Shown: positions 1 through 64,000 of the stretch, piece by piece
How the letters are laid out: each line of letters opens with the position of its first letter
Position numbering within the stretch: position 1 is the first letter of the stretch
Program-made: the position numbers and the translations under genes
The notes under the pieces: generated by a model
What the model was told of the DNA's origin: nothing
Seen by the model: only the letters and a program-made list of their open reading frames with translations
Database searches by the model: none
Assembly (NCBI GenBank): GCA_012522765.1
Contig: JAAYJW010000312.1
Coordinates: 2,753 to 66,752, forward strand
Direction of reading: 5' to 3'
Origin: a candidate division WS1 bacterium
GTDB taxonomy: Bacteria > Armatimonadota > Zipacnadia > Zipacnadales > UBA5352
Length of the DNA stretch: 64,000 bases

Positions 1-3000
1 CCTTCCTGGCACACCCATTCACGCTCGAATCCGATCCCGATCGCCTCGATCCCCTGCTGGGCGAGTTGAAGTCGCAGGGCCTCGACGGGGTGGAAGCGAT
101 CTACGGTCGCTACAGCGAGAGTGAACAGCAGCAACTGCGTAGCCTCGCCCAACAGCATGATCTGCTCGTCTCGGGGGGGAGCGATGTCCATGATCGGGGC
201 GGCGCCGGGCGCTCCCCGCTTGGCGTGGACATGCCCACTGAGCTATGGAAGCGCTTCCGCGATGCGACCGGTCGCGGCAGGCGTTCTCTCGACGAGGCCT
301 CTCACGACCAGCCGCGCCACCGGATGAAGCGGCGCCACTTCCTTCTTCACGTGCTCGTCCCGACCGTGCTGGCTATGAGCCTCTTTGTCGGAGCCATCTT
401 CGCGGTGTTTCTTCCCGCATTCGAGCGGTCACTGCTCGACCGCAAGCGGGAGACGATCAGGGAACTGACGCAGTCGGCATGGAGCATTCTCGCCGCGTAT
501 GAGCGTGACGTTCAGTCAGGGCTGCTGAACCCGGTCGAGGCGCGGGAGATGGCGGCGAGGCGTATCGAGGACCTGCGTTACGGCTCGGAGGGGAAGGACT
601 ACTTCTGGATCCAGGACCTGCAGCCTCGCATCATCATGCACCCGTACCGCCCCGAACTCAATGGCACCGACGTATCCGACTACGTCGATCAGCGAGGCGT
701 GCGTATCTTCGTGAAGTTCGCTGAAGTAGCCCGCGAGAGTGGCGGCGGATACGTGAACTACGTCTGGCAGTGGAAGGATGACCCGCGGCGCTTTGCGCCC
801 AAAGAGTCATACGTGAAGATCTTCGAACCGTGGGGATGGGTCATCGGAACCGGCCTCTACACGGAGGACGTGCAGGCGGAGATTGAGAGCCTCGAGACGA
901 ACCTGCTGCGAACTTCAGTCGGGATCGCCGTGCTGGTGGCGCTGCTTCTGCTCTACGTATTGCGCCAGAGTCTGCGGGTGGAGCGCGCGCGTTCGCAGGC
1001 GGAGGAGGGGCTGCGCGAGTCCACCGCCCGCTACCGCTCGCTGGTGGAGGCCACCAGCGAGGGCACACTCCTCGTGCAGGACGGCCGCTGTCGCTACGGC
1101 AACGCGATCCTGCTCGAGGCGGCGGACTGCAGGCAGGAGGAGCTGCAGTTGCTTGACCTCGACGACCTGCTGCCCCGGCGCGCTGAGAACGCAGAGGTAT
1201 GGGCGGAGATCGAGCGGGTTGAGGCAGGGGAGCCGGCCTCAGGCGGTATTGAGGGTGTGCTGCGGCGCAGTGACGACACGCTCGTTGAGTGCATCTTCGC
1301 CATCAGCGCCATGTCGCTGGCGGGAATACGGGGGCTGATTCTGCTGGTGACCCCTCTCGGTCGAGCGGCCGGAAGAAGCGGCGCCGCTGAGGCGTCATCC
1401 GGTATCGCTCACCAGGCGCTGGGGGAGATAGCTGAGGCCGCTCCAATTGGCCTGCTTCGAGCGCGACCTACATCGCAGGGCACCGTGTTGCGCTACAACC
1501 GGGCGGCCGAACCGCTCCTCGCGGCGGTGCAGGAAGCCGCTCCGGGTGGAGTTATGACGCTCCCACCGCTGTTCCCCGATCAGGCGGCGTGGGAGGAGTT
1601 TCTGCAGGAGACGCGGCGCGATGGCAAGGCCGAGCGCACTCTCCGCCTGCCCATCGGCGACCCGCGAAGCCTGAGCGTACGCATCGAAGCCGTGGTCACT
1701 CGCGACGAACGTGACGAACCGCGCTACCTCGACTGCTCGATTGAGGATGTGACCGCCACCGCGAGGCAACAGGCGCGACGTGAGGCGCTGATTGAGCGCC
1801 TGCAGGCTTCGATGCTCTTTTTGCACGAACCGGTGGCTCACCTGGCATCCGAGCCCGTTCTCGCCGATCCCGACGAACCCGTGCGGGAGGTAGTGAGCCG
1901 CATCACCGCTGCGGAGGCCAGTGCGGCCGTGGTGACTTCGCCTTCTGGAGAGCCAATCGGCATCTTTACCGATCAGGATCTGCGTGAGAGGATCGTCGCT
2001 GCAGGCACTGATCTGCAGACCCCGATCGGGCGCGTTATGACCGCGCCTGTCAAGTCCATCCCCGAGAACGCGGAGATCTATGAGGCGCTGGCGGCGATGG
2101 AGCGAGACTCCATCCAGCACCTTGCGCTCGAGGATCGCAGTGGGCGTGTCAGCGGCGTGGTGCACCACAGCGAACTGCTGCAGTTCCCCAACTACGGCCC
2201 GATCGTGCTGGCGCGCGACATTGACCGCTCCGACACGGTTGAGCGTGTGGTATCCGCCGCACTACGCGCGCCAACGCTTGCGGCATCATTGATTGAAAGT
2301 GGCGCCCAGCCGGCCCAGGTCACAAGCATGCTCACGTCAGTCTGCGACGCCGCCACCGTCCGCTTCATCGAACTGGCCCGGCGCGAACTCGGACCGCCAC
2401 CGCGACCGTTCGTCTTCCTCGCGCTGGGAAGCCACGGCCGTGAGGAGATGGTCCTGACCAGCGATCAGGATAACGCCCTCGTCTACGCCGATGGTGCGGG
2501 TGACGATGCGGCGGTGCAGGAGTACTTCCTCGACCTGGGGAGACGCGTCTGCGGCTGGCTGGATGACGCCGGCTACCCCTACTGCCGCGGCGAGATCATG
2601 GCGCAGAACCCGAAGTGGTGCCGGCCGCTGTCGGTGTGGAAACGGTACTTCGAGGAGTGGATACGGGCCGCAGAGCCGAACGACCTGCTGGAGTTCGTGG
2701 CATTCTTCGACTTCAGGCCCGTCTCTCGCGAGCAGGACGACAGCGCCGGTAGAGCGCTGGCCGATGAACTGCGCGAACACGTCTTCACTGATGCGGCCGG
2801 GCACCCGGCGTTCTTCAGCCATCTCGCGCAGCAGGCACTGCAGTTCAAGCCGCCGGTGCGCCTGTTCGGACGCATAATCGCCGGAGGTACGGCAGGCGAG
2901 GACGCGCGGATGGTCAACCTCAAAGACGCGCAGGCCCCACTCACTGCATTCGCGCGTCTCTATGCACTGCGCGAGCGAATCGAGCAGACGAATACCCTCG

Positions 3001-3254
3001 ACCGGCTTGAGGCGCTCGCAGGCTCCGCGGTGCTTTCCGATACCAGTGCCGAGCAGACGATCTCGGCGCAGGAGAGTTTCACCCGCCTGAGGCTCCAGCA
3101 GCAGGCTGTCGCGCTCTCTGCGGGGCGCGAAGCCGACAACCTCGTGGCCTATCACAGGCTCGGGCCGGTAGACCAGGCCATGCTCAATCAGTCATTTGCC
3201 CAGGTCGCCGCGGTGCAGAAGCGTGTCAGCTACGACTTCCTCGGCGGCACCTGA
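1..3254 (+). CDS. 5'-partial ORF: C-terminal PHP-domain (TrpH/YciV-like) region running in-frame, with no stop, into a TM - single Cache - TM - PAS - CBS pair - DUF294 nucleotidyltransferase signalling protein. An internal ATG at 324 may be the start of an independent sensor gene.
   Basis: The frame is open from base 3. PHP C-terminal motif: GLDGVEAIY...LLVSGGSDVHD. TM1: FLLHVLVPTVLAMSLFVGAIFAVF. sCache motif: DYFWIQDLQPRIIMHPYRPELNGTDVSDYVDQRGVRIF. TM2: IAVLVALLLLYVL. Tandem CBS. DUF294 NTase motifs: FLALGSHGREEMVLTSDQDNALV and DUF294_C. Confidence 0.6.
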   Translation, partial: FLAHPFTLESDPDRLDPLLGELKSQGLDGVEAIYGRYSESEQQQLRSLAQQHDLLVSGGSDVHDRGGAGRSPLGVDMPTELWKRFRDATGRGRRSLDEASHDQPRHRMKRRHFLLHVLVPTVLAMSLFVGAIFAVFLPAFERSLLDRKRETIRELTQSAWSILAAYERDVQSGLLNPVEAREMAARRIEDLRYGSEGKDYFWIQDLQPRIIMHPYRPELNGTDVSDYVDQRGVRIFVKFAEVARESGGGYVNYVWQWKDDPRRFAPKESYVKIFEPWGWVIGTGLYTEDVQAEIESLETNLLRTSVGIAVLVALLLLYVLRQSLRVERARSQAEEGLRESTARYRSLVEATSEGTLLVQDGRCRYGNAILLEAADCRQEELQLLDLDDLLPRRAENAEVWAEIERVEAGEPASGGIEGVLRRSDDTLVECIFAISAMSLAGIRGLILLVTPLGRAAGRSGAAEASSGIAHQALGEIAEAAPIGLLRARPTSQGTVLRYNRAAEPLLAAVQEAAPGGVMTLPPLFPDQAAWEEFLQETRRDGKAERTLRLPIGDPRSLSVRIEAVVTRDERDEPRYLDCSIEDVTATARQQARREALIERLQASMLFLHEPVAHLASEPVLADPDEPVREVVSRITAAEASAAVVTSPSGEPIGIFTDQDLRERIVAAGTDLQTPIGRVMTAPVKSIPENAEIYEALAAMERDSIQHLALEDRSGRVSGVVHHSELLQFPNYGPIVLARDIDRSDTVERVVSAALRAPTLAASLIESGAQPAQVTSMLTSVCDAATVRFIELARRELGPPPRPFVFLALGSHGREEMVLTSDQDNALVYADGAGDDAAVQEYFLDLGRRVCGWLDDAGYPYCRGEIMAQNPKWCRPLSVWKRYFEEWIRAAEPNDLLEFVAFFDFRPVSREQDDSAGRALADELREHVFTDAAGHPAFFSHLAQQALQFKPPVRLFGRIIAGGTAGEDARMVNLKDAQAPLTAFARLYALRERIEQTNTLDRLEALAGSAVLSDTSAEQTISAQESFTRLRLQQQAVALSAGREADNLVAYHRLGPVDQAMLNQSFAQVAAVQKRVSYDFLGGT

Positions 3255-3260
3255 GCGCCG

Positions 3261-4601
3261 CTAAATGTAGCCCAGGTCCCGCAGTCGCTGCTCGAGCAGC
3301 GCTCCACCAGGCTCTTCGTCCGCCGCCGGATGCCGGCTGCCTCGCATCCCGTCTCTCCACTGCTCCAGTCTCGCATCAAGCTCCGTGACGACGGCCGCGT
3401 TATCTGCGCTGGCATCGCGCGTCTCGCCGGGATTACGCTGCAGATCGTACAGGCGTCTGCTGCCGTCTGAGCCACGTATGTACTTCCATCGTCTCGTGCG
3501 CACACCCAGCAGATCGCGCCGCAGCGGGGCGAAGTCGTAGCTCGGGTTGCGCCGACGCAGGTTGGCGAGCTGCCCGTCCCCCCACGCCGTCCATTCGATG
3601 AACGCATGCTCGTGCCCGGCGGCCCAGGTGCGCGGCGAGAGCAGGTCCAGCGGCTGATGCGACGGCTCATAGCCCACGGGCGGTATCTGCAGGAAGCCGC
3701 AGAGCGTCGCGAGCAGGTCTGTGTGTTGGAACTGGCCGGTGATCTGCGCGCCGGGCGGCATACTCGGTGCCATCACTGCGCACGGTACGCGCACCAGCTC
3801 CTCGTGCAGCGAAGCTTGATGGTCGGCGAGTTGGTGCTCGCCGAGGTGCTCCCCATGATCGGCGGTGACCACGATGAGGCTGTCATCGAGGAGGCCCGCC
3901 TGCTGATATGCCGCGATCAGGCCCTCGGTGATGCGTACGTCGTAGTCGAGACACTGCAGATAGCGCTTGCGCGCGTCGCTCCAACCGTCGGAAGTGGCGT
4001 GCGCGGCGAATTCCCACGCCTGCGCCTGGCGGGATGTGTAGTATCGCAGATGGCCCAGCGCATAGCGCAGGCGCTCGCGTGGCGCCAAGCCCGTTGGCGG
4101 CGGCAGGTAGGGGTGGTGTGCCTCCTGCAGATGGACGACGAGCAGATCGGGCAGGCCATCAGAGGCGGCCATCTGCTGTACGCGGCGCAGGATCGCGCGC
4201 CCACCGTAGTCGAGGATGCCCAGCAGGCGCCCGAGGCCGACCTCTTTGCGGCGGCGGCGATGGGGCAGTTCGATCTGATCGGCGCGCAGGGGGATCATTG
4301 GCGGCGCATAGATGCGGTTCGCCGATAGCAGCAGAAAGCTCCTGCCGGCGTCATCGCACATCGCGGCGATTGTCGGGGCGCTGCAACGGGCCTGCATGAG
4401 GGGCCAGCCGAGTCCGTGCTCCGCCGGATGCAGGCCCGTCAGCACCGAGCCCATGACCGGTACGGTCCAGCACGAGGGGGAAATCATGTTGACCCGGGCG
4501 GCTGATGCAAGCTCCGGGCTCAAAGACCGATCGAACGCCGCGTGGGTATCCTCCCGCCGTGCGGCATCAATGATGACGAGAAGAGCCTTCCTGCGGCTCA
4601 T
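3261..4601 (-). CDS. Sulfatase-like hydrolase/transferase (alkaline phosphatase superfamily)
   Basis: VVTADHGEHLGEH motif. N-terminal SPSCWTVPVMGSVLTG resembles a degenerate sulfatase CxPxR region. ATG at 4599-4601. Confidence 0.65.
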   Translation of the reverse strand: MSRRKALLVIIDAARREDTHAAFDRSLSPELASAARVNMISPSCWTVPVMGSVLTGLHPAEHGLGWPLMQARCSAPTIAAMCDDAGRSFLLLSANRIYAPPMIPLRADQIELPHRRRRKEVGLGRLLGILDYGGRAILRRVQQMAASDGLPDLLVVHLQEAHHPYLPPPTGLAPRERLRYALGHLRYYTSRQAQAWEFAAHATSDGWSDARKRYLQCLDYDVRITEGLIAAYQQAGLLDDSLIVVTADHGEHLGEHQLADHQASLHEELVRVPCAVMAPSMPPGAQITGQFQHTDLLATLCGFLQIPPVGYEPSHQPLDLLSPRTWAAGHEHAFIEWTAWGDGQLANLRRRNPSYDFAPLRRDLLGVRTRRWKYIRGSDGSRRLYDLQRNPGETRDASADNAAVVTELDARLEQWRDGMRGSRHPAADEEPGGALLEQRLRDLGYI

Positions 4602-4736
4602 CGCGGGGGGACTCGCGAATCAGCACAGTCAGCCGTCATGTGATTCCCTCCCGCGGCTGATATTGACGCTCCGGCGCCGCAGTTCCTCATCAGGCGACCG
4701 GGACCTCCTTCGGCTCTGCCGGAGGTATCGCGTGAG

Positions 4737-4754
4737 TGGCGTGGAAGTCCACGC
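4737..4754. promoter_or_regulatory. Inverted repeat GGCGTGGA-AG-TCCACGCC in the divergent sulfatase/ceramidase intergenic region (candidate operator or leader hairpin)
   Basis: Perfect 8-bp arms with a 2-nt spacer, about 55 bp upstream of the ATG at 4808. Confidence 0.3.
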
Positions 4755-4807
4755 CGTTGAGCCGCGTAGACGCGCAGAAGTAATCACTCCGCCCGGGAGG
4801 TACCGAG

Positions 4808-6190
4808 ATGCCTGAGTCACCCTACAACACCGAAGACCTGCCGCAGATCAGGGCCGGTGTGGCCCGATCTGTCATCACACCCGAGGGCGATGTCCGTCTC
4901 GCCGGCTATTATCACGAGCGCATCGGCGGCCGCGTGCGCGATGACCTGCACTGCCGCGCGCTTGTGCTCGAGCACGACGACTGCCGCATCTGCATCGTAA
5001 CGCTCGACCTGATCTTCGTCGCCCGCACCTGGGGCGATCAGGCGCGCGCGCTGATCACCGAGCGCACCGGCATCCCCGCCGATCGCATCCTGATCTCAGC
5101 GACGCACACTCACACCGGCCCCTCGGTCAGCTCAAGCTACCGCTGGTCGGCGCCGGAGGAGTGGGTGGCGTCACTGCCGGAGAAGATCGCCGACACCGCT
5201 GAAGCCGCCGCGGGTGATATGTTCGATGCGCTGCTCTTCCTCGGCGCGCAGGAGGAGTGTCTACTCGCCAGCAATCGCCTCGGGCGCACCCGGGACGCCG
5301 ACGAAGTCTTCTCATCGCAGGGCGTCATCGGACATGCCGGCCCCGTGGATCCTGAGCTTGTCGCGATAGGCGTGCGTGAACCCGACGGTACGGTGCGCGC
5401 GGTGATGGTCAACTACGGCATGCATGTTGACGTCATCGGCGGCGGGACGGCCGACTTCGTCTCCGCCGACTGGCCGGGCATCATGGAAGAGGCCGTCGCG
5501 GGCATATACGGCGAGCAGGCGATCACGGTCTTCGTCAACGGGCCATGCGGTGACATCAACCATCGCCTGTGGCGGGAGACGCGGCAGCCGGGCGAGGGCG
5601 AGGCGAAGGCGATACAGATGGGGCGCACCTACGCTGGGCTGGCAGTGGCCGCGGTAGAGGTTGCCGAGCCGATGGAGGAGACCGGCTGCGGGTCGAAGTT
5701 CGAGGACCTGCAGATCCCCTACTACACCCGCGATGAGGCCATCATGGCCGAGATCGAGACGATGAAGCAGCGTGATGACCTGGAGTACTTCGAAGAGGCC
5801 ATCATCAAGTCATACGAGCGCTGGGACAAGGACGGGCAGATCGCGCAGGTTCCGGTGCAGGTGATGCGCTTTGGCGAGCTGATGATCGTCGGCCTGCCCG
5901 GTGAGATCTTCACAAAGTGGGGGATGGAGATCAAGCACTGGTCGCCGACTCCATGGACGATCGTGGTGGAGCTTGCCAACGACGCTCTCGGCTACATCCC
6001 CACCACCGATCAGGCGAGCCGCGGCGGCTACGGCGCGAAGCCGATCCTCTCGCGCCGCCTGATCGCCGATGCAGGGCGGCAGATCACTGACTGGGTGCAG
6101 ACGGCGATGTGGGAGGTCTGGGAGGGAGAGGATCGCCCGACCGAGCGTCCGCGCCTCGGCGAGGGCGGCAGCGCGGTGCCCCGGAGATGA
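4808..6190 (+). CDS. Neutral/alkaline non-lysosomal ceramidase-like protein
   Basis: N-terminal domain motifs AGYYHER...ALVL..D..RICIVTLDLIF...ILISATHTHTGP match the bacterial neutral ceramidase family. RBS GGGAGG upstream. Confidence 0.65.
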   Translation: MPESPYNTEDLPQIRAGVARSVITPEGDVRLAGYYHERIGGRVRDDLHCRALVLEHDDCRICIVTLDLIFVARTWGDQARALITERTGIPADRILISATHTHTGPSVSSSYRWSAPEEWVASLPEKIADTAEAAAGDMFDALLFLGAQEECLLASNRLGRTRDADEVFSSQGVIGHAGPVDPELVAIGVREPDGTVRAVMVNYGMHVDVIGGGTADFVSADWPGIMEEAVAGIYGEQAITVFVNGPCGDINHRLWRETRQPGEGEAKAIQMGRTYAGLAVAAVEVAEPMEETGCGSKFEDLQIPYYTRDEAIMAEIETMKQRDDLEYFEEAIIKSYERWDKDGQIAQVPVQVMRFGELMIVGLPGEIFTKWGMEIKHWSPTPWTIVVELANDALGYIPTTDQASRGGYGAKPILSRRLIADAGRQITDWVQTAMWEVWEGEDRPTERPRLGEGGSAVPRR

Positions 6191-6293
6191 TCGTCTGGGT
6201 CTGAGTGGACCCTCCGCGGGTTCGATTGATAGCCCCGTACCACCGCGGGCGCGGAGAGTCAGATGGCGTTCATAATGGAAGGGAGTCGTGAAG

Positions 6294-7484
6294 ATGGAAA
6301 AGCTTCGAGTCGGTATTTTGGGCCTGCGCCGAGGGATGTCGCACCTGCGCAACTTCATGCGCGTTGATGAAGCGGAAGTCATCGGCTGTGCGGATCGGAT
6401 AGAGAGCATGCGGGAGCGGGCGCGCGAGGTCGCTCCGGACGTGCCGATGGTCGCGGAGTTCGAGGAACTGCTGGAGATGGAGCCGGACGCCATCGCTGTC
6501 GCCACTAACGGCCGCATGCAGGCGCAGCACACGATCCAGGCGCTGCAGGCGGGCTGCCACGTGCTCTCCGAGGTGCCGGGCGCATTCACCGCCGAGGAGT
6601 GCCATCACATCGTCGCCACGGTCCAGTTGACGGGGAAGCAATACATGCTGGCGGAGAACTCGTCATTCCTCGACTTCCTGCGCTACTGGCGCAAATGGGT
6701 CATGGAGAAGAGCATGGGCGAAATATCGATGGCCGAGGGGGAATACCTCCACTACCTGCCGAACACACTCATAACGGTGGACGGCGAGCGCTACACTCCC
6801 GCCCAGTGTGTGGAGGACGGCATCAGCGGCGCGTTTCCGTGCTGGCGGGCCGATCAGCCGCCGATTCAGTACCTGACGCACGACCTGGGGCCGCTGCTCG
6901 AGGTGCTCGATGACCACGTGGTGTCGGTCTCCTGCCGCGAGGCCCCGTGGTGGCAGGACCAGGCGCCGCTGAGGTCCGACGGGCAGATAGCGCTCTTCCA
7001 GACGGCCGCGGGGCGCCTGATCAAGATCACAGTCACGCTCAACACGATGCGGCCGGCATCGCACAACTATCGGCTCTTTGGCACCCGCGGCAGCGCCGAG
7101 TGGTACTCTCACGAGGGCTTCTGCCGGGTCTGCGACCGAGACCGCGAGGAGCGCGAGGGCTGGGAGTGTGTGCCGATAGGCACGGCCGCGCCTGACGACG
7201 ACAAGAGCGTCGGCCACGGAGGCACCGACATCAAGACCGCCTACTACTTCACGAAGGCGATACTTGGGGACCGTCCGGTGCCGATAGATGTCTACCGGAT
7301 GTGCGACTATACGCTGCCGGGCATCCTGGCGGCGCGCTCGGCCGAACTCGGTGGACAGCCGATTACCGTGCCTGACGTTCGCACCGGCCCGCGCGGCCTG
7401 ACCGACTTTTGGAATCACGTTCCGGTGCCCGAGAGCGAACCGGATCGGTGGGACTACAAGTCACCCAGCGAAATGAAGTACTGA
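6294..7484 (+). CDS. Gfo/Idh/MocA family NAD(P)-dependent oxidoreductase
   Basis: N-terminal Rossmann region MEKLRVGILGLRRGMSHL...AIAVATNGRMQAQHTIQALQAGCHVLSE. The alternative GTG at 6288 is also possible. Confidence 0.8.
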   Translation: MEKLRVGILGLRRGMSHLRNFMRVDEAEVIGCADRIESMRERAREVAPDVPMVAEFEELLEMEPDAIAVATNGRMQAQHTIQALQAGCHVLSEVPGAFTAEECHHIVATVQLTGKQYMLAENSSFLDFLRYWRKWVMEKSMGEISMAEGEYLHYLPNTLITVDGERYTPAQCVEDGISGAFPCWRADQPPIQYLTHDLGPLLEVLDDHVVSVSCREAPWWQDQAPLRSDGQIALFQTAAGRLIKITVTLNTMRPASHNYRLFGTRGSAEWYSHEGFCRVCDRDREEREGWECVPIGTAAPDDDKSVGHGGTDIKTAYYFTKAILGDRPVPIDVYRMCDYTLPGILAARSAELGGQPITVPDVRTGPRGLTDFWNHVPVPESEPDRWDYKSPSEMKY

Positions 7485-7549
7485 TTCGCTCGACACAGCA
7501 GGTAGGTGGTGGTGGGAGCCCGCCCTCTGAGCGGGCTCCCCGGAGGAGG

Positions 7550-8524
7550 ATGAAGATGCTTGCATGCCCGTTCAAACGCGCGAAGACCAACCCGCTCATC
7601 ACTCCGGACGATCTACCCTTTGAGAACAACGGAGTGTTCAACCCGGCCGTGGCCGACCTCGGCGATGAGATGGTCCTGCTGCTGCGGATTGAGCGGCGGG
7701 AGGGCATTTCGGAACTGCGCATCGCACGAAGCCCCAACGGGGTGGACAACTGGGAGTTTGCCGATGAGCCGCTGCTCAGTCCGGACCTGCCGGACTACCC
7801 CTTTGAGGAATGGGGCTGCGAGGATCCGCGGATAACCAGGCTGGAAAACGGGCAGTGGGCAGTGGCGTACACAGCCTACGGGCGCTACGGAGCCACAGTG
7901 GCCGTAGCCATCATTGATGACAGCTTCGAATCAGTTGAGCGCCTCGGCTCAGTCACCATGCCGCCGAATAAGAACGCGGCCCTGTATCCGGTCAAGTTCG
8001 ATGGTCGCTGGGTGATGCTCAACAGGCCGGAGACCGGTGGCAGGCCACAGATATGGTACGCCTACAGCCACGAGGACAATCTCGCCGAGTGGACACTGCC
8101 GGGCCTGCTGATCCCAACGCATCTGGGCCCGTGGTGGGACTCCACCCGCATTGGCGCCGGCGCTCCGCCCATCCTCACCGAAGATGGCTGGTTGCTGATC
8201 TACCATGGCGCAAAGGCGGCTGCAGGCGTTCTCACGTACAGGCTGGGGCTGGCGCTGGTTGATCGCGATGATCCACGGAAGGTGCTCGCTCGGGCTTCAG
8301 ACTGGGTCTTCGCCCCCGTTGCTCCCTACGAGACCGACGGCGTGGCCGGGAATGTGGTCTTCACCTGCGGCGCGGCGGTGCGAGATGACGAGGTCTGGAT
8401 GTACTACGGAGCGTCGGATATGTACGTGGCGCTTGCCCGGGCGGACATTAAAGACCTGCTGGAGTTCGTCTGGAAGTACAACTACCTCGAGGAAGCCGGG
8501 CGCGACAAGGGAATGCGCGATTGA
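7550..8524 (+). CDS. Glycoside hydrolase family 130 (beta-mannoside phosphorylase/hydrolase-like)
   Basis: VFNPAV...LLLRIE, CEDPRIT, LIYHGA and YETDG...NVVF motifs. RBS GGAGGAGG. Start could also be 7556. Confidence 0.8.
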   Translation: MKMLACPFKRAKTNPLITPDDLPFENNGVFNPAVADLGDEMVLLLRIERREGISELRIARSPNGVDNWEFADEPLLSPDLPDYPFEEWGCEDPRITRLENGQWAVAYTAYGRYGATVAVAIIDDSFESVERLGSVTMPPNKNAALYPVKFDGRWVMLNRPETGGRPQIWYAYSHEDNLAEWTLPGLLIPTHLGPWWDSTRIGAGAPPILTEDGWLLIYHGAKAAAGVLTYRLGLALVDRDDPRKVLARASDWVFAPVAPYETDGVAGNVVFTCGAAVRDDEVWMYYGASDMYVALARADIKDLLEFVWKYNYLEEAGRDKGMRD

Positions 8525-8695
8525 CTACGCGCCATTTGCGATGACGGAGCTTGATTCTTCAATCATGTCTCTGACGGCGCCGCCGAGGTTCTGCCATGCC
8601 GCGAGGCTGGCGATGATGACGAGCGCGAGCAATAGGGCGTACTCGACCGTCGCCACGCCCGTTTCGTCGCTCAGAAGCTGATGTAGAGATCTCAT
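8525..8695 (-). CDS. Flp/Fap family type IVb pilin (orphan)
   Basis: 56 aa: MRSLHQLLSDETGVATVEYALLLALVIIASLAAW... The G/TVEYALL prepilin motif is typical of Flp. RBS GGAGG 7 nt upstream. The track ORF 8525..8833 extends upstream of this start. Confidence 0.65.
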   Translation of the reverse strand: MRSLHQLLSDETGVATVEYALLLALVIIASLAAWQNLGGAVRDMIEESSSVIANGA

Positions 8696-8747
8696 CCAAT
8701 GACCTCCGCCGTGCAAAGAATAGCGCCAGAATGTTTCTTCTGCTGCG

Positions 8748-8776
8748 CTAATGGGAATTCTACAACAAGTGGAACC
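8748..8776 (-). promoter_or_regulatory. Sigma70-like promoter for the Flp pilin gene (-35 TTGACT, 17 bp spacer, -10 TAGAAT)
   Basis: Seen on the minus strand: TTGACTcgaggttccacttgttgTAGAAT. Lies in a locally lower-GC region. Confidence 0.35.
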
Positions 8777-8874
8777 TCGAGTCAACCGAGGGGAACAAGA
8801 GCTTTGTTGATAATTTGCCACCTGCTCGCGCATGGATCTGGAGCAAAACGTGTGCGACGAAGCAGTTGCGCTGT

Positions 8875-8903
8875 CTCGCAGTTGCAGTTAGAATGGGCTC
8901 TCT
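8875..8903 (+). promoter_or_regulatory. Sigma70-like promoter for the lipoprotein gene (-35 TTGCGC, 17 bp spacer, -10 TAGAAT)
   Basis: TTGCGCtgtctcgcagttgcagtTAGAAT, about 85 bp upstream of the ATG at 8986. Confidence 0.3.
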
Positions 8904-8985
8904 GCGAGTTCGGATGCTGATGGAACTTCCCGGCTGCTGCCTCAGTCTAATGCTCGGGAGCGATTCCAGCAAATGGAGTGAAGCC

Positions 8986-9393
8986 ATGAGTCTACGGAGT
9001 GCAGCCAGTGTAGCGATAGTCGCCCTCATCTCGGCCGCCATCCTCGCCGGTTGCGGCGGAGGCGGCGGTGGCGGGGATGATACACCGCCGACGGGCAACC
9101 GGGCGCCGGTGATCAGTTCACTCACCGCCGACCAGCAGAGTCTCTGGCCCACCGCAAACGCCCAGCTCACAGTCTCCGCCAGCGACGCTGACAACGACAC
9201 TCTCACCTATACATGGTCCGCCACCGGTGGCACTCTCAGCGGCACAGGCAACACGCGCACCTGGAACGCGCCGCTCGAAGACGGTACCTACACCGTCAGC
9301 GTCACGGTCAGTGACGGCCGCGGGGGACAGGATCAGGACAGCATAGTGCTGACCGTCCTCGACATCGGCCCGCCCCCGCCACCACCGTTCTAG
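8986..9393 (+). CDS. Small lipoprotein with PKD/Ig-like domain
   Basis: Signal peptide plus lipobox (LAGC), a Gly linker, then a PKD-like region (NRAPVISSL...DADNDTLTYTW...GTYTVSVTVSDGRGG) and a C-terminal PPPPPF. Confidence 0.6.
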   Translation: MSLRSAASVAIVALISAAILAGCGGGGGGGDDTPPTGNRAPVISSLTADQQSLWPTANAQLTVSASDADNDTLTYTWSATGGTLSGTGNTRTWNAPLEDGTYTVSVTVSDGRGGQDQDSIVLTVLDIGPPPPPPF

Positions 9394-9404
9394 CTCTCCT
9401 GTTA

Positions 9405-9432
9405 ACTGAAGCCGGCCGGGCTCAGCGCGCGT
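9405..9432. terminator. GC-rich hairpin between convergent genes (candidate bidirectional terminator)
   Basis: GCCGGGCTCA-gcgcgcgt-TGAGCCCGGC, a perfect 10-bp stem. No clear U-tract. Confidence 0.35.
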
Positions 9433-9465
9433 TGAGCCCGGCCGTTCGCACATCATCCCCGGCCT

Positions 9466-9666
9466 CTACTCGTCAGCCGGCTTGTCCTCTTTGGTGGCGC
9501 TGAACTCGTCCGCCGGCGGGCATTTGCCTCCGGACGCGAACGGGCAGCCAGCCGCACTGACGCAGGAGCCGCAACCTCCCGTCCGTTTCCCGGCGACGGC
9601 ACGCCAGATCAACCATCCCGCCGCGGCCGCGACAATGACCCCCACGACGATCGTCTCAAGCATCAT
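9466..9666 (-). CDS. FeoB-associated Cys-rich membrane protein
   Basis: MLETIVVGVIVAAAAGWLIWR followed by GGCGSC...AGCPF, matching the small FeoB-associated Cys-rich family. Confidence 0.55.
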   Translation of the reverse strand: MMLETIVVGVIVAAAAGWLIWRAVAGKRTGGCGSCVSAAGCPFASGGKCPPADEFSATKEDKPADE

Positions 9667-9698
9667 TCACCGCTCCGGTTCGCCACATCGCAACGCTC

Positions 9699-9875
9699 CT
9701 ACACCAGCGGCTTTTTGCCGCGCGGGTGTTCGATGTTGAGGTAGAACGCCGCCACCACGCCGGGCAGCCAGCCCACGAGCGACAGCGCCGTCACGATCAG
9801 CACTGTGCCACAACCGTAGTCAAGCACCGCCAGCGGCGGGAAGATCAGGGCGAGCACGGCTCGTCCAAAGCTCAT
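9699..9875 (-). CDS. Pmp3/YqaE (UPF0057) proteolipid membrane protein, absent from the ORF track
   Basis: My own translation: MSFGRAVLALIFPPLAVLDYGCGTVLIVTALSLVGWLPGVVAAFYLNIEHPRGKKPLV. This matches the Pmp3 consensus (LPPLGV...LLT.LGWIPGVIHAFYI). RBS GAGGAGAG upstream. Confidence 0.7.
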   Translation of the reverse strand: MSFGRAVLALIFPPLAVLDYGCGTVLIVTALSLVGWLPGVVAAFYLNIEHPRGKKPLV

Positions 9876-9969
9876 CTGCCATCTCTCCTCTGGGCCCCGC
9901 GTGTGCAGAGGCCCCGCTCAGTAAGTCACCACAGATGCCCTTCACCATCAGCGCGCCTGACTCCTGTCG

Positions 9970-12804
9970 CTACCGGCGCGCCATGCCCGCAACCGATAGC
10001 GTCGCCGGCGCATCCGTGCCGCGCAGTGTCACTGACGCGATCGCATCATCCGGCCGCGGGTTGCGCCACTGCATCGCGTAGAGGTGCAGGCCCTCGGCCT
10101 CGCAGGTCATCGGATGCACGCCGATCGAGTTGTAGACGATCGGCGCATTGCACCAGCCATCCTCCGGATCGCGCAACTCCATCGAGTAACGCACCGGAAT
10201 CGTCTCCGTCGCACCCGACGCGTATGTCACCACATACTCGCCGATTGGGACGCCATCCCAGTGTTCGCTAACCTTCAGCGCCTCGACCAGCGCCTCCCGG
10301 TCGAGCAGGCGCGTGGCATGCAGGAAGTAGAGCGCTTCGGCCTGCTCACCGACTGCCAGTGTGGCCTCCTCGCCGCCTGCGAGGCTGATGGCGCCATTGA
10401 CGTCGAAGGCGAGATGACCGTAGTTCACGGGGCCATCTGGTAAACCATCAACGGGCGTAGCGGCGGGGAGCGCTATCTGCGTCAACTCTCCCGCCGCAAC
10501 CGGGCTGCTGCCGACCCGCCACTGAACCAGCGGGCGCTCGGCAAAGAACTCGGCGGTCAGCGGCGGCATCATGTCAAACATGTCGGTCCAGTGGTTCCAT
10601 GAGTATTCAGCGGCCTCAAGGAATGAGCCGTAGGCGTTACCTTCAAGGTTATCGGAAGTGCCCTCAACCAGCCACGGGACCTTATACCAGCAGCCGAACA
10701 TGTTGCCAACTACCAGTTGCTGCTCGGCCAGCGTCGCCCCGCGCGAGTTCGACTTGACGATTCGCTCGAAGCCCTGGTCGAGCAGCCACTTGTGCGAGTC
10801 GGGCATTACCCGCGTGGACCAGTTCGTGATGATGATATCCTTCGGCAGCCGATCAACCGTCTCCGCGAGGTTGTACGGCGGGCCGCCGTTATGGCCGGGG
10901 AGGATCATGTCCCCCCACATCATCGGCTCCATGCCCTGCTCGGCGATGAAGTCGCGCAACATCGTCACCCAGTCCACAAAGATGTCCTGCTTGCTCAGGC
11001 CAGCGCAGCGTGGGCAGCGCTGCTCCTCCGGAACGCTCTCGGTGTGCCAGCGGATCTCGTCCAGCCCGAGGTGGAAGTAGCGCGGTTGCACGAGATCAAT
11101 GATCTCCTGGTAGATCTCCTTCACGATCCGCTCCGCATCGGGATGGGACGTGCAGATCTCATGCACGTCGCCATCTTCGGCAAGGCCAAGGTCGCGGTAG
11201 GGGATGCAGAGCCAGTTCATGTGCCCCAGCGAGTTCATCAGCGGCACCGGCTCAACGCCCCATGAGCGGAGAGTGTCGAAGACGCGCTTTACTTCCTCCT
11301 TCGGCCATGCCGCGGGGCCGGAGACCTGCGGGTGCGTGTCGTACTGCATCGCCTGGTGGATGGTGATGACCGCCACGTTCATCTTCGTGTGCAGCATGGT
11401 CCTGCGGAGGAAGTCGATGAACAGGTCGGGATCGGCGGGCGCGTCATTGGGGTGACCCCAGCGGCCGCTTGGGAGCGCGAGCGATACCGCGCGGATCGGC
11501 AGATTCGGCCAGTCGATCACGTGCATCTCGGGGATCGCGCGCTCGCCGGTGAGGGCGAAGTGACTCTCTGCGGTCTGGATGATTGTCAGCGCACCGTTCC
11601 GCAGCCCCTCGGCGTCATTCGCGCGGATAGTGGCGCCGTCGGTACCCACGTCCAGCAGATAGCCGCCAGCGGGGAGGTCGTTCAGGCGCGCGAGGGCATC
11701 TGCGGGGGCGTCAGCACCGGCACCCAGTCTCACATGCAGCGGTCCGCCATCGCCCGGAACTGCGAAGCTGACGTTCGCCCCGGTAAGACCAAGCTCTTGC
11801 GGAAGAAGGTTCGTCGCCAGTTCTGCCTCCTCACCGGCGCCTTCGATGTCCAGCGTATTAGGCAACGCGAAAGCGCCCTCGCCCAGTTCGATCTCCTTCG
11901 GCGCTGGCAGCAGCGACAGGCGCGTCGGGTCCGGGAGGGGGCGGTTGGCAACAGCGTCGAAGGTCCAGGTGGCTGATGCCTCGTCCTGCCCGCGCGCAAC
12001 AGTCAAGCTCAGTGTAGCCGCGCCGCTCTCCACCGCGGCAGGACAAAGGAGCAGCGCGTCGCCTTCGGCAGCAGCGCCTGCAAACTGCTCATTGCTCTCG
12101 AACGCACCTCCAGGCAGCGTGAACTGCGCCCTCGCGCTCGCAGGCCCCGGCAGCAGCGGCGACGGATCAAAGCGCAGGCCGTAGCGCCCGTCGCCGAACT
12201 GCAGTAGCTCCGGCTCAACCGGCACTTCGCCCTCGCGCTTCGTCAGTGGCACCGGGCGCTGGTCAGCCTCTACGGCGATCTGATCCACCGAGTATTCATG
12301 ATCGCCTGAGTGGCCGATGTAAAGCCGGACGATGCGGCTCGCGTCCATGCGGAGGCCCTCGCGATTCCAGAACGCGGCGGTGGGGATAGCGAAGCGTCGC
12401 CACTCAGTGCTGTCCATCGGCAGGTTGTAGGAGAAGCTCTCGGTGATCTCCTCGCCCTCGCCACAGTTCACCCGCAGAGAGGCGCGCGTCGGTGTCCCAT
12501 CACCGCGGAACCAGAGGCTGATGACGCCCCACGTGTAGTCGCGCCACTCGCCGCCGGCCGGCACCCACGGGCCGATCGAGTTGCCACCACGCTCGACGCC
12601 TGCCACGAGCGAGTGCAGCGCACCGGATCCGAACTTCGGGTCATCGGCGAGACTGAGCGTAACGGTGCCGCCTCCGCCCCAGACGTTGACGGTCCAGTCG
12701 TCTATGCCGTCCTCAAAATCGAACAGCACATGCTGGAGCGGTCGCTGTGCGCACACCGTCGCGGTGAGCGTGAGCAGAAGGATGAGGATCGCGGTTATTC
12801 GCAT
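9970..12804 (-). CDS. Secreted GH20-like beta-N-acetylhexosaminidase family protein with extra N- and C-terminal domains
   Basis: Signal peptide MRITAILILLLTLTATVCAQ. GH20-like motifs IDWPNLPIRAVSL, FIDFLRRTMLHTKMNVAVITIH and YFHLGLDEI (versus HIGGDE). RBS GGAGG. Confidence 0.65.
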   Translation of the reverse strand: MRITAILILLLTLTATVCAQRPLQHVLFDFEDGIDDWTVNVWGGGGTVTLSLADDPKFGSGALHSLVAGVERGGNSIGPWVPAGGEWRDYTWGVISLWFRGDGTPTRASLRVNCGEGEEITESFSYNLPMDSTEWRRFAIPTAAFWNREGLRMDASRIVRLYIGHSGDHEYSVDQIAVEADQRPVPLTKREGEVPVEPELLQFGDGRYGLRFDPSPLLPGPASARAQFTLPGGAFESNEQFAGAAAEGDALLLCPAAVESGAATLSLTVARGQDEASATWTFDAVANRPLPDPTRLSLLPAPKEIELGEGAFALPNTLDIEGAGEEAELATNLLPQELGLTGANVSFAVPGDGGPLHVRLGAGADAPADALARLNDLPAGGYLLDVGTDGATIRANDAEGLRNGALTIIQTAESHFALTGERAIPEMHVIDWPNLPIRAVSLALPSGRWGHPNDAPADPDLFIDFLRRTMLHTKMNVAVITIHQAMQYDTHPQVSGPAAWPKEEVKRVFDTLRSWGVEPVPLMNSLGHMNWLCIPYRDLGLAEDGDVHEICTSHPDAERIVKEIYQEIIDLVQPRYFHLGLDEIRWHTESVPEEQRCPRCAGLSKQDIFVDWVTMLRDFIAEQGMEPMMWGDMILPGHNGGPPYNLAETVDRLPKDIIITNWSTRVMPDSHKWLLDQGFERIVKSNSRGATLAEQQLVVGNMFGCWYKVPWLVEGTSDNLEGNAYGSFLEAAEYSWNHWTDMFDMMPPLTAEFFAERPLVQWRVGSSPVAAGELTQIALPAATPVDGLPDGPVNYGHLAFDVNGAISLAGGEEATLAVGEQAEALYFLHATRLLDREALVEALKVSEHWDGVPIGEYVVTYASGATETIPVRYSMELRDPEDGWCNAPIVYNSIGVHPMTCEAEGLHLYAMQWRNPRPDDAIASVTLRGTDAPATLSVAGMARR

Positions 12805-12912
12805 CAATTAGCCTCCAGTTGCAGAAACGGGCAGGAATGTTGGCGCAGGCTGCGAACCTTGCGCCACTTCGTCATGGTCGCGTAATGCACCTTGGAGTGA
12901 GGGAGGATCATC

Positions 12913-13776
12913 ATGGAGGACTTTCGCGCCGCGGCAGTGCAGATGAATGCGCCGCTGGGCGAAGTTGAGGGGAACCTTGACCGGATCGAGGGGTGGACGC
13001 AGCGGGCGGCGTCGGAGGGCGCGCGGCTCATCTGCTTCCCGGAACTTGCGGTATCGGGCCACTGGTGCGACGGCGAGATCTGGGACGTCGCCGAGGAAGT
13101 ACCTGGCGGGCTGAGCTGCACGAGGCTCGAGCGGCTCGCGGAGGAACTAACTTGCTTCCTCTCGGTGGGCATAGCCGAGCTTGACGCGGGGCTCGTCTAC
13201 AACACGCAGATGATCATCGGCCCGCGCGGGCTGATCGGAAAGCAGCGGAAGCTGCACATGTCCGCGGATGAGTACTTCCACTTTCGCACCGGCGGAAGCA
13301 TCAACGTGATTGACGTGGGCTTCTGCCGCCTCGGCATCGGCATCTGCTACGATACAGTCTTCCCGGAGACCGCGCGCATAGCGGCGCTCAAGGGCGCCGA
13401 GGTGTATCTGGCGCCACATGCCGCCCGCTGCGGCCAGTGGACTGACGATGCCGACAGACAGCGGGAGAAGGTTGCGACGGTGAAGGATCACGCACGAATG
13501 ACCTTCCGTTCGCGGGCCTGCGACAACGGCATGTTCGTCATATATTGCAACCAAGCCGGTCCCGCAGGGCCTGAAACCAACCACTGCGGCGGCATACTCT
13601 TCGTTGATCCCTCCGGGGTTGTTCTGGCCGAGTCGGAGACTGATGTGATCGAGGACGACATGGTGATCTGCGACCTTGCCGCCGAACTCTACAATGCCCG
13701 GCGACGGGCGCGCTGCTTCAATCTCCAGACGCGCCGGCCGGAGATCTACGGCGAGATCTGCCGGATGAACGACTGA
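12913..13776 (+). CDS. Carbon-nitrogen hydrolase (nitrilase superfamily)
   Basis: E-K-C triad context: ICFPEL, RKLHM, GIGICYD. Confidence 0.85.
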   Translation: MEDFRAAAVQMNAPLGEVEGNLDRIEGWTQRAASEGARLICFPELAVSGHWCDGEIWDVAEEVPGGLSCTRLERLAEELTCFLSVGIAELDAGLVYNTQMIIGPRGLIGKQRKLHMSADEYFHFRTGGSINVIDVGFCRLGIGICYDTVFPETARIAALKGAEVYLAPHAARCGQWTDDADRQREKVATVKDHARMTFRSRACDNGMFVIYCNQAGPAGPETNHCGGILFVDPSGVVLAESETDVIEDDMVICDLAAELYNARRRARCFNLQTRRPEIYGEICRMND

Positions 13777-13881
13777 GGCGGGTCGGGCTCTTCGACTATG
13801 CCGAATGACGTCGCCTGCCGTTGGAGAGGCGGCCTCCGCGCCGACCTGTGCCATTGTACGCGCCGTTAACCGCGCCGACAG

Positions 13882-14568
13882 TCACTCCCCCAACCCCGGC
13901 AGGTAGCTCAGGTGCGTGCGGTCGTAGAACCAGAACGTGTTGGTGTACGGAGCCTCTGAGTTACGGAGCCGGTTGGCCTCAGCCTGGAGCTTCTCATCGG
14001 TCGTGTTCCAGAGTGTAAGCTGCGTGCGCTGAGTGGCCTGGGTGAGAGGGCGAACATGCGCCCAGTTGCGTACATCGAGCACGATATCGGGCTGGCGGTC
14101 CGCCACGCCCTTGTAGTAGAAGATGTAGGGCGTGCGCCACTGCTCGCCCAGTTCCATCGAGACCGGGTTGGCCGCCTGCCATACCGCCTCGATGGAGAGC
14201 GCGTGCGTGTTCAGGTGATCGCGGTGCATGTCGTGGGGACCGTGCGTGAAGACAACATCCGGCCTCACCTGCCGCACCACGCGGATGAACTCCTTGAAGG
14301 TGGCTTTGTCATTCGTCAGCCCCATGTCATCCGCGCCGATGCAGATACGCTCCCTGGTGCCGATGATCGCGTCAGCGTCCGCCTGCTCCTGTGCGCGCAG
14401 GGATACGATCTCGTCCTTCCACTCCTGCTTCGGGTAGCCCTCGGAGCCGTTGGTGCTTATGCAGATGTATACCTCCACGCCGCGCTCCGCCAGCATGGCC
14501 ATGGTCGGGGCCATCGTCAGTTCGTCATCTGGATGCGCTCCAAAGACCAGTATCCGGCTGTAGTCCAT
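13882..14568 (-). CDS. PIG-L/LmbE family N-acetylglucosaminyl deacetylase
   Basis: MDYSRILVFGAHPDDE motif. Internal ATG with RBS GGGAGAG. The track ORF extends to 14637. Confidence 0.75.
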   Translation of the reverse strand: MDYSRILVFGAHPDDELTMAPTMAMLAERGVEVYICISTNGSEGYPKQEWKDEIVSLRAQEQADADAIIGTRERICIGADDMGLTNDKATFKEFIRVVRQVRPDVVFTHGPHDMHRDHLNTHALSIEAVWQAANPVSMELGEQWRTPYIFYYKGVADRQPDIVLDVRNWAHVRPLTQATQRTQLTLWNTTDEKLQAEANRLRNSEAPYTNTFWFYDRTHLSYLPGLGE

Positions 14569-14803
14569 CGTTTGCTCTCCCGCCCTTTTTTTGATCCCAT
14601 AGTCGCCTCCGGTCTTCGCTGTCGGCATCACGTGCACCTCTGCAACTCACGCATGCGGATTTTTTACATCAATTATCTGATCAATGAGGTGCGGAAACAG
14701 CGGTCTTGTGATATGATGTTAGTGTTGCCTCAGCGATGCCGTCGTAACCTGGTCGTGATTCCCTGAGTAGTTGCACTTAATCAGCAAATCAGTTGGATAG
14801 AGG

Positions 14804-15742
14804 ATGCCGAGACTGGTAACCGATCCGGGGGTGGGGAGGTTTGCCAGACTATTGCTGGGGGGGGCCACAGGAGGGTACGGGGTGGTCAACGCTCTCACCA
14901 TTGACGTAGAGGAGTACTTCTGCTACGCCTACCCGGGCGACGAGTTTCCGTGCCAGAGGTGGGGCGAACTTGAGAGCCGAGTTGTTCCACAGACCCTCGA
15001 GACGCTTCGAATCCTGGAGACCCACGGTATCCGTGCCACCTTCTTCATTCTGGGCTGGGTGGCCCAGAGAGAGCCATACCTCGTGCGCGAGATACTTGAT
15101 CGCGGCCATGAGATCGGCAGCCACGGCTACAATCATCGTCTTGTCTTCACACAGAGCCCGCAGGACTTTCGCAGCGATCTGCAGCGTTCGGTAGATATCC
15201 TTGCAGACATAACCGGCGAGATGCCGGTTGGTTATCGCGCGCCATCGTTCTCCATCAACGGGACCTGCCTCTGGGCCCTCGATGTGGTGGCGGAGATGGG
15301 CTTCAGCTATGACTCCTCGATATATCCGCTGAACATCCGCCACTACGGCGTCCCCGGTATGCCGGCGGTCCCTCATGAGCTTGAATCGGGACTGTGGGAG
15401 TTCCCTGCGACCACCGTTCAGGTCGGCCCGGCCCGCATGCCCTTCGGCGGCGGGGGCTACCTGCGGCTCTATCCGTTCCTCGTCACTCGCTGGGCCACGC
15501 ACCGCGCCAACGCGGACGGTCACCCGGCCATGGTCTACCTGCATCCGTGGGAGCTTGATCCGGACCCACCGATGAGGCCGCGCAGTCGCCTGCATCGTTT
15601 CCAGCACACGGTGAACCTGTCGAAGACACGATCGAGGCTGCTCCACCTGTGCGCGGAGTTCGACTTCGCCCCGATGGGGCAGGTGCTCGGGCAGTTCCAG
15701 GCCGCTCGCGCGGTGCCGTTGGGCTTCGCCGCGGCCATGTAG
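14804..15742 (+). CDS. Polysaccharide deacetylase family protein (DUF3473-type)
   Basis: NALTIDVEEYF, ATFFILGW, SHGYNH motifs and a C-terminal DUF3473-like region. Confidence 0.75.
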   Translation: MPRLVTDPGVGRFARLLLGGATGGYGVVNALTIDVEEYFCYAYPGDEFPCQRWGELESRVVPQTLETLRILETHGIRATFFILGWVAQREPYLVREILDRGHEIGSHGYNHRLVFTQSPQDFRSDLQRSVDILADITGEMPVGYRAPSFSINGTCLWALDVVAEMGFSYDSSIYPLNIRHYGVPGMPAVPHELESGLWEFPATTVQVGPARMPFGGGGYLRLYPFLVTRWATHRANADGHPAMVYLHPWELDPDPPMRPRSRLHRFQHTVNLSKTRSRLLHLCAEFDFAPMGQVLGQFQAARAVPLGFAAAM

Positions 15743-15761
15743 CAGTTCCCCTCGTCGCAGA

Positions 15762-16649
15762 TCAAAAGACGTAGACGGGTGTGCCCACCGCGACCATGCC
15801 GAAGAGCACCTTCGCGTCGGCGTTGTGCTGTCGCACGCATCCATGCGAGGCAGGCCTGCCGAGGTATCGGTAGTAGGGGGCGCTGGTGGCATGGATGCCG
15901 TGGCTGCCGGATGCGGTTATCTGCAGCCAGTAGGGCATCGCGCAGTTATAGCGCCTGCTCCAGGCGCTGGTCTGCTTGCCGAAGACTTTCCCCATCGCGC
16001 CGCGCCTGCGATCGTAGCTGCCGGGGCGCATCGTGGGCGTCGTATAGCCCGGGGCGGCGGTTGATACCACGTGCATCCTGCGGACACGGCCGCCCTCGTA
16101 GTAGTAGAGCCTCTGCCGCTTCTTGATGATCCCGATTGCGTGTGCGGGTAGATCAGCCAGCTCCGCGGGGCGGAAGCGCACTCCGATCTCGTGGTCGGCA
16201 ATCTGCTCCCCGTCACGAGTGTATCCCGCGATCCGCAGCCGGAACGCATCCGTATCCATCCACGGCACCGTCCATGGCGCCTCGGTGAAGTTCGGGATCA
16301 TCTGGTTGTAGAGGATGTGGCCGTAGCTGCCTCGCGACTTGCCGGCCAGCGGGCATAGATCGTAGGAGTAGTAGAGGCGGACCTGCTCGATCGGGCCGGA
16401 CGATTCCCACCGGATCGTGATCTTTCGGCCTTCGCGAACCTCCGAATCGGGCGCGGGTTCGATGATGTTGAGGAACGCTTCTTCGACCGGCGCGACCGCG
16501 CTGGGATTGAGGACGTTCAGCCCGACGTCCGGTGGCTCTGGCTGCAGTGGCGCGGATGGCGCGTCGGGCACGAGTTCGGCGGCGACGGCGCTGCAGGTCA
16601 TCACTGTGACGGCTAGCACGATCAGTAGTCTGAAGCTCACCGTGGCCAC
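15762..16649 (-). CDS. L,D-transpeptidase (YkuD domain) with signal peptide
   Basis: SHGCVRQHNADAKVLF catalytic motif. N-terminal signal peptide. Confidence 0.7.
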   Translation of the reverse strand: MATVSFRLLIVLAVTVMTCSAVAAELVPDAPSAPLQPEPPDVGLNVLNPSAVAPVEEAFLNIIEPAPDSEVREGRKITIRWESSGPIEQVRLYYSYDLCPLAGKSRGSYGHILYNQMIPNFTEAPWTVPWMDTDAFRLRIAGYTRDGEQIADHEIGVRFRPAELADLPAHAIGIIKKRQRLYYYEGGRVRRMHVVSTAAPGYTTPTMRPGSYDRRRGAMGKVFGKQTSAWSRRYNCAMPYWLQITASGSHGIHATSAPYYRYLGRPASHGCVRQHNADAKVLFGMVAVGTPVYVF

Positions 16650-16762
16650 CAGCCCGGATGTGGTCGCGATCTGTGCGATCGCTCCCGGATTTTCCTGCGA
16701 TTCTGCTGTTCTACTGTCTCCCGCTGTAAAGTCGTTCGACGTGGTGAGGATTTCTCCTTCAT

Positions 16763-16792
16763 GAAGGGGGCCGCCAGGCGACGGCCCCCTTC
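16763..16792 (-). terminator. Hairpin downstream of the KDPG aldolase gene
   Basis: GAAGGGGGCCG-ccaggcga-CGGCCCCCTTC, an 11-bp perfect stem nested in the CCTTCATGAAGG palindrome. Confidence 0.4.
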
Positions 16793-16816
16793 ATCTTTCA
16801 GCTATTCAGTACTGGC

Positions 16817-17479
16817 TTAGCCGCCCGCCATCTCGGCGCGGGTCTGATCAATGACCTCGCGGAAGCGCCGCGCGGTGTCGGTCACCACGTCGAAGCGCCC
16901 CTCGGCGACGGCCTTGCTGTTCACCAGCGCGCCGCCCGCGCAGAGGGCAACCGCGCCGGCCTTGAGGAAGGCGGGGGTGGTGTCAATGTCCACGCCGCCG
17001 GTCGGCACGAGGCGGATCTGCGGCAGCGGGCCGAGGATCGCCTTGAAGTAGCCGGGGCCACCCACATCAGCGGGGAAGACCTTGACCATGTCCGCGCCCC
17101 AGTCCCACGCCTGCTTGATCTCAGTGGGGGTGAATGCGCCGGGCAGGACCGGCTTGTCGTAGCGGTGCGCCATCTCGATCATCGGGCGGTCGAGGCACGG
17201 TCCCACGACGAACTGCGCGCCCGACAGGATCGCCATGCGGCAGGTTTCGGCATCCAGCACCGAACCGACGCCGATGAGGACCTGGTCGCCGTATTTGTTC
17301 GCGACCTCCTCGATGACCGCGAGGGCGTTGGGCGTGGTCATCGTTACTTCGATGACGTCAATCCCGCCCTCCTTGATGGCATCGGCGACGTGCATGAGAT
17401 GGTCGCTGCTCTTCGCGCGGATAACCGCGGCCATCCCGCAGTCGGTGATCCACTTGATCGTGTCAAGGCGTGTTGGCAT
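16817..17479 (-). CDS. eda: 2-dehydro-3-deoxyphosphogluconate (KDPG)/4-hydroxy-2-oxoglutarate aldolase
   Basis: The DVIEVTMTTP...VGPC...PG region is characteristic of Eda-family aldolases. Confidence 0.8.
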   Translation of the reverse strand: MPTRLDTIKWITDCGMAAVIRAKSSDHLMHVADAIKEGGIDVIEVTMTTPNALAVIEEVANKYGDQVLIGVGSVLDAETCRMAILSGAQFVVGPCLDRPMIEMAHRYDKPVLPGAFTPTEIKQAWDWGADMVKVFPADVGGPGYFKAILGPLPQIRLVPTGGVDIDTTPAFLKAGAVALCAGGALVNSKAVAEGRFDVVTDTARRFREVIDQTRAEMAGG

Positions 17480-17534
17480 TTTCAGTCACTCTCCCTGGCT
17501 CTGAAGGAACTTCTGCACGGCACCTGCAGTGTGC

Positions 17535-18320
17535 CTATTCGCCGCGGGCGCAGCCAGACCTTGCATCTCGGTTGATCAGTTCGAGCAGATTACCGCCGGC
17601 GATGTCGCCGATCTCCTCGTCCGGCAGGTCCAGGCTGCAGACCTGCTTGAGCGCCTCGGCCGGGTCATTGTAGGGGTAGCCGGAGGCGAAGAGAATGCGC
17701 TTGTAGCCGATACGTTTGACGATGGACTCGTGCAACTCGCCGCAGGCGGTGTCGAAGCATATATGTGAGTAATCGGCCAGCGCGTTGAGCACCGCGGCCG
17801 TGCCGCCATTCATCGCGCCCATCTTCGGAATCACGAAGCAGATGTCGGGGTAGCGCGCGATCAGTTCCAGCGTCACCGGGAAGTGCTCGGTCAGCCAGAC
17901 CGGCATGCAGCGCTCATGCGCGGCGGCGAAAAGCCTCGCGAGATCCTCGCGGGATACAGCTTCCTCGAGGCGCTCGGGATCCCAGTGGGCGCTGCTGGCG
18001 GCGCCCCCGAAATCCAGCGATGGTGACAGGAAGCAGCGAAGCTGGATAGCGCGGTAGCGCTCGAAATTATCGGGGATCTCGATCGGCCCGTGGCGATAGC
18101 CGGAGAATGGGTTGCCACCGACGTAGAGCGCCGGGAAGGGGCCGTCTTTGCCCGCGAGATCAAGCGGAAGCGCGGTATCATCGCTCATCTGAGGGCTTTC
18201 GGGATGCGCCGATACCAGTGCAGTGTCGACACCTGCCCGCCGAAGGACCTCCTGCACGCGCGGCCACTGCGCGATGCTGCGGCTGACATGAACGCGCGCG
18301 TCAATAATCGGGATTGCCAT
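17535..18320 (-). CDS. Amidohydrolase-2 family metal-dependent hydrolase (TIM barrel)
   Basis: MAIPIIDARVHV start with RBS GGAGGAG. The track ORF extends to 18443. Confidence 0.6.
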   Translation of the reverse strand: MAIPIIDARVHVSRSIAQWPRVQEVLRRAGVDTALVSAHPESPQMSDDTALPLDLAGKDGPFPALYVGGNPFSGYRHGPIEIPDNFERYRAIQLRCFLSPSLDFGGAASSAHWDPERLEEAVSREDLARLFAAAHERCMPVWLTEHFPVTLELIARYPDICFVIPKMGAMNGGTAAVLNALADYSHICFDTACGELHESIVKRIGYKRILFASGYPYNDPAEALKQVCSLDLPDEEIGDIAGGNLLELINRDARSGCARGE

Positions 18321-18475
18321 GGGGGACTCCTCCACCACGAAAGTCGCTATGCCGTGTGAAGACAATACCCCATCAGGACGCCTGTAGCAAGCGCGGATCG
18401 GGGCCGGGATTGCCGCCGCGCAATCGTGCTGCCGAAATTGCATTCACCCCGCGAGTGTGGTACACTTCGGCCTCG

Positions 18476-19156
18476 TTGGCAGATCAGGATGAAGCTGGGG
18501 CGAAGGCTGTGGGAACAGGCGATTCACGGGCCGCCGGGCGCGGAGTGCTGCTTGTCGTCGCGGGCCCTTCGGGAGTAGGCAAGGGCACACTGATCGCGGG
18601 GCTGCGTGAGCGCCATCCGGGGATCGAGTGGTCGGTGTCATGCACCACGCGCGATCCGCGGCCGGGCGAGGCAGATGGCGAGCAGTACCACTTCGTCACC
18701 CGCGATGAGTTTCTGCGCATGGCGCGCGAGGGCGGGCTGCTGGAGTGGGCGGTGGTCCATGGCAGCGATCTCTACGGCACCCCGCGGGCACCGGTGGAGG
18801 AAGCGCTTGCTGCCGGGCGCGACATGGTCATCGAGATCGACTACCAGGGTGCGCGCAGCATGCGGCAGGCGCTGCCGGAGGCGGTGCTGGTCTTCGTTGC
18901 CCCGCCGAATGCGCAGGCGCTGCGCGACCGGCTCACCGGTCGCAACACCGAGTCGGAAGAGGCGCTGGCACGGCGCCTCCGCAGCGCACAGACCGAATTT
19001 TCGCACATGGGCATCTTTGAGTACCTTCTCGTGAATGATGACCTTGAGGCGGCTATCGGCGGCCTCGAGGCGATCTACCTTGCGGAGCGGCAGCGGCTGA
19101 GCCGGGCACACTGGCGCCGGCTGCAGGGCGAGTTGGTGGAGGACCTGGAGGGCTGA
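18476..19156 (+). CDS. gmk: Guanylate kinase
   Basis: GPSGVGKGT P-loop, CTTR and EIDYQGA motifs. The start is uncertain (TTG 18476 or GTG 18509). Confidence 0.8.
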   Translation: MADQDEAGAKAVGTGDSRAAGRGVLLVVAGPSGVGKGTLIAGLRERHPGIEWSVSCTTRDPRPGEADGEQYHFVTRDEFLRMAREGGLLEWAVVHGSDLYGTPRAPVEEALAAGRDMVIEIDYQGARSMRQALPEAVLVFVAPPNAQALRDRLTGRNTESEEALARRLRSAQTEFSHMGIFEYLLVNDDLEAAIGGLEAIYLAERQRLSRAHWRRLQGELVEDLEG

Positions 19157-19161
19157 GGCTC

Positions 19162-20382
19162 GTGCCGGCCATCGAGCTGTCGGGCAGGCGGATCATTGTG
19201 GCGGTAACCGGCGGCATCGCGGCGTACAAGGCCTGCGAGCTTGTCAGCACTCTCGTGAAGTCAGGCGCGCAGGTGCGCGTGGTGATGACCGAAAGTGCCC
19301 GGCGCTTCGTGAGCGAGATGACCTTCGCCACCCTCAGCGGCCACGAAGTCGCGTGGGACATGTGGGCGCCGCGGACGAACGTCGAGCACATCTCTCTGGC
19401 GGAGTTCGCCGAGGTTTGCGTAATCGCCCCTGCCACCGCCAACGTCATAGCGAAGTGCGCCCACGGCATCGCCGACGATCTGCTGTCTACCTGCCTGCTG
19501 GCCCTCACCTGCCCTGTTGTCATCGCGCCTGCAATGAACACACGGATGCTCTGCAGCGCGCCGGTGCAGGCCAATCTCGCGACATTGCGTGAGCGCGGAG
19601 TGCATGTTGTTGAGCCCGAGGAGGGCCGGCTTGCCTGCGGTGAAACCGGCGCTGGACGCCTGCCTGCGACGGAGGTGCTGGTCGAGGCCGTCCGCGATGC
19701 ACTGAGGTCGCGCCGGGGCGCCATGAGCGGCATGCGGATTCTCATCACCGCCGGCCCGACGCGTGAGGCGATCGATCCTGTCCGCTTCCTCTCCAACCCC
19801 TCGTCCGGGCGCATGGGCTATGAGCTTGCCGCCGAAGCGCAGCGGCGCGGGGCGGATGTGACGCTGGTGAGCGGGCCCACCTCGCTGCCGCGCCCCGAGG
19901 GCGTTGCGGTCGTGGCGGTCCAGAGCGCCGAGCAGATGCATGAGGCGGTGCAGGAGCGCGCCGGCGTGGTGGACCTGTTTATTGGCGCCGCGGCTGTCGC
20001 CGACTGGCGCCCTGCCGAAGCCGCTACGGAGAAGATGAAGAAGGGTGACCGCGAGGAGATGACGCTCCGGATGGTGCGCACGCCGGATATCATCGCCTCG
20101 GTCGCTCAATGGCAGCCAAGGCCGACCATCGTCGGTTTTGCTGCTGAGACGAATGAGACGATCGCTCATGCTCGAGAGAAGCTGCAGCGCAAGGGCATGG
20201 ACATGATCGTGGCTAACGATGTATCCGAACCCGGTGCCGGATTCGAGGTCGAAACCAATCGGGTGACGCTGATCGATGTCATCGGGCGCGAAACAGACCT
20301 GCCGTTGATGAGCAAGGCGGAAGTTGCCGCCGCAATCCTGGACCGGGCCGGGGCGCTCATCGCGAGCAGGGAGAGCCAGTGA
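19162..20382 (+). CDS. coaBC: Bifunctional phosphopantothenoylcysteine decarboxylase/phosphopantothenate-cysteine ligase
   Basis: Flavoprotein N-terminal domain (IIVAVTGGIAAYKA) plus the CoaB domain. GTG start. Confidence 0.9.
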   Translation: MPAIELSGRRIIVAVTGGIAAYKACELVSTLVKSGAQVRVVMTESARRFVSEMTFATLSGHEVAWDMWAPRTNVEHISLAEFAEVCVIAPATANVIAKCAHGIADDLLSTCLLALTCPVVIAPAMNTRMLCSAPVQANLATLRERGVHVVEPEEGRLACGETGAGRLPATEVLVEAVRDALRSRRGAMSGMRILITAGPTREAIDPVRFLSNPSSGRMGYELAAEAQRRGADVTLVSGPTSLPRPEGVAVVAVQSAEQMHEAVQERAGVVDLFIGAAAVADWRPAEAATEKMKKGDREEMTLRMVRTPDIIASVAQWQPRPTIVGFAAETNETIAHAREKLQRKGMDMIVANDVSEPGAGFEVETNRVTLIDVIGRETDLPLMSKAEVAAAILDRAGALIASRESQ

Positions 20383-20418
20383 CACTCGACCGGTAGTCAA
20401 CCCTGAGGGAGGCGCACC

Positions 20419-21567
20419 ATGTCCAGCAAGTCCTATCAGTTCACGTCGGAGTCGGTGACGGAGGGTCATCCAGACAAGCTCTGCGACCAGGTGTCGGACG
20501 CCGTGCTCGACCACGTGATGAGGGAGGACCCCACGGGCCGTGTCGCCATCGAGACGCTGGTGACCACCGGCACCTGCATGGTCGCGGGGGAGATGACCAC
20601 ACAGTGCTACGTGCCGGTAGACGAGGTGGCGCGTGGAGTGATCGCCGACATCGGCTACACTCGCGCAAAGTACGGCTTCGACTCCGAGACAGTGGGTGTT
20701 CTGACGGCAATCCACGCTCAGTCGTCCAACATTGCGGCCGGTGTGGATACAGGTGGCGCAGGCGATCAGGGCATGATGTTCGGCTTCGCCTGCGACGACA
20801 CAGACACCTACATGCCGATGCCGATCCACCTCGCGCACAGGCTGGCGGAGCGGCTGGCGTACGTGCGCAAGACCGGGGAACTGGACTACCTCCGCCCCGA
20901 CGGCAAGACGCAGGTGACGGTGCGTTACGAAGATGACCGGCCGGTTGAGGTTACGAAGATCCTCATCGCGGCGCAGCACAGGCGGGGGATGAATCAGGAC
21001 GAGATTCTCTCGGACATGCTGCAGTACGTGATCGAGCCTATCGTCCCTGCCGACATGTGCAAGCCGGGCTTGCCCTGTCTTGTCAACCGCACCGGTGTCT
21101 TCGAGATCGGCGGGCCTCAGGCCGACACCGGTCTCACCGGTCGCAAGATCATCGTGGACACATACGGCGGCTACGCGCGACACGGCGGCGGCGCGTTCTC
21201 GGGCAAAGACCCCACGAAGGTTGACCGCTCAGGAGCGTACTTCGCACGTTACGTAGCGAAGAACGTTGTCGCGGCAGGGCTTGCGCGCAAGTGCGAGATC
21301 GAGGTCAGCTATGCCATCGGCGATCCTGATCCGTTCTCAATCGCCGTCTTCTGCTTCGGCACCGAAGTCATCCCCGAAGACAGGATCGCGAAGATCATCG
21401 GTGCGAACTTCGACTTCTCGCCGCGCGGGATGATCCGCCACCTCGACCTGCAGCGCCCGATCTTCCGCAAGACCGCCGCCTACGGCCACTTCGGCCGCGA
21501 CGACAAGGACTTCACCTGGGAGCGCCTCGACGCGGTTGAGATGCTCAAGGAAGAGGCGGGGCTTTGA
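20419..21567 (+). CDS. metK: S-adenosylmethionine synthetase
   Basis: [31 protein letters not shown] and DTYGG motifs. Confidence 0.95.
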
Positions 21568-21632
21568 CCGACGATCAGATGCAGTTCCGGCTGATTGATG
21601 ATGTTCCGCCGGAGCAGCCCCGGCAGCAGCAG

Positions 21633-24104
21633 ATGGCCGGCCGCTTCGCGCAGGTCATCGTCGATCAGCCGGCGCAGGATCTTGACCGGGAATTCAGCTA
21701 CTCCGTCCCTGCCCACCTGGAAGAGGCTCTCCAGGTGGGCAGTCACGTTCTTGTGCCCTTCGGCCGCAGGCGGCTCGCGGGCTGGGTGACCGGCTTTGCC
21801 ACCATCCGGCCCGACTTCCGGGTGCGGGAGATCATCAGCCTGCTGGTGGATGAGCCGGTCTTCGACGAGCGCGGTCTCGCCCTGGCGCGCTGGATCTCCG
21901 AGCACTACCTCTGCCCGCTTCGTGATGCGCTCCGCTGTCTTCTGCCACCGGGCGCAGGTCGCGATCCTGAGACGCTGATCTCGCTCACCGATGCCGGACG
22001 CGGCATCCCCGCCTCCGCTCTCGCTCAGGCACCGCGGCAGCAGCAGGTGCTTGCAGCACTACAGTCGCTGGAGGGCGAGACGCCGCTTGAGGCGCTCGTG
22101 GGTGCGCTGGAGGCTCAGGATGCGACCGTCACCCGGCCGGTCGTCATGTCCGCGCTGCGCTCGCTGGAGGAGCGTGGGCTGGCGGACGTGCGGCGCGTCC
22201 TCGGGGGGCCGAAGGTCCGCGAACGGCGCCAGCAGGTGGCACGCCTGTGTGGCAATGAGGATTGGCCGGCACTGATCGAGGAGCTTCGGGCGCGCGCTCC
22301 GCGACAGGCGGAGACGCTTGAGGCGCTGCTGGAAGCGGAGGACGGGCTGCTGGTGGCCGAACTGAACCGCGGCGCGGTGAACGCCCTCTGCGAGCGCGGC
22401 AGCGTCGAGGTGTCCGACGACAGCATTCGCCGCCGGCCACAGCGGCAGGAGATGGGCGGACAGGGCAGTGATTTCCTCCCCCTCACCACCGACCAGCAGT
22501 GCGCATTCGACCGCGTAGATGCCGGTCTTGAAGCACGCGCGTTCACCGGGATGCTGCTGCACGGTGTGACGGGCTCGGGGAAGACGGAGGTCTATCTCCA
22601 CGCCATCGAGTCGTCGCTGCACAGAGGCCGCGGGGCGATCGTGCTGGTGCCGGAGATCTCGCTGACGCCGCAGATGGTCGGGCGCTTCCGGGCGCGCTTT
22701 GGCGATCGGCTTGCGCTCCTGCACAGCGCGCTCGGAGCGGGGGAGCGCTTCGACGAGTGGATGCGCGTGCAGAGCGGCGAGGCCGACGTGGTGGTGGGCG
22801 CACGTTCCGCTATCTTTGCGCCGGTTGCCGACATCGGCGTGATCGTCATTGACGAGGAGCATGAGCGGGCATACAAGCAGGATTCGCCGCCACGCTATCA
22901 CGCTGTTGCGGTGGCCGAGATGCGCGCGAGGCAGCACGAGGCGGTGCTGCTGGTCGGCAGTGCGACCCCCTCGCTGGAGTGCTATCACCGCGCCACCGAG
23001 GGGGAGGGAGGCCTTTGCCTGTGCGAGCTTCCGCAGCGCATAGATGAGCGTCCTCTACCTGAGGTGGAGATCATCGACCTGCGCGGCGAGACGCTGATGG
23101 GCACCACCGGCACCTTCAGCCAGCGCCTGCATGATGCGCTTGAGGCGTGCCTGGCGAATGGCGAGCAGGCGATGCTCTTCCTCAACCGGCGCGGCTTCTC
23201 CACCTTCGTGATGTGTCGCAACTGCGGTTTCAGCCTCACCTGCCGCGACTGCTCGGTGTCGCTGATCTACCACCACGCTTCGCGGACGATGCGCTGCCAT
23301 CACTGCGACTTCGCGGTGCCGGTGCCGGAGATATGCCCATCCTGTGAGTCGGAGGACATCGGCTTCAAGGGCCTCGGCACTGAGCGCGTGGCGGATCAGG
23401 TGACGCGTGAGTTCGAGGGGGCCAGCGTATTACGCATGGACCGCGACACCACCTCGCGCAAGGGCGCTCACGCGCGCATCCTCGAGGCATTTCGGCGCGG
23501 CGAGGCGAATGTGCTGATCGGCACACAGATGATCGCCAAGGGACATGATTTCCCCAACGTTACGCTCGTGGGCGTACTGAATGCCGACACCGGCCTCAAT
23601 CGCGCCGATTTCCGCGCTGCGGAGCAAACCTTCCAGCTTCTGACGCAGGTGGCGGGTCGTGCGGGCCGCGCGGATAAACCAGGCCGCGTGCTGGTGCAGA
23701 CATACAATCCCGAGCATCAGGCCATTGTCCATGCGGCGCAGCATGATTATGCCTCGTTCTACGCATGGGAGCTTGAAAAGCGCCTTCAGAACATGTATCC
23801 TCCCTTCGCACGGCTGATCAACTTAACGATCGGCGACGAGGAAGAGGAAGCGGCGCTCAAACTGGCACGGCGGCTGGCATATCAGTTGCAGCAGCGGGGG
23901 CTGGAGCACAGGCGGGGGATGATGCAGTTCATGGGGCCGGCGCCGGCGCCACTGACGCGGTTGCGCGGGCGGTACCGCTTCCACCTGCTGCTCAAGGGCC
24001 CCTCGATCGAGCGGTTGCGCGAGATACTGACGGACGCCCTCGAGGCACTCGGAGATGACGCTTCGGCGGTGACGGTGGATGTGGATCCGCTTGATATGAT
24101 GTGA
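21633..24104 (+). CDS. priA: Primosomal protein N' (replication restart helicase PriA)
   Basis: N-terminal FAQVIVD...LDREFSY, Walker A GVTGSGKTEVY, DEEH box, Cys4 zinc module (CRNCG...CRDC...CHHC...CPSC). Alternative starts at 21564 or 21579. Confidence 0.85.
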   Translation: MAGRFAQVIVDQPAQDLDREFSYSVPAHLEEALQVGSHVLVPFGRRRLAGWVTGFATIRPDFRVREIISLLVDEPVFDERGLALARWISEHYLCPLRDALRCLLPPGAGRDPETLISLTDAGRGIPASALAQAPRQQQVLAALQSLEGETPLEALVGALEAQDATVTRPVVMSALRSLEERGLADVRRVLGGPKVRERRQQVARLCGNEDWPALIEELRARAPRQAETLEALLEAEDGLLVAELNRGAVNALCERGSVEVSDDSIRRRPQRQEMGGQGSDFLPLTTDQQCAFDRVDAGLEARAFTGMLLHGVTGSGKTEVYLHAIESSLHRGRGAIVLVPEISLTPQMVGRFRARFGDRLALLHSALGAGERFDEWMRVQSGEADVVVGARSAIFAPVADIGVIVIDEEHERAYKQDSPPRYHAVAVAEMRARQHEAVLLVGSATPSLECYHRATEGEGGLCLCELPQRIDERPLPEVEIIDLRGETLMGTTGTFSQRLHDALEACLANGEQAMLFLNRRGFSTFVMCRNCGFSLTCRDCSVSLIYHHASRTMRCHHCDFAVPVPEICPSCESEDIGFKGLGTERVADQVTREFEGASVLRMDRDTTSRKGAHARILEAFRRGEANVLIGTQMIAKGHDFPNVTLVGVLNADTGLNRADFRAAEQTFQLLTQVAGRAGRADKPGRVLVQTYNPEHQAIVHAAQHDYASFYAWELEKRLQNMYPPFARLINLTIGDEEEEAALKLARRLAYQLQQRGLEHRRGMMQFMGPAPAPLTRLRGRYRFHLLLKGPSIERLREILTDALEALGDDASAVTVDVDPLDMM

Positions 24105-24139
24105 GTGGCCGGCAGTGTTTGGCTTAAGGAGCTATTGCG

Positions 24140-24706
24140 ATGGCCGTAAGACGCATTGTCTACTGTGGTGACGCGAGACTGCGGCGAAAGGCCCAGCGGG
24201 TTCGCGAAATCAGCGACGATCTGCACGAACTGCTTGACGAGATGCGCGAGACGATGCTGGAGGCCGATGGCCTCGGGCTAGCTGGCGCACAGGTGGGGGA
24301 GTGCCTCGCGGTTGTGGTCGTGCGCGCCGACAGCGAGGGCACGGAGGTCATTGATCTGATCAACCCGCGGATCGTCGAGCAGGAGGGCGAGCAGGATGGC
24401 CACGAGGGCTGTCTGAGCCTGCCGACTCTCCGGGGGATGGTGTTGAGGCCATCGCGGGTGGTGGTGGAGGCGTTCGACCGCGAGGGCGAGGAGATCGAGG
24501 TTGAGGGCGAGGGCCTGATGGCCCGCTGCCTTGCACACGAGTTGGACCACCTGCAGGGGCGGCTGTTCATAGACGCCGTGGACCCTGAGAGTCTCGCGTG
24601 GCTGCGGCCGGACAGGCGTGAGGATTCGGGCTACCGGGTGGAGCCGACGACGCTCGCTGAGGCGCAGGAGGCGTTCGATCGCCTGCGCTCCGGGCGGGAG
24701 GAGTAG
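24140..24706 (+). CDS. def: Peptide deformylase
   Basis: GLAGAQVG, EGCLSLP and HELDHL motifs. Confidence 0.9.
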   Translation: MAVRRIVYCGDARLRRKAQRVREISDDLHELLDEMRETMLEADGLGLAGAQVGECLAVVVVRADSEGTEVIDLINPRIVEQEGEQDGHEGCLSLPTLRGMVLRPSRVVVEAFDREGEEIEVEGEGLMARCLAHELDHLQGRLFIDAVDPESLAWLRPDRREDSGYRVEPTTLAEAQEAFDRLRSGREE

Positions 24707-24709
24707 CGG

Positions 24710-25648
24710 ATGCGTGTCGCGTTCTTCGGCACGCCGCCGCCCGCCGTGCCGTATCTTCGCGCGCTGGCGGCGAGCGAACATTCGATCGTGGCGGTCATAT
24801 CGCAGCCCGATCGTCCTGCCGGGCGTGGCCGCTCTCTGCGTCCCAGCCCGGTCCGTGCGGCTGCAGATGAGCTTGCTCTCCCGGTCATGACGCCTGAAGC
24901 GGCGTCGGATCAGGATTTCCTTGACGCGCTGGCGGAACTCAAGCCGCAGTTGGGGGTTGTAGTGGCGTATGGGCAGATACTGCGCCGGAAGCTGCTCGAT
25001 TTGCCGGAGCGGGGCCTCATCAATGTGCATTACTCCCTGCTGCCCCAACTGCGCGGGGCGGCGCCTGTCTACGGCGCACTGCGGCAGGGGCTTGATGTGA
25101 CCGGCGTCACCATCCAGCGCATGTCGCGGAAGCTTGACGCGGGCGACATCATCCTGAGGCGTGAGGTGCCGATCGAGCCCGATGACAATCGCGGCACGCT
25201 GACCGAAAGGCTGACGGAGGCGGGTGTGCCCCTGCTGCTTGAGGCGATGGCGCTGATCGAGCGGGGAGAGGCGCCCCGGACACCGCAGGATGATGAGCAG
25301 GCGACGTATGTCGGGCTGGTCCAGACCGACGATTGCCGGATTGACTGGTCGCTGCCGAGCGAACAGGTGAGGAATCTGGTGCGCGCATGCACCCCCTGGC
25401 CGGGTGCGTGGTGCCTTCTTGACGGCAATCGCGTGAAGGTGCAAGACGTGTCACTGGTGCAAAATGTCTTAAGACAGGAAGGGAGCCCGGGGCAGATCGT
25501 CGAAATGCCTCGTGCGAGAGGTCCTATTGTGATCACGGGGACCGGTGTGGTGGAAATCACGAGACTGCAGCCGCCTGGGAAGAGGTCAATGTCAGGGGAG
25601 GAGTTCCTGCGCGGCGCGAGGCTGCAGGTTGGAGATCGCTTTGACTGA
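24710..25648 (+). CDS. fmt: Methionyl-tRNA formyltransferase
   Basis: The N-terminal formyltransferase domain follows def (classic def-fmt pair). SLLP motif. Confidence 0.9.
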   Translation: MRVAFFGTPPPAVPYLRALAASEHSIVAVISQPDRPAGRGRSLRPSPVRAAADELALPVMTPEAASDQDFLDALAELKPQLGVVVAYGQILRRKLLDLPERGLINVHYSLLPQLRGAAPVYGALRQGLDVTGVTIQRMSRKLDAGDIILRREVPIEPDDNRGTLTERLTEAGVPLLLEAMALIERGEAPRTPQDDEQATYVGLVQTDDCRIDWSLPSEQVRNLVRACTPWPGAWCLLDGNRVKVQDVSLVQNVLRQEGSPGQIVEMPRARGPIVITGTGVVEITRLQPPGKRSMSGEEFLRGARLQVGDRFD

Positions 25649-25727
25649 TTAGTCCGCCGGCAATCATCACTTCCGACAACAGCGAATCTCGCCGGGTCAG
25701 CTCAGGCAGTCCGGAGGACGTAAACTG

Positions 25728-26084
25728 ATGGCCGCCGCTACCGAGACAATACAGCAGGCGCACGAACACCGCATCAACGGCGAATACGATGAGGCGATGG
25801 CCCTCTACCGCCAGGTGCTGGAAAAGGTGCCGGAGGAGGCCGAGGCTCTCTGGGGCCTGGGGCTGTCTCTGATGAACATCGGCGATTTCGACGAGGCGCT
25901 GGAAAGCATCTGTGCAGCGACGCAGATCGAGCCGCAGAACCAGCTCTACCTGCTCGATGCGGGTAAGCACTACACCATGCTGGGGATGTACGATGAGGCC
26001 AGGCCGTTCTTTGAGAAGGTTCTGGAGATAGACCCGACGTCGCAACACGGTGCAGAGGCACAGAAGCAGCTTTCGTACTACTAG
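25728..26084 (+). CDS. Tetratricopeptide-repeat protein
   Basis: Three TPR-like repeats (A..Y...L...P....AL..LG). Confidence 0.55.
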   Translation: MAAATETIQQAHEHRINGEYDEAMALYRQVLEKVPEEAEALWGLGLSLMNIGDFDEALESICAATQIEPQNQLYLLDAGKHYTMLGMYDEARPFFEKVLEIDPTSQHGAEAQKQLSYY

Positions 26085-26156
26085 GGATTCGGAGGGTATA
26101 TGTGAGCCGGGCCCGGGGTGGCGCAAGCGATGCCTCTGAGGGCCGGCTCTGCTGCT

Positions 26157-27992
26157 ATGGTAAAGGTAACATTCAAGCCCGGTGGCGAGAGCGGCGAGAC
26201 AGAGGCAGGCACCACGATTCTGGCTGCGGCAGCAAGCCTTGGAGTGACGATCACCGCTCCCTGTGGCGGGCGTGGCCGCTGCGGCAAGTGCCGCGTGATT
26301 GCGGAGAAAGGGTGCGCACCGCCTACGCCCTCGGAGCGCGATCAGTTGACGGGCGAGGAGCTTCGGCATGGCATCCGCCTCGCCTGCGAAGCCGTCCTGC
26401 TGGAGGACGCGCAGGTGATCATCCCGTCGGATTCGCGCACCATCAGCGGCAAGATTCTCGCCGATGATGCCCGCGAAGAGATCTCACTTCGCCCCAACGT
26501 CTCGCGTCGGACGGTGGTTCTCCCGGCCCCCAGCCTGTCCGATCAGCGTAGCGACTTCGAGCGGGTGGCGGATGGTCTCGGCACTCCCGCACAGAGTCTG
26601 AGGATGCATCGCGAGGCTCTTGCCGAGCTTCCGTCGGTGCTGCGAGACAATGACTTCAAGGTTGACGTCATCACCGTCGGCGACACCATCGCCGGAGTTC
26701 GCCCGCCGAATGCTCGCCCCTGCTGCCTCGGCGCGGCGGTGGACATCGGCACCACCACTGTGGTCGTCTATCTCGTGGACCTCTCCAGCGGCGAGCGGCT
26801 TGCGACTGCTTCGGCGCTGAATCCGCAGGCCCGCTGGGGCCATGACCTGATCTCGCGCATCGAGCACGTGCAGAGCACCCCGGCCGGGCTTGAGGATCTG
26901 CGCCGGAGCATCGTGGATCTGATCAACCGTCTGCTCGGTGAGACCACCGAGCAGGCCGGGGTCCGCAGGCGGGACATATACGAAGTCTCGATCGTCGGCA
27001 ACACCTGCATGCACCACATGTTCCTCGGCCTCGACCCGCGACATCTCGCGCACGCGCCCTACATTCCGGTTACGCGCGAGCCGCTGGAGCTTTCGGCTGA
27101 AGAGGCGGGTCTTGCGCTCAGCCCGGCGGCGAACGTATACTGCCTGCCGGTGATCGCGGGCTTCGTGGGCGCCGATACAGTCGGCGTGTTGCTCGTGTCA
27201 AGGCTGACCGAGCGCGATCATCCGACGCTGGCCATCGACATCGGCACCAACGGCGAAGTCATGCTCTGGTCGGGCGAGCGGCTGCTGGTGGCCTCCTGCG
27301 CTGCAGGTCCGGCCTTCGAAGGCGGCGAGATCCGGCATGGTGTGCGTGCTGCCGACGGGGCCATTGAGCGCGTCTGGCTCAGCAATGGAAGCATCGGCTA
27401 TGCGACGATCGGTTCCACGCGCCCCAACGGCATCTGCGGATCTGGGATCTTCGACACCGTTGCCACGCTGCTTGACAGCGGGGTTGCCGACAGCACCGGC
27501 CGGCTGGCCGATGAACAGGCCGCTGAGAAGCTGCAGCGGGGGCTGGTGGAGCGGCTGCGTGGCGAGGGCCCCCAGCGCGAGTTTGTCCTGGTGGAGAGCG
27601 CCGAGAGCGCCAACGGCGACATCGTCTTCACGCAGAAAGATCTGCGGGAAGTTCAGTTGGCGAAAGGTGCTGTGCGTGCCGCGGTGGAATTACTCTGTTC
27701 GGCGGCGGGGATAGAGGCCAATGATATCGCCGAGGTATTACTGGCGGGGGCCTTCGGCAACTACATTGACCGCCGCAGTGCGCTGCGGATGGGGCTGCTG
27801 CCGGAGGTAGGCGTGGAGCAGATCAGAGGCGTGGGCAATGCGGCCGGAGCGGGCGCGCTGGCCGCGCTGGTGTCCGTAGACGAGCGACAGCGGGCGGCGG
27901 AGCTGGCGCGGCAGGCGGAGCACATTGAGTTGATGGCCAGTCCCGCGTTCCAGATGGTCTTTGCCGACAGCATGATCTTTCCTGAGTCCTGA
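26157..27992 (+). CDS. RACo-like corrinoid reductive activation protein ([2Fe-2S] ferredoxin + ASKHA/DUF4445 ATPase)
   Basis: MVKVTFKPGGE...CGGRGRCGKCRV...LAC ferredoxin domain, then a DIGTTTVVVYLVD ASKHA N-terminal motif. The track ORF starts at 26118. Confidence 0.75.
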   Translation: MVKVTFKPGGESGETEAGTTILAAAASLGVTITAPCGGRGRCGKCRVIAEKGCAPPTPSERDQLTGEELRHGIRLACEAVLLEDAQVIIPSDSRTISGKILADDAREEISLRPNVSRRTVVLPAPSLSDQRSDFERVADGLGTPAQSLRMHREALAELPSVLRDNDFKVDVITVGDTIAGVRPPNARPCCLGAAVDIGTTTVVVYLVDLSSGERLATASALNPQARWGHDLISRIEHVQSTPAGLEDLRRSIVDLINRLLGETTEQAGVRRRDIYEVSIVGNTCMHHMFLGLDPRHLAHAPYIPVTREPLELSAEEAGLALSPAANVYCLPVIAGFVGADTVGVLLVSRLTERDHPTLAIDIGTNGEVMLWSGERLLVASCAAGPAFEGGEIRHGVRAADGAIERVWLSNGSIGYATIGSTRPNGICGSGIFDTVATLLDSGVADSTGRLADEQAAEKLQRGLVERLRGEGPQREFVLVESAESANGDIVFTQKDLREVQLAKGAVRAAVELLCSAAGIEANDIAEVLLAGAFGNYIDRRSALRMGLLPEVGVEQIRGVGNAAGAGALAALVSVDERQRAAELARQAEHIELMASPAFQMVFADSMIFPES

Positions 27993-28087
27993 TGAAGGCG
28001 TCATCCGCGCCCCATCGGCGCGTTAGGCTCTTGGCGCAAGTAGCTCCGGACGTTACGACCGCAGATCATACGGGAGGTTCATCGGAA

Positions 28088-28720
28088 ATGGCGGACCTGC
28101 AGGCACTTGCTAACGCTGTCATCGGTGGCGAGAGGGAGAACGCGCTAAGACTGACCGAGGAAGCCATTGACGAGGGTGTCAAGCCGAGCGTAATCATCAA
28201 CGACGGTCTCATCGCGGGGATGAGCGTTGTTGGCGAGAAATTCAAGAATAACGAGTTCTACGTGCCGGAGGTGCTGATCGCCGCGAGGGCCATGCAGACC
28301 GCCATGGAGCGTGTCAAGCCCCTCCTGGCCGAGGGCGAGATGACCTCTCGAGGCAAGGTTGTGATCGGCACGGTCAAGGGCGACCTGCATGACATCGGCA
28401 AGAACCTCGTTGCGATGATGCTCGAGGGCGGCGGCTTCGACGTCATAGACCTCGAGGTGGACGTATCGCCCGAGCAGTTCGTCTCGACGGCTGCCGAGAG
28501 CGGCGCCCACTGCATCGCTTTGTCGGCGCTCTTGACAACCACCATGCCTTCGATGAAGGATACGGTTGATGCGCTGGTGGAGGCCGGCCTCAAGGGGCAG
28601 GTCAAGGTCATCATCGGTGGCGCGCCGGTGACGCAGAGCTATGCGGATGAGATCGGCGCCGATGGTTACGCACCGGATGCCGCCTCTGCGGTGGACAAGG
28701 TAACCCAACTGCTGGCATAG
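28088..28720 (+). CDS. Cobalamin-binding corrinoid protein (MtbC/MtmC-like B12-binding domain protein)
   Basis: N-terminal helical cap, then VIGTVKGDLHDIGKN (DxHxxG B12 motif) and a Rossmann-like B12 domain. RBS GGAGGT. The alternative start 27992 overlaps the upstream stop. Confidence 0.8.
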   Translation: MADLQALANAVIGGERENALRLTEEAIDEGVKPSVIINDGLIAGMSVVGEKFKNNEFYVPEVLIAARAMQTAMERVKPLLAEGEMTSRGKVVIGTVKGDLHDIGKNLVAMMLEGGGFDVIDLEVDVSPEQFVSTAAESGAHCIALSALLTTTMPSMKDTVDALVEAGLKGQVKVIIGGAPVTQSYADEIGADGYAPDAASAVDKVTQLLA

Positions 28721-28837
28721 TCCCCGCTTGGAGGGGTTTCTGCTGCAGCTTCCATGCGCAGAAGCTATCACCGCCGGATCGCGCTGGTGATGGCTTCTGC
28801 GTTGTGCGCTCATGCAAGTCTACGGGAGTGAAGTGCC

Positions 28838-29272
28838 ATGCCGTGGCGTTGGATTGCGATGCTGCTTGTGGCTGTCTCGCTTGGGGCGGGCGGCCAGATG
28901 TGCCTGAAATTCGGGGTGGACCAGCTTGGTGGCGGCGGCTTGGTCGCGGTCATCAAGGGCATCTTCACGCCCTACGTCTTCGCCGGCTTCGTGCTCTACG
29001 GCCTGAGCTCAATCATCTACCTGATGGTCCTGGCACGTCTGGATCTGAGCTTCGCCTATCCTTTCGTTGCGCTCAGCTTCGTCTTTGTCACGCTGCTGTC
29101 GTGGTGGTTATTGCAGGAACAGATTCCAGGACTTCGTATCATCGGTCTCGTCCTGATTATGGGCGGTGTGCTTACCGTGGCGGCCAGTTACCGCGCCGAA
29201 GCCGCGCAGGCCGCCGAGGTCCCGCAATCGCGGGTAGCCCTTCAGACACCAACGGACCCCGGAGTGACCTGA
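28838..29272 (+). CDS. Small DMT-superfamily membrane protein (ArnE/ArnF/GtrA-like polyprenyl-phosphate-sugar flippase candidate)
   Basis: Four predicted TM helices, 144 aa. First gene of the glycosylation operon. Confidence 0.5.
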   Translation: MPWRWIAMLLVAVSLGAGGQMCLKFGVDQLGGGGLVAVIKGIFTPYVFAGFVLYGLSSIIYLMVLARLDLSFAYPFVALSFVFVTLLSWWLLQEQIPGLRIIGLVLIMGGVLTVAASYRAEAAQAAEVPQSRVALQTPTDPGVT

Positions 29273-29326
29273 GGCTTTCTGGGTCCGGCTTTGTGCCCGG
29301 CGCCGCATTCGCGTATAATCCCGTGC

Positions 29327-31528
29327 ATGAGCGGCGAGTCCGGCGACCGTACTGCGACGTGGATCGCCACCATCGCACTGGTGGCGATCGCGCTGGCGTT
29401 CTGGGGGGACTGCATCTTCGGCCCTTGGACGCCGCTTGCGGCGGGCTTTCAGGCACAGATGCAGCCGTGGGCGAGTGAGGCCGATCTGCCGGGAACCGAC
29501 CGCCAGTGGTCTCCGCTGCTCTGGGACAGCGTCGCGCAGTTCTACCCGTGGCGCCTGCTGCTCGCCAGGTCCATGCGCGGGGGTGAGCTTGCGCTGTGGA
29601 ATCCCCATCAGATGTGCGGGTATCCCTTCCTCTCCAACGCTCAGTCCGCCCTCTTCTACCCCCCCAACTGGCTGCTGCCGCTCTTTGACGTAAAGTGGGG
29701 GATGGGCCTGCTGTCGTGGCTGCACTACGCGCTGGCGGCGGTACTTACGATGCTCTTCGGGCGGAAACTCGGGCTCGGAGCGCTTCCGGCCGCCTTTGTG
29801 GGCATCGCCTTCGCGTTTGGCGGCTTCATGGTAACGTGGACCGAGTTGCCGACGCTGATCAACTCCGCGACATGGCTGCCGGGGGCTCTTCTGGGCGTGG
29901 CGCTGATCTACGAGCGGCGTCGCTGGGGCCTGCCACTGCTGGGGGCTTCGCTGGCAATGGCGCTGTTGGCAGGGCATCTGCAGATCGCAGCGTATGTCTG
30001 GATGGTCGCTCTTGTCTACGCACTCGCGCGGGCGCTCTGGGAGGCAGTTAACCGTCGCGCGGCGCATCTGGGTCGGCTTGCGGCGGCGGTAGCGCTGGGG
30101 CTGCTGCTAAGCGCGCCTCAGACGCTTCCCGCGCTCGAGCTTGCAGCGAACTCCCCCCGAGGCGCTGCGGGGCCATCCGAAGCGGGGTGGCAGTTCCAGC
30201 AGGAGCGGGTGCTGCAGGTGGCGGAACTTGTCCTGCTTGTCAGCCCGGATGCGTTCGGCAATCCCGCGCATGGCGATCACGAACTGACGCGCTATGGCAT
30301 TCCCTACTCGGAGCACTGCGGCTTTGTCGGCATCGTCACGCTGCTCCTCGCGCTTCTCGGCGCATGGTTCTCGCGCACGAGGTCATACGCGTTCTTTGCG
30401 GCCCTGGCGGTGCTGTCGCTTCACGTGGCGATGGGTGGACCGCTGGCTGAGGCGATGTACTTCTATCTGCCGAAGCTGGGGCAGGCGGGCTCGTTCACCC
30501 GCTTCCTGTCGGTCTTCACCTTCGCGGCGGCAATGGCCGCCGGGTTGGGCCTCGAGGGCATCTGCCGCTATCTGAAGCAGCGGGACGAGGTCGCGGGAGA
30601 CGAAGGCTACTGCGGCTGGAACCTCTGTGCACCTGCGGGGCTGTGCGTGGTTGCACTCGTTGTCCTCTGCTACGAACTGCTTCCCTGGGCGCACACTTTT
30701 CTGCCTCGGACGCGGCGGGAGCATGTGTACCCGATGACGCCATCTATCGAGCGACTGATGGCCGCCGAGGGGCGCGTGCTCACGGTGACCCCGCGCGAGG
30801 GCTGGAGCATGGCGCGTGTGCCGGAGGCGGTGCTGCCGCCCAACTCAGCGACGGTTTACGGATATGACGCCATCGGCGGCTACGATTCGCTGATGCTGAC
30901 GCGCTTCAGAGCGTTCCTCAGTGCGTCCGAAGGGACTGAGGTAGCGCCTCCACCCAACGGAAACATGCTGCTGCCGATGGCTGCCTGCGGGCCGGGACAG
31001 GCTCTGATGGGACTGGACACGGTGATAGCACGGCGTCAGCCGGAGCCGGCGCCGGGGCATGACTGTGATGACTGGGGGCTTTCAGTCACGCAGAGCCTCG
31101 GCGGTACGGCTATCTGGCGGGTAGCGGAGGCCCTGCCGCGGGCGTTTGTGGCCCCGGACTGGCAGGAGCTTCAGCAGATAGCGGCGGACGATCCGACCGC
31201 TATGCGGGCGGCTGTGGCGTCCTGCGAGTGGGAGCGCAGCGGCAATGCCGCTATCAGGGTGGCTGTGCCGGTTGAGCGCGAGGGCGATCACCTGGTGGCC
31301 ACGGAAACCTTTGCCCCCGGCTGGAGCGCTTATGTGGACGGTCGGCGCCGGGAGGCAGTGCCTTTCGGCGACACATTCATCAGCGTGATTCTTCAGTCTG
31401 ATGACACCGAGGTCCGCTTCGTGTACGAGTCATCGACGATCAAGGCCGGTTGCTTCGTGGGAATGCTGGGGCTGGCGGCATTGATGGTGGCGGCGACATG
31501 GCGGTCAGGGAGATATGGCAAGTATTGA
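29327..31528 (+). CDS. YfhO family GT-C membrane glycosyltransferase-like protein (paralog 1)
   Basis: DSVAQFYPWRLLL...LWNPH..GYPFLSNAQSALFYP matches the YfhO signature. Polytopic, with a C-terminal periplasmic domain. Confidence 0.75.
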   Translation: MSGESGDRTATWIATIALVAIALAFWGDCIFGPWTPLAAGFQAQMQPWASEADLPGTDRQWSPLLWDSVAQFYPWRLLLARSMRGGELALWNPHQMCGYPFLSNAQSALFYPPNWLLPLFDVKWGMGLLSWLHYALAAVLTMLFGRKLGLGALPAAFVGIAFAFGGFMVTWTELPTLINSATWLPGALLGVALIYERRRWGLPLLGASLAMALLAGHLQIAAYVWMVALVYALARALWEAVNRRAAHLGRLAAAVALGLLLSAPQTLPALELAANSPRGAAGPSEAGWQFQQERVLQVAELVLLVSPDAFGNPAHGDHELTRYGIPYSEHCGFVGIVTLLLALLGAWFSRTRSYAFFAALAVLSLHVAMGGPLAEAMYFYLPKLGQAGSFTRFLSVFTFAAAMAAGLGLEGICRYLKQRDEVAGDEGYCGWNLCAPAGLCVVALVVLCYELLPWAHTFLPRTRREHVYPMTPSIERLMAAEGRVLTVTPREGWSMARVPEAVLPPNSATVYGYDAIGGYDSLMLTRFRAFLSASEGTEVAPPPNGNMLLPMAACGPGQALMGLDTVIARRQPEPAPGHDCDDWGLSVTQSLGGTAIWRVAEALPRAFVAPDWQELQQIAADDPTAMRAAVASCEWERSGNAAIRVAVPVEREGDHLVATETFAPGWSAYVDGRRREAVPFGDTFISVILQSDDTEVRFVYESSTIKAGCFVGMLGLAALMVAATWRSGRYGKY

Positions 31529-32892
31529 AGACGCTACTGGTTTTCCCTCGTTTCAGGTACCCCTCGGGCGATCCGCCTCTGGGTGTTGCTTATCTCGCCG
31601 CGGCAATGCGCGAGCGAGGACTGGATGTTGAGATCTTTGACGCTACCTTCGTGCGCAATCCACTGGAGCGACTGCGTGAGAGGCTGGTGCGGGGGCTGTA
31701 TGATCTCGTCGGCGTGAGCGCGCTGACGTCTATGATCGGCGATGCGGCCGATGTTGCACGGGTAGTGCGTGAGAGCAGCCCGGCGACGATGGTGGTGGCC
31801 GGAGGTCCGCACCCGACGGTGGCGCCGGAGCACACGCTCTCGCTCGGTGTGTTCGATGCTGTGATGGTGGGGGAGGGCGAGGAGACGCTGCCGCAACTGG
31901 TCGAGTCGGGCCTGCGGCTGGAGGATCAGCCCGGGATCGCCTACCTCGCAGATGGCGAGATGGTGCGTAATGATCCTGCGGAGGTCGTTGCGGACCTTGA
32001 CGCGCTGCCCAACCCGGCGTGGGACCTGCTGGAGATGGACCGCTACCTGGGATTGTGGTATCAGCTTGATGCGGTGCGCTATGGCGTGCGCGGAACGTCC
32101 ATCATGGCCTCGCGCGGCTGCCCCTATCGCTGCACGTACTGCCAGCCGACGCTGGGGACGATCTTCGGGCGGAGAGTCCGGCGACGTTCGCCTCAGTCGC
32201 TGGTGGCGGAGGCGGAGGAACTCAAGCGCAGGTTCGGCATTGAGGGCCTGATGTGGCTCGACGACACCTTCCTTCTCGACCGGGCATGGATGCGCGAGTT
32301 GTGCGAGGCGATGATCGAGGCGAAGCTTGGGCTTATCTGGGGCTGCAACGTGCGCGCCGATGTCTGCGACCGCGAGAGCCTGCAGATCATGCAGCAGGCC
32401 GGGCTTCGGATGGTGCATGTGGGCATCGAATCGGCGTCGCAGCGCGTGCTGGATGAGATATATGACAAGGGGATCACGCTCGAGCAGGTGCGTGAGGCGG
32501 TGGAGATGGCGAGCGATCTGGGGCTGAAGGTACGCGGCTACTTCATGCTCGGCGCGCCGACGGAGACTGAGGAGGAGGTGCGGGCGAGTGTGCAACTGGC
32601 GAATGAGTTGCCGCTGGATGACGTGACCTTCAGCATCACCACGCCGCTCCCGCACACCTACCTCTACGATTCGACGCTCGATCTGATCTCAGCGGAGTTC
32701 TCGCACTTCGACTACTACAAGTCGGCGGTCTACGACAGCGACCTTGTTCTGCCGGGACAAACACTTGACAGACTGAAGAAGCTGGCGTACATCAAGTTCT
32801 ACCTGGGGCCGAAGCGTCTCTGGCGTACGATCCAGTCGATGCTGGGGATATCGGGCCTGCGGAAGGCGCTGCTGAAGATACAGAGGTTCTGA
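31525..32892 (+). CDS. B12-binding (class B) radical SAM enzyme
   Basis: N-terminal cobalamin-binding domain (PLGVAYLAAAMRERG...VVAGGPHPT) and radical SAM CPYRCTYCQ. The start overlaps the YfhO stop (TTG 31525 or ATG 31498). Confidence 0.85.
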   Translation: MKTLLVFPRFRYPSGDPPLGVAYLAAAMRERGLDVEIFDATFVRNPLERLRERLVRGLYDLVGVSALTSMIGDAADVARVVRESSPATMVVAGGPHPTVAPEHTLSLGVFDAVMVGEGEETLPQLVESGLRLEDQPGIAYLADGEMVRNDPAEVVADLDALPNPAWDLLEMDRYLGLWYQLDAVRYGVRGTSIMASRGCPYRCTYCQPTLGTIFGRRVRRRSPQSLVAEAEELKRRFGIEGLMWLDDTFLLDRAWMRELCEAMIEAKLGLIWGCNVRADVCDRESLQIMQQAGLRMVHVGIESASQRVLDEIYDKGITLEQVREAVEMASDLGLKVRGYFMLGAPTETEEEVRASVQLANELPLDDVTFSITTPLPHTYLYDSTLDLISAEFSHFDYYKSAVYDSDLVLPGQTLDRLKKLAYIKFYLGPKRLWRTIQSMLGISGLRKALLKIQRF

Positions 32893-32894
32893 AC

Positions 32895-34778
32895 ATGGAG
32901 GCGACTGCGGGGACAAGTGGGCGGGAGGCGCTGGTGACGGGGCGCGAGATGGCGCCGGTGCTTCTGTGGGCGCTGGTCATCGCGGCGCTGACGGCATGGC
33001 CCTACGTCTGGGCGGTGCAGAGCGCGGGGCCGGATCAGCAGTTTCAGGGCTTCCTGTGGGGTGTAGATGACGGGAACGTCTACCTGTCGTGGATTCGGCA
33101 GGCCTCCGAAGGGCGCGTATTGCTGCGCAATCAGTACACGACCGTCGAGCAGAATCCGCACTTCTTCAATGTCTTCCTGCTGGCGCTGGGGAGGGTGACG
33201 GCGTGGACGGGCCAGCACCCCGGGATCATCTTCCATGCGTCGCGCCTGCTCGGGAATGTCGCGTTGCTGCTGATGATCTATCTGCTGGCGGCCTTCGTGA
33301 CACGCTCGGTGGCAGCGCGCTGGGGAGCGCTTGCGCTGGCGTCACTGGGTTCGGGCTTCGGATGGCTGGCGGCGATCTGGGCGAGCAGCGTTCCGCCGCC
33401 ACTGCCGCCGCCGCTGCGTCCTCCCGACTACGCCCCCCTGCCACCGCAGACGTGGCAGGTGATGCCCGAGGCGGTCACATTCCTGTCAATGCTGCTCAAT
33501 CCGCTCTTCGTGTGGTCCATGGCGCTCATGTGCGGAGTGCTCGTCTCGGCCGCCATCGCCCTCGAGCGCCGGAGCATCGCGTGGGCGGTGCCCGCGGGTC
33601 TGCTGCTGCTGCTTGTGGGCAATATGCACACCTACGACCTGCCCGTTCTGCACACCACGACGCTGCTCTTCGCTCTCATCCTCGTGCTACAGCGGCGGAT
33701 CAAATTCGCGGACGCGCTGCTGATTTATGCGATCATCTTCATCATTGCCCTGCCGGCCCCGGTGTGGGGGTGGTGGGCGGCGAATCAGGACCCGTCGTAC
33801 CTCGCGAAGGTTGAGACACCGACGCTGTCACCTCCGGTGCATGACTACATCGTCGGGTATGGGCTGATCCTGCTGCTGGCGATCCCCGGGGCATGGTACG
33901 CGATCAAGCGGCGGCGAGAGAACCCGCGCCTGCTGCTGCCGGTCTGCTGGGTGGGCATCAACGCGCTGCTGCTGTACGCGCCGGTGGCCTTCCAGCGTAA
34001 GATGGCTGAGGGGCTGCACATCCCGCTCTGCCTGCTGGCGGGCATTGCGCTCGCGCTGGTGATTGCACCGGCGCTCGCGGTGCATCGGGTGCGACCGGAG
34101 AGTGTGCCGGGAGTGGTTCCGGCGGGTGCGAGGCCGAAGTGGCGCTCGCGACCGCCGACGCAGCTTGAGTATGCGTTGCTTGTCGTGCTGGCAGTGGCGG
34201 TGACGTTGCCATCAAACCTGCTTTTCGTGAACACGTGTCTCCACCATGTGGCGACGAACAACCGCGATCTTCTGCGCTACCTGCAGCCGCCGATCTATCT
34301 GAGCTTCGATGAGGTCAACGGGATCAAGGCGCTGGCGGCGAAGGCGGGGCCGGACGAGATCGTGCTGTCGTCATCGCTGACTGGTAATCACATCCCGGCG
34401 CGAGCATCATGCCTGGTCTTCAGCGGCCACTGGGCGGAGACGCTGGAGTTCGGGCGGACGGTGGACTATGTCGGGCAGTTGCTGCTGCCGGGGCGCGAGA
34501 GACACGTGCTCTGGTCGGCGGTCAGGCGCATCAATGCGAGCTATGTCTTCTACGGTCCGCTGGAGGCGCTGCTGGCGGAGCAGATGATGCTCGCGGCGGA
34601 CCTCGAGCCTCCCGAGGATCCGGCCGCCGAGTTTCGCCGGTCCACCGAGCAGTTCCTGAGGCCGGTCTTCGAGCGGGGCGAAGTGACCGTCTATCGCTTC
34701 GACCCGAACGCGCAGGTGGAGCTTGACTTCCCACGGCATGAGGGGCCGATCCCAACTTCGGTCGCGGATGCGCTATGA
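32895..34778 (+). CDS. Polytopic membrane protein, putative GT-C fold glycosyltransferase
   Basis: About 13 hydrophobic helices, a proline-rich loop and a C-terminal soluble domain. No confident family assignment from motifs. Confidence 0.45.
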   Translation: MEATAGTSGREALVTGREMAPVLLWALVIAALTAWPYVWAVQSAGPDQQFQGFLWGVDDGNVYLSWIRQASEGRVLLRNQYTTVEQNPHFFNVFLLALGRVTAWTGQHPGIIFHASRLLGNVALLLMIYLLAAFVTRSVAARWGALALASLGSGFGWLAAIWASSVPPPLPPPLRPPDYAPLPPQTWQVMPEAVTFLSMLLNPLFVWSMALMCGVLVSAAIALERRSIAWAVPAGLLLLLVGNMHTYDLPVLHTTTLLFALILVLQRRIKFADALLIYAIIFIIALPAPVWGWWAANQDPSYLAKVETPTLSPPVHDYIVGYGLILLLAIPGAWYAIKRRRENPRLLLPVCWVGINALLLYAPVAFQRKMAEGLHIPLCLLAGIALALVIAPALAVHRVRPESVPGVVPAGARPKWRSRPPTQLEYALLVVLAVAVTLPSNLLFVNTCLHHVATNNRDLLRYLQPPIYLSFDEVNGIKALAAKAGPDEIVLSSSLTGNHIPARASCLVFSGHWAETLEFGRTVDYVGQLLLPGRERHVLWSAVRRINASYVFYGPLEALLAEQMMLAADLEPPEDPAAEFRRSTEQFLRPVFERGEVTVYRFDPNAQVELDFPRHEGPIPTSVADAL

Positions 34779-37156
34779 GCAGAGACGAGCGCCGACATGG
34801 CCCCAGGCGGGCGGACGATCTGCTTGCCCTCGGCTTTCTGCTTGTGGTATCGCTTGCGGTGCTGTGGCAGGTGACGATCGGCGACCGGGCAATGCTGCCG
34901 ACCGGCCTCTACCACCGCATGCAGCCGTGGCGGGCTCACGCGGACGAGCTTCCCCGGGTGGACGGCCCGCTCAACCCGATCCTCGACGCGGTGCAGCAGT
35001 TCTACCCGTGGCGGCTCTACGCAGCGCGAACGGTGCGGGAGGGGGAGGTGCCGCTGTGGAACACGCAGATGCTCTCCGGGGCGCCCTTCGTAGCGAACGG
35101 CCAGTCGGCGGTCTTCTACCCGGAGACGTGGCTGCACTACGTGATTGACCCGCTGAAGGCGCTCGGTTGGGCGACGCTGGCTTTCTATCTCATCGCGGGA
35201 TGGGGCATGTACCTGTTCCTGCGGGTGCTTTCGGCGCGGCCCGTGGCGGCGGTCATTGGCGCGCTGGCTTTCATGTTCAGCGGCTTCTTCACTGGCTGGC
35301 TGACCTTCCCGGCACTACGTTCGGTCGCCGCATGGCTACCGCTGGCGCTGGTGGGGATCGAGCTTGCCGTGCAGCGGCGTCGAGTTGCGTGGCTGGGACT
35401 CACCTCCCTCGCGGTCGGGATGCAGTTCCTCGCGGGACACCTGCAGGTAGCGATCTACGTGCTGACCTGCCTTGGGCTCTACGCGCTGTTTCGCAGCGCC
35501 GCAGTGGCGAGGAACCGCTCGAGGGCCGAGGGGTGGCGGCTGGGGGGCGCAGTTGCTGCAGCGGTGGTGCTGGGGACTCTGCTGGCCGCCGCGCAGTTGG
35601 GGCCGTCGCTGGAGATGGCCCGGCTGAACTACCGGGTGGCGGGAGTGAGCTATGAAGCGCAGGTGGCACATGCGCTGGCCCTGCCGCAGGCGCTGTTGAT
35701 GCTGATGCCGGATGCGTTCGGGAACCCGGTGGACGGCAATCACTGGGGCGGCGACCTCAATGCGTGGTGGGGGAGAGCCTACCGGGTCTACACGGAGACG
35801 GCGTGGTATATCGGAATCGCCCCGCTGCTGCTGGGCGTGGCTGCTGTCGGCCTGGGTCGGGGCGCTCAACGCTGGTTCTGGCTGGCGATCGTTCTGCTGG
35901 GGCTTGCTCTCGCCTTTGGCACGCCGCTCAACGCGCTCTTTCGGTGGCTGGTGCCCGGCTACGGTCAACTGACCGGGATCGGCAGAGCGCTGGCGCTCGT
36001 CTGCACCGGCGCCTCGGTGCTGGCAGGGCTTGGCGCCGAGGTGCTGATGAGGACGCTTCGGCCCGACCGGGCGATGAAGCTCGTTGCGGCGGCTGCACTG
36101 GTGCTGCTGCTGGCGGGAATCGCGGGTGGACTGGCAGTGTGGATATTCACGGGCACCCTGGAGGCGGCGGAGCCTTCACTGCAACTTGGCGGGTACACGC
36201 TGGCGCAGATGGCGCGGTTCGGGGTTCTGCTGATCGCGGCCTGGGCGCTGGTGTCGCGGGGTGTGCGTGGGGAGGGGCGTTACACCTGGCACGCTCTCGC
36301 GCTGCTCGTGGCGCTGGATGTCGGCTACTTCGCGGGACACTTCACGCCCGCAGGGAGAACGGACTTCGCGCAGGTTGAGGCCGGACTGCTGGAGCCGATC
36401 GAGCAGGCGCAGGGGCCGCAGCGCATCGCGACGCTTGGACCGGACTTTCTCAACCGCATCGCCCCCAACACACACATGATCCTCGGGCTGCAGTCGTGCG
36501 AGGGCTCAGAGTCGCTGATCTACGCGCCCTATCACCGGCTCATCTCGGCGGCTCAGAGTGAGCGCTTCGACTTCGCGCAGGTGGATCCGCGGCATCCGGT
36601 GCTTGACCTCATGGCGGTGGGCTGGCTGGCCTCCATGGTGGAGATTGATGAATCCGGATGGCGGCTGCAGGGCCGCTATGAGACGCTGATGTACGCGAAC
36701 GAAGAGGCGGCGCCGAGGGCGTTCCTGGCGCGGCGGGCGGTCGGTGCGGCTGATGATGACGCGATCTTCCGGGCAATCACTTCGGAAGATGCAGACCCGC
36801 TGACGATCCACCTGCTCGGCACCGCGGATGAAGCGCCGACCCACGAGGGTGAGGTGCGTGTCGCAGCATATGAGGCTAACGCGGTGCGAGTGGAGGGTGA
36901 GATGCCTTCCGGGGGATGGCTGGTGCTGGCGGATGTGGCCTATCCGGGTTGGCGCGCGTATGCCGATGGAGTCGAGGCGCCGCTGATCGCCGCCGATCTG
37001 GTTCGGCGCGCCGTGCATCTGCCGGACGGCGCTCGTGAGGTGCAGTTTGTGTACCTTCCCGCAGCGTTCCGCGTCGGCAGCTTCATGAGCCTGTTGGCTC
37101 TGGGGGCGCTCGGTGCGCTGATCGGAGTTGTGCTGGTGGGGAGACGAAGAGGATGA
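34775..37156 (+). CDS. YfhO family GT-C membrane protein (paralog 2)
   Basis: DAVQQFYPWRLY...LWNTQ..GAPFVANGQSAVFYP. ATGA overlap with the upstream gene. Confidence 0.75.
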   Translation: MSRDERRHGPRRADDLLALGFLLVVSLAVLWQVTIGDRAMLPTGLYHRMQPWRAHADELPRVDGPLNPILDAVQQFYPWRLYAARTVREGEVPLWNTQMLSGAPFVANGQSAVFYPETWLHYVIDPLKALGWATLAFYLIAGWGMYLFLRVLSARPVAAVIGALAFMFSGFFTGWLTFPALRSVAAWLPLALVGIELAVQRRRVAWLGLTSLAVGMQFLAGHLQVAIYVLTCLGLYALFRSAAVARNRSRAEGWRLGGAVAAAVVLGTLLAAAQLGPSLEMARLNYRVAGVSYEAQVAHALALPQALLMLMPDAFGNPVDGNHWGGDLNAWWGRAYRVYTETAWYIGIAPLLLGVAAVGLGRGAQRWFWLAIVLLGLALAFGTPLNALFRWLVPGYGQLTGIGRALALVCTGASVLAGLGAEVLMRTLRPDRAMKLVAAAALVLLLAGIAGGLAVWIFTGTLEAAEPSLQLGGYTLAQMARFGVLLIAAWALVSRGVRGEGRYTWHALALLVALDVGYFAGHFTPAGRTDFAQVEAGLLEPIEQAQGPQRIATLGPDFLNRIAPNTHMILGLQSCEGSESLIYAPYHRLISAAQSERFDFAQVDPRHPVLDLMAVGWLASMVEIDESGWRLQGRYETLMYANEEAAPRAFLARRAVGAADDDAIFRAITSEDADPLTIHLLGTADEAPTHEGEVRVAAYEANAVRVEGEMPSGGWLVLADVAYPGWRAYADGVEAPLIAADLVRRAVHLPDGAREVQFVYLPAAFRVGSFMSLLALGALGALIGVVLVGRRRG

Positions 37157-38793
37157 CACCGGCGGTGATGCGCGGGCTCGAGGCGCTGCTTGTCTTCGCG
37201 CTCGTCACGATCCTGCTTGCCACCACCGCGCACAGCTACGGCCTCGGTTACGACGAACCGGTGTACATGTCGCGGATGCAGGAGGCGTCCGCGTGGCTGC
37301 GGCTGCTGCGGATTGACCCGGGGGAGGCGCTGAGCCGCGATGGCGTCAGCCGCTTCTGGGACGCGCGCAGCGAGCAGCAGCCCGGCTTTCTCAAGCTCTG
37401 GGGGGCGGTCACGACGCCCCTCGTGGCGAGTTGGCTCTCGCCGCTCGCGGCGCTGCGGTTCGGCACGCATCTGCTGGTGGGGCTGCTGTGCGCGAGTCTC
37501 TACGTGCTGGTGGCGCCGCTGTGGGGGCGGCTCGAGGGCATTGCTGCGGTCGGGGCGCTGATTACTCTGCCGCGCACCTTCGCGCACGCGCATCTTTTCG
37601 CGCTGGATGCTCCCGTCATGGCGGCGACTTTCATCTCACTGCATTTCTTCTACCTGTGCGCGCGCGAGCGAAGTTGGTGGTGGGCGGCGGCAGGCGCGGC
37701 AGTGTGGGGCGTGGCGCTGAGCATCAAGGTGAACGCGTTCTTCGTGCCGGTGATAGTGCTCCCGTGGCTGGCGCTCTACGCGCGTGACGCGCTGCTGCCC
37801 GCACTTGCGTGCGGTGTCACGCTCGGTCCGCTGAGCTTCATGGCAACATGGCCGTGGCTGTGGTACGACACGATCAGCCGCCTCGGGGCGTACATGGCCT
37901 TCCACGCGCGGCACTGGCAGATTCACGTGACTTACTTTGGACAGCGGCTCGCGCCCGCGCCGTGGCACTATCCGATCGTGATGACGGCAATCACAACGCC
38001 GGTGGTGACGCTCATCGCCGCCGTCGGAGGTGCGGTGCGGATGGTGCGCGAACCTCACGGCGAGGTAGAGGGCGCCGACTGGCGCTCCCGCTGGGCCGAT
38101 GGAGGCCAGTGCAGGAGGGCATTGGCGGCCCTCGTCGGCTGGGCGCTGCTGGTGAATCTCGTGCTCAATTCGCTCCCCGGCACGCCCAAGTACAATGGCG
38201 TGCGGCTGTTCCAGCCGATCTTCCCGCTGCTGGCGCTGGCAGCGGGAGTCGGGATAGGCTGGATGGCGCGGTGGGTGGCGCTTAAGCTGGAGGAACGGGG
38301 TGCGGCGCTGGGCGAAGCAACGCCACGGATCGCCGCCGCGCTGGTGGTCCTCGTGGCACTGGCGCTGCCGCTACGTGACGTGCTTGCGTATCACCCGCAT
38401 CAACTGAGCTACTACGGCCCGCTGATCGGCGGGCTGAGTGGGGCGGCGCAGGCGGGCATGGAGCCGACGTACTGGGGCGAGACGTATCTTGATGGGGCGT
38501 TGTGGCTCAATGAGCACGCCCCGCCGGGGGCGGTGGTCTGGATCGAACCGCCGGGTGTTGAGGCCACGATGCGCGTGTATCAGGAGCTTGGCCTGCTCAG
38601 GACGGACATCCGCACCACCGCCGGCTCGGATGCACTCGCGACTGCGGATTACGCGCTGTTTCAAAACAAGGAGACGGAGTTCACTGACGATTCGCGGAGG
38701 CTACTGCAGACGCGGGAGCCCTGTGGCGTCGTACAGGAACAGGGAGTGCCGCTGCTGCTGATCTTCTGTCTGACTGATGGAGGCGAGACGTGA
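37153..38793 (+). CDS. GT39/GT83-like (PMT/ArnT family) polyprenyl-phosphate-sugar dependent glycosyltransferase
   Basis: YGLGYDEPVY in the first extracytoplasmic loop (the DE/DD motif of PMT/ArnT). Polytopic. ATGA overlap. Confidence 0.65.
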   Translation: MTPAVMRGLEALLVFALVTILLATTAHSYGLGYDEPVYMSRMQEASAWLRLLRIDPGEALSRDGVSRFWDARSEQQPGFLKLWGAVTTPLVASWLSPLAALRFGTHLLVGLLCASLYVLVAPLWGRLEGIAAVGALITLPRTFAHAHLFALDAPVMAATFISLHFFYLCARERSWWWAAAGAAVWGVALSIKVNAFFVPVIVLPWLALYARDALLPALACGVTLGPLSFMATWPWLWYDTISRLGAYMAFHARHWQIHVTYFGQRLAPAPWHYPIVMTAITTPVVTLIAAVGGAVRMVREPHGEVEGADWRSRWADGGQCRRALAALVGWALLVNLVLNSLPGTPKYNGVRLFQPIFPLLALAAGVGIGWMARWVALKLEERGAALGEATPRIAAALVVLVALALPLRDVLAYHPHQLSYYGPLIGGLSGAAQAGMEPTYWGETYLDGALWLNEHAPPGAVVWIEPPGVEATMRVYQELGLLRTDIRTTAGSDALATADYALFQNKETEFTDDSRRLLQTREPCGVVQEQGVPLLLIFCLTDGGET

Positions 38794-39308
38794 TGACGGG
38801 TGCTCAGGCCGACCGGGTGCCGCTCCCCGATCCGGTACGGATACTTCTGCTTGACATAGATGGCGTGCTGACCGACGGCGGGATGTACTTCAGCGCCGAG
38901 GGTCAGGCGATGAAGCGCTTCGATGTGAAGGACGGGCTGGGGGTGGTGCGACTGGCGGAGTTGGGCTTCCCGACGGCTGTCGTCAGCGGCGATCGATCGG
39001 CGATCAGCGCCGCGCGTTGCGACGTGCTGCGCATCGGGCACGTGGTGCTGGGGCGCATGGACAAGGAGACAGCTGTGAACGAGGTGCTGGAGATGACCGG
39101 CATCGCGGCGGAGAGCGCCGTGTACATCGGCGATGACATCACGGACCTCCCGGCGCTGCACATGGTCGGCCTCGGAGTGGCGGTAGCGGATGCGGTGGAC
39201 GTGGTGCGAGAGCAGGCGGACTGGGTCACGAGACGCCCGGGCGGGCATGGTGCAGTGCGGGAGATATGCGACGCTATCATTGAGCAGATCGCCCGGCGGG
39301 AGAGCTGA
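38793..39308 (+). CDS. KdsC-family HAD phosphatase (3-deoxy-octulosonate/nonulosonate-phosphate phosphatase-like)
   Basis: LLLDIDGVLTDGGMYF...DG.G...L...G......SGD...GDDITDL. Confidence 0.7.
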   Translation: MTGAQADRVPLPDPVRILLLDIDGVLTDGGMYFSAEGQAMKRFDVKDGLGVVRLAELGFPTAVVSGDRSAISAARCDVLRIGHVVLGRMDKETAVNEVLEMTGIAAESAVYIGDDITDLPALHMVGLGVAVADAVDVVREQADWVTRRPGGHGAVREICDAIIEQIARRES

Positions 39309-39326
39309 GGATCGTTGGAGGCGCAA

Positions 39327-40295
39327 GTGAAGACCGACCTGTCGCTCTGCATCGTCTCTTACAACTGCAAGGAACTGCTGGTGGAGTGCCTGCGCAGCAT
39401 ATTCGAGCACGTCGCCGGGCTGGAGGTCGAGGTGATCGTCGCCGACAACGCCTCCTCCGACGGCACCGTTGAGATGCTGCGGGCTGATTTCCCGCGGGTG
39501 CGCCTGCTCGCTTTCGAGGACAACCGCGGGTTCGCCGCCGGGACAAACGCGGCTATGGCCGCGGCGGGCGGCGAAGTGCTGATGATGCTGAACCCGGATA
39601 CGACGCTACGCGAGGGGGCTGTGCAGCAGCTCGTGGCCTTCCTGGGGGAACGCCCTGAGGCGGGGGCGGTCGGCCCCGCGATCTTCGATCCCGAGGGAGG
39701 GCTGCAGATGACCTGCCACCTCTTCCCGACGCTGTGGCAGACGCTGATACGCCAACTGGGGCTGCACCGTGCCTTCCCGGCCTCCCGCACTTTCGGCGCG
39801 TACGATATGACGTGGTGGGATCACAGCCAGCCGCGGCGCGTGGATTGGCTCTCCGGCGCTTGCATCGCCGTGCGGCGGGATGTTTGGGAGCGAGTGGGCG
39901 GTCTGGACGAGGGCTTCTTCATGTATGCGGAGGATGTGGATTGGTGTTACCGGCTTGCCCAGGCTGAGTTTGAGCGGTGGTATCTCCCCGGCGCCGAGAT
40001 TGTGCATCATGAAGCGGGGAGCTGGGCCGACGCGTCTCGGGAACGGATCATCGCGTCGCACCGCTCTATGTTCCGCTACTTCGGCAAGAACTACGGCCAT
40101 CTGCAGGAGGTGGCTGTGCGGCTGCTGGTGGCGTGGGGGGCGCTGATCCGCGGCAGCTTCTGGACCATCATGGGTCCGGTGCTGGGGGAGCGGGAGGCGT
40201 TCGTGTCGAGCTATGAGACTCACTTCCGCGTCGCCGAACGTGCGGCGGCGATGGAGGAGACGTGGCGCGAGCGACGCCGGGGGGGGCTGTCATGA
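39327..40295 (+). CDS. GT2 family glycosyltransferase (paralog a)
   Basis: SLCIVSYNCKELL...ADNASSDGT...DNRGFAAGTN...LNPDT. GTG start with RBS GGAGG. Confidence 0.8.
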   Translation: MKTDLSLCIVSYNCKELLVECLRSIFEHVAGLEVEVIVADNASSDGTVEMLRADFPRVRLLAFEDNRGFAAGTNAAMAAAGGEVLMMLNPDTTLREGAVQQLVAFLGERPEAGAVGPAIFDPEGGLQMTCHLFPTLWQTLIRQLGLHRAFPASRTFGAYDMTWWDHSQPRRVDWLSGACIAVRRDVWERVGGLDEGFFMYAEDVDWCYRLAQAEFERWYLPGAEIVHHEAGSWADASRERIIASHRSMFRYFGKNYGHLQEVAVRLLVAWGALIRGSFWTIMGPVLGEREAFVSSYETHFRVAERAAAMEETWRERRRGGLS

Positions 40296-41440
40296 GCGAC
40301 CGGCGCCTGCGTATCGGGATTGACGCACGCGCTATCTCTTACCCCAAGACGGGCGACAGGAGTTACACCCTCGGGCTGATAGACGGTCTCGCACGGCTGC
40401 GACGGGGGGGCACGGTGTCGCATGAGTTCGTGCTCTACTTCGATCAGGAGCCACCGGAGCAGCTTTCCTGTGCAGCGGAGAATGCTCTGGACCCAGGCTG
40501 GTCAGTCCACGTACTCGGGGCCCCTCACGGCCGCCTCTGGACATTGCAGGCGCTTCCCCGCGCGGCGAAAGAGGACGGAATCGATGTGCTCCACGTGCAG
40601 TACAACGGCCCGCGCATCAGGAGGCCCGCGCTGGTCACGACGGTGCATGACATCAGCTTCAGGCTGCATCCGGAGTGGTTTCCGCTCAAGGACCGCCTGC
40701 TGCTCGACCTGGGGCTCAGATCCACCCTCTCGGTCGCGCGGCATGTGTTCGCGGTCTCTGAGTTCACCCGCGCCGGTGTGATCTCAAGCTACGGCGTGCC
40801 GCCGGAGCGGGTCTCCGTGACGTACAACGCGTTGCCGCCGGCTTTCACCGCGCCGGATGAGGCGGCGGTCGAGCGGGTGCTGGCCGCCCATGGTCTGAGC
40901 CGCCCCTACGTGCTCTTCGTGGGTGTGCGCCAGCCAAGGAAGAACCTGCCGCGAACGGTCGCGGCCTTTGTGTCCGCGAAGCAGAGTGGGGCCCTCCCGC
41001 ATCGCCTGGTGCTGGCCGGCAAGGCCGGATGGCGTGCCACCGAGACTGAGCGGGCGATTGCCGAGGCGGGCGAGGACGTGCTACCGCTGGGTTATGTGCC
41101 GGATGAGGACCTCCCGGCGCTTTATGCCGGTGCGGACCTGCTGCTCTTTCCATCGCTGCTGGAGGGCTTCGGAATCCCGGTGTTGGAGGCATTCGCCTGC
41201 GGCACTCCGGTGGTGACTTCCGACGAGTCAGCGCTTCCGGAGATCGCCGGTGATGCCGCACTGCTGGTCAATCCGCGAGATGAGGAGGGCATCGCGGGGG
41301 CGATTCTGCGGGTGCTGAACGAGCCGACGCTGCGCGATGAGCTTGTGCGCAGAGGGTTTGAGCGGCTTCGGCTTTTTGACTGGCAGGAGACCGCGCGGCG
41401 CACCGTGGCCGGCTATGAGCGGGCGGTGGAGGTGCAGTGA
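40292..41440 (+). CDS. GT4 family glycosyltransferase
   Basis: EGFGIPVLEAFACGTPVV and VGYVPDEDLPALYAGADLLLFPS motifs. ATGA overlap. Confidence 0.85.
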   Translation: MSDRRLRIGIDARAISYPKTGDRSYTLGLIDGLARLRRGGTVSHEFVLYFDQEPPEQLSCAAENALDPGWSVHVLGAPHGRLWTLQALPRAAKEDGIDVLHVQYNGPRIRRPALVTTVHDISFRLHPEWFPLKDRLLLDLGLRSTLSVARHVFAVSEFTRAGVISSYGVPPERVSVTYNALPPAFTAPDEAAVERVLAAHGLSRPYVLFVGVRQPRKNLPRTVAAFVSAKQSGALPHRLVLAGKAGWRATETERAIAEAGEDVLPLGYVPDEDLPALYAGADLLLFPSLLEGFGIPVLEAFACGTPVVTSDESALPEIAGDAALLVNPRDEEGIAGAILRVLNEPTLRDELVRRGFERLRLFDWQETARRTVAGYERAVEVQ

Positions 41441-42321
41441 CCGAAGCCTGGCCGGACCTCTCGATCGTCATCGTCTCGTGGAACACTCGCGATCTGCTCG
41501 ATGCCTGCCTGGTGAGCATCAGGGCGATTCCGGACGCGGTTACACGCGAGGTCATCGTGGTGGACAATGCCTCCACAGACGGCACGGCAGAGATGGTGCG
41601 CGACGACCACCCGGACGTTTCGTTGATCGCCAACGAGGAGAACCGCGGGTATGCGGCCGGCAACAACCAGGGCATTGCACTGGCGGCGGGTAGAGACGTG
41701 TTGCTGCTCAACCCGGACATCGTGGTGCTGGAGGGCGCGCTGGATACGCTGGCAGGTCTGCTCGACGACAGGCCGCAGGTCGGGGCGGTTGCGCCGCGGC
41801 TGGTGCTGATGGACGGGAGTACGCAGGCGAGCTGCCGGAGCTTCCCGACACCTGATGTGGTGTTGTACGAGGCGCTGGGACTGAGCCGGCTCTTCCCGCG
41901 CAGCCGCCGCTTCGGAAAGTACCGCATGACGTGGTGGGACTATGACGACGAGCGCCCGGTGGATCAGCCGATGGCGTCCGCGTTGCTGCTGCGTGGCGAG
42001 GCATTGGAGCAGGTCGGCGGCATGGACGAGGACTTCCCGATCTTCTTCAATGACGTAGACCTGTGCAAGCGTCTGTGGGAGGCCGGGTGGGAGGTCTGGT
42101 ATACGCCGGGCGCGTCGATGGTGCACGTTGGCGGCGCGTCCACCAGGCAGGCGCGTCGGCGTATGATCGTCGAGTCGCACCGCAGCTTCGAGTTCTTCTA
42201 CCGCAAGCACTACCGCGGCCGCATCTCGTGGTGGAGCTACTGGATGGCGCTCGGCCTGCTTCGGTTGGGGTTTCGCCTCAGGTTACTGGGCCACGACTTC
42301 CGCCGGATGCTGTCGCGGTGA
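41437..42321 (+). CDS. GT2 family glycosyltransferase (paralog b)
   Basis: LSIVIVSWNTRDLL...VDNASTDGT...ENRGYAAGNN...LNPD. GTGA overlap. Confidence 0.8.
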   Translation: MTEAWPDLSIVIVSWNTRDLLDACLVSIRAIPDAVTREVIVVDNASTDGTAEMVRDDHPDVSLIANEENRGYAAGNNQGIALAAGRDVLLLNPDIVVLEGALDTLAGLLDDRPQVGAVAPRLVLMDGSTQASCRSFPTPDVVLYEALGLSRLFPRSRRFGKYRMTWWDYDDERPVDQPMASALLLRGEALEQVGGMDEDFPIFFNDVDLCKRLWEAGWEVWYTPGASMVHVGGASTRQARRRMIVESHRSFEFFYRKHYRGRISWWSYWMALGLLRLGFRLRLLGHDFRRMLSR

Positions 42322-42483
42322 TCTGCGCACGATTTCGTGAACAAAGGAGACAGGGCGCGGAGAGTTGAATATGTTCGTTCGAGTTGACCGCTCGTCCAGT
42401 TGGCGGAGGTTCACCCGGGGGACGAGTCGGGAGGAGAGAGTAGAGTGGCAGAGCAGCTACCTCGTACCGGAACCGGACGCAGC

Positions 42484-43731
42484 ATGAGCGCGAGAGACAG
42501 AAAGCCACTGCTCTACGCGGTGGCAGTGCTCCTCGCGCTGATGCTCGTGTTGTCGGCGACCGGTCAGATTCTCAACATCCGCCCCGCGGCCCTCGTGGGC
42601 TTCCCGATCATTCTTACCGCCGCGACCGCTTTGATACTGGTGCTGTTGGCAGCGGTTGCCCCCGATGAGCGTGCACCCACCTGCATGCATCTGGAGGATG
42701 TGGTGAGGATGAGTTTCCTCCCCGCGATCGCCGTTAGTCCGGAGACGCTCGAGGTGCTGGCGGCAAACGAGGCCGCGCGCGCACTGCTGGGCGAAACACG
42801 GTTTGCGGATGATCGCAATCTGGTGGACCTGCTCGGGAGTGACACGGGCGAGAAGTGTCGCGGCGTCGTTGAAGCAGCCGTCAGGGATGGCGCCGGGGAG
42901 GTCGACCGATGCAGCGTATACGACGATTCAGGCCGCCTTCGCAACATGCACCTGATGGGGCGCACTGACGCGGCGATCGCACCGGGGGCAGTTGTCGTGG
43001 CCTTCGCAGAGGGCGGTGTGGATGCGACGGTGGTTGAGTTCACCCGTGTGCAGGAGCGGCTGATGTCCAACATCAGCCACGAGTTGCGTACCCCCCTCAA
43101 CGTCGTCATGGGCTTTTCAGAACTGCTGACCACGGGAACGCTGGGCGAGATGCCGGAGGCCCAGCTTGATGCGGCACAGGAGTGTCACATCGGCGGTGAG
43201 CGCATCCTGGACCTTATCAACGACATCATAGACGTCGGCCGCAGCCGCAGCTACTACGGCCTTGAAGACGCGCATCCGGTGTCGGTGGCCGAACTGGTCC
43301 GGCGTCTGGAGAATCTGCTTGCGGGGCAGGCGCGACGGGAGGACATCAGGATCGAGACGGACCTCCCTGACGACCTTCCCCTGGTGAACGTAGAGGAGCG
43401 TCCCCTCAAGCAGTTGATCTATCACCTGCTGCTCGCCAGCGTCGATCGCAGTAAGAGCGGAGATACGGTGAAGCTCTCTCTGCGACGGGCCGAGGATGCC
43501 CTGCTGATGCAGGTCACCGACGCGGGCCCCGCGCTGAAGCGAGTTCCGGGGCCTCAACCGCTTGAGGCGGTTTCCGAGGAAGAGGGGAGAGAGGCACTTG
43601 CGCCGCCGCTGCTTGGTCTACCTCTGTGCGCCACGCTGGCCGACATGATCGGCGGGACGCTGTCTGTCTCTACTAACGACGAAGGCGTTCACTTCGTCTT
43701 TGAGCTACCGCTGGCGGGCGCAATAGCCTGA
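42484..43731 (+). CDS. Sensor histidine kinase (two TM helices, HisKA + HATPase_c)
   Basis: H-box SHELRTPLN, a degenerate N/G boxes region. No adjacent response regulator. Confidence 0.7.
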   Translation: MSARDRKPLLYAVAVLLALMLVLSATGQILNIRPAALVGFPIILTAATALILVLLAAVAPDERAPTCMHLEDVVRMSFLPAIAVSPETLEVLAANEAARALLGETRFADDRNLVDLLGSDTGEKCRGVVEAAVRDGAGEVDRCSVYDDSGRLRNMHLMGRTDAAIAPGAVVVAFAEGGVDATVVEFTRVQERLMSNISHELRTPLNVVMGFSELLTTGTLGEMPEAQLDAAQECHIGGERILDLINDIIDVGRSRSYYGLEDAHPVSVAELVRRLENLLAGQARREDIRIETDLPDDLPLVNVEERPLKQLIYHLLLASVDRSKSGDTVKLSLRRAEDALLMQVTDAGPALKRVPGPQPLEAVSEEEGREALAPPLLGLPLCATLADMIGGTLSVSTNDEGVHFVFELPLAGAIA

Positions 43732-43779
43732 TACGTCATGATCTGCGGAACGCGCGAACCTTTCGAGGAGATGGGCACA

Positions 43780-43896
43780 TGAAGAGACGCAAGGGCCCGC
43801 CGCTGCTGCACCTCCTCTGCTGCATTGCCACGCTCTCGGCCGCTATCCTCTCGGTCGCTGGCCGGGAGCCATGGTGCGGAGATGGAGAGGGGTAGC
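43780..43896 (+). CDS. Possible small hydrophobic peptide (38 aa)
   Basis: MKRRKGPPLLHLLCCIATLSAAILSV... with RBS GAGGAG. Could be spurious. Confidence 0.15.
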
Positions 43897-43898
43897 GA

Positions 43899-45932
43899 AT
43901 GACGCTGCTTACCCCTCTGCAGCTTCTCGCGGCGGCCGGAATCGCCGTGCCGATCCTCGTGCATCTCTTCGGGCGTCCGCGGCCCCGACTGGTGCGCTTC
44001 CCGTCGCTGATGCTCCTGCGCGCGGCACAGCAGCAGCGCAACGCCTCCACGCGCCTGCGCCGCCTTGTCTCGCTGATCCTCCGCTGCCTCGCGATCCTGC
44101 TGCTGGCGTTGATGCTGAGCCTCCCGGCTACAGATCGCGCGCCGCTGAGCTTGCTGGGCAGGCCTCTTGGCGCAAGCGCAATCGTGATCGACACCTCGCC
44201 CAGCATGGGAGCCGAGGTGGGGGATGATCGCCCGATCGATCGCGCGCGGAGGGCTGCAGCGGCCATCGCGGACACTCTGGGGCCCGGTGGCGTGGTGGTG
44301 CCTGCTACCGCCGGGGCGACGCTGAAGCCGCTTGCCGCGTCGGCGATCCCGGCGTCGGAGGCGCGAGGGCTGCTCGTGTCGGCGAGGCTCGGCGACGAGC
44401 GGGTGGACATTGCCGGTGCGCTGCAGGCGCTGAGCGAGGCAGGCGAGCCGCCCGCGAGGGCATTTGTGCTGACGGATATGCAGGCGACGTCTGTGGGGCG
44501 CCTGCCGTCGCACGCCGGAGGTGTCGCGCAGGTCGTGCTGATTGATGTCGGGGCCGCGATGGGCGGCAACTCCGCGATCATCGATCTGCAGCCCGAGCAG
44601 GTGGTACATCTGCGCGGTCGGCCGGTGCAGTTGGCTGCAACGGCGCGGACGTGGGGTGAGGGGCCGGGTCAGGTAGCGCTGACTGTTGAGGCGGCCGAGG
44701 AGACCGCGGGAGTTGGGATTGAGCTTCGTGCGGACAGCCTCTCGCTGGCGCAGGTGGAGCTCTCGGCGCCTGCATCCGGCCTGCTCGTCTGCCAGGCGAG
44801 CCTCCCGCCGGACAAGCTGCGCGTGGATGACAAGCGCCTGTACGCTGCGCTTGTGCGCGATCGTCTGCGCGTGGCGGTCATCGGCGACGCGGAGGAGACA
44901 CTCTTCATCCGGGCGGCGCTGGATCCGTTCGCGGAGGGCGATCAGCGGTCAACCATGGCTGTATCGCCGGCCGGAAGCATCGGCGGCCTGCCGCAAGCCG
45001 CCTGGGACGCCATCATCGTGGCCGATGCATCGGCGCTGCGGCCGGGAGATACGCAGGCGCTGGCCGAAGTGGTCCGAGCGGGGACAGGCGTGCTGCTGCT
45101 GACGACCGGCCCGGTGAGCGCTGAGGTTCTGCAGGTGGTCGGCCTGTCGGGTGTTTCGTTGGGAGAGGTGACGCGGCGCGAGGATGGCGCAGCGCTGGCT
45201 GAGCTTGCGACGGATCGTCCACCACTGGCCGCATTCGCACGACCGGGCGAGGGAGACCTCGGCGCGGCTCGCTTCATGAGGGTGCCCGCGGTGAAGGCCG
45301 GGTCACGTGACGGGGTAGTCGTGCTTGCGCGCTACGATGATGGCACCCCCGCGCTGCTTGAGGGCACGACCGGCCGCGGCCGCTCGCTGCTCTTCGCCAC
45401 CGCGCCGGATGAGCGGTGGTCGGACCTCGTGTCACTGCCGGAGTTCCCGCCGCTGATGCATCGCCTGGTGCTGCATCTATCGGCAGGCGCGGCGCAGACG
45501 ATCATGGCAGGCGCGCCTGGTGAATTGACAGTGGGAGATCTGCCGGACACCGCCCGTGAGCTCGTGATGATCGCTGAGGATGGTGCTGAGGCGGCTGTGC
45601 CACTTGAGGGCGGGCAGTGGCGCTTCGTACCGCAGACGCGAGGGGCATGGCGCGTTCTATCCGGCGGGGAGGAGATTGCGGCCTTCGCAGTCAATCTCGA
45701 CCCTGCTGAGTCAGATCCGGCGCGCATGGGAGCGAATGAGGCGCGCGAGGCCCTGTCTCCCCTGGCGACGGGAGTAGTGGCGTTCGACCACCTCGATGAA
45801 TACCTGCGGCGGATCGGGCCCGGGCTGACGGATCTGTCATCGTTGGTTGCGCTGCTTGCACTGCTGGTGCTTGCGGTCGAGGCAGTGCAGTCGCTGCAGT
45901 CGGTTGGAGGGCAGAGAGCGCAGGATGAATGA
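43899..45932 (+). CDS. Membrane protein with N-terminal double-transmembrane (BatA-like, TIGR02226-type) domain
   Basis: The N-terminus PLQLLAAAGIAVPILVHLF...LLLALML resembles the BatA/double-TM anchor found in PVC-type genomes. The remainder has no recognised motifs. Confidence 0.5.
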   Translation: MTLLTPLQLLAAAGIAVPILVHLFGRPRPRLVRFPSLMLLRAAQQQRNASTRLRRLVSLILRCLAILLLALMLSLPATDRAPLSLLGRPLGASAIVIDTSPSMGAEVGDDRPIDRARRAAAAIADTLGPGGVVVPATAGATLKPLAASAIPASEARGLLVSARLGDERVDIAGALQALSEAGEPPARAFVLTDMQATSVGRLPSHAGGVAQVVLIDVGAAMGGNSAIIDLQPEQVVHLRGRPVQLAATARTWGEGPGQVALTVEAAEETAGVGIELRADSLSLAQVELSAPASGLLVCQASLPPDKLRVDDKRLYAALVRDRLRVAVIGDAEETLFIRAALDPFAEGDQRSTMAVSPAGSIGGLPQAAWDAIIVADASALRPGDTQALAEVVRAGTGVLLLTTGPVSAEVLQVVGLSGVSLGEVTRREDGAALAELATDRPPLAAFARPGEGDLGAARFMRVPAVKAGSRDGVVVLARYDDGTPALLEGTTGRGRSLLFATAPDERWSDLVSLPEFPPLMHRLVLHLSAGAAQTIMAGAPGELTVGDLPDTARELVMIAEDGAEAAVPLEGGQWRFVPQTRGAWRVLSGGEEIAAFAVNLDPAESDPARMGANEAREALSPLATGVVAFDHLDEYLRRIGPGLTDLSSLVALLALLVLAVEAVQSLQSVGGQRAQDE

Positions 45933-47094
45933 ACAGGACCGGACGCGCCATGCGACGCGAGTGATGATTGACGCGGAGGCGCTGCGGCATAACGCGCGGC
46001 AGGTGCTTTCACGCCTGAAAAAGGGTACGCGCATGATGGCGGTTGTAAAGGCGAATGCGTACGGCCATGGGCTGATCGGAGCAGCCGAGACCTTCATCGG
46101 CGCAGGCGCTGAGTGGCTGGGAGTAAGCTCGGTGGCCGAGGGAGTTGCGCTCAGAGAGGCCGGGATCACCGCGCCCATCCTCGTCTTCATGCCTGCGGTG
46201 CGGGAGGAGTGCGAGGCGCTGGTGGAGGCCCACCTGACGGCCACCGTCGCCTGCACCGCGCATGTGACGTGGCTGCATGAGGCTGCGGAGGCGGTTGGAA
46301 CAAGCGCTCGCGCACACGTTTACGTTGACACCGGGCTGTCCCGGATGCCCGGCGATGAGCCTGCGATTGATATCATTGATACTGCTGCTGGCCTCGGCGT
46401 CACGGTGACGGGGTTGTACACGCACTACGGGCCTCCTGGTTCGGGAGCGATGGCGGATGGGCTGGACCTGTTCCGCTCGGGAGTGTCGGCGCGGATGTTC
46501 GGCGCGCTGGCTAACGACCTCCTGGCAGCGGCGGATCGGCGGGAGTTGATTGCGCATTGTGCGGCGAGCGCATTGACGCTGGAGGAGCCGGAGGCTCACC
46601 TCGGCATGGTTCGCGTGGGCACGCTGCTCTACGGGCAGTACCCGGCGCACGTGAAGCGTCGCGACCTCGACCTGCGAGACGCGTTCGAGCTTCGCAGCCG
46701 CATTCTGCACCTTGGAAGCGTTGGGGTCGGCGCGAAGATCGGCTACGGCGGGGAGTTCCGGGCGCGGCGCGAGACGCTGCTGGCGACTGTGCCGGTAGGG
46801 TATTCGCACGGTCTCGGGATGCTGCCGCAGAGCCTGGCTGAACGGCCGCAGACGGCGGTGAAGGGCTTCCTCTCACGCACCGCCGGGGCGTGGGGGAATC
46901 CGAAGCACTTGCCCGTGGTGCGCGTTCGCGGGCGGGAGGCGCCGATCGTCGGCCGCATTGCGATGGATCACTGCGTGGTGGATGTGACTGATCTGCCGGA
47001 AGCCGCACTGGGAGATGATGTGGTGCTGCCGGTGAGGCGCACGAGTGTCAATCCGGAGATCCCACGAGTGTTCGTCGCTCCCGAGGAGGACTGA
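45925..47094 (+). CDS. alr: Alanine racemase
   Basis: AVVKANAYGHG PLP-lysine motif. The start overlaps the upstream gene by 8 nt. Confidence 0.85.
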   Translation: MNEQDRTRHATRVMIDAEALRHNARQVLSRLKKGTRMMAVVKANAYGHGLIGAAETFIGAGAEWLGVSSVAEGVALREAGITAPILVFMPAVREECEALVEAHLTATVACTAHVTWLHEAAEAVGTSARAHVYVDTGLSRMPGDEPAIDIIDTAAGLGVTVTGLYTHYGPPGSGAMADGLDLFRSGVSARMFGALANDLLAAADRRELIAHCAASALTLEEPEAHLGMVRVGTLLYGQYPAHVKRRDLDLRDAFELRSRILHLGSVGVGAKIGYGGEFRARRETLLATVPVGYSHGLGMLPQSLAERPQTAVKGFLSRTAGAWGNPKHLPVVRVRGREAPIVGRIAMDHCVVDVTDLPEAALGDDVVLPVRRTSVNPEIPRVFVAPEED

Positions 47095-47096
47095 TT

Positions 47097-50054
47097 ATGC
47101 AGCGATGGATGTTGATCCTTGCGGCGCTGTCGGCGGTCGCCACGGTAGACGCGGCCGACGTGGCTCTGGTCCACGCGACATTCTCGCTGGAGAAGCACCC
47201 CGAGGCCGGGATCGACACCTACTACGAAGTAGTCAAGCGAGGCCTCGATCTGAGCGCTATCGACTACGACATAGTCACTGATGAGCAGATAGTCAACGGG
47301 GCGTTGGAGGGGCATCTGCTGGCGATCTTCCCCTACGCCACCGAGACGAACCCCGAACACACGCAGGCGATCCTCGACTACGTTGACGGCGGCGGCAACG
47401 TGCTGTGGTTCTTCACCGTGCGGGAGCCGCTTCAGGAGATGCTGGGCATGCGCAAGCTGACCTACCGGCGCAATGAATATGAGGGACAGCTTCAAACGAT
47501 GCAGTTTGCCGCAGATGCCCCGCCGGGATTTCCGGCACAGGTGCGGCAGGAGTCGCGAAGCTGCTATCAGGCGACGGAGTTGACTGAGGGTGCGCGGGTG
47601 CTGGCGGACTGGCTCGATGCGGAGGGAAAGAGCACCGGCACTCCGGCGGTGGTGATGACCGATCATTCCGTCTGGGTGGCGCATGTGCTCTGGCGCGAGG
47701 CGGATGGCGCGGCTCAGCAGCACCTGCTGCTCGCGACGATCGGGCACTTCGTCCCCGGTACATGGGAGCGCGCAGTCGAGGGAGCCCTCGGCGGCGGCGT
47801 GGTTGATACAGAGTTTGAGAGTTTCGATGCACTGGTGGCTGATCTGCGCGAGCACCCGCAGGCTGGTGCGATGGCGGCCGAAGCGGCGCTGCGGGCCAAG
47901 CAGGCGCGGGAGGCGCTCGGTCAGCAGCAGTACGCTGAGGCGCTGTCGCGGGCGACTGAGGCGGCTGCGGGCGCCCAACAGGCAGTCGCGGCAAGCTTCC
48001 CATCGCGGCCGCATGAGCTTCGCGGCGTGTGGATGGGCTTCCCGCAAGATGACATGGACTGGGACGCGTTGATGCAGCGGCTGCGTGCCGCGAACTTCAA
48101 CGCGGTCTTCCCGAACATGTGCACCCCCGGCGCGGCGGCATACCCGAGCGAGGTGCTGCCGCAGATCACCGAGCGCGATCACTTGAGCGAGTGCATCGAG
48201 TCCGCGCATCGCAACGGCATCGAGGTTCATCCGTGGCGGGGCAACTGGCAGGTCTACCGCGCCGCGGAAGGCGTTTCTGAGCGCTTCTTCGAGGAGGGCC
48301 GCTATGTGCTCTCAGTCGAGCAGGCGATGGGGCAGGAGGAGCAGGATCAGAATTACCGCTGGAGTCGCCGCTGGTTGGACCCCTCGGATGAGCGGAACCG
48401 GCAGCTTGAGATCGCGGCGATGGAGGAGATGGCGCGCAACTTCGCCGTGGACGGAATTCACTACGACTTCATGCGTTACCCGTCAAGCCGCTACTGCTAC
48501 TGCGATCGCTGCCGTGAGCAGTTCGAGGCATGGGCGGGGGTTGAGGTCGCGAACTGGCCCGCGGACTGCTGGGAGGGCGGGGGGCATCTCGCGCGCTACC
48601 GCGACTGGCGGCGGCATCTGCTGACGAGTCTCGTGGCGGAGATACGGGAGAGGCTGGCGACGATCAAGCCCGATCTGCGGATCTCACTGGCCGCGCGCGC
48701 AAGCCTCAGCGGCGCCGTGGAGAGCGACGCGCAGGACTGGATCACCTGGTCGCATGAGGGCTACCTCGACTTCCTCTGCCCGATGGACTACACAGGTAGC
48801 GTTGAGCAGTTCGTGGCGAAGCTTGAGCCGCAGATGGGCGCAGTGGGCGGAGCGCTGCCGGTCTACGCCGGTATCGGCGTCAGTCAGACGCGCTCGGCGA
48901 GCGCCGCGAATCTGTCGCAGCAGATCATGCGCACACGGGAGCTTGGCGCGGACGGCTTCCTCATCTTCGCCCTCAGCGCGTTCTCGTCAGAGTTGATCGA
49001 CGCAATCGGCAAGGGCGCGACCTACGGGCCGGTGGATCGCCTCCCTCATCACGTTCAGGCCGCCTCCGCCCTCTTCAGCTACCCCGCCTCAGTCGCCGGG
49101 GCGGCGGAGCGAACGTACGTGCCGGATGCCGAGGTCGCCGTGACGATCAAACTCACAGCCACGGGCGAAGCCGTCCAGCAGATCACCGCACAGCCGACCA
49201 TCATGCCCGCCCGCGGTGGCGAGCAGGTTGAGCTTGCGCGCTATGGTAGCGCCGATGGGCGAACGCTTGAGCTAACGGCGGGGCTTCCGCGGGAGCCGGG
49301 CATATACAGCCTGATTGCGCGCGGCGAGGTGGTCTATGCGGACGGCCATGAGGAGCCGTTCCTGCTGCGCAGCCTGCCGATCACTGTGTTGAGCGAAGAG
49401 CAGCACGCCGAACTGCTGCAGCGGCTGGAGGCTCCGCGTTTCACGACCGACGCGCTGCATGTTGGCGTCGTGAGCGGCGGCTACGGGAGCGAGGGCATTC
49501 TGAGTGGTCTGGCGGATGCGGCGGGCATTGAGGCGTTGCCGCTGCACCGGCTTGACGATCAGTTCCTTAGAGCCTGCGATGTGGTGGTGCTGCCGCAAAT
49601 GCGCGACGGGGCACTGGCATTGTCCGCCGATGACGCTGCTGCGCTGCGGGAGTTCGTCCGCAGAGGAGGTGGGCTGCTGGTAACGCATGATGTGGTGGGG
49701 ACGCGTGGCTGGGAGGCGCTTTTCCCGGAGGTGGCTGTTGGACTGGAAGCTTTGCGCGAGACGGGGCTTCGGATGGCGGAAGGCCATCCGCTCCTGCGCG
49801 GAATGAGCGCAGGCGAGCAGTTCATTCACAGCTACTACGATCACGTTACGGTCCGGCCGGGAGAGGATGGAGTAGTGGTGGCGGCGAATGAGGCGGGAAC
49901 TCCGGTGGTGGTAGCGGGTGAGGTGGGTGTCGGGAGATATGTCGCATGGGGCATGGCGACGGGACTCGGCGCCGACAGCGGCGAAGTCGCGCCGGTGGGC
50001 GGTGAGATGCAGCTTCTATCAAACGCTCTGACGTGGTTGGGTGGAAGTGACTGA
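47097..50054 (+). CDS. Secreted multidomain protein with glycoside-hydrolase-like family 10 (GHL10/DUF4015) TIM-barrel and a C-terminal ThuA/GATase1-like domain
   Basis: Signal peptide. RGVWM...DMDWD...NFNAVFP...AH.NGIEVHPW GHL10 signature. C-terminal GGGLLVTHDVVG...HSYYDHVTVRPG. Confidence 0.65.
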   Translation: MQRWMLILAALSAVATVDAADVALVHATFSLEKHPEAGIDTYYEVVKRGLDLSAIDYDIVTDEQIVNGALEGHLLAIFPYATETNPEHTQAILDYVDGGGNVLWFFTVREPLQEMLGMRKLTYRRNEYEGQLQTMQFAADAPPGFPAQVRQESRSCYQATELTEGARVLADWLDAEGKSTGTPAVVMTDHSVWVAHVLWREADGAAQQHLLLATIGHFVPGTWERAVEGALGGGVVDTEFESFDALVADLREHPQAGAMAAEAALRAKQAREALGQQQYAEALSRATEAAAGAQQAVAASFPSRPHELRGVWMGFPQDDMDWDALMQRLRAANFNAVFPNMCTPGAAAYPSEVLPQITERDHLSECIESAHRNGIEVHPWRGNWQVYRAAEGVSERFFEEGRYVLSVEQAMGQEEQDQNYRWSRRWLDPSDERNRQLEIAAMEEMARNFAVDGIHYDFMRYPSSRYCYCDRCREQFEAWAGVEVANWPADCWEGGGHLARYRDWRRHLLTSLVAEIRERLATIKPDLRISLAARASLSGAVESDAQDWITWSHEGYLDFLCPMDYTGSVEQFVAKLEPQMGAVGGALPVYAGIGVSQTRSASAANLSQQIMRTRELGADGFLIFALSAFSSELIDAIGKGATYGPVDRLPHHVQAASALFSYPASVAGAAERTYVPDAEVAVTIKLTATGEAVQQITAQPTIMPARGGEQVELARYGSADGRTLELTAGLPREPGIYSLIARGEVVYADGHEEPFLLRSLPITVLSEEQHAELLQRLEAPRFTTDALHVGVVSGGYGSEGILSGLADAAGIEALPLHRLDDQFLRACDVVVLPQMRDGALALSADDAAALREFVRRGGGLLVTHDVVGTRGWEALFPEVAVGLEALRETGLRMAEGHPLLRGMSAGEQFIHSYYDHVTVRPGEDGVVVAANEAGTPVVVAGEVGVGRYVAWGMATGLGADSGEVAPVGGEMQLLSNALTWLGGSD

Positions 50055-50074
50055 CAACAACAGGAGGCCCAAAG

Positions 50075-52948
50075 ATGCGAAAGCTGATAGCGATCCTCTC
50101 GATTCTCGCAGTGGCAGGCACGGCATGGGCTGCGACGACGAGCACCTGGGAAGACATGATTCCCACGCCCAAGAAGATTGATGTGAGCGAAGAGCGCTGG
50201 ATATTGTCGCTCGGCGAGCGGACGCAGGCGCAGATAATCGTTCCGCCACGCCAGCCGCAGGCGATGATCAGCGCTGAGGAGATCAACCAGCGGATGGGCG
50301 AACTTGGCGCCGCTCCGCTGCCGGTGATTGAGTCAGACGATCCGGCGGCGCTGGATTCGCAGGCGATCTCGATCGTCATCAGCAAGTGCTACGGCAGTGA
50401 TCTTGCCGAGGCGATCATTGCTGAGTGTGACATCGACATCACGCGCGATGATCCCGGCGAGCAGGGGTACGTAGTGGAGTTCGTGCGCTTCCGCGGCTCG
50501 CGTGTGATCGCGCTGCTTGGCAGCGATCCGCAGGGCGCGCTCTATGCCGCCGTCACGATGCGCTACCTGATGGAGGGTGGCGACAACGGAGTTGCGGCTG
50601 CGGAGGCATCCGTCCGCGACTGGCCCGACTTTAAGTGGCGCGGAACAACCTGCCTGCAGCAGGCAAAGAGCAGCTATCCCGCCTACGGCTTGAAGGACGA
50701 TGAGTACGTGGACGCACTGAAGCAGCAGGTTGACTGGATGCTGCGCGCCAAGCTCAACTTCATGGGCGACTTTCTGTATGGCCGTGAGGATGCCATGGAC
50801 TGGATTGATGCTCGCTGGGTGACCCAACTTAATGCCTACGCCCGCCAGCGCGGCATCATCGGGGAGGAGTATCAGAGCACGCATGTCGGCTACGATGAGC
50901 GTGACGCCGGTGATCCTCGTTTCGAGGGCATGATGCACACCCGCAACCTCTACTTCACCTGGAGCGATGACGAACTGCTCCGCAAGCGCGCCCGAGAGAT
51001 CGGTGAAGTGTATGAGAAACTTAACTTGGGCGTCGTCGTGCTGCACTGCCCCGATGGCGGCGGGCCTGTCAACCCCGAGATGTGGGAGAACCGCTCGGAG
51101 GCGGATCGCGCCCGCTGGGGCAATGACCGTGCCTCCGCCGATGCGCATGTCTTCAACATCTTCTACGAAGAGATCAAGCGCATCAACCCTGACATGAAGG
51201 TCGTCTTCGTGATCTACCCCTACAACGCGCAGTATCTCGACTGGGATATGCTCAAACCCATCTACCCGGATATGACGCGGGAGCAGTTCAACGCCGCAGG
51301 GCGCGACTACTGGGCGGACCTGGGGCCGAAGCTGCCGAAGGACGCGGGCATCTGCGTCTGGCTTGGCGAGCCGCAGTACATGGACGTCTTCCGTGAGTCA
51401 TTCGGGGAGATGCCCATGTACTACTGGTACAAGCTCGCCTCCGGCTGGGTGGATGCTGGCTGGCTGATCACCACGCTGCGCTACATCCCGACAAACTACT
51501 ACGACCATCCCGGCGACATCATGGCGGTGCGGATAGACCGCAACTTCCCGAACTACATCAACCGCCTGATCGCCTGCCAGTTCGCATGGAACAGTGATTC
51601 TGAGGGCGCCGAGGACTTCAGCGGCAACTACTACGACTTCCGCAAGGACAATGATGAGCCTGAGGTGGTAGTTGAGCGCTGGGGCGAGCTTGCCTGCCGG
51701 CACATGTGGGGGCCGGAGGTCGGGCCGGTGATGCACGAGGTGTACAACAAGGGCGTCATACCGGCGATGATCGTCAACCCGTCGCGGCTGCTCAACGATG
51801 TGAACAAGTCGCGCCGCCGCACGGGGCTTGAGCCGCTGGAGCTTACACCCGAGCAGATGCTGGGGCAGGCGGAGGGCTGCGAGGCAGCGGCAGCGGCACT
51901 GGAGACCCTCCTTGGCACCGAACAGCTCGCGGAGATGGACGAGATGGGCGAGCGCCTCTTCGTCTACTATCTGCGCCGCACCAACTGCCTCGGCGCGTAT
52001 GCCCGGGCACATTACCACCTGCTGCAGGCGCAGAAGGCGCTGGCGAATGGTGACGGGACGGAGTTGGAGCGGCAGGTCGCGGAGGGGCTGCACGCGCTGG
52101 ACGCGGGCCTTGAGAAGATGGCACGGGTGATGGAGATCACCTCCACGATGCGCGCGTATGACGTGAAATTCCACCGACAGGCCGCAAACGGCATCTTCCC
52201 GGCCATCCCCGGCACCGATGCCGACTTCCCGCGGATGCGCGAGTCACTCGAGGCGGTCATTCGCCGATGGCAGGATGCGCAACTGCAGTTCGAGCCGATC
52301 TCCCACGAGGGTCCGGTGCGAGTGGCGATCTACGATCCAAGCGGCGATGGCGGCACCGCAATCGGGCACCAGGGCTGGATGGAGACGCTGAAGACCGATG
52401 ATGGCGTCGTCGCGGAGTTCATCAATGACCTGAGCCTGTCGAACCTCGTGAAGTACGAGGTGCTGCTCTACCCGCAGGCTTCCAGCGGGCGCAGCGTGAG
52501 CCGCTACGAGTACTTCGAGGTGCTCAAGCGCTACGTGGAGGAAGCCGGTGGCGGCGTCATGTTCGGCCACCACCAGGTTGGGCACGATCGCGCTGAGTTC
52601 GGGATGGAGGTCACCTTCCCGCTGATCGGCGCGGGCTCCATCGATCGCCCGGATGCATACGACGTGGTGGTCGCCGGCGACCATCCGATCACTGAGGGAC
52701 TCGCAGCCGGTCAGACCTACCAGCACGTCTACTACGACCACTTCACCGTCAAACCCGGCCGCAAGGGCGTCGTCATCCTCAAGGACACCGGCGGCGACCC
52801 GGTGATGGTGGCCGGTCAGCAGGGCAAGGGCCGCGTGATCTACGACGGGCAGATCATCCTCAGCGACGTCTCAGGCACCGTGACGGCTGAGGGCACCGAG
52901 CGCGATGTCTTCCTCAGCGCAGTGAGGTGGATGGCGCACAGGAAGTAG
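50075..52948 (+). CDS. Secreted protein with GH20-like N-terminal region and a C-terminal ThuA/GATase1-like domain paralogous to the previous gene
   Basis: Signal peptide. VRDWPDFKWRG (GH20/GH84-like D.P.F..RG). C-terminal GGGVMFGHHQVGH...HVYYDHFTVKPG. Confidence 0.5.
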   Translation: MRKLIAILSILAVAGTAWAATTSTWEDMIPTPKKIDVSEERWILSLGERTQAQIIVPPRQPQAMISAEEINQRMGELGAAPLPVIESDDPAALDSQAISIVISKCYGSDLAEAIIAECDIDITRDDPGEQGYVVEFVRFRGSRVIALLGSDPQGALYAAVTMRYLMEGGDNGVAAAEASVRDWPDFKWRGTTCLQQAKSSYPAYGLKDDEYVDALKQQVDWMLRAKLNFMGDFLYGREDAMDWIDARWVTQLNAYARQRGIIGEEYQSTHVGYDERDAGDPRFEGMMHTRNLYFTWSDDELLRKRAREIGEVYEKLNLGVVVLHCPDGGGPVNPEMWENRSEADRARWGNDRASADAHVFNIFYEEIKRINPDMKVVFVIYPYNAQYLDWDMLKPIYPDMTREQFNAAGRDYWADLGPKLPKDAGICVWLGEPQYMDVFRESFGEMPMYYWYKLASGWVDAGWLITTLRYIPTNYYDHPGDIMAVRIDRNFPNYINRLIACQFAWNSDSEGAEDFSGNYYDFRKDNDEPEVVVERWGELACRHMWGPEVGPVMHEVYNKGVIPAMIVNPSRLLNDVNKSRRRTGLEPLELTPEQMLGQAEGCEAAAAALETLLGTEQLAEMDEMGERLFVYYLRRTNCLGAYARAHYHLLQAQKALANGDGTELERQVAEGLHALDAGLEKMARVMEITSTMRAYDVKFHRQAANGIFPAIPGTDADFPRMRESLEAVIRRWQDAQLQFEPISHEGPVRVAIYDPSGDGGTAIGHQGWMETLKTDDGVVAEFINDLSLSNLVKYEVLLYPQASSGRSVSRYEYFEVLKRYVEEAGGGVMFGHHQVGHDRAEFGMEVTFPLIGAGSIDRPDAYDVVVAGDHPITEGLAAGQTYQHVYYDHFTVKPGRKGVVILKDTGGDPVMVAGQQGKGRVIYDGQIILSDVSGTVTAEGTERDVFLSAVRWMAHRK

Positions 52949-52999
52949 CGGGCGAGACGACTGGCGATCCTTGCGACGCTCGCGGGCGCTGCGCTGCTG

Positions 53000-53767
53000 T
53001 TGAGCGCCTGGCGCAGCGCCTCATGGCTGGCGGCGACCGACCGGCGATTCCTGCCGGCGGTCGCCGCCTGTCTCGTCGTGATCGGCGCGTGGTTCTACGG
53101 CTACGAACGCACCTACCTCGCCCTGCGGCTCATCACCTGGGATGACGCGATCTTCTTCGACCGACTGCCGCTCTACGTCGCGATCGTGATGCTGCTGTCC
53201 CTGTGCATCCGGCGCCTCGAACGTGAGACGATGCGCAGACTCGTGACCGTCATCGTCGCCATCTTCGCGATGTATGCCCTCGCGGAGTTGGCGGCGCCCA
53301 TCCCGCTGCCGCTCTTCGCGGATGAGCTGAGCGGAGCCACCGACGGCCCGGCGGAGGTGACGCAATCCACCGGCTGGTCCTGCGGGGCGGCGGCACTCGC
53401 GTGGGCTACGCGGCTGCATGGTGTCCCCGCCTCTGAGCGGCAGATGGCCGAACTGGCCGTCACCGCGCCTCTGCGCGGGACGAGCACTCGCGGAATGCTG
53501 CGCGCGCTCCATCGGGTTGGTCTCGAGGCGCAAGCGATTAAGCCGGCGAGTTGGGAGGACCTCGACGACATCCCCGGCCCCGCGCTGATCGGCTGGAAGC
53601 TGACCCCGACCGTCGCCCATGCGGCGGTGTTGCTGGCAGTCGAAGGGGATGAGGTGATCGTCGGCGATCCGCTGTGTGGTCAGATGCGCTACGAGCGGGA
53701 AGAGTTCATGCAGCGATGGCTTCGCGACTTGATCGTCATTAGCGCGCCAGACAAGACTTCTTCCTGA
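53000..53767 (+). CDS. Membrane-anchored standalone peptidase C39-like domain protein
   Basis: Three or four N-terminal TM helices, then Q-x5-CG (VTQSTGWSCGAAALA) and a His motif (VAHAAVLLAVEGDEVIVGDP). TTG start; CTG upstream is possible. Confidence 0.55.
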   Translation: MSAWRSASWLAATDRRFLPAVAACLVVIGAWFYGYERTYLALRLITWDDAIFFDRLPLYVAIVMLLSLCIRRLERETMRRLVTVIVAIFAMYALAELAAPIPLPLFADELSGATDGPAEVTQSTGWSCGAAALAWATRLHGVPASERQMAELAVTAPLRGTSTRGMLRALHRVGLEAQAIKPASWEDLDDIPGPALIGWKLTPTVAHAAVLLAVEGDEVIVGDPLCGQMRYEREEFMQRWLRDLIVISAPDKTSS

Positions 53768-53874
53768 TCATGTGTGGGCGCTTGCCGAGCACGAATGGTC
53801 GGCAACTGCGCGCTGCCCGGGGCGTCAGTACGGCCACAACGGGACGTAGCCGCCATGCGCACTGACAGTCGGCC

Positions 53875-54654
53875 TCACTCGATCCCGAGCGCCTCAGCGA
53901 CATTGTCGCGCAACACCCGGCGCTGCGTCTCGGCGCTGACACCATGCTCGTCCATCAGCCCACGGTAGCGATCCAGCAGCGGAGCGAACCCCTGCGGGTT
54001 CCCCTCAGATCCGATGACAAGCTTGCCCCAGTGCGCTTCATCGCGCAGTAGTTCGTCCCACGGCTGCAGCGTCGGCTGACTGGCAGGCAGTCCGCAGATG
54101 TCGAAGTATATGCCGGGGTGGATCTTCATGAGGCTGGCCGCATGCCAGGTGTCGGGATAGCCGAGATGCGCGCCCCAGATCGTCAGGTCCGGGAAGCAGC
54201 GGGCGATGCGATCCAGCGTGAGCGGCATCATGAAGCGCGAGGAGACGTTCCAGCGGTCGTGCTCGGGAATGAAGCGGGCGCTGATGCCGGTATGAAAGAG
54301 GATCGGCATTCGAAGCTCCTCCGCCGCCTCATAAACCGGAAAGAACTCCTCCGAATCGTACATGTCTCGCGGGTACTGCGTCTTAAGCGCCCGGAAGCCC
54401 GCGCTGTGCCAGGCGCGAACATCCTCGGCAGTCTCCTCGCCGAGGTGTATGAACGCCAGCGGAATGATGCGATCCGGATGTGCCTCAGCAGCGGCCATGA
54501 CCCCGTCGTTGCCATGCTGGCGCCAGCGCTCCCCGCCGCCGTTGAGGCACAGCCACTCCACGCCCGCCTCCGTGGCGCCTTCGAGCATCTGCTCGAGGAA
54601 GCCGTCCCGAAGCTGATAGTGGCAGTGGTTGTCAATTATCCCGAAGCTCGCCAT
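53875..54654 (-). CDS. Amidohydrolase-2 family TIM-barrel hydrolase
   Basis: IIDNHCHY N-terminal metal-binding motif. Confidence 0.7.
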   Translation of the reverse strand: MASFGIIDNHCHYQLRDGFLEQMLEGATEAGVEWLCLNGGGERWRQHGNDGVMAAAEAHPDRIIPLAFIHLGEETAEDVRAWHSAGFRALKTQYPRDMYDSEEFFPVYEAAEELRMPILFHTGISARFIPEHDRWNVSSRFMMPLTLDRIARCFPDLTIWGAHLGYPDTWHAASLMKIHPGIYFDICGLPASQPTLQPWDELLRDEAHWGKLVIGSEGNPQGFAPLLDRYRGLMDEHGVSAETQRRVLRDNVAEALGIE

Positions 54655-54939
54655 CGATTCTGCACCTGTCCTTCAGTTGCAGCCGCCACGCGATTTGAGT
54701 GGCTCCACTTATCTGCTCCATGCGCCGCAGAAGTTTCTTCTGAGTACAAGTCATTCCTCCCCGCGACCTGATCTCCCAGGCGCGATCGTACCCGGCGCCG
54801 CGGGGCGGGAATGGCATGCCATTTGCGAGGAGGAATAGTCCGCTTGATCAGGGAACTCAGCGCAGCACCTACAGCGGAGGTCCGTGCCTAACGCCTCAGG
54901 CGGCCTCTCCGTCCATCTTCCGTCCGGGAAGGACCACGT

Positions 54940-56562
54940 ATGCTCAAGTTGGCTGTCGGCCGCAACATGTCTGTTCTCGTGTTCATCATCATGGCGCACG
55001 CTGCTCTACCTGTCGCGGCACAGGGGCCTGACGCCGCCCAGCAGGGGCTTGAGATGATGGCCTCGATGATGCCGGTCTCACCGTGGAGCTTCTACCCGGA
55101 CGACCAGGTGCTGGCGGACTTCTCCGGGACCGTCACGATCTCCTTCGGCGCCTCAGGCAACATGGCGCTGCCGAAAGACAACGACGGTGGGGAGACAAAG
55201 TGCAGCGCCGACCTCTCCGCCAGCCTGGTATACACCACCATGAACGGCCATGAGCAGACGAGCACCACGGCCGCGGGACGGATCATCGAGACGTACTTCC
55301 GGCGGGCTGAGGGCGTGGATGCGCCCGGCCACATGTATGAGCCCCCGCGGCGCGAGCGCCACGTCACGCGATACACGGGGCCTTCAGATAACACTCCGAT
55401 CCACATCGTCAACCTGCACTTCAGCCGCAGCATGAAGCTGGCGTCCTTTCAGATGCAGATCGGGCAGGTGGATGTCGGCCGCAGTCAGATCAGCCACCTC
55501 ACGCTGATGCGCGACAGCAAGATCAACGAAGATCCTCCCGATCGCTCGCAACTGGACGACATCGCGCTCTTCTTCAGCCTCCCGCCGCATGGGACCTCGG
55601 GCTCGCGCTGGGCGCAGCTAATGCGCGGCCGGCCCTCGGCGATGCCGTGGGCCGGCCCGTTCTACTACGAGTCGTCCAGCGCCAACGGCGCGACTTCGGG
55701 CAGCGCGACCTTCAAGGCCTTCTTCCATGGCGGCATGTGGGCGACACGCGAGCAGTGGGAGACTATGGGGCAGGACCCGGGCGAGGAGCCGATCTGGCCC
55801 GACGACATCTTCTGGCCGGGCAAGATGACAGTACGCTGGAGCTTCGTGACGAAGAGCGATCCGGGCGAGATGACCATCGCGCCTGAAACGCCCACGCTTT
55901 ACGAGCAGTGGATCCCCGCTCCCATGCCGGGCGACGATGACGTGACGGTCGCGCCACTCGTGCAGGGCGGGCAGACGGCTCAGCCGCCCGCAGTCGCGCC
56001 ACTCGTGCGGCCGGATGAGAACGCGGTCCCGACCATCTTCGGCCCCGCAGGTCCGCTGTACGTCACCGCGCGCATCAAGCCGCGGCAGGGACAGAACGAC
56101 CCGCCGAAGGGGCGCATCCACTTCCACCTGAGCGACGTGACGCGAAATCCGGGGACCTGCAACGACCTCGGCGAGGAGACCGATCCGGACCTCTACTTCG
56201 TGGAGATGCCCGGCGTGACAGTCTCCGGCGACGGTCAGCACGCCTACACTGAGAATTACGTGGGTGAATTGACGGTCGGCGTGGCCGCGCGCGATACCGG
56301 CGCATGGGGCGTGGTGCAGGCGAGTTGCGATGACCTCGGGCTGCTCGCGCGCGACGAGCGGACTGGGCGTCACGGGCTGGTCATCCCGCTGGATGACAAT
56401 CAGAACCGGACGTCAGATGCGTGGGATCGCGAGTTCGGCATCCGCGACAGCCTCTCGACGGATGATGAGGACAACGATGGCTGGACGCTCTACGAGGAGT
56501 ACCGCGGCTTCTGGACGGACACGGGCTTCATTCGGACGAATCCGCGGGTGGCGGATCGGTAG
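54940..56562 (+). CDS. Secreted hypothetical protein with an acidic D-rich C-terminal calcium-binding-like motif
   Basis: Signal peptide. No recognisable catalytic motifs. C-terminal DDEDNDGWTLYEEY. Confidence 0.45.
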   Translation: MLKLAVGRNMSVLVFIIMAHAALPVAAQGPDAAQQGLEMMASMMPVSPWSFYPDDQVLADFSGTVTISFGASGNMALPKDNDGGETKCSADLSASLVYTTMNGHEQTSTTAAGRIIETYFRRAEGVDAPGHMYEPPRRERHVTRYTGPSDNTPIHIVNLHFSRSMKLASFQMQIGQVDVGRSQISHLTLMRDSKINEDPPDRSQLDDIALFFSLPPHGTSGSRWAQLMRGRPSAMPWAGPFYYESSSANGATSGSATFKAFFHGGMWATREQWETMGQDPGEEPIWPDDIFWPGKMTVRWSFVTKSDPGEMTIAPETPTLYEQWIPAPMPGDDDVTVAPLVQGGQTAQPPAVAPLVRPDENAVPTIFGPAGPLYVTARIKPRQGQNDPPKGRIHFHLSDVTRNPGTCNDLGEETDPDLYFVEMPGVTVSGDGQHAYTENYVGELTVGVAARDTGAWGVVQASCDDLGLLARDERTGRHGLVIPLDDNQNRTSDAWDREFGIRDSLSTDDEDNDGWTLYEEYRGFWTDTGFIRTNPRVADR

Positions 56563-56614
56563 ACGCTGCGGACGGATCGTCAACGACAAAGCCAACGGCA
56601 TTGGTAACAGGGTT

Positions 56615-56841
56615 CGGCGCTGGCGCGCCGGACAGGATGGCGGCTTCGCCGCCAGCAGGACACGACACAGGCAACGACTACGGCTTCAAGGGCGAGGGAT
56701 AGCGCGGCCAAAGTCTTGGATGCGATGACAGCATCAGCCGTCGCGGTTTCCTTTGAAGTAATCGTCGTCACCTGTGACGTTTCCTGTTCCGGCGCCCAGC
56801 GCCGGATCCTGTCCGGGTGCGCCAGCGCCCGGAATCCTGTT
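56615..56841. repeat. Imperfect ~25-bp inverted repeats (GGCGCTGGCGC...CCGGACAGGAT) about 170 bp apart, plus GC hairpins and a 7-bp ATCCTGT direct repeat in a convergent intergenic spacer
   Basis: Copy 1 at 56615-56638. Reverse-complement copy at 56806-56831. Hairpins CCGGCGC-cca-GCGCCGG (56789-56805) and TCCGGGTGC-gcca-GCGCCCGGA. ATCCTGT occurs at 56806-56812 and 56834-56840. Confidence 0.3.
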
Positions 56842-56896
56842 AAGCAAGCCGTTGCCGTATTAGTCGGGCATTATGCCCCGCCCGCTCCTGTGCTTG

Positions 56897-59800
56897 CTAC
56901 AGCGCGTTGTGCGTGATGCGCAGGTCGCGCAGGCGACCCTCGAACCAGTTGCCGGTCCAGCCCTCACCGATGATCGTGTAGGAGATGTTGTTCGCCGGCA
57001 GCGTGACTTCGAACGACTCAGTCGCTCCGTTGACGCCGAGCGTCATCTGACCGAAGTCGTGGCGCACGGTGATCGTGGACCACGCGCCGGCGGGCACCTC
57101 AAGCCCGCTCTCGTAGCTCTGGCTGGTCCAGGCGTTCGTGACGTAGTTCGCCACCAGCTTGCCGTCCCTGATCTGCAGGCCCAGACCCTTCTGCGACTTC
57201 GTGACCCGCCCGACCAGCAGGAACTGGTCGCCGGCGGTCTCAGGCTTCACCGCGAAGCTCAGCGTGTAGCTTCCACGCCGCGGGAGGCTCTCGCGCGGCA
57301 GTTCGAGGTAGGTGCCGACGCCATCGAACTCCAGCGCCGGTCGCCCATCCTCCTCAACCCACTCAGGCGCTGAATGTGTGGCTGCCTCAGGGTAGTTGCC
57401 CCGACCGCCCCGCCAGAGGCCGTTCGGTGAGCCGCGCCCGGTAGTGGTGCTGGTGTAGCCGCCCAGCACCGCCCAGAAGGGGACCTCATCGCCACTGAGC
57501 AGCACCGCGCCGCGCTCCGGCTCGAACTCATACTCCATCACCGGGATACGCGAGGCTGCCACCTGAACGTCCACCCCGCGCCCCTCCGTCTCCGAGTAGA
57601 TGCGCAGCGGCACCTTGTTCGTGTCATCCACGTTCGGCAACAGCAGCGGGCGCGAGCGGAACTGCCTGCCTTCGGCGGTGGTTACGCGCAGGTGATACTG
57701 CTCCGTGTTGATCTCCGGCCAGATCGGCACCGAGAACGAGACTTCGCGGTCGGTGAGGTGCTGCGGCATATCAACCTGTCGGCGATACGGTTGCACACTG
57801 ATGTGCAGCGGCCCCTCGAAGTCATAGCCGACGATCTTCTTCTCCAACACGTCGCTGAGGGGGACAGAGAAGCTGCCGGTGTCGAAGTCCCACTCGAGGA
57901 CAGCCTCAGCGAGAGCATCTCGTGGCACCGCGAAGTAGATCCAGCGCACCGCCTCTGAGGCGTCGGCAAGCAACTCCAAACGCTGCGCCCCCGGCGCATC
58001 GGCCTCAACCGCAACCGGCGGTGGGCCGGATGAGAGCCACATCGGAGACGCAGCGTTCGCCAGCGTAATCGTTCCCTGCATCGGGATCGTCTTCAGCGAG
58101 CGGTACTCGATCAGGAAGCGCTCGTAACTCGGATCGTCGCGGAGGAACTCCTCGTTGGCGTCCACGGCGTATGCCTCGTCGTCATCACCGAGCAGTTCGA
58201 CCAGCCCCAGTGCCTCCGGGGCCGAAACGGTGCCTGTCAGTGTGAGCGAACCATCCCCGGCGACGCCCGGCTGCCATGCAAGCTCCGCCTGAGCTGCCGG
58301 CAGCAGGTCACGCAGCGGCTGCCGAACCGTCAGGTAGTCCCAGTTCCATGTGGCGCGCAGGTTGATGTGATGGAAACCGCCGTCGAAGGTGATGTCGCGG
58401 CCCTGGTAGCCCGTAACCGTCAGCACCGGGACGAGCGCCCGGGCATCAGCAAGCGTCTCGCTCGGGATCGTCAGGCGCTCCTCCTGCAGCTTCGTGCTGT
58501 CGAAGGTCACAGTCTCAAACTCCCGCACGACTCGGCCCGCCTCATCCTGCAGCGTCAACTGGACCTGATACTGCCCGGCGTCAGTTCCGTCCGGCACATT
58601 AAGCAGTTCGGCAATCAGCACTTCGCCCAGCGTCAGGATCTTGCGCGTGCTGAGGATCAGATTTGGGATGCTGGTATCATCACCCGGCCACGGCGTGGGC
58701 TCCTCGCCCTTGATCTGACTCATGTAGTAGCGCAGGATCCGCCCGGTGGTGTTGGCGCCGTAAACCGTGGGGCGGAAGCTCGTGTTTTCGTTCTGCTCGT
58801 CCCATTCGGGCAGGATGATGACATCCGGACGCGCGTCCATCGCGGCCTCAAAAGATGATCGCAGCGTCCGCGTGTAGTCTTCGAAGAGGTTGTTGCCGCG
58901 GTCGGGAGACATGTGCGAGCGGTAGGCGCTCAGGCCAAGGTACTTGTTGCGATACTCCGGCTCCGCCAGAACGCTTTTGAAGACCGGGATGAAGACTTCG
59001 CGGTAGAACTCGGCGTCGAATGTGTGGTCCTTCTTGCGCAACGCCGGCGGGTAGTTGAAGTAGATACCATCGCAAACATCGAGGTACTCCCGCAGATAGG
59101 CCTTCTCCTTCTCTACCGCGGCGCGAGAAAGCGGCTCGCCTGCCATCAGAGGACCGCGCAGCCCGACGACGTTCGTCAGCGAGGGCAGGAAGACGAAGGT
59201 GTCGCCCACCCGCGCCCGCAGTTCGTCGAGGACCTCTTTCCACTGTGCAGGGGTGAAGCTCTGCGCTCCGTAGCTGGTGATGAGCAGCTTGCCATCAATG
59301 CGCGGCGCGAAGTCGGTCTGCAGGGCGCGCTGGAGGATCTCCGTCTTCTGCGCGAGATGCTCCGGAGTGTAAGCGGTCAGGAACTCCGGCAGCAGCCCCA
59401 CTCCGGGCACGTCGAACTCCTCATGCAGGTCCATCATCGCCAGCCGGCCTTTGGTCTCGGGGAAGAACGCCAGGCCGTCTATGCCGTACTTGACCACCTG
59501 TTGCAATGTGCGCTGATAGCTCGGCGGCGGCGTGGGGTAGTCGGTCTCCATGCGGTAGTCGCGGTTCGCCAGCAGCGGGCGGTCGTTCCACTGGTGGTAG
59601 TAGTTCCTCTGCAGGCCGTACTTCATCTGGCTGCGTGAGAACACCACCGGGCGCGGCGTGAGCGGCTCTCGCGATTCGGCCTGAGCGTGAAGTTCAGCCA
59701 TCAACTTCTCATGGTCGGCCCACGCTTCAGCCGGTGTCATGGGAGGTTCGGGCGTTCCGAGCGCGGTAAGCTCGAGCGCGCCAAACTGCAGTTCGCCATT

Positions 59801-60286
59801 GAGTGCCACCAGCACAATCGAACCGCTCAGGAACGTAGTCTCCTGGCGCGTGACAAAGCTCAGTTCGCGCTCGATCCATGCGCTATCTGGATCGGGCTTG
59901 ATTTCACGGATCGTGACGGATTCCTTGGCGTACGGCTGGACCGGCCGGGCACCCTCGGCCTCATGCTCGCGCAGCATCAGGTAGATGTTCGCCGGCTCCT
60001 GCAGCCCGACTGGCCGCACCTGGTAGCGCACGCGGTAGGCGCAGTTGGGCTCGATCGGAATCCAACCGAGATCGAGTGTCGAGGCGGCCTCGAGTCCCTC
60101 AGCCGAGATCGAGACTGCCGTGCCATCGGGTAGTAACTCTGCGCCTACGCCCTCTGTCTCCGGCAGGCCCAACTGCTCGGGCTGGACGGTCAGCGGCGGT
60201 GGGACGTCCTGCTGCGCAGATGCGCCGCAGATGCAGATGATGAGTGCAACTATCGACAGATAGATCGGCTTGAGCATGAGCTTCAT
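56897..60286 (-). CDS. Large secreted protein with a central glycoside-hydrolase-like region and a C-terminal LamG/concanavalin-A-like lectin domain
   Basis: Signal peptide. C-terminal GSYTLSFAVKP...LGLQIRDGKL...TITVRHDF...LGVNG, typical of LamG. Family of the central domain not assigned. Confidence 0.5.
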   Translation of the reverse strand: MKLMLKPIYLSIVALIICICGASAQQDVPPPLTVQPEQLGLPETEGVGAELLPDGTAVSISAEGLEAASTLDLGWIPIEPNCAYRVRYQVRPVGLQEPANIYLMLREHEAEGARPVQPYAKESVTIREIKPDPDSAWIERELSFVTRQETTFLSGSIVLVALNGELQFGALELTALGTPEPPMTPAEAWADHEKLMAELHAQAESREPLTPRPVVFSRSQMKYGLQRNYYHQWNDRPLLANRDYRMETDYPTPPPSYQRTLQQVVKYGIDGLAFFPETKGRLAMMDLHEEFDVPGVGLLPEFLTAYTPEHLAQKTEILQRALQTDFAPRIDGKLLITSYGAQSFTPAQWKEVLDELRARVGDTFVFLPSLTNVVGLRGPLMAGEPLSRAAVEKEKAYLREYLDVCDGIYFNYPPALRKKDHTFDAEFYREVFIPVFKSVLAEPEYRNKYLGLSAYRSHMSPDRGNNLFEDYTRTLRSSFEAAMDARPDVIILPEWDEQNENTSFRPTVYGANTTGRILRYYMSQIKGEEPTPWPGDDTSIPNLILSTRKILTLGEVLIAELLNVPDGTDAGQYQVQLTLQDEAGRVVREFETVTFDSTKLQEERLTIPSETLADARALVPVLTVTGYQGRDITFDGGFHHINLRATWNWDYLTVRQPLRDLLPAAQAELAWQPGVAGDGSLTLTGTVSAPEALGLVELLGDDDEAYAVDANEEFLRDDPSYERFLIEYRSLKTIPMQGTITLANAASPMWLSSGPPPVAVEADAPGAQRLELLADASEAVRWIYFAVPRDALAEAVLEWDFDTGSFSVPLSDVLEKKIVGYDFEGPLHISVQPYRRQVDMPQHLTDREVSFSVPIWPEINTEQYHLRVTTAEGRQFRSRPLLLPNVDDTNKVPLRIYSETEGRGVDVQVAASRIPVMEYEFEPERGAVLLSGDEVPFWAVLGGYTSTTTGRGSPNGLWRGGRGNYPEAATHSAPEWVEEDGRPALEFDGVGTYLELPRESLPRRGSYTLSFAVKPETAGDQFLLVGRVTKSQKGLGLQIRDGKLVANYVTNAWTSQSYESGLEVPAGAWSTITVRHDFGQMTLGVNGATESFEVTLPANNISYTIIGEGWTGNWFEGRLRDLRITHNAL

Positions 60287-60432
60287 GTTTCGCGTATCTC
60301 CTTCGGACCGGGGTATTATCCTCGACGTGCCCGGCGGGGGGCCTGTTCATTAGGGAGCGCCTCGCACGTACAGTATACCACGGGCCGCGGGGCGGGGTGA
60401 ATAGCCCAGCGCGTGCGTGCGGTACAACACCA

Positions 60433-60457
60433 GGCGCAGGCTAGTGTAGCCTGCGCC
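60433..60457 (-). terminator. Hairpin downstream of the radical SAM gene
   Basis: GGCGCAGGCTA-gtg-TAGCCTGCGCC, an 11-bp perfect stem followed on the minus strand by UGGUGUUGU. Confidence 0.4.
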
Positions 60458-60498
60458 GTGGAAGCACTCGTACGAAGGGAGGAGGCAAGCGCGTCCTA

Positions 60499-61431
60499 TC
60501 ACTGCGCCCGTTTGAAGAACGTCTGGCCCTCCCGATCCTCTCGGTCAAGCTTTCCCTCCGCGATCAGGTGCGTGAGATACTTGATCGCCTCGTTCGGGTG
60601 CATGCCAAGGCCGTGCGAGACGTCCTCAATCGTGCATGGGCGATAGCTCACCAGCGCGAGCACCTCCTCCTCGGAATGTGCCGCGCCCTCGGGAACGTCA
60701 TGTTCCCACGCCGAGGAGATCACGGTGGCACTAGGGCCGAAGATAACCCTCGCGCGCACCAGCGTCCCGTTGTCAACCCGCTTCACATCGGTGCCCGGCG
60801 CCGGCCGCACTACTGTATTGATCTGCACCTGGTCCGGGGCGATGCCGCGGATCACGCGTGCCAGCGCCTCAAGTTGCTCGTTACTATCGTTGACGCCCTC
60901 TACAAGCATGACCTCAAGCCACATCTCGCCATGGAACTCCAGCGCGGTCTCCTCCAGGCCCTCGATGACCTGCTGTAGAGCGAGGCCTTTCACCGGGTGG
61001 TTGATGCGCTCGAAGACCTCCTCAGTGGCGGCGTCGAGCGAGGGCATGATGAGGTCGGCCTGCATAGCCGCATCGCGCGCACCTTTACGCCACAGCAGAG
61101 CGCCGTTGGTGAGCAGGCAGATCGGGATATTCGTCAGTTGCCGCGCGCGCGCCATCGCGTCGCCGAGGTCTATGTTCAGTGTCGGCTCACCGCAGCCGGC
61201 AAAGGTGAGATAGTCGGCCTCCCCGCCGGCCTCCAGCCACGCCTCAAGCTCGCGCAGCACCTCGTCAACGTCCACGTATGCCTTGCGCTCGGCGGTATGA
61301 ACCGTAGTCGGCCCAAGCTGGCAGTAGATACAGTCGAAGCAGCAGGTCTTCATCGGCACCATGTCAACGCCCAGCGACCTACCCAGCCGCCGCGATGGTA
61401 CCGGCCCGTAGAGATGCTTGTACTGAGCCAT
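60499..61431 (-). CDS. Radical SAM protein (COG0731/Tyw1-like family) with C-terminal winged-helix domain
   Basis: GPVPSRRLGRSLGVD...CCFDCIYC cluster motif. C-terminal wHTH-like region. Confidence 0.75.
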   Translation of the reverse strand: MAQYKHLYGPVPSRRLGRSLGVDMVPMKTCCFDCIYCQLGPTTVHTAERKAYVDVDEVLRELEAWLEAGGEADYLTFAGCGEPTLNIDLGDAMARARQLTNIPICLLTNGALLWRKGARDAAMQADLIMPSLDAATEEVFERINHPVKGLALQQVIEGLEETALEFHGEMWLEVMLVEGVNDSNEQLEALARVIRGIAPDQVQINTVVRPAPGTDVKRVDNGTLVRARVIFGPSATVISSAWEHDVPEGAAHSEEEVLALVSYRPCTIEDVSHGLGMHPNEAIKYLTHLIAEGKLDREDREGQTFFKRAQ

Positions 61432-61436
61432 TCATC

Positions 61437-62267
61437 TCACCCGTTCTCGCGTATGCGCTCCATAAGGGCGTCCACGATCTCGTTCCAGGCCTGCCGGACC
61501 GCCTCGGGTGCCTCGTCGCTCGTCAGTGGCTTGCCCTCGTCACTCAGCGCCACGATCTCCGCCGCCAGTGGCACTCGGCCGAGGAACGGCACGTTCATCT
61601 GCCGCGCCATCGCCTCACCGCCGCCGGTGGAGAAGACCTCCGTGCGCTCCCCGCAGTGGGGGCAGACGAAGCCGGACATGTTCTCCACCACGCCCAGCAC
61701 CCTCAGGTTGACCTTATGCGCGAAGTTGATGGCCTTACGGCAGTCGGCCAGCGAGGCCTCCTGCGGCGTGGTGACGATGATTGCGCCATCGGCCTGCGGG
61801 AGCGACTGCGCGAGCGTCAGGGGCTCATCGCCGGTGCCGGGAGGGAGGTCCACCACGAGGAAATCGCGCTGTCCCCACTCCACGTCGCCGAGAAACTGCC
61901 GCAGCACTCCGCCGCGGAGTGGTCCGCGCCAGATAGTAGGCTGATCGCGCTCGGCAGTGAGGAAGCCGATGGACATGACCGCGAGGTTCGGCGCCGCCTC
62001 GACCGGCTGCAGCGCCTCCGGAGTGCCGGACGCCATCTCGCCTGTTACGCCCATCATCAGCGGAATCGTCGGCCCGTGCAGGTCCGCGTCCATCAGTCCC
62101 ACGCGATTCCCGCGCTCAGCCAGCGCCGAAGCGAGGTTGGCGGCGACGGTGCTCTTCCCGACGCCTCCCTTGCCGCTGAGCACGAGTATAACGTGCCCGA
62201 CCTCGCCCATCCTGTCCGCGATCTTCTGCGTCTGCTGCTCATACTGCTGCACCTGATCGTTCATCAT
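61437..62267 (-). CDS. Mrp/NBP35/ApbC family Fe-S cluster carrier ATPase
   Basis: LSGKGGVGKST Walker A. CPHCG motif. Confidence 0.9.
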   Translation of the reverse strand: MMNDQVQQYEQQTQKIADRMGEVGHVILVLSGKGGVGKSTVAANLASALAERGNRVGLMDADLHGPTIPLMMGVTGEMASGTPEALQPVEAAPNLAVMSIGFLTAERDQPTIWRGPLRGGVLRQFLGDVEWGQRDFLVVDLPPGTGDEPLTLAQSLPQADGAIIVTTPQEASLADCRKAINFAHKVNLRVLGVVENMSGFVCPHCGERTEVFSTGGGEAMARQMNVPFLGRVPLAAEIVALSDEGKPLTSDEAPEAVRQAWNEIVDALMERIRENG

Positions 62268-62464
62268 GCGACGACGGTCCTTTCATGCGTCACTGCACCG
62301 TGTTACGGACACTCCTGTCAAGCTTAAGAGGAGGGTTTGGGCCACCCCAACGAATGAAACAGGTTCCCAAGTAAAGCGGGCGCTCTCCTCATAGCCAGAC
62401 AACCGAACCAACGCCACGAGAAAGCCAGATTCTCAGGTAGAGCGGGCGCGGCGCCACCGCGCCG

Positions 62465-63340
62465 TCAGATCCCCGCGATCATCTCCGCGGTTCGCTCCCA
62501 TGCCGCTCGCATCGCCTGTGCCGCCGGCCCGTCGTTGTGCTCGACGAGAGGCTTCTTTGCCGCGAGGGCGTCGGTTACCTGCGGGTCCCACGGTATCTCC
62601 CCGAGAATCGGCAGGCTCCTCATGTTGCACCACGTTCGCAGGTGCTGGGTGTTCGCCTGATTGATGTCGAACTTGTTGATAATCACCGCGGAGGTCAGGC
62701 CGAAGTGATCGATGAGCTGGATCTGCCGCTCCATGTCGTGGATACCCGAGAGCGACGGTTCGGTAACCACTACGGCCAGGTTCGTGTCAGTGAGGGCAGC
62801 GGTAGTAGTGCAGCCGAGGCCGGGCGGGCCGTCAATGATGATCAGCGGCAGATCGTGCTGATAAGCCAGGTCCTCGGCTTTCTGCCGCACCAGCGTGACA
62901 AGGCGGCCTGAGCTCTCCGCTGCCGGCAGCAGCCGCGCGTGAGCCATCGGCCCGTATGCGCTTGTGCCGGTGTACCACGTACCAACCACTACCGGCTCCA
63001 GCTTCAGCGCATTCACGGGACAGACAACCACACAGAGGCCGCAGCCCTCGCAGGCAAGCTCATCCACCTCATCCACGGTGATGGCGTGGAAGCGGCAGCG
63101 TTCTTCGCAGGCGCCGCAGCGGGTACATTTGTCTTCATCGCGCACCGCCACTTTTGCGCCGGTGAACTCCCCGCTGTCGGTGTCTTCCGGATGCATCAGC
63201 AGATACAGATTTGATGCGTCAACATCGCAGTCGGCGATGACCTTGTCGTGTCCCAACGCAGCGAAGGAGGCCACAGTGGTCGTCTTGCCCGTGCCGCCCT
63301 TGCCGCTGACGATCGTTATTTGCTTGAGGTCTGGCATCAT
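62465..63340 (-). CDS. MinD/ParA-superfamily P-loop ATPase with inserted 2x[4Fe-4S] ferredoxin domain
   Basis: SGKGGTGKTT Walker A, CTRCGACEERC...CEGCGLCVVVCP. ATG at 63340 with RBS GGGAG. The track ORF extends to 63592. Confidence 0.8.
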   Translation of the reverse strand: MMPDLKQITIVSGKGGTGKTTTVASFAALGHDKVIADCDVDASNLYLLMHPEDTDSGEFTGAKVAVRDEDKCTRCGACEERCRFHAITVDEVDELACEGCGLCVVVCPVNALKLEPVVVGTWYTGTSAYGPMAHARLLPAAESSGRLVTLVRQKAEDLAYQHDLPLIIIDGPPGLGCTTTAALTDTNLAVVVTEPSLSGIHDMERQIQLIDHFGLTSAVIINKFDINQANTQHLRTWCNMRSLPILGEIPWDPQVTDALAAKKPLVEHNDGPAAQAMRAAWERTAEMIAGI

Positions 63341-63560
63341 GAATGCTCCCGGCGCGTCAGTTCGGATCATTTGAAGTGACGTAGTAAGAAAGTGTCCGCG
63401 TACTGTGTCCGGGCGAGGCGCTCGGGCTGCGCACCGGATTGCGCCCCGCCGGCCAAAAGCCCGGACGCCAGGCGGCCCTCGCCTGGAGAAGCGACATGCA
63501 ACGTCTGCACTTGCGCAAATTCTACTTTCGTCCGATAATGCCCCTGAGCCGCATGGCTCG

Positions 63561-63649
63561 CCTGAGGCAGAGCGGTGGTGGCCGACCACCATCAGAGAGG
63601 GAAACGTAGCTCGGCTACGTCCCGGCAGCCGGCCACCACCAGTCTCAGG
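63561..63649. other. Nested multi-hairpin element abutting the DUF5320 stop codon (candidate structured 3'UTR/leader RNA)
   Basis: Outer stem CCTGAG...CTCAGG encloses GGTGGTGG...CCACCACC, TGGTGG-ccga-CCACCA and ACGTAGC-tcg-GCTACGT. Confidence 0.2.
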
Positions 63650-63949
63650 CTACCACCAACGTCCGCGGCCCATGCCGCGCCCGAAGCCGCCACCGCGGCC
63701 CCAGGCCATCCCGCCGCCGCAGGGGCCCCTGCCCCAGCCGAAGCGTGGATAGGCGCCGGGCATCATGCCGTAGCCCATCCCCCAGCCTCCGCCGTAGCCG
63801 GCGTAAGGGTAGCCATAGCCCATCCCGTAGGGGCGAGCGCCATAGCTCCCGTAGCCGCCGTAGCTTGCCCCGTAGGGGCTGCAGAAGCCACGGCCGCCGC
63901 CGGTCATCGGGCCCATTCCGGCAGGTCCTGTTCCATCCATTCCTGGCAT
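63650..63949 (-). CDS. DUF5320 family small Gly/Tyr-rich protein
   Basis: MPGMDGTGPAGMGPMTGGGRGFC... then GYG repeats. Strong RBS AGGAGGTG. Confidence 0.65.
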   Translation of the reverse strand: MPGMDGTGPAGMGPMTGGGRGFCSPYGASYGGYGSYGARPYGMGYGYPYAGYGGGWGMGYGMMPGAYPRFGWGRGPCGGGMAWGRGGGFGRGMGRGRWW

Positions 63950-64000
63950 TTGGATCACACCTCCTGTATGCCGAATATGATGCGTCATCGCTTGCTCACT

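Follow-up and report, generated by a model that had tools for sequence, protein, structure and literature searches.

A PHP phosphoesterase fused to a Cache-PAS-CBS-DUF294 nucleotidyltransferase in a WS1 bacterium: a widespread gene fusion with a possible role in monocarboxylate uptake

As the first reading frame of the 64,000-nucleotide stretch of candidate division WS1 DNA analysed here (the window) joins the C-terminal part of a PHP phosphoesterase to a membrane-bound sensor and a DUF294 nucleotidyltransferase (NTase), we were interested whether this is one gene and what its two enzymes might do together. A sequence-only reading had left two options, a novel PHP-sensor-NTase fusion, or a lost stop or frameshift. 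Translation of frame 3 (nt 3-3254) gave 1083 codons inside the window with no stop before the TGA at 3252-3254, which confirmed the open frame described in that reading, and profile searches together with a hydropathy plot returned the proposed domain order of PHP, transmembrane (TM) helix, sCache, TM helix, PAS, CBS and DUF294 (Table 1). The full product, P0001, comprises 1237 aa and is 100% identical to the window translation, with the first 148-154 codons of the gene lying upstream of the window; judged by the homologues, a start that gives 1231 aa beginning MSATTRVELHCH is more likely.

Table 1. Features of the fused gene within the window and the evidence on which each assignment is based.
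Feature	Position (nt)	Strand	Evidence
Whole gene, window part	3..3254	+	3' 88% of gene; stop codon 3252-3254; translation
PHP phosphoesterase domain, C-terminal third, TrpH/RNase AM type	3..272	+	NCBIfam partial matches, PDB sequence matches, ligand conservation
Variable linker PHP-TM1	273..335	+	Junction alignment, 120 homologues; Met codon 324-326, basic RHRMKRRH
Transmembrane helix 1 (P0001 266-290)	336..410	+	Kyte-Doolittle maximum 2.44
Periplasmic sCache_2 domain	438..893	+	Pfam PF17200, PDB matches, pocket residues
Transmembrane helix 2 (P0001 456-476)	906..968	+	Kyte-Doolittle maximum 2.31, then LRVERAR
Cytoplasmic PAS-like region	1005..1802	+	Weak PAS_8; homologue Pfam matches; boundaries inferred
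Tandem CBS pair	1845..2183	+	Pfam CBS, AF2 model, Foldseek
DUF294 nucleotidyltransferase catalytic domain	2268..2678	+	Pfam PF03445; GSHGREE...SDQDN, third carboxylate in FFDFR
DUF294_C helical 'substrate-binding' domain	2805..3239	+	Pfam PF10335

Five assemblies, drawn from four datasets (JGI 3300038805, ERZ2847836, SRR3166067 and SRR2016834), contain window positions 1-3254 with 0 mismatches, and in each of them one single gene of 1231/1237 aa is called (L001-L005). The search for homologues with the same fusion, recommended as a check in the earlier reading, led to at least 120 protein clusters at 46-62% identity, all with an unbroken frame. Query coverage among the 120 homologues listed is at least 86% in all and 99-100% in 119, PHP C-terminus included; about 110 of them have 1199-1272 aa, and a few are shorter (1066-1120 aa), apparently through truncation, yet also start inside the PHP domain. 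A uniform start of the homologues at the internal Met at nt 324 had been put forward as evidence against a fusion and is not what was found, because this position is L, F, W or P outside the closest ~8 homologues. Although an in-frame ATG (324-326) lies just ahead of TM1 and the beginning of PHP-less relatives coincides with this region, a contig-specific artefact or pseudo-fusion (sequencing or assembly error, recent stop loss, frameshift) or internal initiation at this ATG is extremely improbable and, as far as sequence data reach, already refuted by the junction shared between assemblies, the continuous frame in the homologue clusters, the poor conservation of the Met and the lack of a promoter-like or Shine-Dalgarno-like signal upstream of nt 324. 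On these data the ORF represents a true gene fusion of ancient origin and neither an assembly error nor a lost stop. The fusion is real but not absent from databases, as its description as novel would imply, since hundreds of MAG proteins at NCBI carry it under the name 'DUF294 nucleotidyltransferase-like domain-containing protein'; a literature search found no paper describing a PHP-Cache-DUF294 fusion.

For the PHP part, window residues 2-70 match positions 189-257 of 276 in the PHP profiles of 3',5'-nucleoside bisphosphate phosphatase and RNase RNM, PF02811 is recorded for P0001 at full length and for the gene called in L001-L005, and PDB sequence matches were obtained with 3e0f, 2yb1 and 7ug9 (E 1e-21 to 1e-23). 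The domain thus shares the PHP fold and the nine ligands of the trinuclear site with TrpH/YciV, that is RNase AM (7UG9), and with the 3',5'-nucleoside bisphosphate phosphatase Cv1693 (2YB1; E ~1e-22). These ligands (H16, H18, D23, H48, E73, H84, H158, D215 and H217 in P0001 numbering) align with the motifs of 2yb1 and 7ug9 and are kept in every homologue covering the position; H158 (AHP, nt 12-14) and D215 and H217 (GGSDVHD) fall inside the window. With all ligands intact, the predicted PHP domain looks active. Unlike RNase AM and Cv1693, it is part of a membrane-anchored sensor protein and is inherited together with an NTase, and its scores are far under the equivalog cutoffs: against the NCBIfam cutoff of 400 bits the window fragment reached 30 bits, and a full stand-alone PHP protein from a related locus (L015), which matches the same NCBIfam models, reached 130 bits. 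By these scores the domain is a relative, not an equivalog, of pAp phosphatase and RNase RNM. Residue 290 of the 293-aa E. coli RNase AM (7UG9) aligns with residue 244 of P0001, which places the end of the PHP domain near window residue 90 (nt ~272); the identification of window residues 1-85 as a PHP C-terminus was correct as to the domain, and its end had to be moved. The ~20 linker residues that follow before TM1 correspond to a stretch of ~20-50 aa of variable sequence without a conserved Met in the junction alignment of the 120 homologues listed. No promoter-like site was detected in the linker, and the sole terminator-like match, at nt 389-402, is within chance expectation.

The Cache domain is flanked by two hydrophobic segments with basic residues on their cytoplasmic sides, including five K/R within the 15 residues preceding TM1, and this charge distribution is consistent with the cytoplasmic position ahead of TM1 that had been suggested for the PHP domain. 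Window residues 146-297 match sCache_2 (PF17200; E 8e-37, 126.9 bits), and 4k08 (E 5e-32) and PscD 5g4y (E 3e-31) were matched over the whole domain, the former being an acetate-bound structure and PscD a propionate-binding protein. It thereby resembles the sCache_2 carboxylate sensor domains of PscD, Adeh_3718 (4K08) and a V. parahaemolyticus MCP (4EXO/2QHK), whereas its output is a nucleotidyltransferase/phosphoesterase instead of an MCP signalling domain or histidine kinase. The seven residues that contact the ligand in PscD, Y90, W92, H103, F126, Y143, W145 and K156 (PMC5062169), are identical in P0001 as Y354, W356, H367, F390, Y407, W409 and K421 (codons beginning at nt 600, 606, 639, 708, 759, 765 and 801) and are conserved in 119-120 of the 120 homologues listed. 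From its pocket sequence, the Cache domain is therefore a predicted receptor for C2/C3 carboxylates (acetate, propionate, pyruvate, glycolate). The PAS-like region probably consists of two PAS modules; in the window it gave a weak PAS_8 match (residues 342-393), homologues carry matches to PF00989, PF08448 and PF13426, and part of the region is missing in shorter fused relatives. For the CBS pair, two stretches were detected by Pfam (E 1.5e-14, the best being window residues 675-727), two units are visible in the AF2 model, and CBS-pair structures were matched by Foldseek at TMt 0.7-0.8.

At the C-terminus, window residues 756-892 match DUF294 (PF03445; E 2e-46, 157.6 bits versus a cutoff of 21) and residues 935-1079 match DUF294_C (PF10335; E 1e-33, 116.2 bits versus a cutoff of 22.5), which belongs to the KNTase_C/HEPN-like clan (PMC3710099). 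The Pol-beta NTase motif G[SG]...DxD and the third carboxylate are present (GSHGREE...SDQDN and FFDFR), and G963, G966, R967, E969, D975, D977 and D1057 (P0001) are invariant in the 120 homologues listed. From these intact catalytic residues the predicted NTase looks active; to our knowledge, a biochemical activity is known for no DUF294 protein. Foldseek with the AF2 model (pLDDT 91.8) led to GlnE 1v4a (E 5e-9), DrrA 6yx5_B (E 3e-8, TMt 0.68) and GlnE 3k7d (E 5e-7) as the best non-CBS matches in the PDB, all of them protein AMPylases or de-AMPylases. The similarity of fold is moderate (TM 0.46-0.68), and the GlnE model of Pfam (PF03710) reached 13.1 bits, below its cutoff of 24, so that no membership in the GlnE/GlnD sequence models follows; the modelled NTase module most resembles GlnE/DrrA-type protein AMPylases.

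Signalling-type nucleotidyltransferases of the DUF294/COG2905 family are widespread; a search of representatives gave more than 3,000 clusters at E<=1e-30. Architectures were taken from the best 150 representatives of 50%-identity clusters, among which PHP-less Cache-PAS-CBS-DUF294 proteins account for at least 57 and PHP-fused ones for at least 52; the combination of Cache with DUF294, held to be atypical in the sequence-only reading, is thus not rare. A genome scan confirmed at least 549 relatives, and 46 species-level fused loci at 37-60% identity are spread over about a dozen phyla (Armatimonadota, Chloroflexota, PVC groups, Acidobacteriota, Gemmatimonadota, NC10, Sumerlaeota, Fibrobacterota, Cloacimonadota, Spirochaetes and others). 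An unbootstrapped NJ tree did not resolve whether the fusion arose once or several times.

A pair of genes for DUF485 and an ActP/MctC-like symporter (SSF) adjoins 38 of the 46 fused loci, with the SSF within 4 kb; it is directly upstream on the same strand in 29 of the 40 fused loci with enough upstream sequence and scores 447 bits against MctC and 392 bits against ActP. Neither an ActP nor a DUF485 gene was detected in the window or in the 6.7 kb upstream, and the transporter link is therefore not seen in this organism. In the split form of the system (L015), genes for DUF485, SSF and a separate PHP protein of 292 aa (39% identity to the fused domain, E 6e-53) precede the Cache-PAS-CBS-DUF294 gene, the gap between PHP and sensor being 16 nt. 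When the PHP domain is absent, a calcineurin-like phosphoesterase (Metallophos) gene is adjacent in 16 of 33 loci; in 17 of the 33 no adjacent phosphoesterase was recognisable. A DnaQ/RNase T-like DEDD exonuclease gene is adjacent in two PHP-less loci (L043 and L014), and such a gene is also found beside annotated DUF294 genes of Pseudomonas, Paracoccus and Vibrio.

The latter arrangement is the classical COG2905 module, a cNMP-binding-CBS-CBS-DUF294 protein with a DnaQ/RNase T-like 3'-5' exonuclease, as in P. aeruginosa PA3233/PA3232 beside actP-yjcH, P. alloputida PP_0354/PP_0353 and a locus on Paracoccus denitrificans plasmid 1. Both versions share the core of CBS pair, DUF294 and DUF294_C (23-36% identity), a position downstream of the genes for a small membrane protein and a monocarboxylate symporter of the SSF type (in most loci of fused relatives), and pairing with an enzyme that hydrolyses phosphodiesters. 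The classical input is a cytoplasmic cNMP-binding domain, for which Pfam gave no match in the window protein; there, PHP-TM-Cache-TM-PAS stands in its place, and the input comes through Cache on the periplasmic side, the two TM helices and the PAS modules. The protein is thus membrane-anchored, and its hydrolase is an N-terminally fused PHP domain instead of a separately encoded DEDD exonuclease. COG2905 genes of Pseudomonas and Shewanella are co-regulated or cofit with short-chain carboxylate transporters (10.1101/2022.08.25.505149, 10.1101/072470, 10.64898/2026.09.07.749794): PA3232-PA3235 are induced ~16-fold on propionate (10.1101/2022.08.25.505149), PP_0353/PP_0354 are MxtR/ErdR-dependent, and growth on propionate and pyruvate is slower when they are deleted (10.64898/2026.09.07.749794), and a COG2905/RNase T gene, which Price et al. 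speculate to be required for symporter expression, is cofit with the nearby gene for DUF4212, the small subunit of an SSF symporter that transports lactate and D-alanine (10.1101/072470).

We consider it fairly probable that the fused protein is one version of a conserved module of DUF294 NTase, phosphodiesterase and monocarboxylate symporter. With similar confidence, the phosphodiesterase partner appears to occur in four forms, as fused PHP, separate PHP gene, calcineurin-like metallophosphoesterase and DnaQ/RNase T-like exonuclease. Gene fusion and gene replacement are both evidence that the NTase functionally needs such a partner, whichever its fold. It is quite improbable, and already disfavoured, that the fusion carries no functional meaning, as if a housekeeping TrpH/RNase AM-like PHP gene had lost its stop upstream of a sensor gene and PHP were independent or inert. 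The variable, poorly conserved linker would agree with such an origin, as would L015, in which the two genes stand apart; however, the fusion is kept with its nine metal ligands across that range of phyla and identities, another phosphoesterase gene takes the same position where PHP is absent, and the classical family pairs with an exonuclease.

GlnD (PII uridylyltransferase/uridylyl-removing) and GlnE (glutamine synthetase adenylyltransferase/deadenylylase) combine 'write' and 'erase' activities with small-molecule sensor domains on one polypeptide. The window protein shares with them a Pol-beta-type NTase followed by a helical domain of the KNTase_C clan, GlnE domains being the best structural matches of its NTase module. 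Unlike GlnD and GlnE, it has no HD, ACT or second NTase domain, its candidate eraser is PHP, and the genomic context of the fused family is carboxylate transport and not nitrogen regulation. The explanation that we favour, with moderate confidence, is a nucleotidylylation switch of the 'writer-eraser' kind, which senses carboxylates and controls the uptake of monocarboxylates. One inner-membrane polypeptide carries the cytoplasmic N-terminal PHP domain, the Cache-PAS-CBS sensor stack and the C-terminal DUF294 NTase. Cache would read an external carboxylate, PAS and CBS would read the redox or energy state inside the cell, and these inputs would set the activity of the NTase, which would attach a nucleotide (AMP or UMP) to its target; the resulting phosphodiester would be hydrolysed again by PHP, in analogy to the UTase and HD domains of GlnD. 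The switch may act on the neighbouring DUF485/ActP-MctC-type transporter, either on its expression or on its activity. We infer that PHP and NTase act on the same product and that the transporter is the output of the switch. That the target is a protein rather than RNA or an oligonucleotide is close to an even call, which we make only tentatively.

A less likely, though still plausible, version of the same module would have the DUF294 NTase act on nucleic acid or free nucleotides, with PHP and the partner hydrolases as nucleases that trim or degrade the product, either a tailed or repaired 3' end of a specific RNA (e.g. the symporter mRNA) or a linear or cyclic oligonucleotide signal. The known substrates of DEDD exonucleases and TrpH-type PHP enzymes are nucleic acids and nucleotides rather than protein-NMP adducts, which speaks for RNA or an oligonucleotide as the product and against a protein target. 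Nucleases or nucleotide phosphodiesterases are found in all three partner families; the matches of PHP include a 5'-3' exoribonuclease (RNase AM, 7ug9) and a pAp phosphatase (2yb1), the proteobacterial partners are DEDD 3'-5' exonucleases, and the speculation of Price et al. on symporter expression would fit as well. Against it, the solved folds nearest to the NTase module are those of GlnE and DrrA rather than of a CCA-adding enzyme, poly(A) polymerase or CD-NTase, a search for conserved RNA elements with Rfam gave no match in the window, and the loci show no evident oligonucleotide receptor.

To the classical proteins the fused family adds a predicted ligand, from a Cache pocket that matches acetate and propionate sensors, evidence from fusion and gene replacement for a phosphodiesterase partner of the NTase, and a structural resemblance that points to protein AMPylases of the GlnE/DrrA type. 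In combination, they make the carboxylate-controlled writer-eraser switch on monocarboxylate uptake a concrete, experimentally testable hypothesis. More speculatively, and in our view doubtful, DUF294 proteins might be the writers of an unrecognised reversible protein AMPylation/UMPylation through which a large share of bacteria adjust how acetate, propionate and pyruvate are taken up or activated, with the ActP/MctC-type symporter, its DUF485 partner or Acs as target and PHP, calcineurin-like and RNase T-like enzymes as interchangeable erasers. If this were true, the window protein would be the most compact and self-contained version, a single chain that senses external carboxylate, writes and erases. 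For genome annotation, long PHP-sensor ORFs of this type should be neither split nor flagged as frameshifted.

Frame 3 of the window is free of stop codons from its first complete codon onwards (1083 codons), and translation, Pfam, NCBIfam and hydropathy analysis confirmed both the open frame to 3254 and the domain order described in a sequence-only reading. The NCBIfam profiles of 3',5'-nucleoside bisphosphate phosphatase and RNase RNM (276 positions) were matched over positions 189-257 by window residues 2-70, which by this profile match make up the last third, at the C-terminus, of a TrpH-type PHP enzyme. One transmembrane segment was seen on either side of the Cache domain; basic residues precede TM1, towards the PHP domain, and follow TM2, a pattern that fits an N-in topology. 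Upstream of the window, a GTG is followed six codons on by an ATG yielding MSATTRVELHCH; this start agrees with the N-termini of the homologues, so the true length is probably 1231 aa.

Features of the window and of related loci (L001, the window gene in another assembly; other L handles, fetched loci)
Feature	Sequence	Position	Remark
Open frame of the fusion gene	Window	nt 3-3254, TGA 3252-3254	Translation
sCache_2	Window	residues 146-297	Pfam
PAS_8	Window	residues 342-393	Pfam, weak match
CBS, two stretches	Window	residues 675-727 (best)	Pfam
DUF294	Window	residues 756-892	Pfam
DUF294_C	Window	residues 935-1079	Pfam
Sulfatase gene	Window	nt 3261-4601	Minus strand
Glycan degradation genes	Window; L001	3261-8524; 1-9800	Sulfatase, ceramidase-like, GFO/IDH/MocA oxidoreductase, GH130, GH20, PIG-L
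389-aa gene	L001	15190-16359	No Pfam family on record
SSF symporter gene beside fused gene	L008	6007-7917
SSF symporter gene	L015	4978-6900
~415-aa ORF	L063	7875-9116	Bacteroidota/Ignavibacteria
~415-aa ORF	L065	8660-9925	Bacteroidota/Ignavibacteria
Locus of the 659-aa exonuclease partner	L010	7277-10118	Paracoccus denitrificans plasmid 1
Classical CBS-DUF294 gene (608 aa) and its partner gene for an RNase T-like exonuclease	L014	340-2858	Minus strand
974-aa PHP-less Cache-PAS-CBS-DUF294 gene	L014	3095-6019	Divergent from the classical pair
Crp-like regulator (cNMP_binding and HTH_Crp_2)	L074	12867-13601	Minus strand

The same reading had offered two explanations for the missing stop codon, a real fusion and a lost stop or frameshift. 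With the sulfatase gene as a handle, the locus could be pulled from six assemblies (JGI 3300038805, three from ENA and two from Logan; four underlying datasets), five of which cover the whole gene, all with zero mismatches to window 1-3254, and every gene caller gave one product of 1231 or 1237 aa with the PHP domain N-terminal. A homologue search of 5.8 billion proteins led to the full-length product P0001 (100% identical over its full length) and at least 119 further clusters with 46-62% identity. Query coverage among the 120 clusters listed was at least 86% in all and 99-100% in 119; about 110 of them have lengths of 1199-1272 aa, most carry PF02811, and the few shorter ones look truncated. 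Homologues with the same fusion, looked for at the suggestion of the earlier reading, were thus found in at least 120 clusters, which together with the identity of the five assemblies rules out a sequencing artefact or lost stop and establishes the fusion as real. An internal start at nt 324, from which homologues might have begun uniformly, can be dismissed as a general rule, since the Met occurs only in the closest ~8 homologues and L, F, W or P stand in its place in the others. No promoter-like site was found at the junction region, and the sole terminator-like match (nt 389-402) is no more than would be expected by chance. The junction alignment showed a conserved PHP C-terminal motif, MPTxxWKxFRDAV, followed by a variable linker of 20-50 residues, a basic stretch and TM1. 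RNase AM from E. coli could be aligned as far as residue 244 of P0001, so that the fusion point coincides exactly with the place where a stand-alone PHP enzyme would end.

Nine PHP metal ligands (H16, H18, D23, H48, E73, H84, H158, D215 and H217) align with 2YB1 and 7UG9 and are all kept in every homologue covering those positions, and the NTase residues G963, G966, R967, E969, D975, D977 and D1057 are invariant among the homologues. Four homologues without PF02811 annotation (P0007, P0010, P0040 and P0041) start at a Met ~25-35 residues inside the PHP domain and are without the HxH motif; the PHP calls of P0007, P0040 and P0041 (≤1200 aa) are N-terminally truncated, and all four short domains probably reflect mis-called start codons, not degenerate PHP domains. 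HMMER, run exhaustively on 1.84 billion cluster representatives, found 3157 matches at E ≤ 1e-30, the best 150 of which include at least 52 PHP-fused proteins and at least 57 PHP-less ones that begin at TM1 (~950-990 aa). A genome scan in which each GTDB species had one representative confirmed at least 549 relatives, with 46 fused and 33 PHP-less among the best 80 loci. By the submitters' labels, the fused loci belong to Armatimonadota, many Chloroflexota, Verrucomicrobia/Lentisphaerae/Kiritimatiellia, Planctomycetes, Sumerlaeota, NC10, Gemmatimonadota, Holophagaceae, Aminicenantes, Fibrobacterota, Cloacimonadota, Spirochaetes and Bdellovibrionales, and the PHP-less loci to Bacteroidota/Ignavibacteria/Chlorobi, delta-proteobacteria, Myxococcales, Elusimicrobia, Leptospirales and others. 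The window protein clusters with Armatimonadota sequences both in the homologue search and in a neighbour-joining (NJ) tree. The fusion architecture is common in uncultured lineages, carries a generic database name and is undescribed in the literature searched, in which no paper on PHP- or Cache-containing DUF294 variants was found.

An ActP/MctC-like SSF symporter is encoded within 4 kb in 38 of the 46 fused loci, accompanied by DUF485 or DUF4212 in 35 of these. Enough upstream sequence is available for 40 fused loci, and in 29 of these the DUF485-SSF pair immediately precedes the fused gene, in the same orientation and no more than 300 nt away; four fused loci show a divergent arrangement, three of them with acs nearby. 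The SSF scored best with MctC (447 bits) and ActP (392 bits), both under the equivalog cutoffs. In most fused loci it is ~635-640 aa long and has, after the fifth hydrophobic segment and before the sixth, a ~170-residue hydrophilic insertion (~residues 195-365); this insertion is missing from P. aeruginosa ActP (551 aa) and may serve as a regulatory domain or a target domain. Neither an ActP nor a DUF485 gene was found in the 64-kb window or the 6.7 kb upstream of it, and a minority of fused loci (L017, L029, L034 and L036) likewise have none nearby. The window gene is flanked by the sulfatase gene and a non-conserved gene of 389 aa, which is divergent from it across a 146-nt intergenic region and was rejected as an alternative partner, having no homologue in any of the ~90 other loci fetched. 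Genes of glycan degradation and small Pmp3, FeoB-associated and Flp/Fap genes are also found around the window gene; Rfam RNA and tRNA scans of the whole 64-kb window were both empty.

A similar neighbourhood is known for the classical proteobacterial cNMP-CBS-DUF294 proteins (~600 aa), which share 23-36% identity with the fused family over the CBS-NTase part and in annotated records adjoin a 3'-5' exonuclease, downstream of a small membrane protein and an SSF symporter. The gene order is DUF485, cation/acetate symporter, DUF294 and exonuclease in P. aeruginosa; acs, DUF4212, SSF, DUF294, two more genes and exonuclease in Paracoccus denitrificans; DUF294 and exonuclease in Vibrio pelagius; and DUF4212, SSF and DUF294 in Skermanella. 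The two intervening genes in Paracoccus denitrificans, which encode a 165-aa hypothetical protein without Pfam match and a response regulator, suggest that the module has extra signalling components in some of its versions; the exonuclease there has 659 aa. Members of the DUF4212 family, which form the small subunit of a symporter (SSF) needed for lactate or D-alanine use, show cofitness with the nearby COG2905/RNase T gene (Price et al., 10.1101/072470), and PA3232-PA3235 are induced ~16-fold on propionate (10.1101/2022.08.25.505149). When PP_0353/PP_0354 are deleted, growth on propionate and on pyruvate is moderately impaired, and the authors suggest protein modification as the role of these genes (10.64898/2026.09.07.749794). 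The window protein is best classed as a Cache/PAS-input, fused-PHP-hydrolase version of this DUF294-exonuclease-SSF module, itself known but uncharacterised.

Separate phosphoesterases accompany many of the unfused relatives. In L015, the genes for DUF485 and the SSF symporter are followed by one for a stand-alone PHP protein of 292 aa (39% identity to the fused domain, E 6e-53) and, after a gap of 16 nt, one for a 971-aa Cache-PAS-CBS-DUF294 protein. A ~260-aa calcineurin-like metallophosphoesterase lies directly upstream of the sensor-NTase in 13 PHP-less loci and directly downstream or convergent in three more (16 of 33), and a DnaQ/RNase T-like exonuclease adjoins it in L043 and in L014, where two DUF294 systems lie back to back. 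Where no phosphoesterase was recognised in PHP-less loci, the neighbours are of unrelated families (SDR, nitroreductase, Crp-like regulator, TPR). In the NJ tree of the region from TM1 to the C-terminus, which is common to all, most PHP-less, metallophosphoesterase-associated sequences form one clade, L015 with its split PHP falls outside both this and the main fused clade, and the exonuclease-associated sequences as well as several fused lineages branch near the base. The fused forms are not cleanly monophyletic in this unbootstrapped, midpoint-rooted tree, which is too rough to decide between one ancient fusion and several, and would be compatible with either an old fusion followed by PHP replacement or repeated fusion.

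A PDB sequence search with the Cache domain led to Adeh_3718 (4K08, E 5e-32) and PscD (5G4Y, E 3e-31), with weaker matches to 2QHK and 4EXO. The ligands of PscD are glycolate, acetate, propionate and pyruvate, with seven contact residues (Y90, W92, H103, F126, Y143, W145 and K156), and the crystal ligands are acetate in 4K08 and pyruvate in 4EXO (Brewster et al., PMC5062169). All seven are identical in P0001 (Y354, W356, H367, F390, Y407, W409 and K421) and each is kept in 119-120 of the 120 members of the family, so that a C2/C3 carboxylate is strongly predicted as the Cache ligand, which fits the transporter neighbourhood.

With the NTase module, a PDB sequence search found CBS proteins only and no solved DUF294 structure. 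The AlphaFold2 model of the CBS-DUF294-DUF294_C part was confident (pLDDT 91.8, pTM 0.79), and its best PDB matches besides CBS pairs were both halves of E. coli GlnE (1V4A and 3K7D) and, from Legionella DrrA, the AMPylation domain (6YX5_B, TMt 0.68). GlnE, GlnD and DrrA nucleotidylylate or de-nucleotidylylate proteins. These matches agree with the placement of DUF294_C in one clan with the GlnD/GlnE C-terminal domains (PMC3710099). From the modelled fold, a protein would be our first choice as NTase target, if a tentative one. An RNA or oligonucleotide product, favoured by what RNase T-like and RNase AM-like enzymes are known to catalyse, is a serious though less likely rival. The recurrent coupling of the NTase, by fusion or adjacency, to hydrolases of three unrelated folds argues that both activities act on the same product. 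The architecture and its conservation, the catalytic and pocket residues, the synteny and the similarity of fold are direct observations. In the mechanism we propose, whose shared substrate, direction of regulation and target we infer, the DUF294 NTase would write and the phosphodiester hydrolase erase, similar to GlnD (NTase, HD and ACT); external carboxylate via Cache and the internal state via PAS and CBS would gate the two, and the output would be control of the monocarboxylate symporter. The fused family makes the function of DUF294 approachable by experiment.

Two minor observations concern further loci. In L063 and L065, the ~415-aa ORF, which has the SSF symporter gene on one side and phosphoesterase or sensor genes on the other, shows a signal-peptide-like N-terminus and no Pfam match, and might encode an outer-membrane channel for the same substrate. 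In L074, the Crp-like regulator is convergent with a PHP-less Cache-DUF294 gene, which recalls the cNMP sensing otherwise tied to the DUF294 NTase family in the classical proteins.

Follow-up and report, generated by a model that had tools for sequence, protein, structure and literature searches.

Envelope glycosylation operon with an embedded radical SAM gene, probably beside an independent corrinoid unit, in a candidate division WS1 bacterium

The locus lies in a 64-kb window (the whole stretch of DNA analysed, 64,000 nucleotides) from a candidate division WS1 bacterium, Armatimonadota. Twelve open reading frames, RACo through the second GT2 gene (26157-42321), are present on the plus strand (Table 1). 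Genes and assignments are confirmed: Pfam and NCBIfam profiles, with a structure model for the unassigned membrane protein, bear out every gene call of the original prediction, the GT-C, B12-domain radical SAM (rSAM) and RACo assignments included. Its interpretation as a whole is partly supported. From the EamA-type gene onwards, neighbouring genes overlap by 4 nt or are separated by no more than 18 nt, bar overlaps of 31 nt (YfhO#1/rSAM) and 34 nt (first GT2/GT4), both dependent on the start codon chosen. The tight packing described for the entire cluster holds for this part and fails for the RACo and corrinoid genes. The most likely start of the corrinoid gene is M33, as in homologues of 208-213 aa starting MADLQAL, which leaves a gap of about 95 nt after RACo; a gap of 117 nt with a hairpin precedes EamA.

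Table 1. Features of the locus, with the basis of each assignment.
Feature	Position	Strand	Basis
Small TPR protein, 118 aa	25728..26084	+	TPR Pfam matches
RACo-type reductive activator	26157..27992	+	Fer2, RACo_linker, Raco_middle, RACo_C_ter above Pfam cut-offs
Stand-alone corrinoid protein (CorP)	28088..28720 (longest ORF from 27992)	+	Pfam B12-binding_2 and B12-binding
18-bp near-perfect hairpin, terminator-like, weak U tail	28756..28802	+	Corrinoid/EamA spacer
Small 4-TM DMT/SMR-like protein (ArnE/ArnF-like)	28838..29272	+	NCBIfam, TM prediction
YfhO-family GT-C #1	29291..31528	+	Pfam YfhO, 54 bits
B12-binding-domain rSAM	31498..32892	+	Pfam B12-binding, 81 bits; Radical_SAM, 96 bits
Unassigned GT-C-fold membrane protein (GTCx)	32895..34778	+	AF2 model and Foldseek
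YfhO-family GT-C #2 (YfhO C-terminus and DUF7657)	34775..37156	+	Pfam matches
PMT_2 (ArnT/PMT-like) GT-C	37153..38793	+	PMT_2, 28.3 bits (cut-off 26.1)
HAD-IIIA phosphatase, YrbI/KdsC family	38790..39308	+	TIGR01670, 136.7 bits (cut-off 106.95)
GT2 glycosyltransferase (generic GT-A)	39315..40295	+	Pfam Glycos_transf_2
GT4 glycosyltransferase	40262..41440	+	Pfam Glycos_transf_1 and Glyco_transf_4
Second GT2 glycosyltransferase	41437..42321	+	Pfam Glycos_transf_2

The 4-TM protein matches ArnE (1.8e-10) and ArnF (1e-9) of NCBIfam, both weakly and under cut-offs. Its counterpart in relatives is EamA. It is a candidate flippase for a lipid-linked sugar. GTCx has no Pfam or NCBIfam match. Its AF2 model (pLDDT 92) matches STT3, AglB, PglB, AftA, DPY19 and ArnT at Foldseek probability 1.0 and thus has the GT-C fold. 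The GTCx family is small (160 homologues found, a few with PF20176), its source-named members are all Armatimonadota, and residue D58 of the first loop does not vary. YfhO#2 groups with a YfhO profile built in this analysis. Nine TM segments are predicted for the PMT_2 GT-C. PDB comparison assigns neither GT2 to the polyprenyl-phosphate sugar synthases: the first has no GtrB- or DPMS-type match, and the matches of the second are generic GT2.

The rSAM is BchE/HpnJ-like, about 455 aa in length, with CPYRCTYC as the CxxxCxxC motif. Every NCBIfam model is under its cut-off, the best being BchE (202 bits, cut-off 481) and HpnJ (188 bits, cut-off 578). The protein forms its own orthologue group, widespread at 45-80% identity. 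The best match of its AF2 model is AprD4 (TM 0.71-0.76), followed by MgmA, TsrM, OxsB, CysS and TokK. AprD4 is a sugar-modifying rSAM dehydratase without cobalamin (PMC12931638); cobalamin use by the B12-domain rSAM is itself putative. A GT-C gene, mostly adjacent, occurs within a few kb of the rSAM gene in 13/13 fetched orthologue loci (46-64% identity): YfhO or GTCx in L001, L002, L086, L087 and L081 (in the last, a YfhO#1 homologue of 34% identity lies directly 5' of rSAM), PMT_2 in L088, L003, L004, L084 and L173, GT87 in L083, PTPS_related, STT3 and PMT in L172, PMT in L174. YfhO also adjoins rSAM paralogues of about 30% identity in L017, L018 and L078.

RACo consists of a [2Fe-2S] ferredoxin domain, linker, middle domain and ASKHA ATPase with the phosphate motifs DIGTTT and DIGTNGE. 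It is the equivalog of neither AcsV (424 bits, cut-off 800) nor RamA (140 bits, cut-off 500), both NCBIfam scores being below cut-off. The corrinoid protein has a B12 cap and a Rossmann domain, with DxHxxG present as GDLHDIG. Domains and motifs agree with the predicted [2Fe-2S]-ASKHA activator and DxHxxG protein directly 5' of the operon. MtgC, MtbC and pyl_corrinoid match the corrinoid protein at about 200 bits, all under NCBIfam cut-offs, and MetH matches at 142 bits; the best PDB match is 1y80 (2.8e-66). In L001, L086, L087, L090, L095, L098, L102, L109, L169, L170 and L171, a TPR homologue (31-56% identity) lies 5' of RACo. The TPR-RACo-corrinoid genes stand at the end of a gmk-coaBC-metK-priA-def-fmt block. 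As predicted, no methyltransferase partner is nearby: a scan of the main ORFs over the 64 kb gave no MttB, URO-D or pterin-binding methyltransferase, and tblastn of the window with URO-D queries found none. A cobalamin riboswitch was looked for and not found.

In 16 of the related loci that extend beyond the corrinoid gene, EamA lies 3' of it, directly in 13 and past inserted genes in three (L087, L099 and L169; the EamA of contig-truncated L099 is deduced from a match to L087). The sole exception is L097. The adjacency of RACo-CorP and EamA-YfhO thus extends over about 16 loci, some of them highly diverged (priA to 38%, RACo to 39% identity). L095 retains an intact six-gene TPR-RACo-CorP-EamA-YfhO-GTCx block between flanks unrelated on both sides, with integrase and fucosidase genes in place of priA-def-fmt. 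Such adjacency exceeds expectation for a purely accidental neighbour. The RACo-linked loci are all probably from one phylum and are therefore not independent observations. The full arrangement with the rSAM gene is syntenic in L001, L002, L086 and L087. The order TPR-RACo-CorP-EamA-YfhO(-GT-C) recurs without rSAM in seven related loci (L094, L095, L102, L123, L169, L170 and L171). In ten loci with an rSAM orthologue, L081 (64% identity) included, neither RACo nor a corrinoid gene lies within 6-10 kb of it; one of the ten is likely Armatimonadota, the rest belong to several other bacterial lineages and to DPANN or other archaea. Conservation of the neighbourhood, proposed as a check, is found within Armatimonadota, but the pair is kept without rSAM and is absent at other rSAM loci.

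The corrinoid/EamA spacer folds at -52.4 kcal/mol (z = -2.24); five other window spacers are unstructured (z from -0.7 to +0.7). A strong terminator-like hairpin is located 3' of the corrinoid gene in 11/12 spacers folded (10/11 related ones and the window); the L170 segment ended short of it, and its hairpin is visible only in the spacer alignment. The hairpins are comparable across relatives, but their sequence differs. In L087, L099 and L169 the junction carries inserted genes: Zn_peptidase_2, with GFO_IDH_MocA or peptidase S26. In L097, panC comes after RACo-CorP, not the glycosylation operon. The hairpin, the insertions and the panC replacement indicate a boundary between units.

The closest known systems are the three-component transmembrane systems CsbB/GtcA/YfhO (LTA/WTA glycosylation, Bacillus and Listeria) and Pgf of S. 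mutans, with two YfhO-type enzymes (PMC5836110, PMC7389260, PMC8035078). Common to these and the present operon are a cytoplasmic GT2, a small 4-TM flippase-like protein and YfhO GT-Cs in one cluster; weak matches to PgfM1 and PgfM2 of NCBIfam occur in the operon. It differs in having four GT-C enzymes from three families, an ArnE/F- or EamA-like, not GtrA-like, flippase candidate, GT2s not demonstrably of CsbB or GtrB type, an embedded rSAM and YrbI phosphatase, and an Armatimonadota host. The Arn pathway comprises the GT2 ArnC, tailoring of the lipid-linked sugar by ArnD, the flippase ArnE/F and the GT-C ArnT. Likeness to it lies in the small ArnE/F-like protein, the PMT_2/ArnT-like GT-C and a common scheme, in which a polyprenyl-phosphate sugar is modified at the cytoplasmic face, then flipped and transferred by a GT-C. 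Here, however, a radical SAM protein would do the tailoring in place of a deformylase, ArnA/ArnB equivalents are absent, and the ArnE/F matches are far under equivalog cut-offs. AprD4, HpnJ, GenK and MoeK5 have the Rossmann and radical SAM architecture of the operon rSAM and act on a glycoside or lipid-linked sugar; the operon rSAM differs in its own orthologue group and its linkage to GT-C genes. AprD4 is an aminoglycoside 1,2-diol dehydratase, HpnJ contracts the ring of hopanoid-linked glucosamine, and GenK and MoeK5 are sugar C-methylating enzymes. Known activator/corrinoid pairs are CoFeSP/RACo, MtbC/RamA and the RamA-like protein of split MetH (Phaeobacter, Desulfovibrio; PMC5764234). Like them, the pair joins a [2Fe-2S] ferredoxin and ASKHA ATPase protein to a cap and Rossmann DxHxxG protein; unlike them, it has no methyltransferase found within 64 kb, has a conserved small TPR partner and holds a fixed place in Armatimonadota, with fmt on one side and a GT-C operon on the other.

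The reading preferred here, at a probability of about 0.55, has an rSAM tailoring step within an envelope glycosylation operon and, beside that operon, an independent corrinoid methyl-transfer/reactivation unit. The first unit (28838-42321) would glycosylate the envelope as a multi-component transmembrane system. The predicted ten-gene operon, its four GT-C enzymes and the B12-domain rSAM within it are upheld by the profile assignments, the GT-C fold of GTCx, the tight packing from EamA on and the fit to CsbB/GtcA/YfhO and Arn logic. Cytoplasmic GT2/GT4 enzymes and the YrbI-type phosphatase would assemble a sugar or short glycan on polyprenyl phosphate, the ArnE/F-like protein would flip it over the membrane, and the four GT-Cs (two YfhO, one PMT_2, GTCx) would move it onto envelope acceptors outside. 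The likeliest role of the rSAM is radical tailoring of the sugar on the cytoplasmic side, ahead of export and in the place of ArnD; the chemistry could be AprD4/HpnJ-like (dehydration or rearrangement) or GenK/MoeK5-like (C-methylation). The second unit (25728-28720) would be transcribed separately, as a generic module for ATP-driven corrinoid reactivation and methyl carriage, with methyltransferase partners presumably encoded elsewhere, e.g. as a MetH-type methionine synthase split into pieces. Split methionine synthase is served by a ferredoxin- and DUF4445-containing RamA-like protein and has a stand-alone B12-binding subunit (PMC5764234). Separateness is supported by pair loci without rSAM, rSAM loci without the pair, the hairpin, the insertions and panC in L097.

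Counted against two units were the adjacency in about 16 loci, the L095 block, the URO-D gene of L170, the corrinoid protein being nearer to the methylamine/betaine type than to MetH, the untyped GT2s and the one-phylum origin of the loci.

A tie of the TPR-RACo-corrinoid unit to the EamA-YfhO-GT-C core, independent of rSAM, is a possible but doubtful alternative. One version is a methyl-corrinoid-dependent change of the exported sugar, the methyltransferase being encoded elsewhere or of the L170 URO-D type. The position of EamA after CorP and the L095 block speak for it, as does the MtaA-like URO-D gene inside the GT operon of L170, the product of which is 34% identical to the URO-D adjoining RACo-CorP in L100. 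Against it, conservation within apparently one phylum may equal inherited synteny beside priA-def-fmt, the junction has the marks of a unit boundary, no methyltransferase was found in the window, and literature searches gave no biochemical precedent for a corrinoid protein with GT-C enzymes.

Very unlikely is the original proposal that RACo and the corrinoid protein are a dedicated cobalamin carrier/reactivation pair for a class B rSAM C-methylating a polyprenyl-linked glycan. Both parts are cobalamin-themed, 2.8 kb apart on the same strand, no methyltransferase partner for the pair was found in the window, and four loci keep the whole arrangement. The comparative data (seven pair loci without rSAM, ten rSAM loci without the pair) weaken this model, and the junction opposes it; class B rSAMs bear their own cobalamin domain, a 2026 review names no corrinoid-protein or RACo partner for them (PMC12931638), and AprD4 binds no cobalamin. 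Exclusive linkage of the pair to MttB-type enzymes elsewhere is not what related loci show. Least probable is a CarH-module-like cobalamin, light or redox sensor regulating the envelope operon with RACo and TPR: the two-domain architecture, a weak NCBIfam CarH match (7.4e-10), a protein of about 564 aa with sigma-70 r2/r4 and HTH_17 domains encoded next after seven close homologues (55-63% identity) and the structured spacer immediately 5' of the operon are offset by a unit without DNA-binding domain or regulator, by the RACo partner and the likeness of about 200 bits to methyltransferase-cognate corrinoid proteins, which suggest methyl-transfer chemistry, and by a hairpin sequence unconserved, as expected of a terminator and not of a sensor RNA.

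Under the two-unit reading, adjacency conserved within Armatimonadota may still reflect a looser functional tie of the corrinoid/RACo pair to the GT-C core. Judged from gene neighbourhoods, the Armatimonadota arrangement is conserved and the rSAM is an optional part of it. The more robust signal, which seems not to have been described before, is that the rSAM family co-travels with GT-C glycosyltransferases across several phyla.

In the window a conserved corrinoid unit, a GT-C operon of variable content and a facultative radical SAM enzyme stand side by side, a juxtaposition specific to the lineage. The GC content of the window is 65%, and the best matches of its proteins carry Armatimonadota names. 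Genes on the + strand are ordered gmk, coaBC, metK, priA, def, fmt, TPR, RACo (reductive activator), CorP (corrinoid protein), spacer, EamA, YfhO#1, rSAM (B12-domain radical SAM enzyme), GTCx (627-aa protein with no Pfam match), YfhO#2, PMT_2, HAD phosphatase, GT2, GT4, GT2, histidine kinase, BatA and alr. The open reading frames, all domain assignments and the four GT-C proteins of the original prediction are confirmed by profile searches and, for GTCx, by a structure model. Its interpretation stands for a glycosylation operon with an embedded rSAM and falls for a CorP/RACo pair dedicated to that rSAM.

Positions of the corrinoid unit, the glycosylation operon and their flanks in the window
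Feature	Position	Strand	Remarks
Glycan-processing cluster	3261-16649	both
gmk-coaBC-metK-priA-def-fmt housekeeping block	18314-25648	+	directly 5' of TPR-RACo-CorP
TPR protein, 118 aa	25728-26084	+	between fmt and RACo
RACo	26157-27992	+	Pfam domains
CorP	27992/28088-28720	+	two possible starts; Pfam domains
CorP-EamA spacer	between 28720 and 28838		117 nt
EamA (ArnE/F-like 4-TM protein)	28838-29272	+	start of glycosylation operon
rSAM	31498-32892	+
GTCx	32895-34778	+
YrbI/KdsC-family HAD phosphatase		+	between PMT_2 and GT2
Last GT2 of GT2-GT4-GT2	ends 42321	+
Genes 3' of the operon	42400-53767	+	same strand as operon

Methionine and one-carbon functions are the theme of the housekeeping block; the order metK-priA-def-fmt-TPR-RACo-CorP also occurs in L171, one of the related loci fetched for comparison (L handles throughout). 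The glycan-processing cluster comprises a sulfatase, a GH130 protein, a GH20-like 945-aa protein, a PIG-L deacetylase, a polysaccharide deacetylase with DUF3473, a YkuD L,D-transpeptidase and a GFO_IDH_MocA oxidoreductase. Genes 3' of the operon encode a histidine kinase without an adjacent response regulator, a BatA-domain protein, alanine racemase, a 985-aa GHL10/ThuA-like protein, a 957-aa no-Pfam protein and a peptidase C39-like protein.

Three of the four GT-C proteins are recognized by Pfam: YfhO#1 (YfhO, 54 bits), YfhO#2 (YfhO, 34.8 bits, with DUF7657) and the PMT_2 protein (28.3 bits, cut-off 26.1). The fourth, GTCx, is accepted because its AF2 model (31 homologues, pLDDT 92) is matched in Foldseek to the GT-C structures STT3, AglB, PglB, AftA, DPY19 and ArnT (probability 1.0, TM about 0.5) and because an Asp in loop 1 is invariant in the alignment of homologues. 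The number of GT-C genes in operons of relatives varies from one to five. EamA lies directly 5' of YfhO, so that a flippase-like protein and an extracytoplasmic GT-C share one cluster, an arrangement kept in relatives. Both GT2s are without predicted TM segments, and typing either as a maker of polyprenyl-phosphate sugars (CsbB, GtrB, ArnC or DPMS type) did not succeed: neither a PDB sequence search nor profile models tie them specifically to the GtrB or DPMS type. The rSAM-less locus L170 carries a URO-D (MtaA-like) gene within its glycosyltransferase operon (17360-21077), flanked by three genes for paralogous ~245-aa no-Pfam proteins; its product is 34% identical to the URO-D adjoining RACo-CorP in L100.

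The rSAM protein has an N-terminal PF02310 domain (81 bits) fused to PF04055 (96 bits), with the CxxxCxxC motif CPYRCTYC. It scores below every NCBIfam equivalog cut-off, including those of its best profiles, BchE (201.6, cut-off 481) and HpnJ (187.9, cut-off 578), and is therefore rejected as an equivalog of either. It is a member of a well-conserved group of ~455-aa orthologues, numbering at least ~120 proteins at ≥45% identity; source names among matches at 45-80% identity include Armatimonadota, Anaerolineae, Fibrobacterota, Deferrimicrobiaceae and Nano-/Woesearchaeota. A genome-collection scan with the rSAM alignment returns mostly ~30%-identical paralogues, with four orthologues among the matches listed. 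The AF2 model (pLDDT 90) is closest to AprD4 (TM 0.71-0.76), followed by the cobalamin enzymes MgmA, TsrM, OxsB, CysS and TokK. AprD4 is a radical SAM 1,2-diol dehydratase acting on an aminoglycoside sugar, and binds no cobalamin despite its Rossmann domain (PMC12931638). With such a protein as best match and cobalamin enzymes only next, the modelled architecture is class-B-like and cobalamin use is putative and unproven. Candidate reactions are C-methylation, dehydration/deoxygenation and rearrangement. In several non-Armatimonadota loci a second, ~30%-identical B12-domain rSAM paralogue adjoins the orthologue (L084 6382-7848, L172 4382-5848, L004 6932-8245); L014 and L038 contain arrays of four to six ~30%-identical paralogues.

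A GT-C gene is present within a few kb of rSAM in all 13 orthologue loci fetched (L001, L002, L086, L087, L081, L083, L084, L088, L003, L004, L172, L173, L174), and is adjacent in most. The neighbour is YfhO or GTCx in the Armatimonadota set and L081, PMT_2 in L088 (directly downstream), L003, L004, L084 and L173, GT87 in L083 (directly downstream), PMT in L174, and PTPS_related, STT3 and PMT in L172 (Nanoarchaeota). Several PMT_2 and GT87 neighbour matches are at or just below the Pfam cut-off (PMT_2 18.8-43.7 bits, cut-off 26.1; GT87 24.2 bits, cut-off 25). Small GT2s and EamA-type 4-TM proteins are the usual companions. In other phyla, the membrane proteins encoded beside rSAM orthologues give no match to the GTCx HMM; they are PMT_2, GT87 or PTPS_related GT-Cs instead. 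In Methanosarcinales, Omnitrophota and another lineage, YfhO also adjoins B12-rSAM paralogues of ~30% identity. Full-text literature searches return no paper linking YfhO or GT-C to radical SAM enzymes, and the cross-phylum partnership of rSAM and GT-C appears undescribed so far. On the Anaerolineae contig L173 (5028-7386) the rSAM orthologue is directly 3' of genes for an LPG_synthase_TM-domain protein and a 731-aa PMT_2 protein; from this arrangement, the head group of a membrane lipid may be what the pathway acts on.

The most economical mechanism for the observed gene association, with presumed substrate and chemistry, would have four steps. A GT2 would make a polyprenyl-phosphate sugar, rSAM would tailor it on the cytoplasmic face, the ArnE/F-like protein would flip the tailored sugar, and the GT-C enzymes would transfer it outside. 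In terms of the Arn pathway, rSAM would take the place held by ArnD. The operon resembles the multi-component transmembrane systems CsbB/GtcA/YfhO, Pgf and Arn (PMC5836110, PMC7389260, PMC8035078), and differs from them in having four GT-Cs of three families, an EamA/ArnEF-like flippase candidate, a YrbI phosphatase and an embedded rSAM.

RACo contains an N-terminal [2Fe-2S] ferredoxin domain, a linker, a middle domain and a C-terminal ASKHA ATPase, all four above Pfam cut-offs, with the phosphate motifs DIGTTT and DIGTNGE. No equivalog-level match is obtained with AcsV (424 bits, cut-off 800) or RamA (TIGR04270; 140 bits, cut-off 500). By its domain composition it is a putative RACo-type reductive activator of corrinoid proteins. 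CorP contains a B12 cap (PF02607) and a Rossmann domain (PF02310), both above cut-offs, with the DxHxxG motif GDLHDIG; its best PDB match is 1y80 (2.8e-66). Neither MttB nor URO-D nor Pterin_bind is found in the main ORFs scanned with Pfam across the 64-kb window, and URO-D queries by tblastn against the window reveal no methyltransferase; within these bounds the pair is without a methyltransferase partner, as first supposed. CorP is thus unlike MtbC/MtgC/MtaC-type proteins in not being encoded in the window with substrate- or acceptor-specific methyltransferases. URO-D or Pterin_bind genes do adjoin some of its homologues in other loci. Close homologues (55-65% identity) found in other contexts are next to a mixture of genes: RACo, URO-D, pterin-binding enzymes, ETF and a sigma-70-like 564-aa protein. 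The gene for this ~564-aa Sigma70_r2/Sigma70_r4/HTH_17 protein is directly 3' of CorP homologues (55-63% identity) in 7 of 77 neighbours scanned (L113, 10741-12432; L124, L127, L128, L131, L133, L138), and the two may form a B12- or light-responsive regulatory pair. No cobalamin riboswitch or other Rfam element is detected at the gathering threshold over 64 kb or at E≤1 over 25600-29400.

Evidence from both sides speaks against a dedicated service of CorP/RACo to rSAM. Four loci (L001, L002, L086, L087) are syntenic with the window, in the order priA-def-fmt-TPR-RACo-CorP-EamA-...-rSAM-GTCx-YfhO. The other nine of the 13 orthologue loci (L081, L083, L084, L088, L003, L004, L172, L173, L174) have no RACo or CorP gene within 6-10 kb; among them is L081, whose rSAM is 64% identical and has YfhO directly upstream. 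On the corrinoid side, a survey of the 80 closest metagenomic relatives, with look-ups through the GTCx family, shows RACo-CorP-EamA-YfhO(-GTCx) kept without rSAM in seven loci (L094, L095, L102, L123, L169, L170, L171); in L094 GTCx follows YfhO directly. Membership of rSAM in the conserved arrangement is thus facultative. No paper linking RACo to radical SAM enzymes, or corrinoid proteins to Armatimonadota, is returned by full-text searches.

CorP/RACo is most likely a housekeeping methyl-transfer and reactivation unit with partners encoded elsewhere; a real tie to the EamA-YfhO-GT-C core has roughly one chance in five. EamA follows CorP in 16 related loci with sequence downstream of CorP: 13 have the two genes next to each other, and three have other genes inserted between them (L087, L099, L169; L099 is contig-truncated, its EamA being assigned from the match to L087). 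The adjacency persists at 38-66% identity of priA and 39-54% identity of RACo. In L095 the six-gene block TPR-RACo-CorP-EamA-YfhO-GTCx is bordered by integrase and fucosidase genes at one end and by an aconitase gene at the other; with such unrelated flanks, the block has persisted there without priA-def-fmt. L095 excepted, TPR-RACo-CorP is always at the 3' end of the metK-priA-def-fmt block, and the CorP-EamA-linked loci all appear to be from one phylum, so that inherited synteny is a sufficient explanation.

The housekeeping role is rated most likely because of a hairpin after CorP, gene insertions, a different neighbour in L097, the mixed neighbours of CorP homologues and precedent. Twelve spacers were folded, and in 11 of them a long near-perfect hairpin lies 3' of the CorP stop codon, with differing sequences and, in most, a T-rich tail; in the twelfth (L170) it is seen in the spacer alignment, the folded segment having stopped short of it. 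The fold of the window spacer has z = -2.2, and five other window spacers have z from -0.7 to +0.7. Per-spacer z-scores are used instead of a sliding-window scan for uniqueness of the hairpin, which is uninformative in 65% GC loci (many windows below -24 kcal/mol) and gives a clear result just for L102 and L095, both of lower GC. The hairpin is the signature of a predicted intrinsic terminator closing a transcription unit. A Zn_peptidase_2 gene is inserted exactly at the CorP-EamA junction in L087 (7536-9535), L099 (850-2848) and L169 (3544-5021), accompanied by a GFO_IDH_MocA oxidoreductase gene in the first two and a peptidase S26 gene in the third; the junction appears permissive to insertion. 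In L097 (GC 0.66) the RACo-CorP pair, at 54% and 65% identity, is followed by panC, not EamA. Precedent for such an "orphan" pairing of RACo-like and corrinoid proteins is given by methionine synthase systems: in Phaeobacter, split methionine synthase is served by a RamA-like protein (ferredoxin plus DUF4445) together with a separate B12-binding subunit, and Desulfovibrio MetH is served by a RamA-like protein (PMC5764234). The NJ tree of CorP, a short and highly conserved protein, is poorly resolved, with EamA-linked sequences interspersed among others; no clean clade of these apart from methyltransferase-linked ones is seen in it, and the tree is set aside as evidence.

CorP/RACo serves as a caution: the mechanism suggested by thematic adjacency, with two genes related to B12, finds no support in comparative genomics. 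A joint reading is given a probability of about 0.15: TPR-RACo-CorP of Armatimonadota would function within the EamA-YfhO-GT-C envelope pathway, supplying or recycling methyl-cobalamin chemistry to modify the exported lipid-linked sugar, and the ~455-aa rSAM would be a second cobalamin/radical tailoring enzyme for GT-C donor sugars. If true, the two together would mark out a branch of extracytoplasmic glycosylation that depends on cobalamin, with the ~455-aa rSAM ranging widely from bacteria to DPANN archaea. The points of real interest are the fixed position of TPR-RACo-CorP upstream of EamA-YfhO in Armatimonadota and the cross-phylum rSAM-GT-C partnership. GT-C systems add sugars to teichoic acids, lipid A, S-layers and surface proteins; to our knowledge, tailoring of their lipid-linked donor sugars is known for few pathways only. 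The rSAM family accompanies GT-C genes in Armatimonadota as well as in Anaerolineae, Fibrobacterota and DPANN archaea. This points to polyprenyl-phosphate sugars being modified by radical chemistry in a way as yet uncharacterised, for which the partnership offers a concrete candidate gene pair.

Follow-up and report, generated by a model that had tools for sequence, protein, structure and literature searches.

A conserved pair of a RACo-type activase and a stand-alone corrinoid protein in Armatimonadota, a possible hub of a dispersed methyl-transfer system

The activator RACo of Carboxydothermus hydrogenoformans (AcsV; PDB 3ZYY, 4C1N), which is encoded in the acs cluster, acts on CoFeSP, a large protein of two subunits in the acetyl-CoA pathway. 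RamA of Methanosarcina (TIGR04270) also performs ATP-dependent corrinoid reduction; it carries C-terminal [4Fe-4S] clusters instead of an N-terminal [2Fe-2S] domain. The small corrinoid proteins of the MtaC/MtbC/MttC/MtgC family (TIGR02370) normally adjoin their own methyltransferase. A dispersed arrangement, in which a hub corrinoid protein, its activase and the methyltransferases are encoded apart from one another, is already known from other bacteria. The hub of the split methionine synthase MtgBCDE of Phaeobacter inhibens and Ruegeria pomeroyi is a stand-alone 'MtbC-like' corrinoid protein (Price 2018, PMC5764234; Mausz 2025, PMC12478193). The activase of this roseobacter system is a RamA-like ferredoxin-DUF4445 protein, and the methyltransferase subunits, like the PF06253 paralogues, of which there are up to seven, are encoded at scattered sites in the genome (PMC5764234, PMC12478193). 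Genetic studies have proven that methionine is made with an 'MtbC-like' corrinoid protein and a RamA-like DUF4445 protein in Phaeobacter, Ruegeria and Desulfovibrio (PMC5764234, PMC12478193). A search of the literature for corrinoid/MttB systems of Armatimonadota or for an orphan RACo found nothing specific.

The DNA analysed here, referred to as the window, is a 64-kb stretch containing two adjacent genes (Table 1), the first of which encodes a RACo-like protein. Its four-part architecture is identical to that of C. hydrogenoformans RACo, both proteins have the [2Fe-2S] cysteines and the ASKHA ATP motifs in common, and the alignment with 3ZYY runs from end to end (364 bits, residues 3-609 versus 5-620). 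Pfam detects RACo_C_ter (4.4e-78), Raco_middle (1.9e-61), RACo_linker (3.9e-16) and Fer2 (5.7e-07), whereby the linker, middle and C-terminal ASKHA domains all lie far over the cutoffs. These domains and the full-length alignment uphold the identity assigned in the initial annotation. The start of the gene is identical in independent gene calls on four public contigs, and the full-length product is predicted to be an ATP-dependent reductive activator with a [2Fe-2S] ferredoxin domain, a linker, a middle domain and an ASKHA ATPase. The protein reaches 424 bits against the NCBIfam model of AcsV (NF040756; cutoff 800) and 140 bits against that of RamA (cutoff 500), with which it shares a homologous ASKHA core. 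Judged by these scores, it is a member of the RACo family and not an AcsV orthologue. Unlike C. hydrogenoformans RACo, it is encoded next to a small MtaC-type corrinoid protein, and Pfam scans of the substantial ORFs of the window detected neither acs nor CoFeSP genes.

The second gene encodes this corrinoid protein, whose identity is confirmed by the Pfam domains B12-binding_2 (4.3e-23) and B12-binding (5.5e-30) and by its best PDB match, the corrinoid protein 1Y80 of Moorella thermoacetica (227 bits over residues 4-209). The two proteins have the same length and an identical ligand loop, GTVKGDLHDIGKNLVAMMLE, and the cap-plus-Rossmann fold is common to them and to the MtaC/MtbC/MttC/MtgC family. 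The DxHxxG, SxL and GG motifs are all present in the cap and Rossmann domains. The initial annotation had left the presence of the His ligand to a careful alignment; in an alignment with MttC, MtmC, a Desulfitobacterium corrinoid protein and 1Y80, His101 is found within DxHxxG. The true start of the gene is preceded by GGGAGG at a distance of 8 nt, and the same 210-aa gene call is found in public contigs. An ORF start at 27992 was rejected, and an exact-match look-up of the resulting 242-aa ORF gave no match; the end of the gene had been placed correctly from the beginning. The protein falls narrowly short of the general family model TIGR02370 (200.5 versus a cutoff of 215.3) and scores 208 against MtgC_2 (cutoff 370), 189 against MtbC (cutoff 350) and 137 against MtaC (cutoff 420). 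It is an MtaC/MtbC-type protein that lies clearly outside every substrate-specific model.

Table 1. Features of the RACo-corrinoid locus and its surroundings (positions in the window)
Feature	Position	Strand	Basis
118-aa TPR protein, three TPR repeats, directly upstream of the activase	25728..26084	+	Pfam TPR_2 1.2e-18, TPR_16 6.1e-16
RACo-type activator of corrinoid proteins, predicted (611 aa)	26157..27992	+	Pfam domains, PDB alignment, public gene calls
[2Fe-2S] site Cys36-x5-Cys42-x2-Cys45 of the RACo-like protein	26262..26291	+	aligns with CGGAGTCGKC of 3ZYY
Fourth [2Fe-2S] Cys of the RACo-like protein, RLAC77E	26376..26390	+	aligns with LACQ of 3ZYY
ASKHA phosphate-1 motif DIGTTT of the RACo-like protein	26742..26759	+	same or nearly the same residues in 3ZYY
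ASKHA phosphate-2 motif DIGTNGE of the RACo-like protein	27237..27257	+	same or nearly the same residues in 3ZYY
GICGSG motif of the RACo-like protein	27429..27446	+	same or nearly the same residues in 3ZYY
Stand-alone corrinoid (cobalamin-binding) protein, 210 aa, four-helix cap and Rossmann B12-binding domain	28088..28720	+	Pfam, NCBIfam, PDB match, public gene calls
Lower-ligand motif Asp99-x-His101-x-x-Gly104 (D99-L-H101-D-I-G104; base-off/His-on) of the corrinoid protein	28382..28399	+	alignment
SALLTT motif of the corrinoid protein	28523..28540	+	motif position/alignment
IIGGAP motif of the corrinoid protein	28610..28627	+	motif position/alignment
144-aa four-TM EamA/TMEM234-like membrane protein	28838..29272	+	Pfam EamA 3.7e-06, TMEM234 1e-06
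B12-binding radical SAM enzyme, 464 aa, inside the glycosylation cluster	31498..32892	+	Pfam B12-binding and Radical_SAM; gene call

The pair was initially described as an orphan, lacking any methyltransferase partner of the MtaB, MttB or MtrH type. Locally, this description stands. Pfam scans of the substantial ORFs of the window, which were picked by codon-position GC, found no MttB, MtaB, MtrH, URO-D, S-methyl_trans or Pterin_bind domains, and the six-frame translation of the window gave no match to profiles built from methyltransferases flanking homologous corrinoid proteins. The same is true within ±10 kb in ten syntenic relatives; thus, in contrast to the usual arrangement of MtaC/MtbC/MttC/MtgC members, a methyltransferase is linked to the corrinoid gene in none of 11 syntenic loci. 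A scan of about 5-7 kb past each edge of the window likewise identified no partner in the source genome, apart from a weak URO-D-fold gene 1.8 kb past the left edge. This gene scores 49.9 bits against Pfam URO-D, 67.7 bits in a partial match to the profile of corrinoid-linked URO-D proteins and 26.6 bits against the MtaA/CmuA model (cutoff 235). It has no convincing PDB match and no conserved linkage, its relatives having unrelated neighbours, and it is regarded as a weak candidate partner. Rfam scans of the whole window and a permissive scan of positions 24000-29500 revealed no cobalamin or SAM riboswitch and no other RNA.

The genes priA, def and fmt and the TPR gene lie upstream of the pair, and the corrinoid gene is followed by genes for EamA-like, YfhO, B12-radical-SAM, YfhO, PMT_2, HAD, GT2, GT4 and GT2 proteins; by Pfam scans, the flanks are as initially described, with the TPR protein and def-fmt on one side and a glycosylation operon on the other. 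The order TPR-RACo-corrinoid protein between def-fmt and a lipid-linked glycosylation cluster is the same in 10 other Armatimonadota loci, and the metK-priA-def-fmt neighbourhood is found in every syntenic locus, which gives the pair a fixed housekeeping position within a large Armatimonadota clade. Among the syntenic relatives, the corrinoid protein is 69-86% and RACo 46-77% identical, compared with 51-71% for def, 44-67% for fmt and 63-86% for metK; the corrinoid protein is thus conserved at the level of housekeeping enzymes, as expected for a protein that docks several partners. The nearest relatives in GTDB are Zipacnadia MAGs, whose corrinoid proteins are 84% and 81% identical, and in metagenomes each gene of the pair is represented by over 120 protein clusters, nearly all of which are labelled Armatimonadota. 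The TPR protein, a possible adaptor, occupies the same position in L005-L011, L013 and L014 and also in L017 and L023 despite their differing other flanks. The most persistent neighbour of the corrinoid gene is the EamA-like gene, which adjoins it in L005-L015 and L017; its product, which we take to resemble ArnE/F, is probably a flippase subunit of the downstream glycosylation cluster rather than a component of the corrinoid system.

The initial annotation further proposed that the pair may serve the B12-binding radical SAM enzyme of this cluster, supplying it with cobalamin or re-reducing it. Indeed, this gene and the pair lie 2.8 kb apart on the same strand, both use B12, and the radical SAM gene recurs in L005, L012 and L014. 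However, in L006, L007, L008, L009 and L010 this cluster lacks the radical SAM gene although the pair is intact, and the pair is kept in L017, which has no glycosylation cluster at all. As five of the nine loci in which the region is covered lack its gene, the radical SAM enzyme does not appear to be the partner. Furthermore, B12-radical-SAM enzymes possess their own cobalamin domain, as does this one (Pfam B12-binding, 6e-23), and we know of no such enzyme that needs RACo or a separate corrinoid protein. The proposal is largely refuted by synteny and retains next to no probability.

The kind of client can be approached through homologues from other phyla, which are 53-66% identical to the corrinoid protein. 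The neighbours in 75 such loci include URO-D-type (29), S-methyl_trans (14), Pterin_bind (13) and MttB (8) proteins, and RACo lies beside the corrinoid homologue in 15 loci. Since these homologues adjoin methyltransferases and RACo, the subfamily is a methyltransferase shuttle; 26 of the 75 loci have no recognised methyltransferase within ±10 kb, and unlinked copies are therefore common. Among representatives with about 50% identity, fusions with URO-D, MTTB or S-methyl_trans domains occur, and in several of the closest representatives the corrinoid domain is fused to AraC-type DNA-binding domains. In a neighbour-joining tree calculated without support values, the syntenic clade lies outside every clade with one consistent methyltransferase partner, including the S-methyl_trans-linked clade, and has no consistent sister group. 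The partner is not inferable from similarity, because the NCBIfam scores are below cutoff, four types of fusion partner occur at 50% identity and a consistent sister group is missing.

The AraC fusions, together with the PocR-AraC regulators that flank corrinoid homologues in 10 loci, raise the question of whether the corrinoid protein and the TPR protein, a typical interaction adaptor, could report B12, redox or light status instead of carrying methyl groups. However, the corrinoid protein has no output domain and is paired with an enzyme that repairs a catalytic cycle, and the AraC fusions, which probably regulate methyltransferase operons, are unlikely to show how the protein described here works. 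A sensory or regulatory module is therefore considered very improbable.

Related genomes provide further hints at the partner. In Table S8 of Carlton et al. 2023, 44 of 47 genomes have between 1 and 11 copies of K14083 (the MttB family), whereas metH (K00548) is listed in none and metE (K00549) in one of them. The genomes belong to Zipacnadia, the named class closest to the source of the window, and to Hebobacteria, the sister class of Zipacnadia; the counts cover 47 of the 77 columns of the table and describe marine relatives, not the source digester MAG. According to the KEGG table of the same study, K14083 is present in 31 of 34 Zipacnadia, and metF and metV are present in Zipacnadia and Hebobacteria genomes (Carlton et al. 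2023). As MttB-family genes are listed in 44 of these 47 genomes and dispersed systems are documented in Ruegeria and Phaeobacter, the functional orphan status suggested initially is unlikely on the genome level. Genes for the biosynthesis of the corrin ring are mostly lacking in the related genomes, with hemB, hemD and cobT mostly at 0 in Zipacnadia.

If the organism is a B12 auxotroph, the corrinoid protein could act as a free store or, as the initial annotation had also suggested, as a chaperone, which holds scavenged corrinoid and hands it to B12 enzymes while RACo keeps it reduced. The lack of a linked methyltransferase in the syntenic loci would fit this idea; however, ATP-dependent reduction of Co(II) to Co(I) would be of use only to a protein that needs the Co(I) supernucleophile, i.e., for methyl transfer, and the great majority of close homologues adjoin a methyltransferase or are fused to one. 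To our knowledge, no member of this corrinoid-protein family acts as a chaperone. A role in cobalamin storage is thus improbable, if slightly less so than one in sensing.

A more serious alternative is that the pair constitutes the B12 core and the reactivation enzyme of a split methionine synthase, the only methionine synthase of the lineage, with the PF02574 and PF00809 subunits encoded elsewhere. This would be in line with the near-complete lack of metH and metE next to metF and metV, with the genetic precedent in Phaeobacter, Ruegeria and Desulfovibrio, and with a corrinoid protein as conserved as MetK in the constant metK-priA-def-fmt neighbourhood. In addition, homologues with 55-60% identity lie directly upstream of stand-alone S-methyl_trans genes of about 290 aa, a family named 'methionine synthase' by NCBI, and often together with DUF1638, which is present in nine of the 75 loci of other phyla. 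As in MtgBCDE, a stand-alone corrinoid protein is combined with an activase of the ferredoxin-DUF4445 type, and the KO table lists many MttB paralogues, no MetH and almost no MetE for related Armatimonadota. There are also differences: in the aerobic, alphaproteobacterial roseobacters, DUF1638 adjoins the corrinoid gene and the activase is encoded elsewhere, whereas the anaerobic Armatimonadota encode the activase beside the corrinoid protein, lack DUF1638 at this locus and have a TPR protein. Moreover, a profile search found no PF02574, PF00809 or DUF1638 gene in the window or any syntenic locus, the syntenic clade is placed outside the S-methyl_trans-linked clade, the adjacency to metK may be plain synteny, and a missing KO call does not equal a missing gene. 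In a profile search for the stand-alone S-methyl_trans proteins, the best 120 matches were of Verrucomicrobia type and none was labelled Armatimonadota, a result that is uninformative rather than negative. Taken as a whole, a split methionine synthase is a tentative reading, and the same low confidence applies to its most specific form. In this form, a large clade of anaerobic, B12-scavenging Armatimonadota without MetH and MetE would depend on the pair as the B12 core of its dispersed methionine synthase; several MttB-family demethylases would feed this enzyme system, and a TPR adaptor specific to the lineage would organise it in place of DUF1638.

The broader explanation, to which we assign a probability of roughly 0.55, is that the pair consists of a B12 shuttle and its reductive activase and forms the unlinked hub of a dispersed methyl-transfer system, whose methyltransferases are encoded elsewhere in the genome. 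The corrinoid protein would bind the corrinoid in the base-off/His-on state via His101 and, as known for its family, cycle between Co(I) and CH3-Co(III). A substrate-specific methyltransferase would load the methyl group, with MttB-family proteins as the leading candidates in this lineage, and a second methyltransferase may unload it onto tetrahydrofolate and/or homocysteine. After oxidation of Co(I) to the inactive Co(II), the RACo-type protein is expected to dock on the corrinoid protein and to drive the uphill reduction to Co(I) with one electron from its [2Fe-2S] cluster and the hydrolysis of ATP by the ASKHA domain. Since several methyltransferases can share one shuttle, we propose that the shuttle and its activase are kept as a unit of their own, which here also includes a small TPR protein.

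For the annotation of such genomes, the hub reading would mean that a corrinoid protein encoded on its own, away from any methyltransferase gene, should be regarded as a normal architecture and not as an orphan. Should the methionine-synthase reading hold, the roseobacter MtgBCDE system would have a counterpart in this lineage that was assembled independently. If the pair is the hub of a dispersed methyl-transfer system, the methionine supply of genomes annotated without MetH and MetE would be explained, and growth would be tied to an external supply of corrinoids. One gene pair would then gate all corrinoid-dependent methyl transfer in widespread uncultured bacteria of digesters and sediments that are unable to make B12; methionine synthesis and the utilisation of methylated amines may be among the processes affected.

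Over its full length the RACo-type activase can be aligned with 3ZYY, the crystallised Carboxydothermus RACo (364 bits), and the alignment reveals conservation of the [2Fe-2S] cysteines C36, C42, C45 and C77 and of the ASKHA motifs DIGTTT, DIGTNGE and GICGSG. The gene for the corrinoid protein begins 95 bases downstream of the activase gene. A 242-amino-acid ORF starting at 27992 was rejected as an over-extension; the start at 28088 is backed by public gene calls, homologues and a GGGAGG site, and all homologues comprise 208 to 212 amino acids. The loop D99-x-H101-x-x-G104 is the same as in the 210-amino-acid Moorella corrinoid protein 1Y80 (227 bits) and also aligns with the loops of MttC, MtmC and a Desulfitobacterium corrinoid protein, so that the histidine ligand, whose absence the initial annotation had named as a refuting condition, is present. 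The coordinates, protein identities and description of the flanks given in the initial annotation are correct.

Features in and near the window and at homologous loci
Feature	Position	Strand	Description
PHP-Cache-CBS-DUF294 (nucleotidyltransferase) sensor protein	66-3254	+	C-terminal 1062 of 1231 aa; rest cut by window edge
RACo-type activase	26157..27992	+	611 aa; Pfam Fer2, RACo_linker, Raco_middle, RACo_C_ter
Corrinoid protein	28088..28720	+	210 aa; cap and Rossmann B12 domains (Pfam)
EamA/TMEM234-like protein	28838-29272	+	144 aa, four-TM
Glycosylation cluster	28838-42321		YfhO/PMT_2/HAD/GT2/GT4, lipid-linked
B12-binding radical SAM gene	31498..32892	+	BchE/HpnJ-like; inside glycosylation cluster
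Two tandem proteins	47097-52948	+	985 and 957 aa
Radical SAM/ParA cluster	60499-63988 and L090 (beyond window edge) 1-10000	- (window part)	
URO-D-fold gene and coupled membrane protein	L091 (beyond left edge) 934-3431, ~1.8-4.3 kb left of window position 1		329 aa, divergent
Bare corrinoid protein-RACo pair	L024 10001-12932		unclassified bacterium
Compact operons	L053 10001-12416; L065 and L070 10001-12643		Thermoflexales and Verrucomicrobiota

Each of the two proteins falls among more than 120 clusters at 90% identity (activase 48-100%, corrinoid protein 72-100% identical), the named ones of which almost all belong to Armatimonadota. The nearest GTDB species representatives are Candidatus Zipacnadia MAGs (corrinoid protein 84% and 81% identical), and the window (65% G+C) matches a 344-kb JGI metagenome contig and an ENA anaerobic-digester metagenome contig. 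Within reach of each contig, ten relatives share the order (gmk-coaBC-metK-priA-)def-fmt-TPR-RACo-corrinoid protein-EamA-YfhO, which is kept down to 46% RACo identity. In syntenic loci, the corrinoid protein (69-86% identical) is conserved as well as or better than MetK (63-86%) and far better than def (51-71%) and fmt (44-67%). TPR-RACo-corrinoid protein-EamA is retained in a low-GC armatimonadote (L017) with both outer flanks different, and another locus (L023) carries def-fmt-TPR-corrinoid protein without RACo. The EamA/TMEM234-like protein resembles, by eye, an ArnE/ArnF flippase subunit; its gene still adjoins the corrinoid gene in L015 and L017, whose neighbourhoods otherwise differ.

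The initial annotation had described the pair as lacking a methyltransferase partner, which holds across the 64-kb window: a Pfam scan of every substantial ORF revealed no MttB, MtaB, MtrH, URO-D, S-methyl_trans or Pterin_bind domain, and profiles of methyltransferases flanking homologous corrinoid proteins had no match in the six-frame translation. An Rfam scan of the window found no riboswitch or other family. Pfam assigned housekeeping genes (coaBC, metK, priA, def, fmt), glycoside hydrolases, a YfhO/PMT_2/GT2/GT4 glycosylation cluster, a histidine kinase and Fe-S/ParA-type genes. The two tandem proteins, encoded downstream of a BatA-domain protein gene, join GHL10 or GH20b-like domains with ThuA/GATase1-like domains. 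The cluster reaching into L090 encodes a radical SAM protein, an Mrp/NUBPL-type ParA ATPase, CbiA-Fer4 proteins, DUF5320, three Nitro_FeMo-Co (NifX/NifB-C-terminal-like) proteins, PadR and a cation-efflux fusion, and looks like a metallocluster-handling locus. As to a methyltransferase just outside the window, the roughly 5-7 kb past each edge contained none that convinces; to the left, 1.8 kb outside the window, lies a weakly matching URO-D-fold gene. Its relatives (58-69% identical) have differing neighbours, and it is only a weak corrinoid-methyltransferase candidate. It is translationally coupled to a gene for a 502-amino-acid polytopic membrane protein without family match.

It had also been proposed that the pair may serve the downstream B12-binding radical SAM protein. 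The gene for the latter is patchy among relatives: the window, L005, L012 and L014 carry it, and it is missing from the same place in L006-L010, all of which keep the pair, which argues against this proposal and makes a helper role unlikely. By this pattern the radical SAM protein looks like an accessory to the glycosylation cluster rather than a client of the pair; it may modify the glycan or the lipid that carries it, perhaps by methylation.

In 75 loci of other phyla encoding corrinoid proteins 53-66% identical, neighbours within ±10 kb included URO-D-type (29), S-methyl_trans (14), Pterin_bind (13) and MttB (8) methyltransferases, besides RACo (15) and DUF1638 (9); 26 loci, including L024, had none of the four methyltransferase families. 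Among cluster representatives with identities near 50%, there are fusions to URO-D, MTTB, S-methyl_trans or AraC domains. Judging from these varied neighbours and fusions and the 26 loci without a partner, the subfamily is a general-purpose methyltransferase shuttle, and unlinked members are common. Roles of the corrinoid protein as a cobalamin chaperone or as a sensor are unlikely. Family models and a neighbour-joining tree of the corrinoid protein pointed to no partner for the syntenic clade. In two Aerophobetes loci (L018, L021), the corrinoid protein stands alone, and the ±10 kb around it contain no recognised methyltransferase. Corrinoid proteins that act as unlinked hubs may occur widely and have received too little attention.

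The portion of Table S8 of Carlton et al. 2023 (PMC10290634) used here covers Zipacnadia and the sister class Hebobacteria, and its KO counts rest on 47 genome columns of relatives. There, 44 columns, among them those of 31 of the 34 Zipacnadia, list K14083 (MttB family) at 1-11 copies. The genes metF and metV are common, and those for corrin-ring synthesis are for the most part missing from Zipacnadia. K00548 (metH) occurs in none of the 47 columns and K00549 (metE) in one. A narrower and more interesting version of the hub reading given below, plausible if tentative, is that the pair forms the B12 core of the only methionine synthase that the lineage has. The compact operons encode the corrinoid protein, a stand-alone S-methyl_trans protein, then DUF1638 and/or URO-D-type methyltransferases, an arrangement suggestive of methyl-substrate:homocysteine (methionine-forming) systems; the S-methyl_trans subunit of about 290 amino acids is called 'methionine synthase' by NCBI.

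In the best explanation, held with a confidence of roughly 55%, the pair is the unlinked hub of a dispersed corrinoid methyl-transfer system, in which the corrinoid protein would be the shuttle and the activase the repair enzyme that uses ATP to return Co(II) to Co(I). Price et al. 2018 (PMC5764234) and Mausz et al. 2025 (PMC12478193) described a hub corrinoid protein partnered by a RamA-like ferredoxin-DUF4445 activase and by separately encoded, genome-scattered pterin-binding, homocysteine-binding and multiple PF06253 proteins. An unlinked shuttle with its activase is thus already known as a kind of system, to which the pair would add an example from the Armatimonadota.
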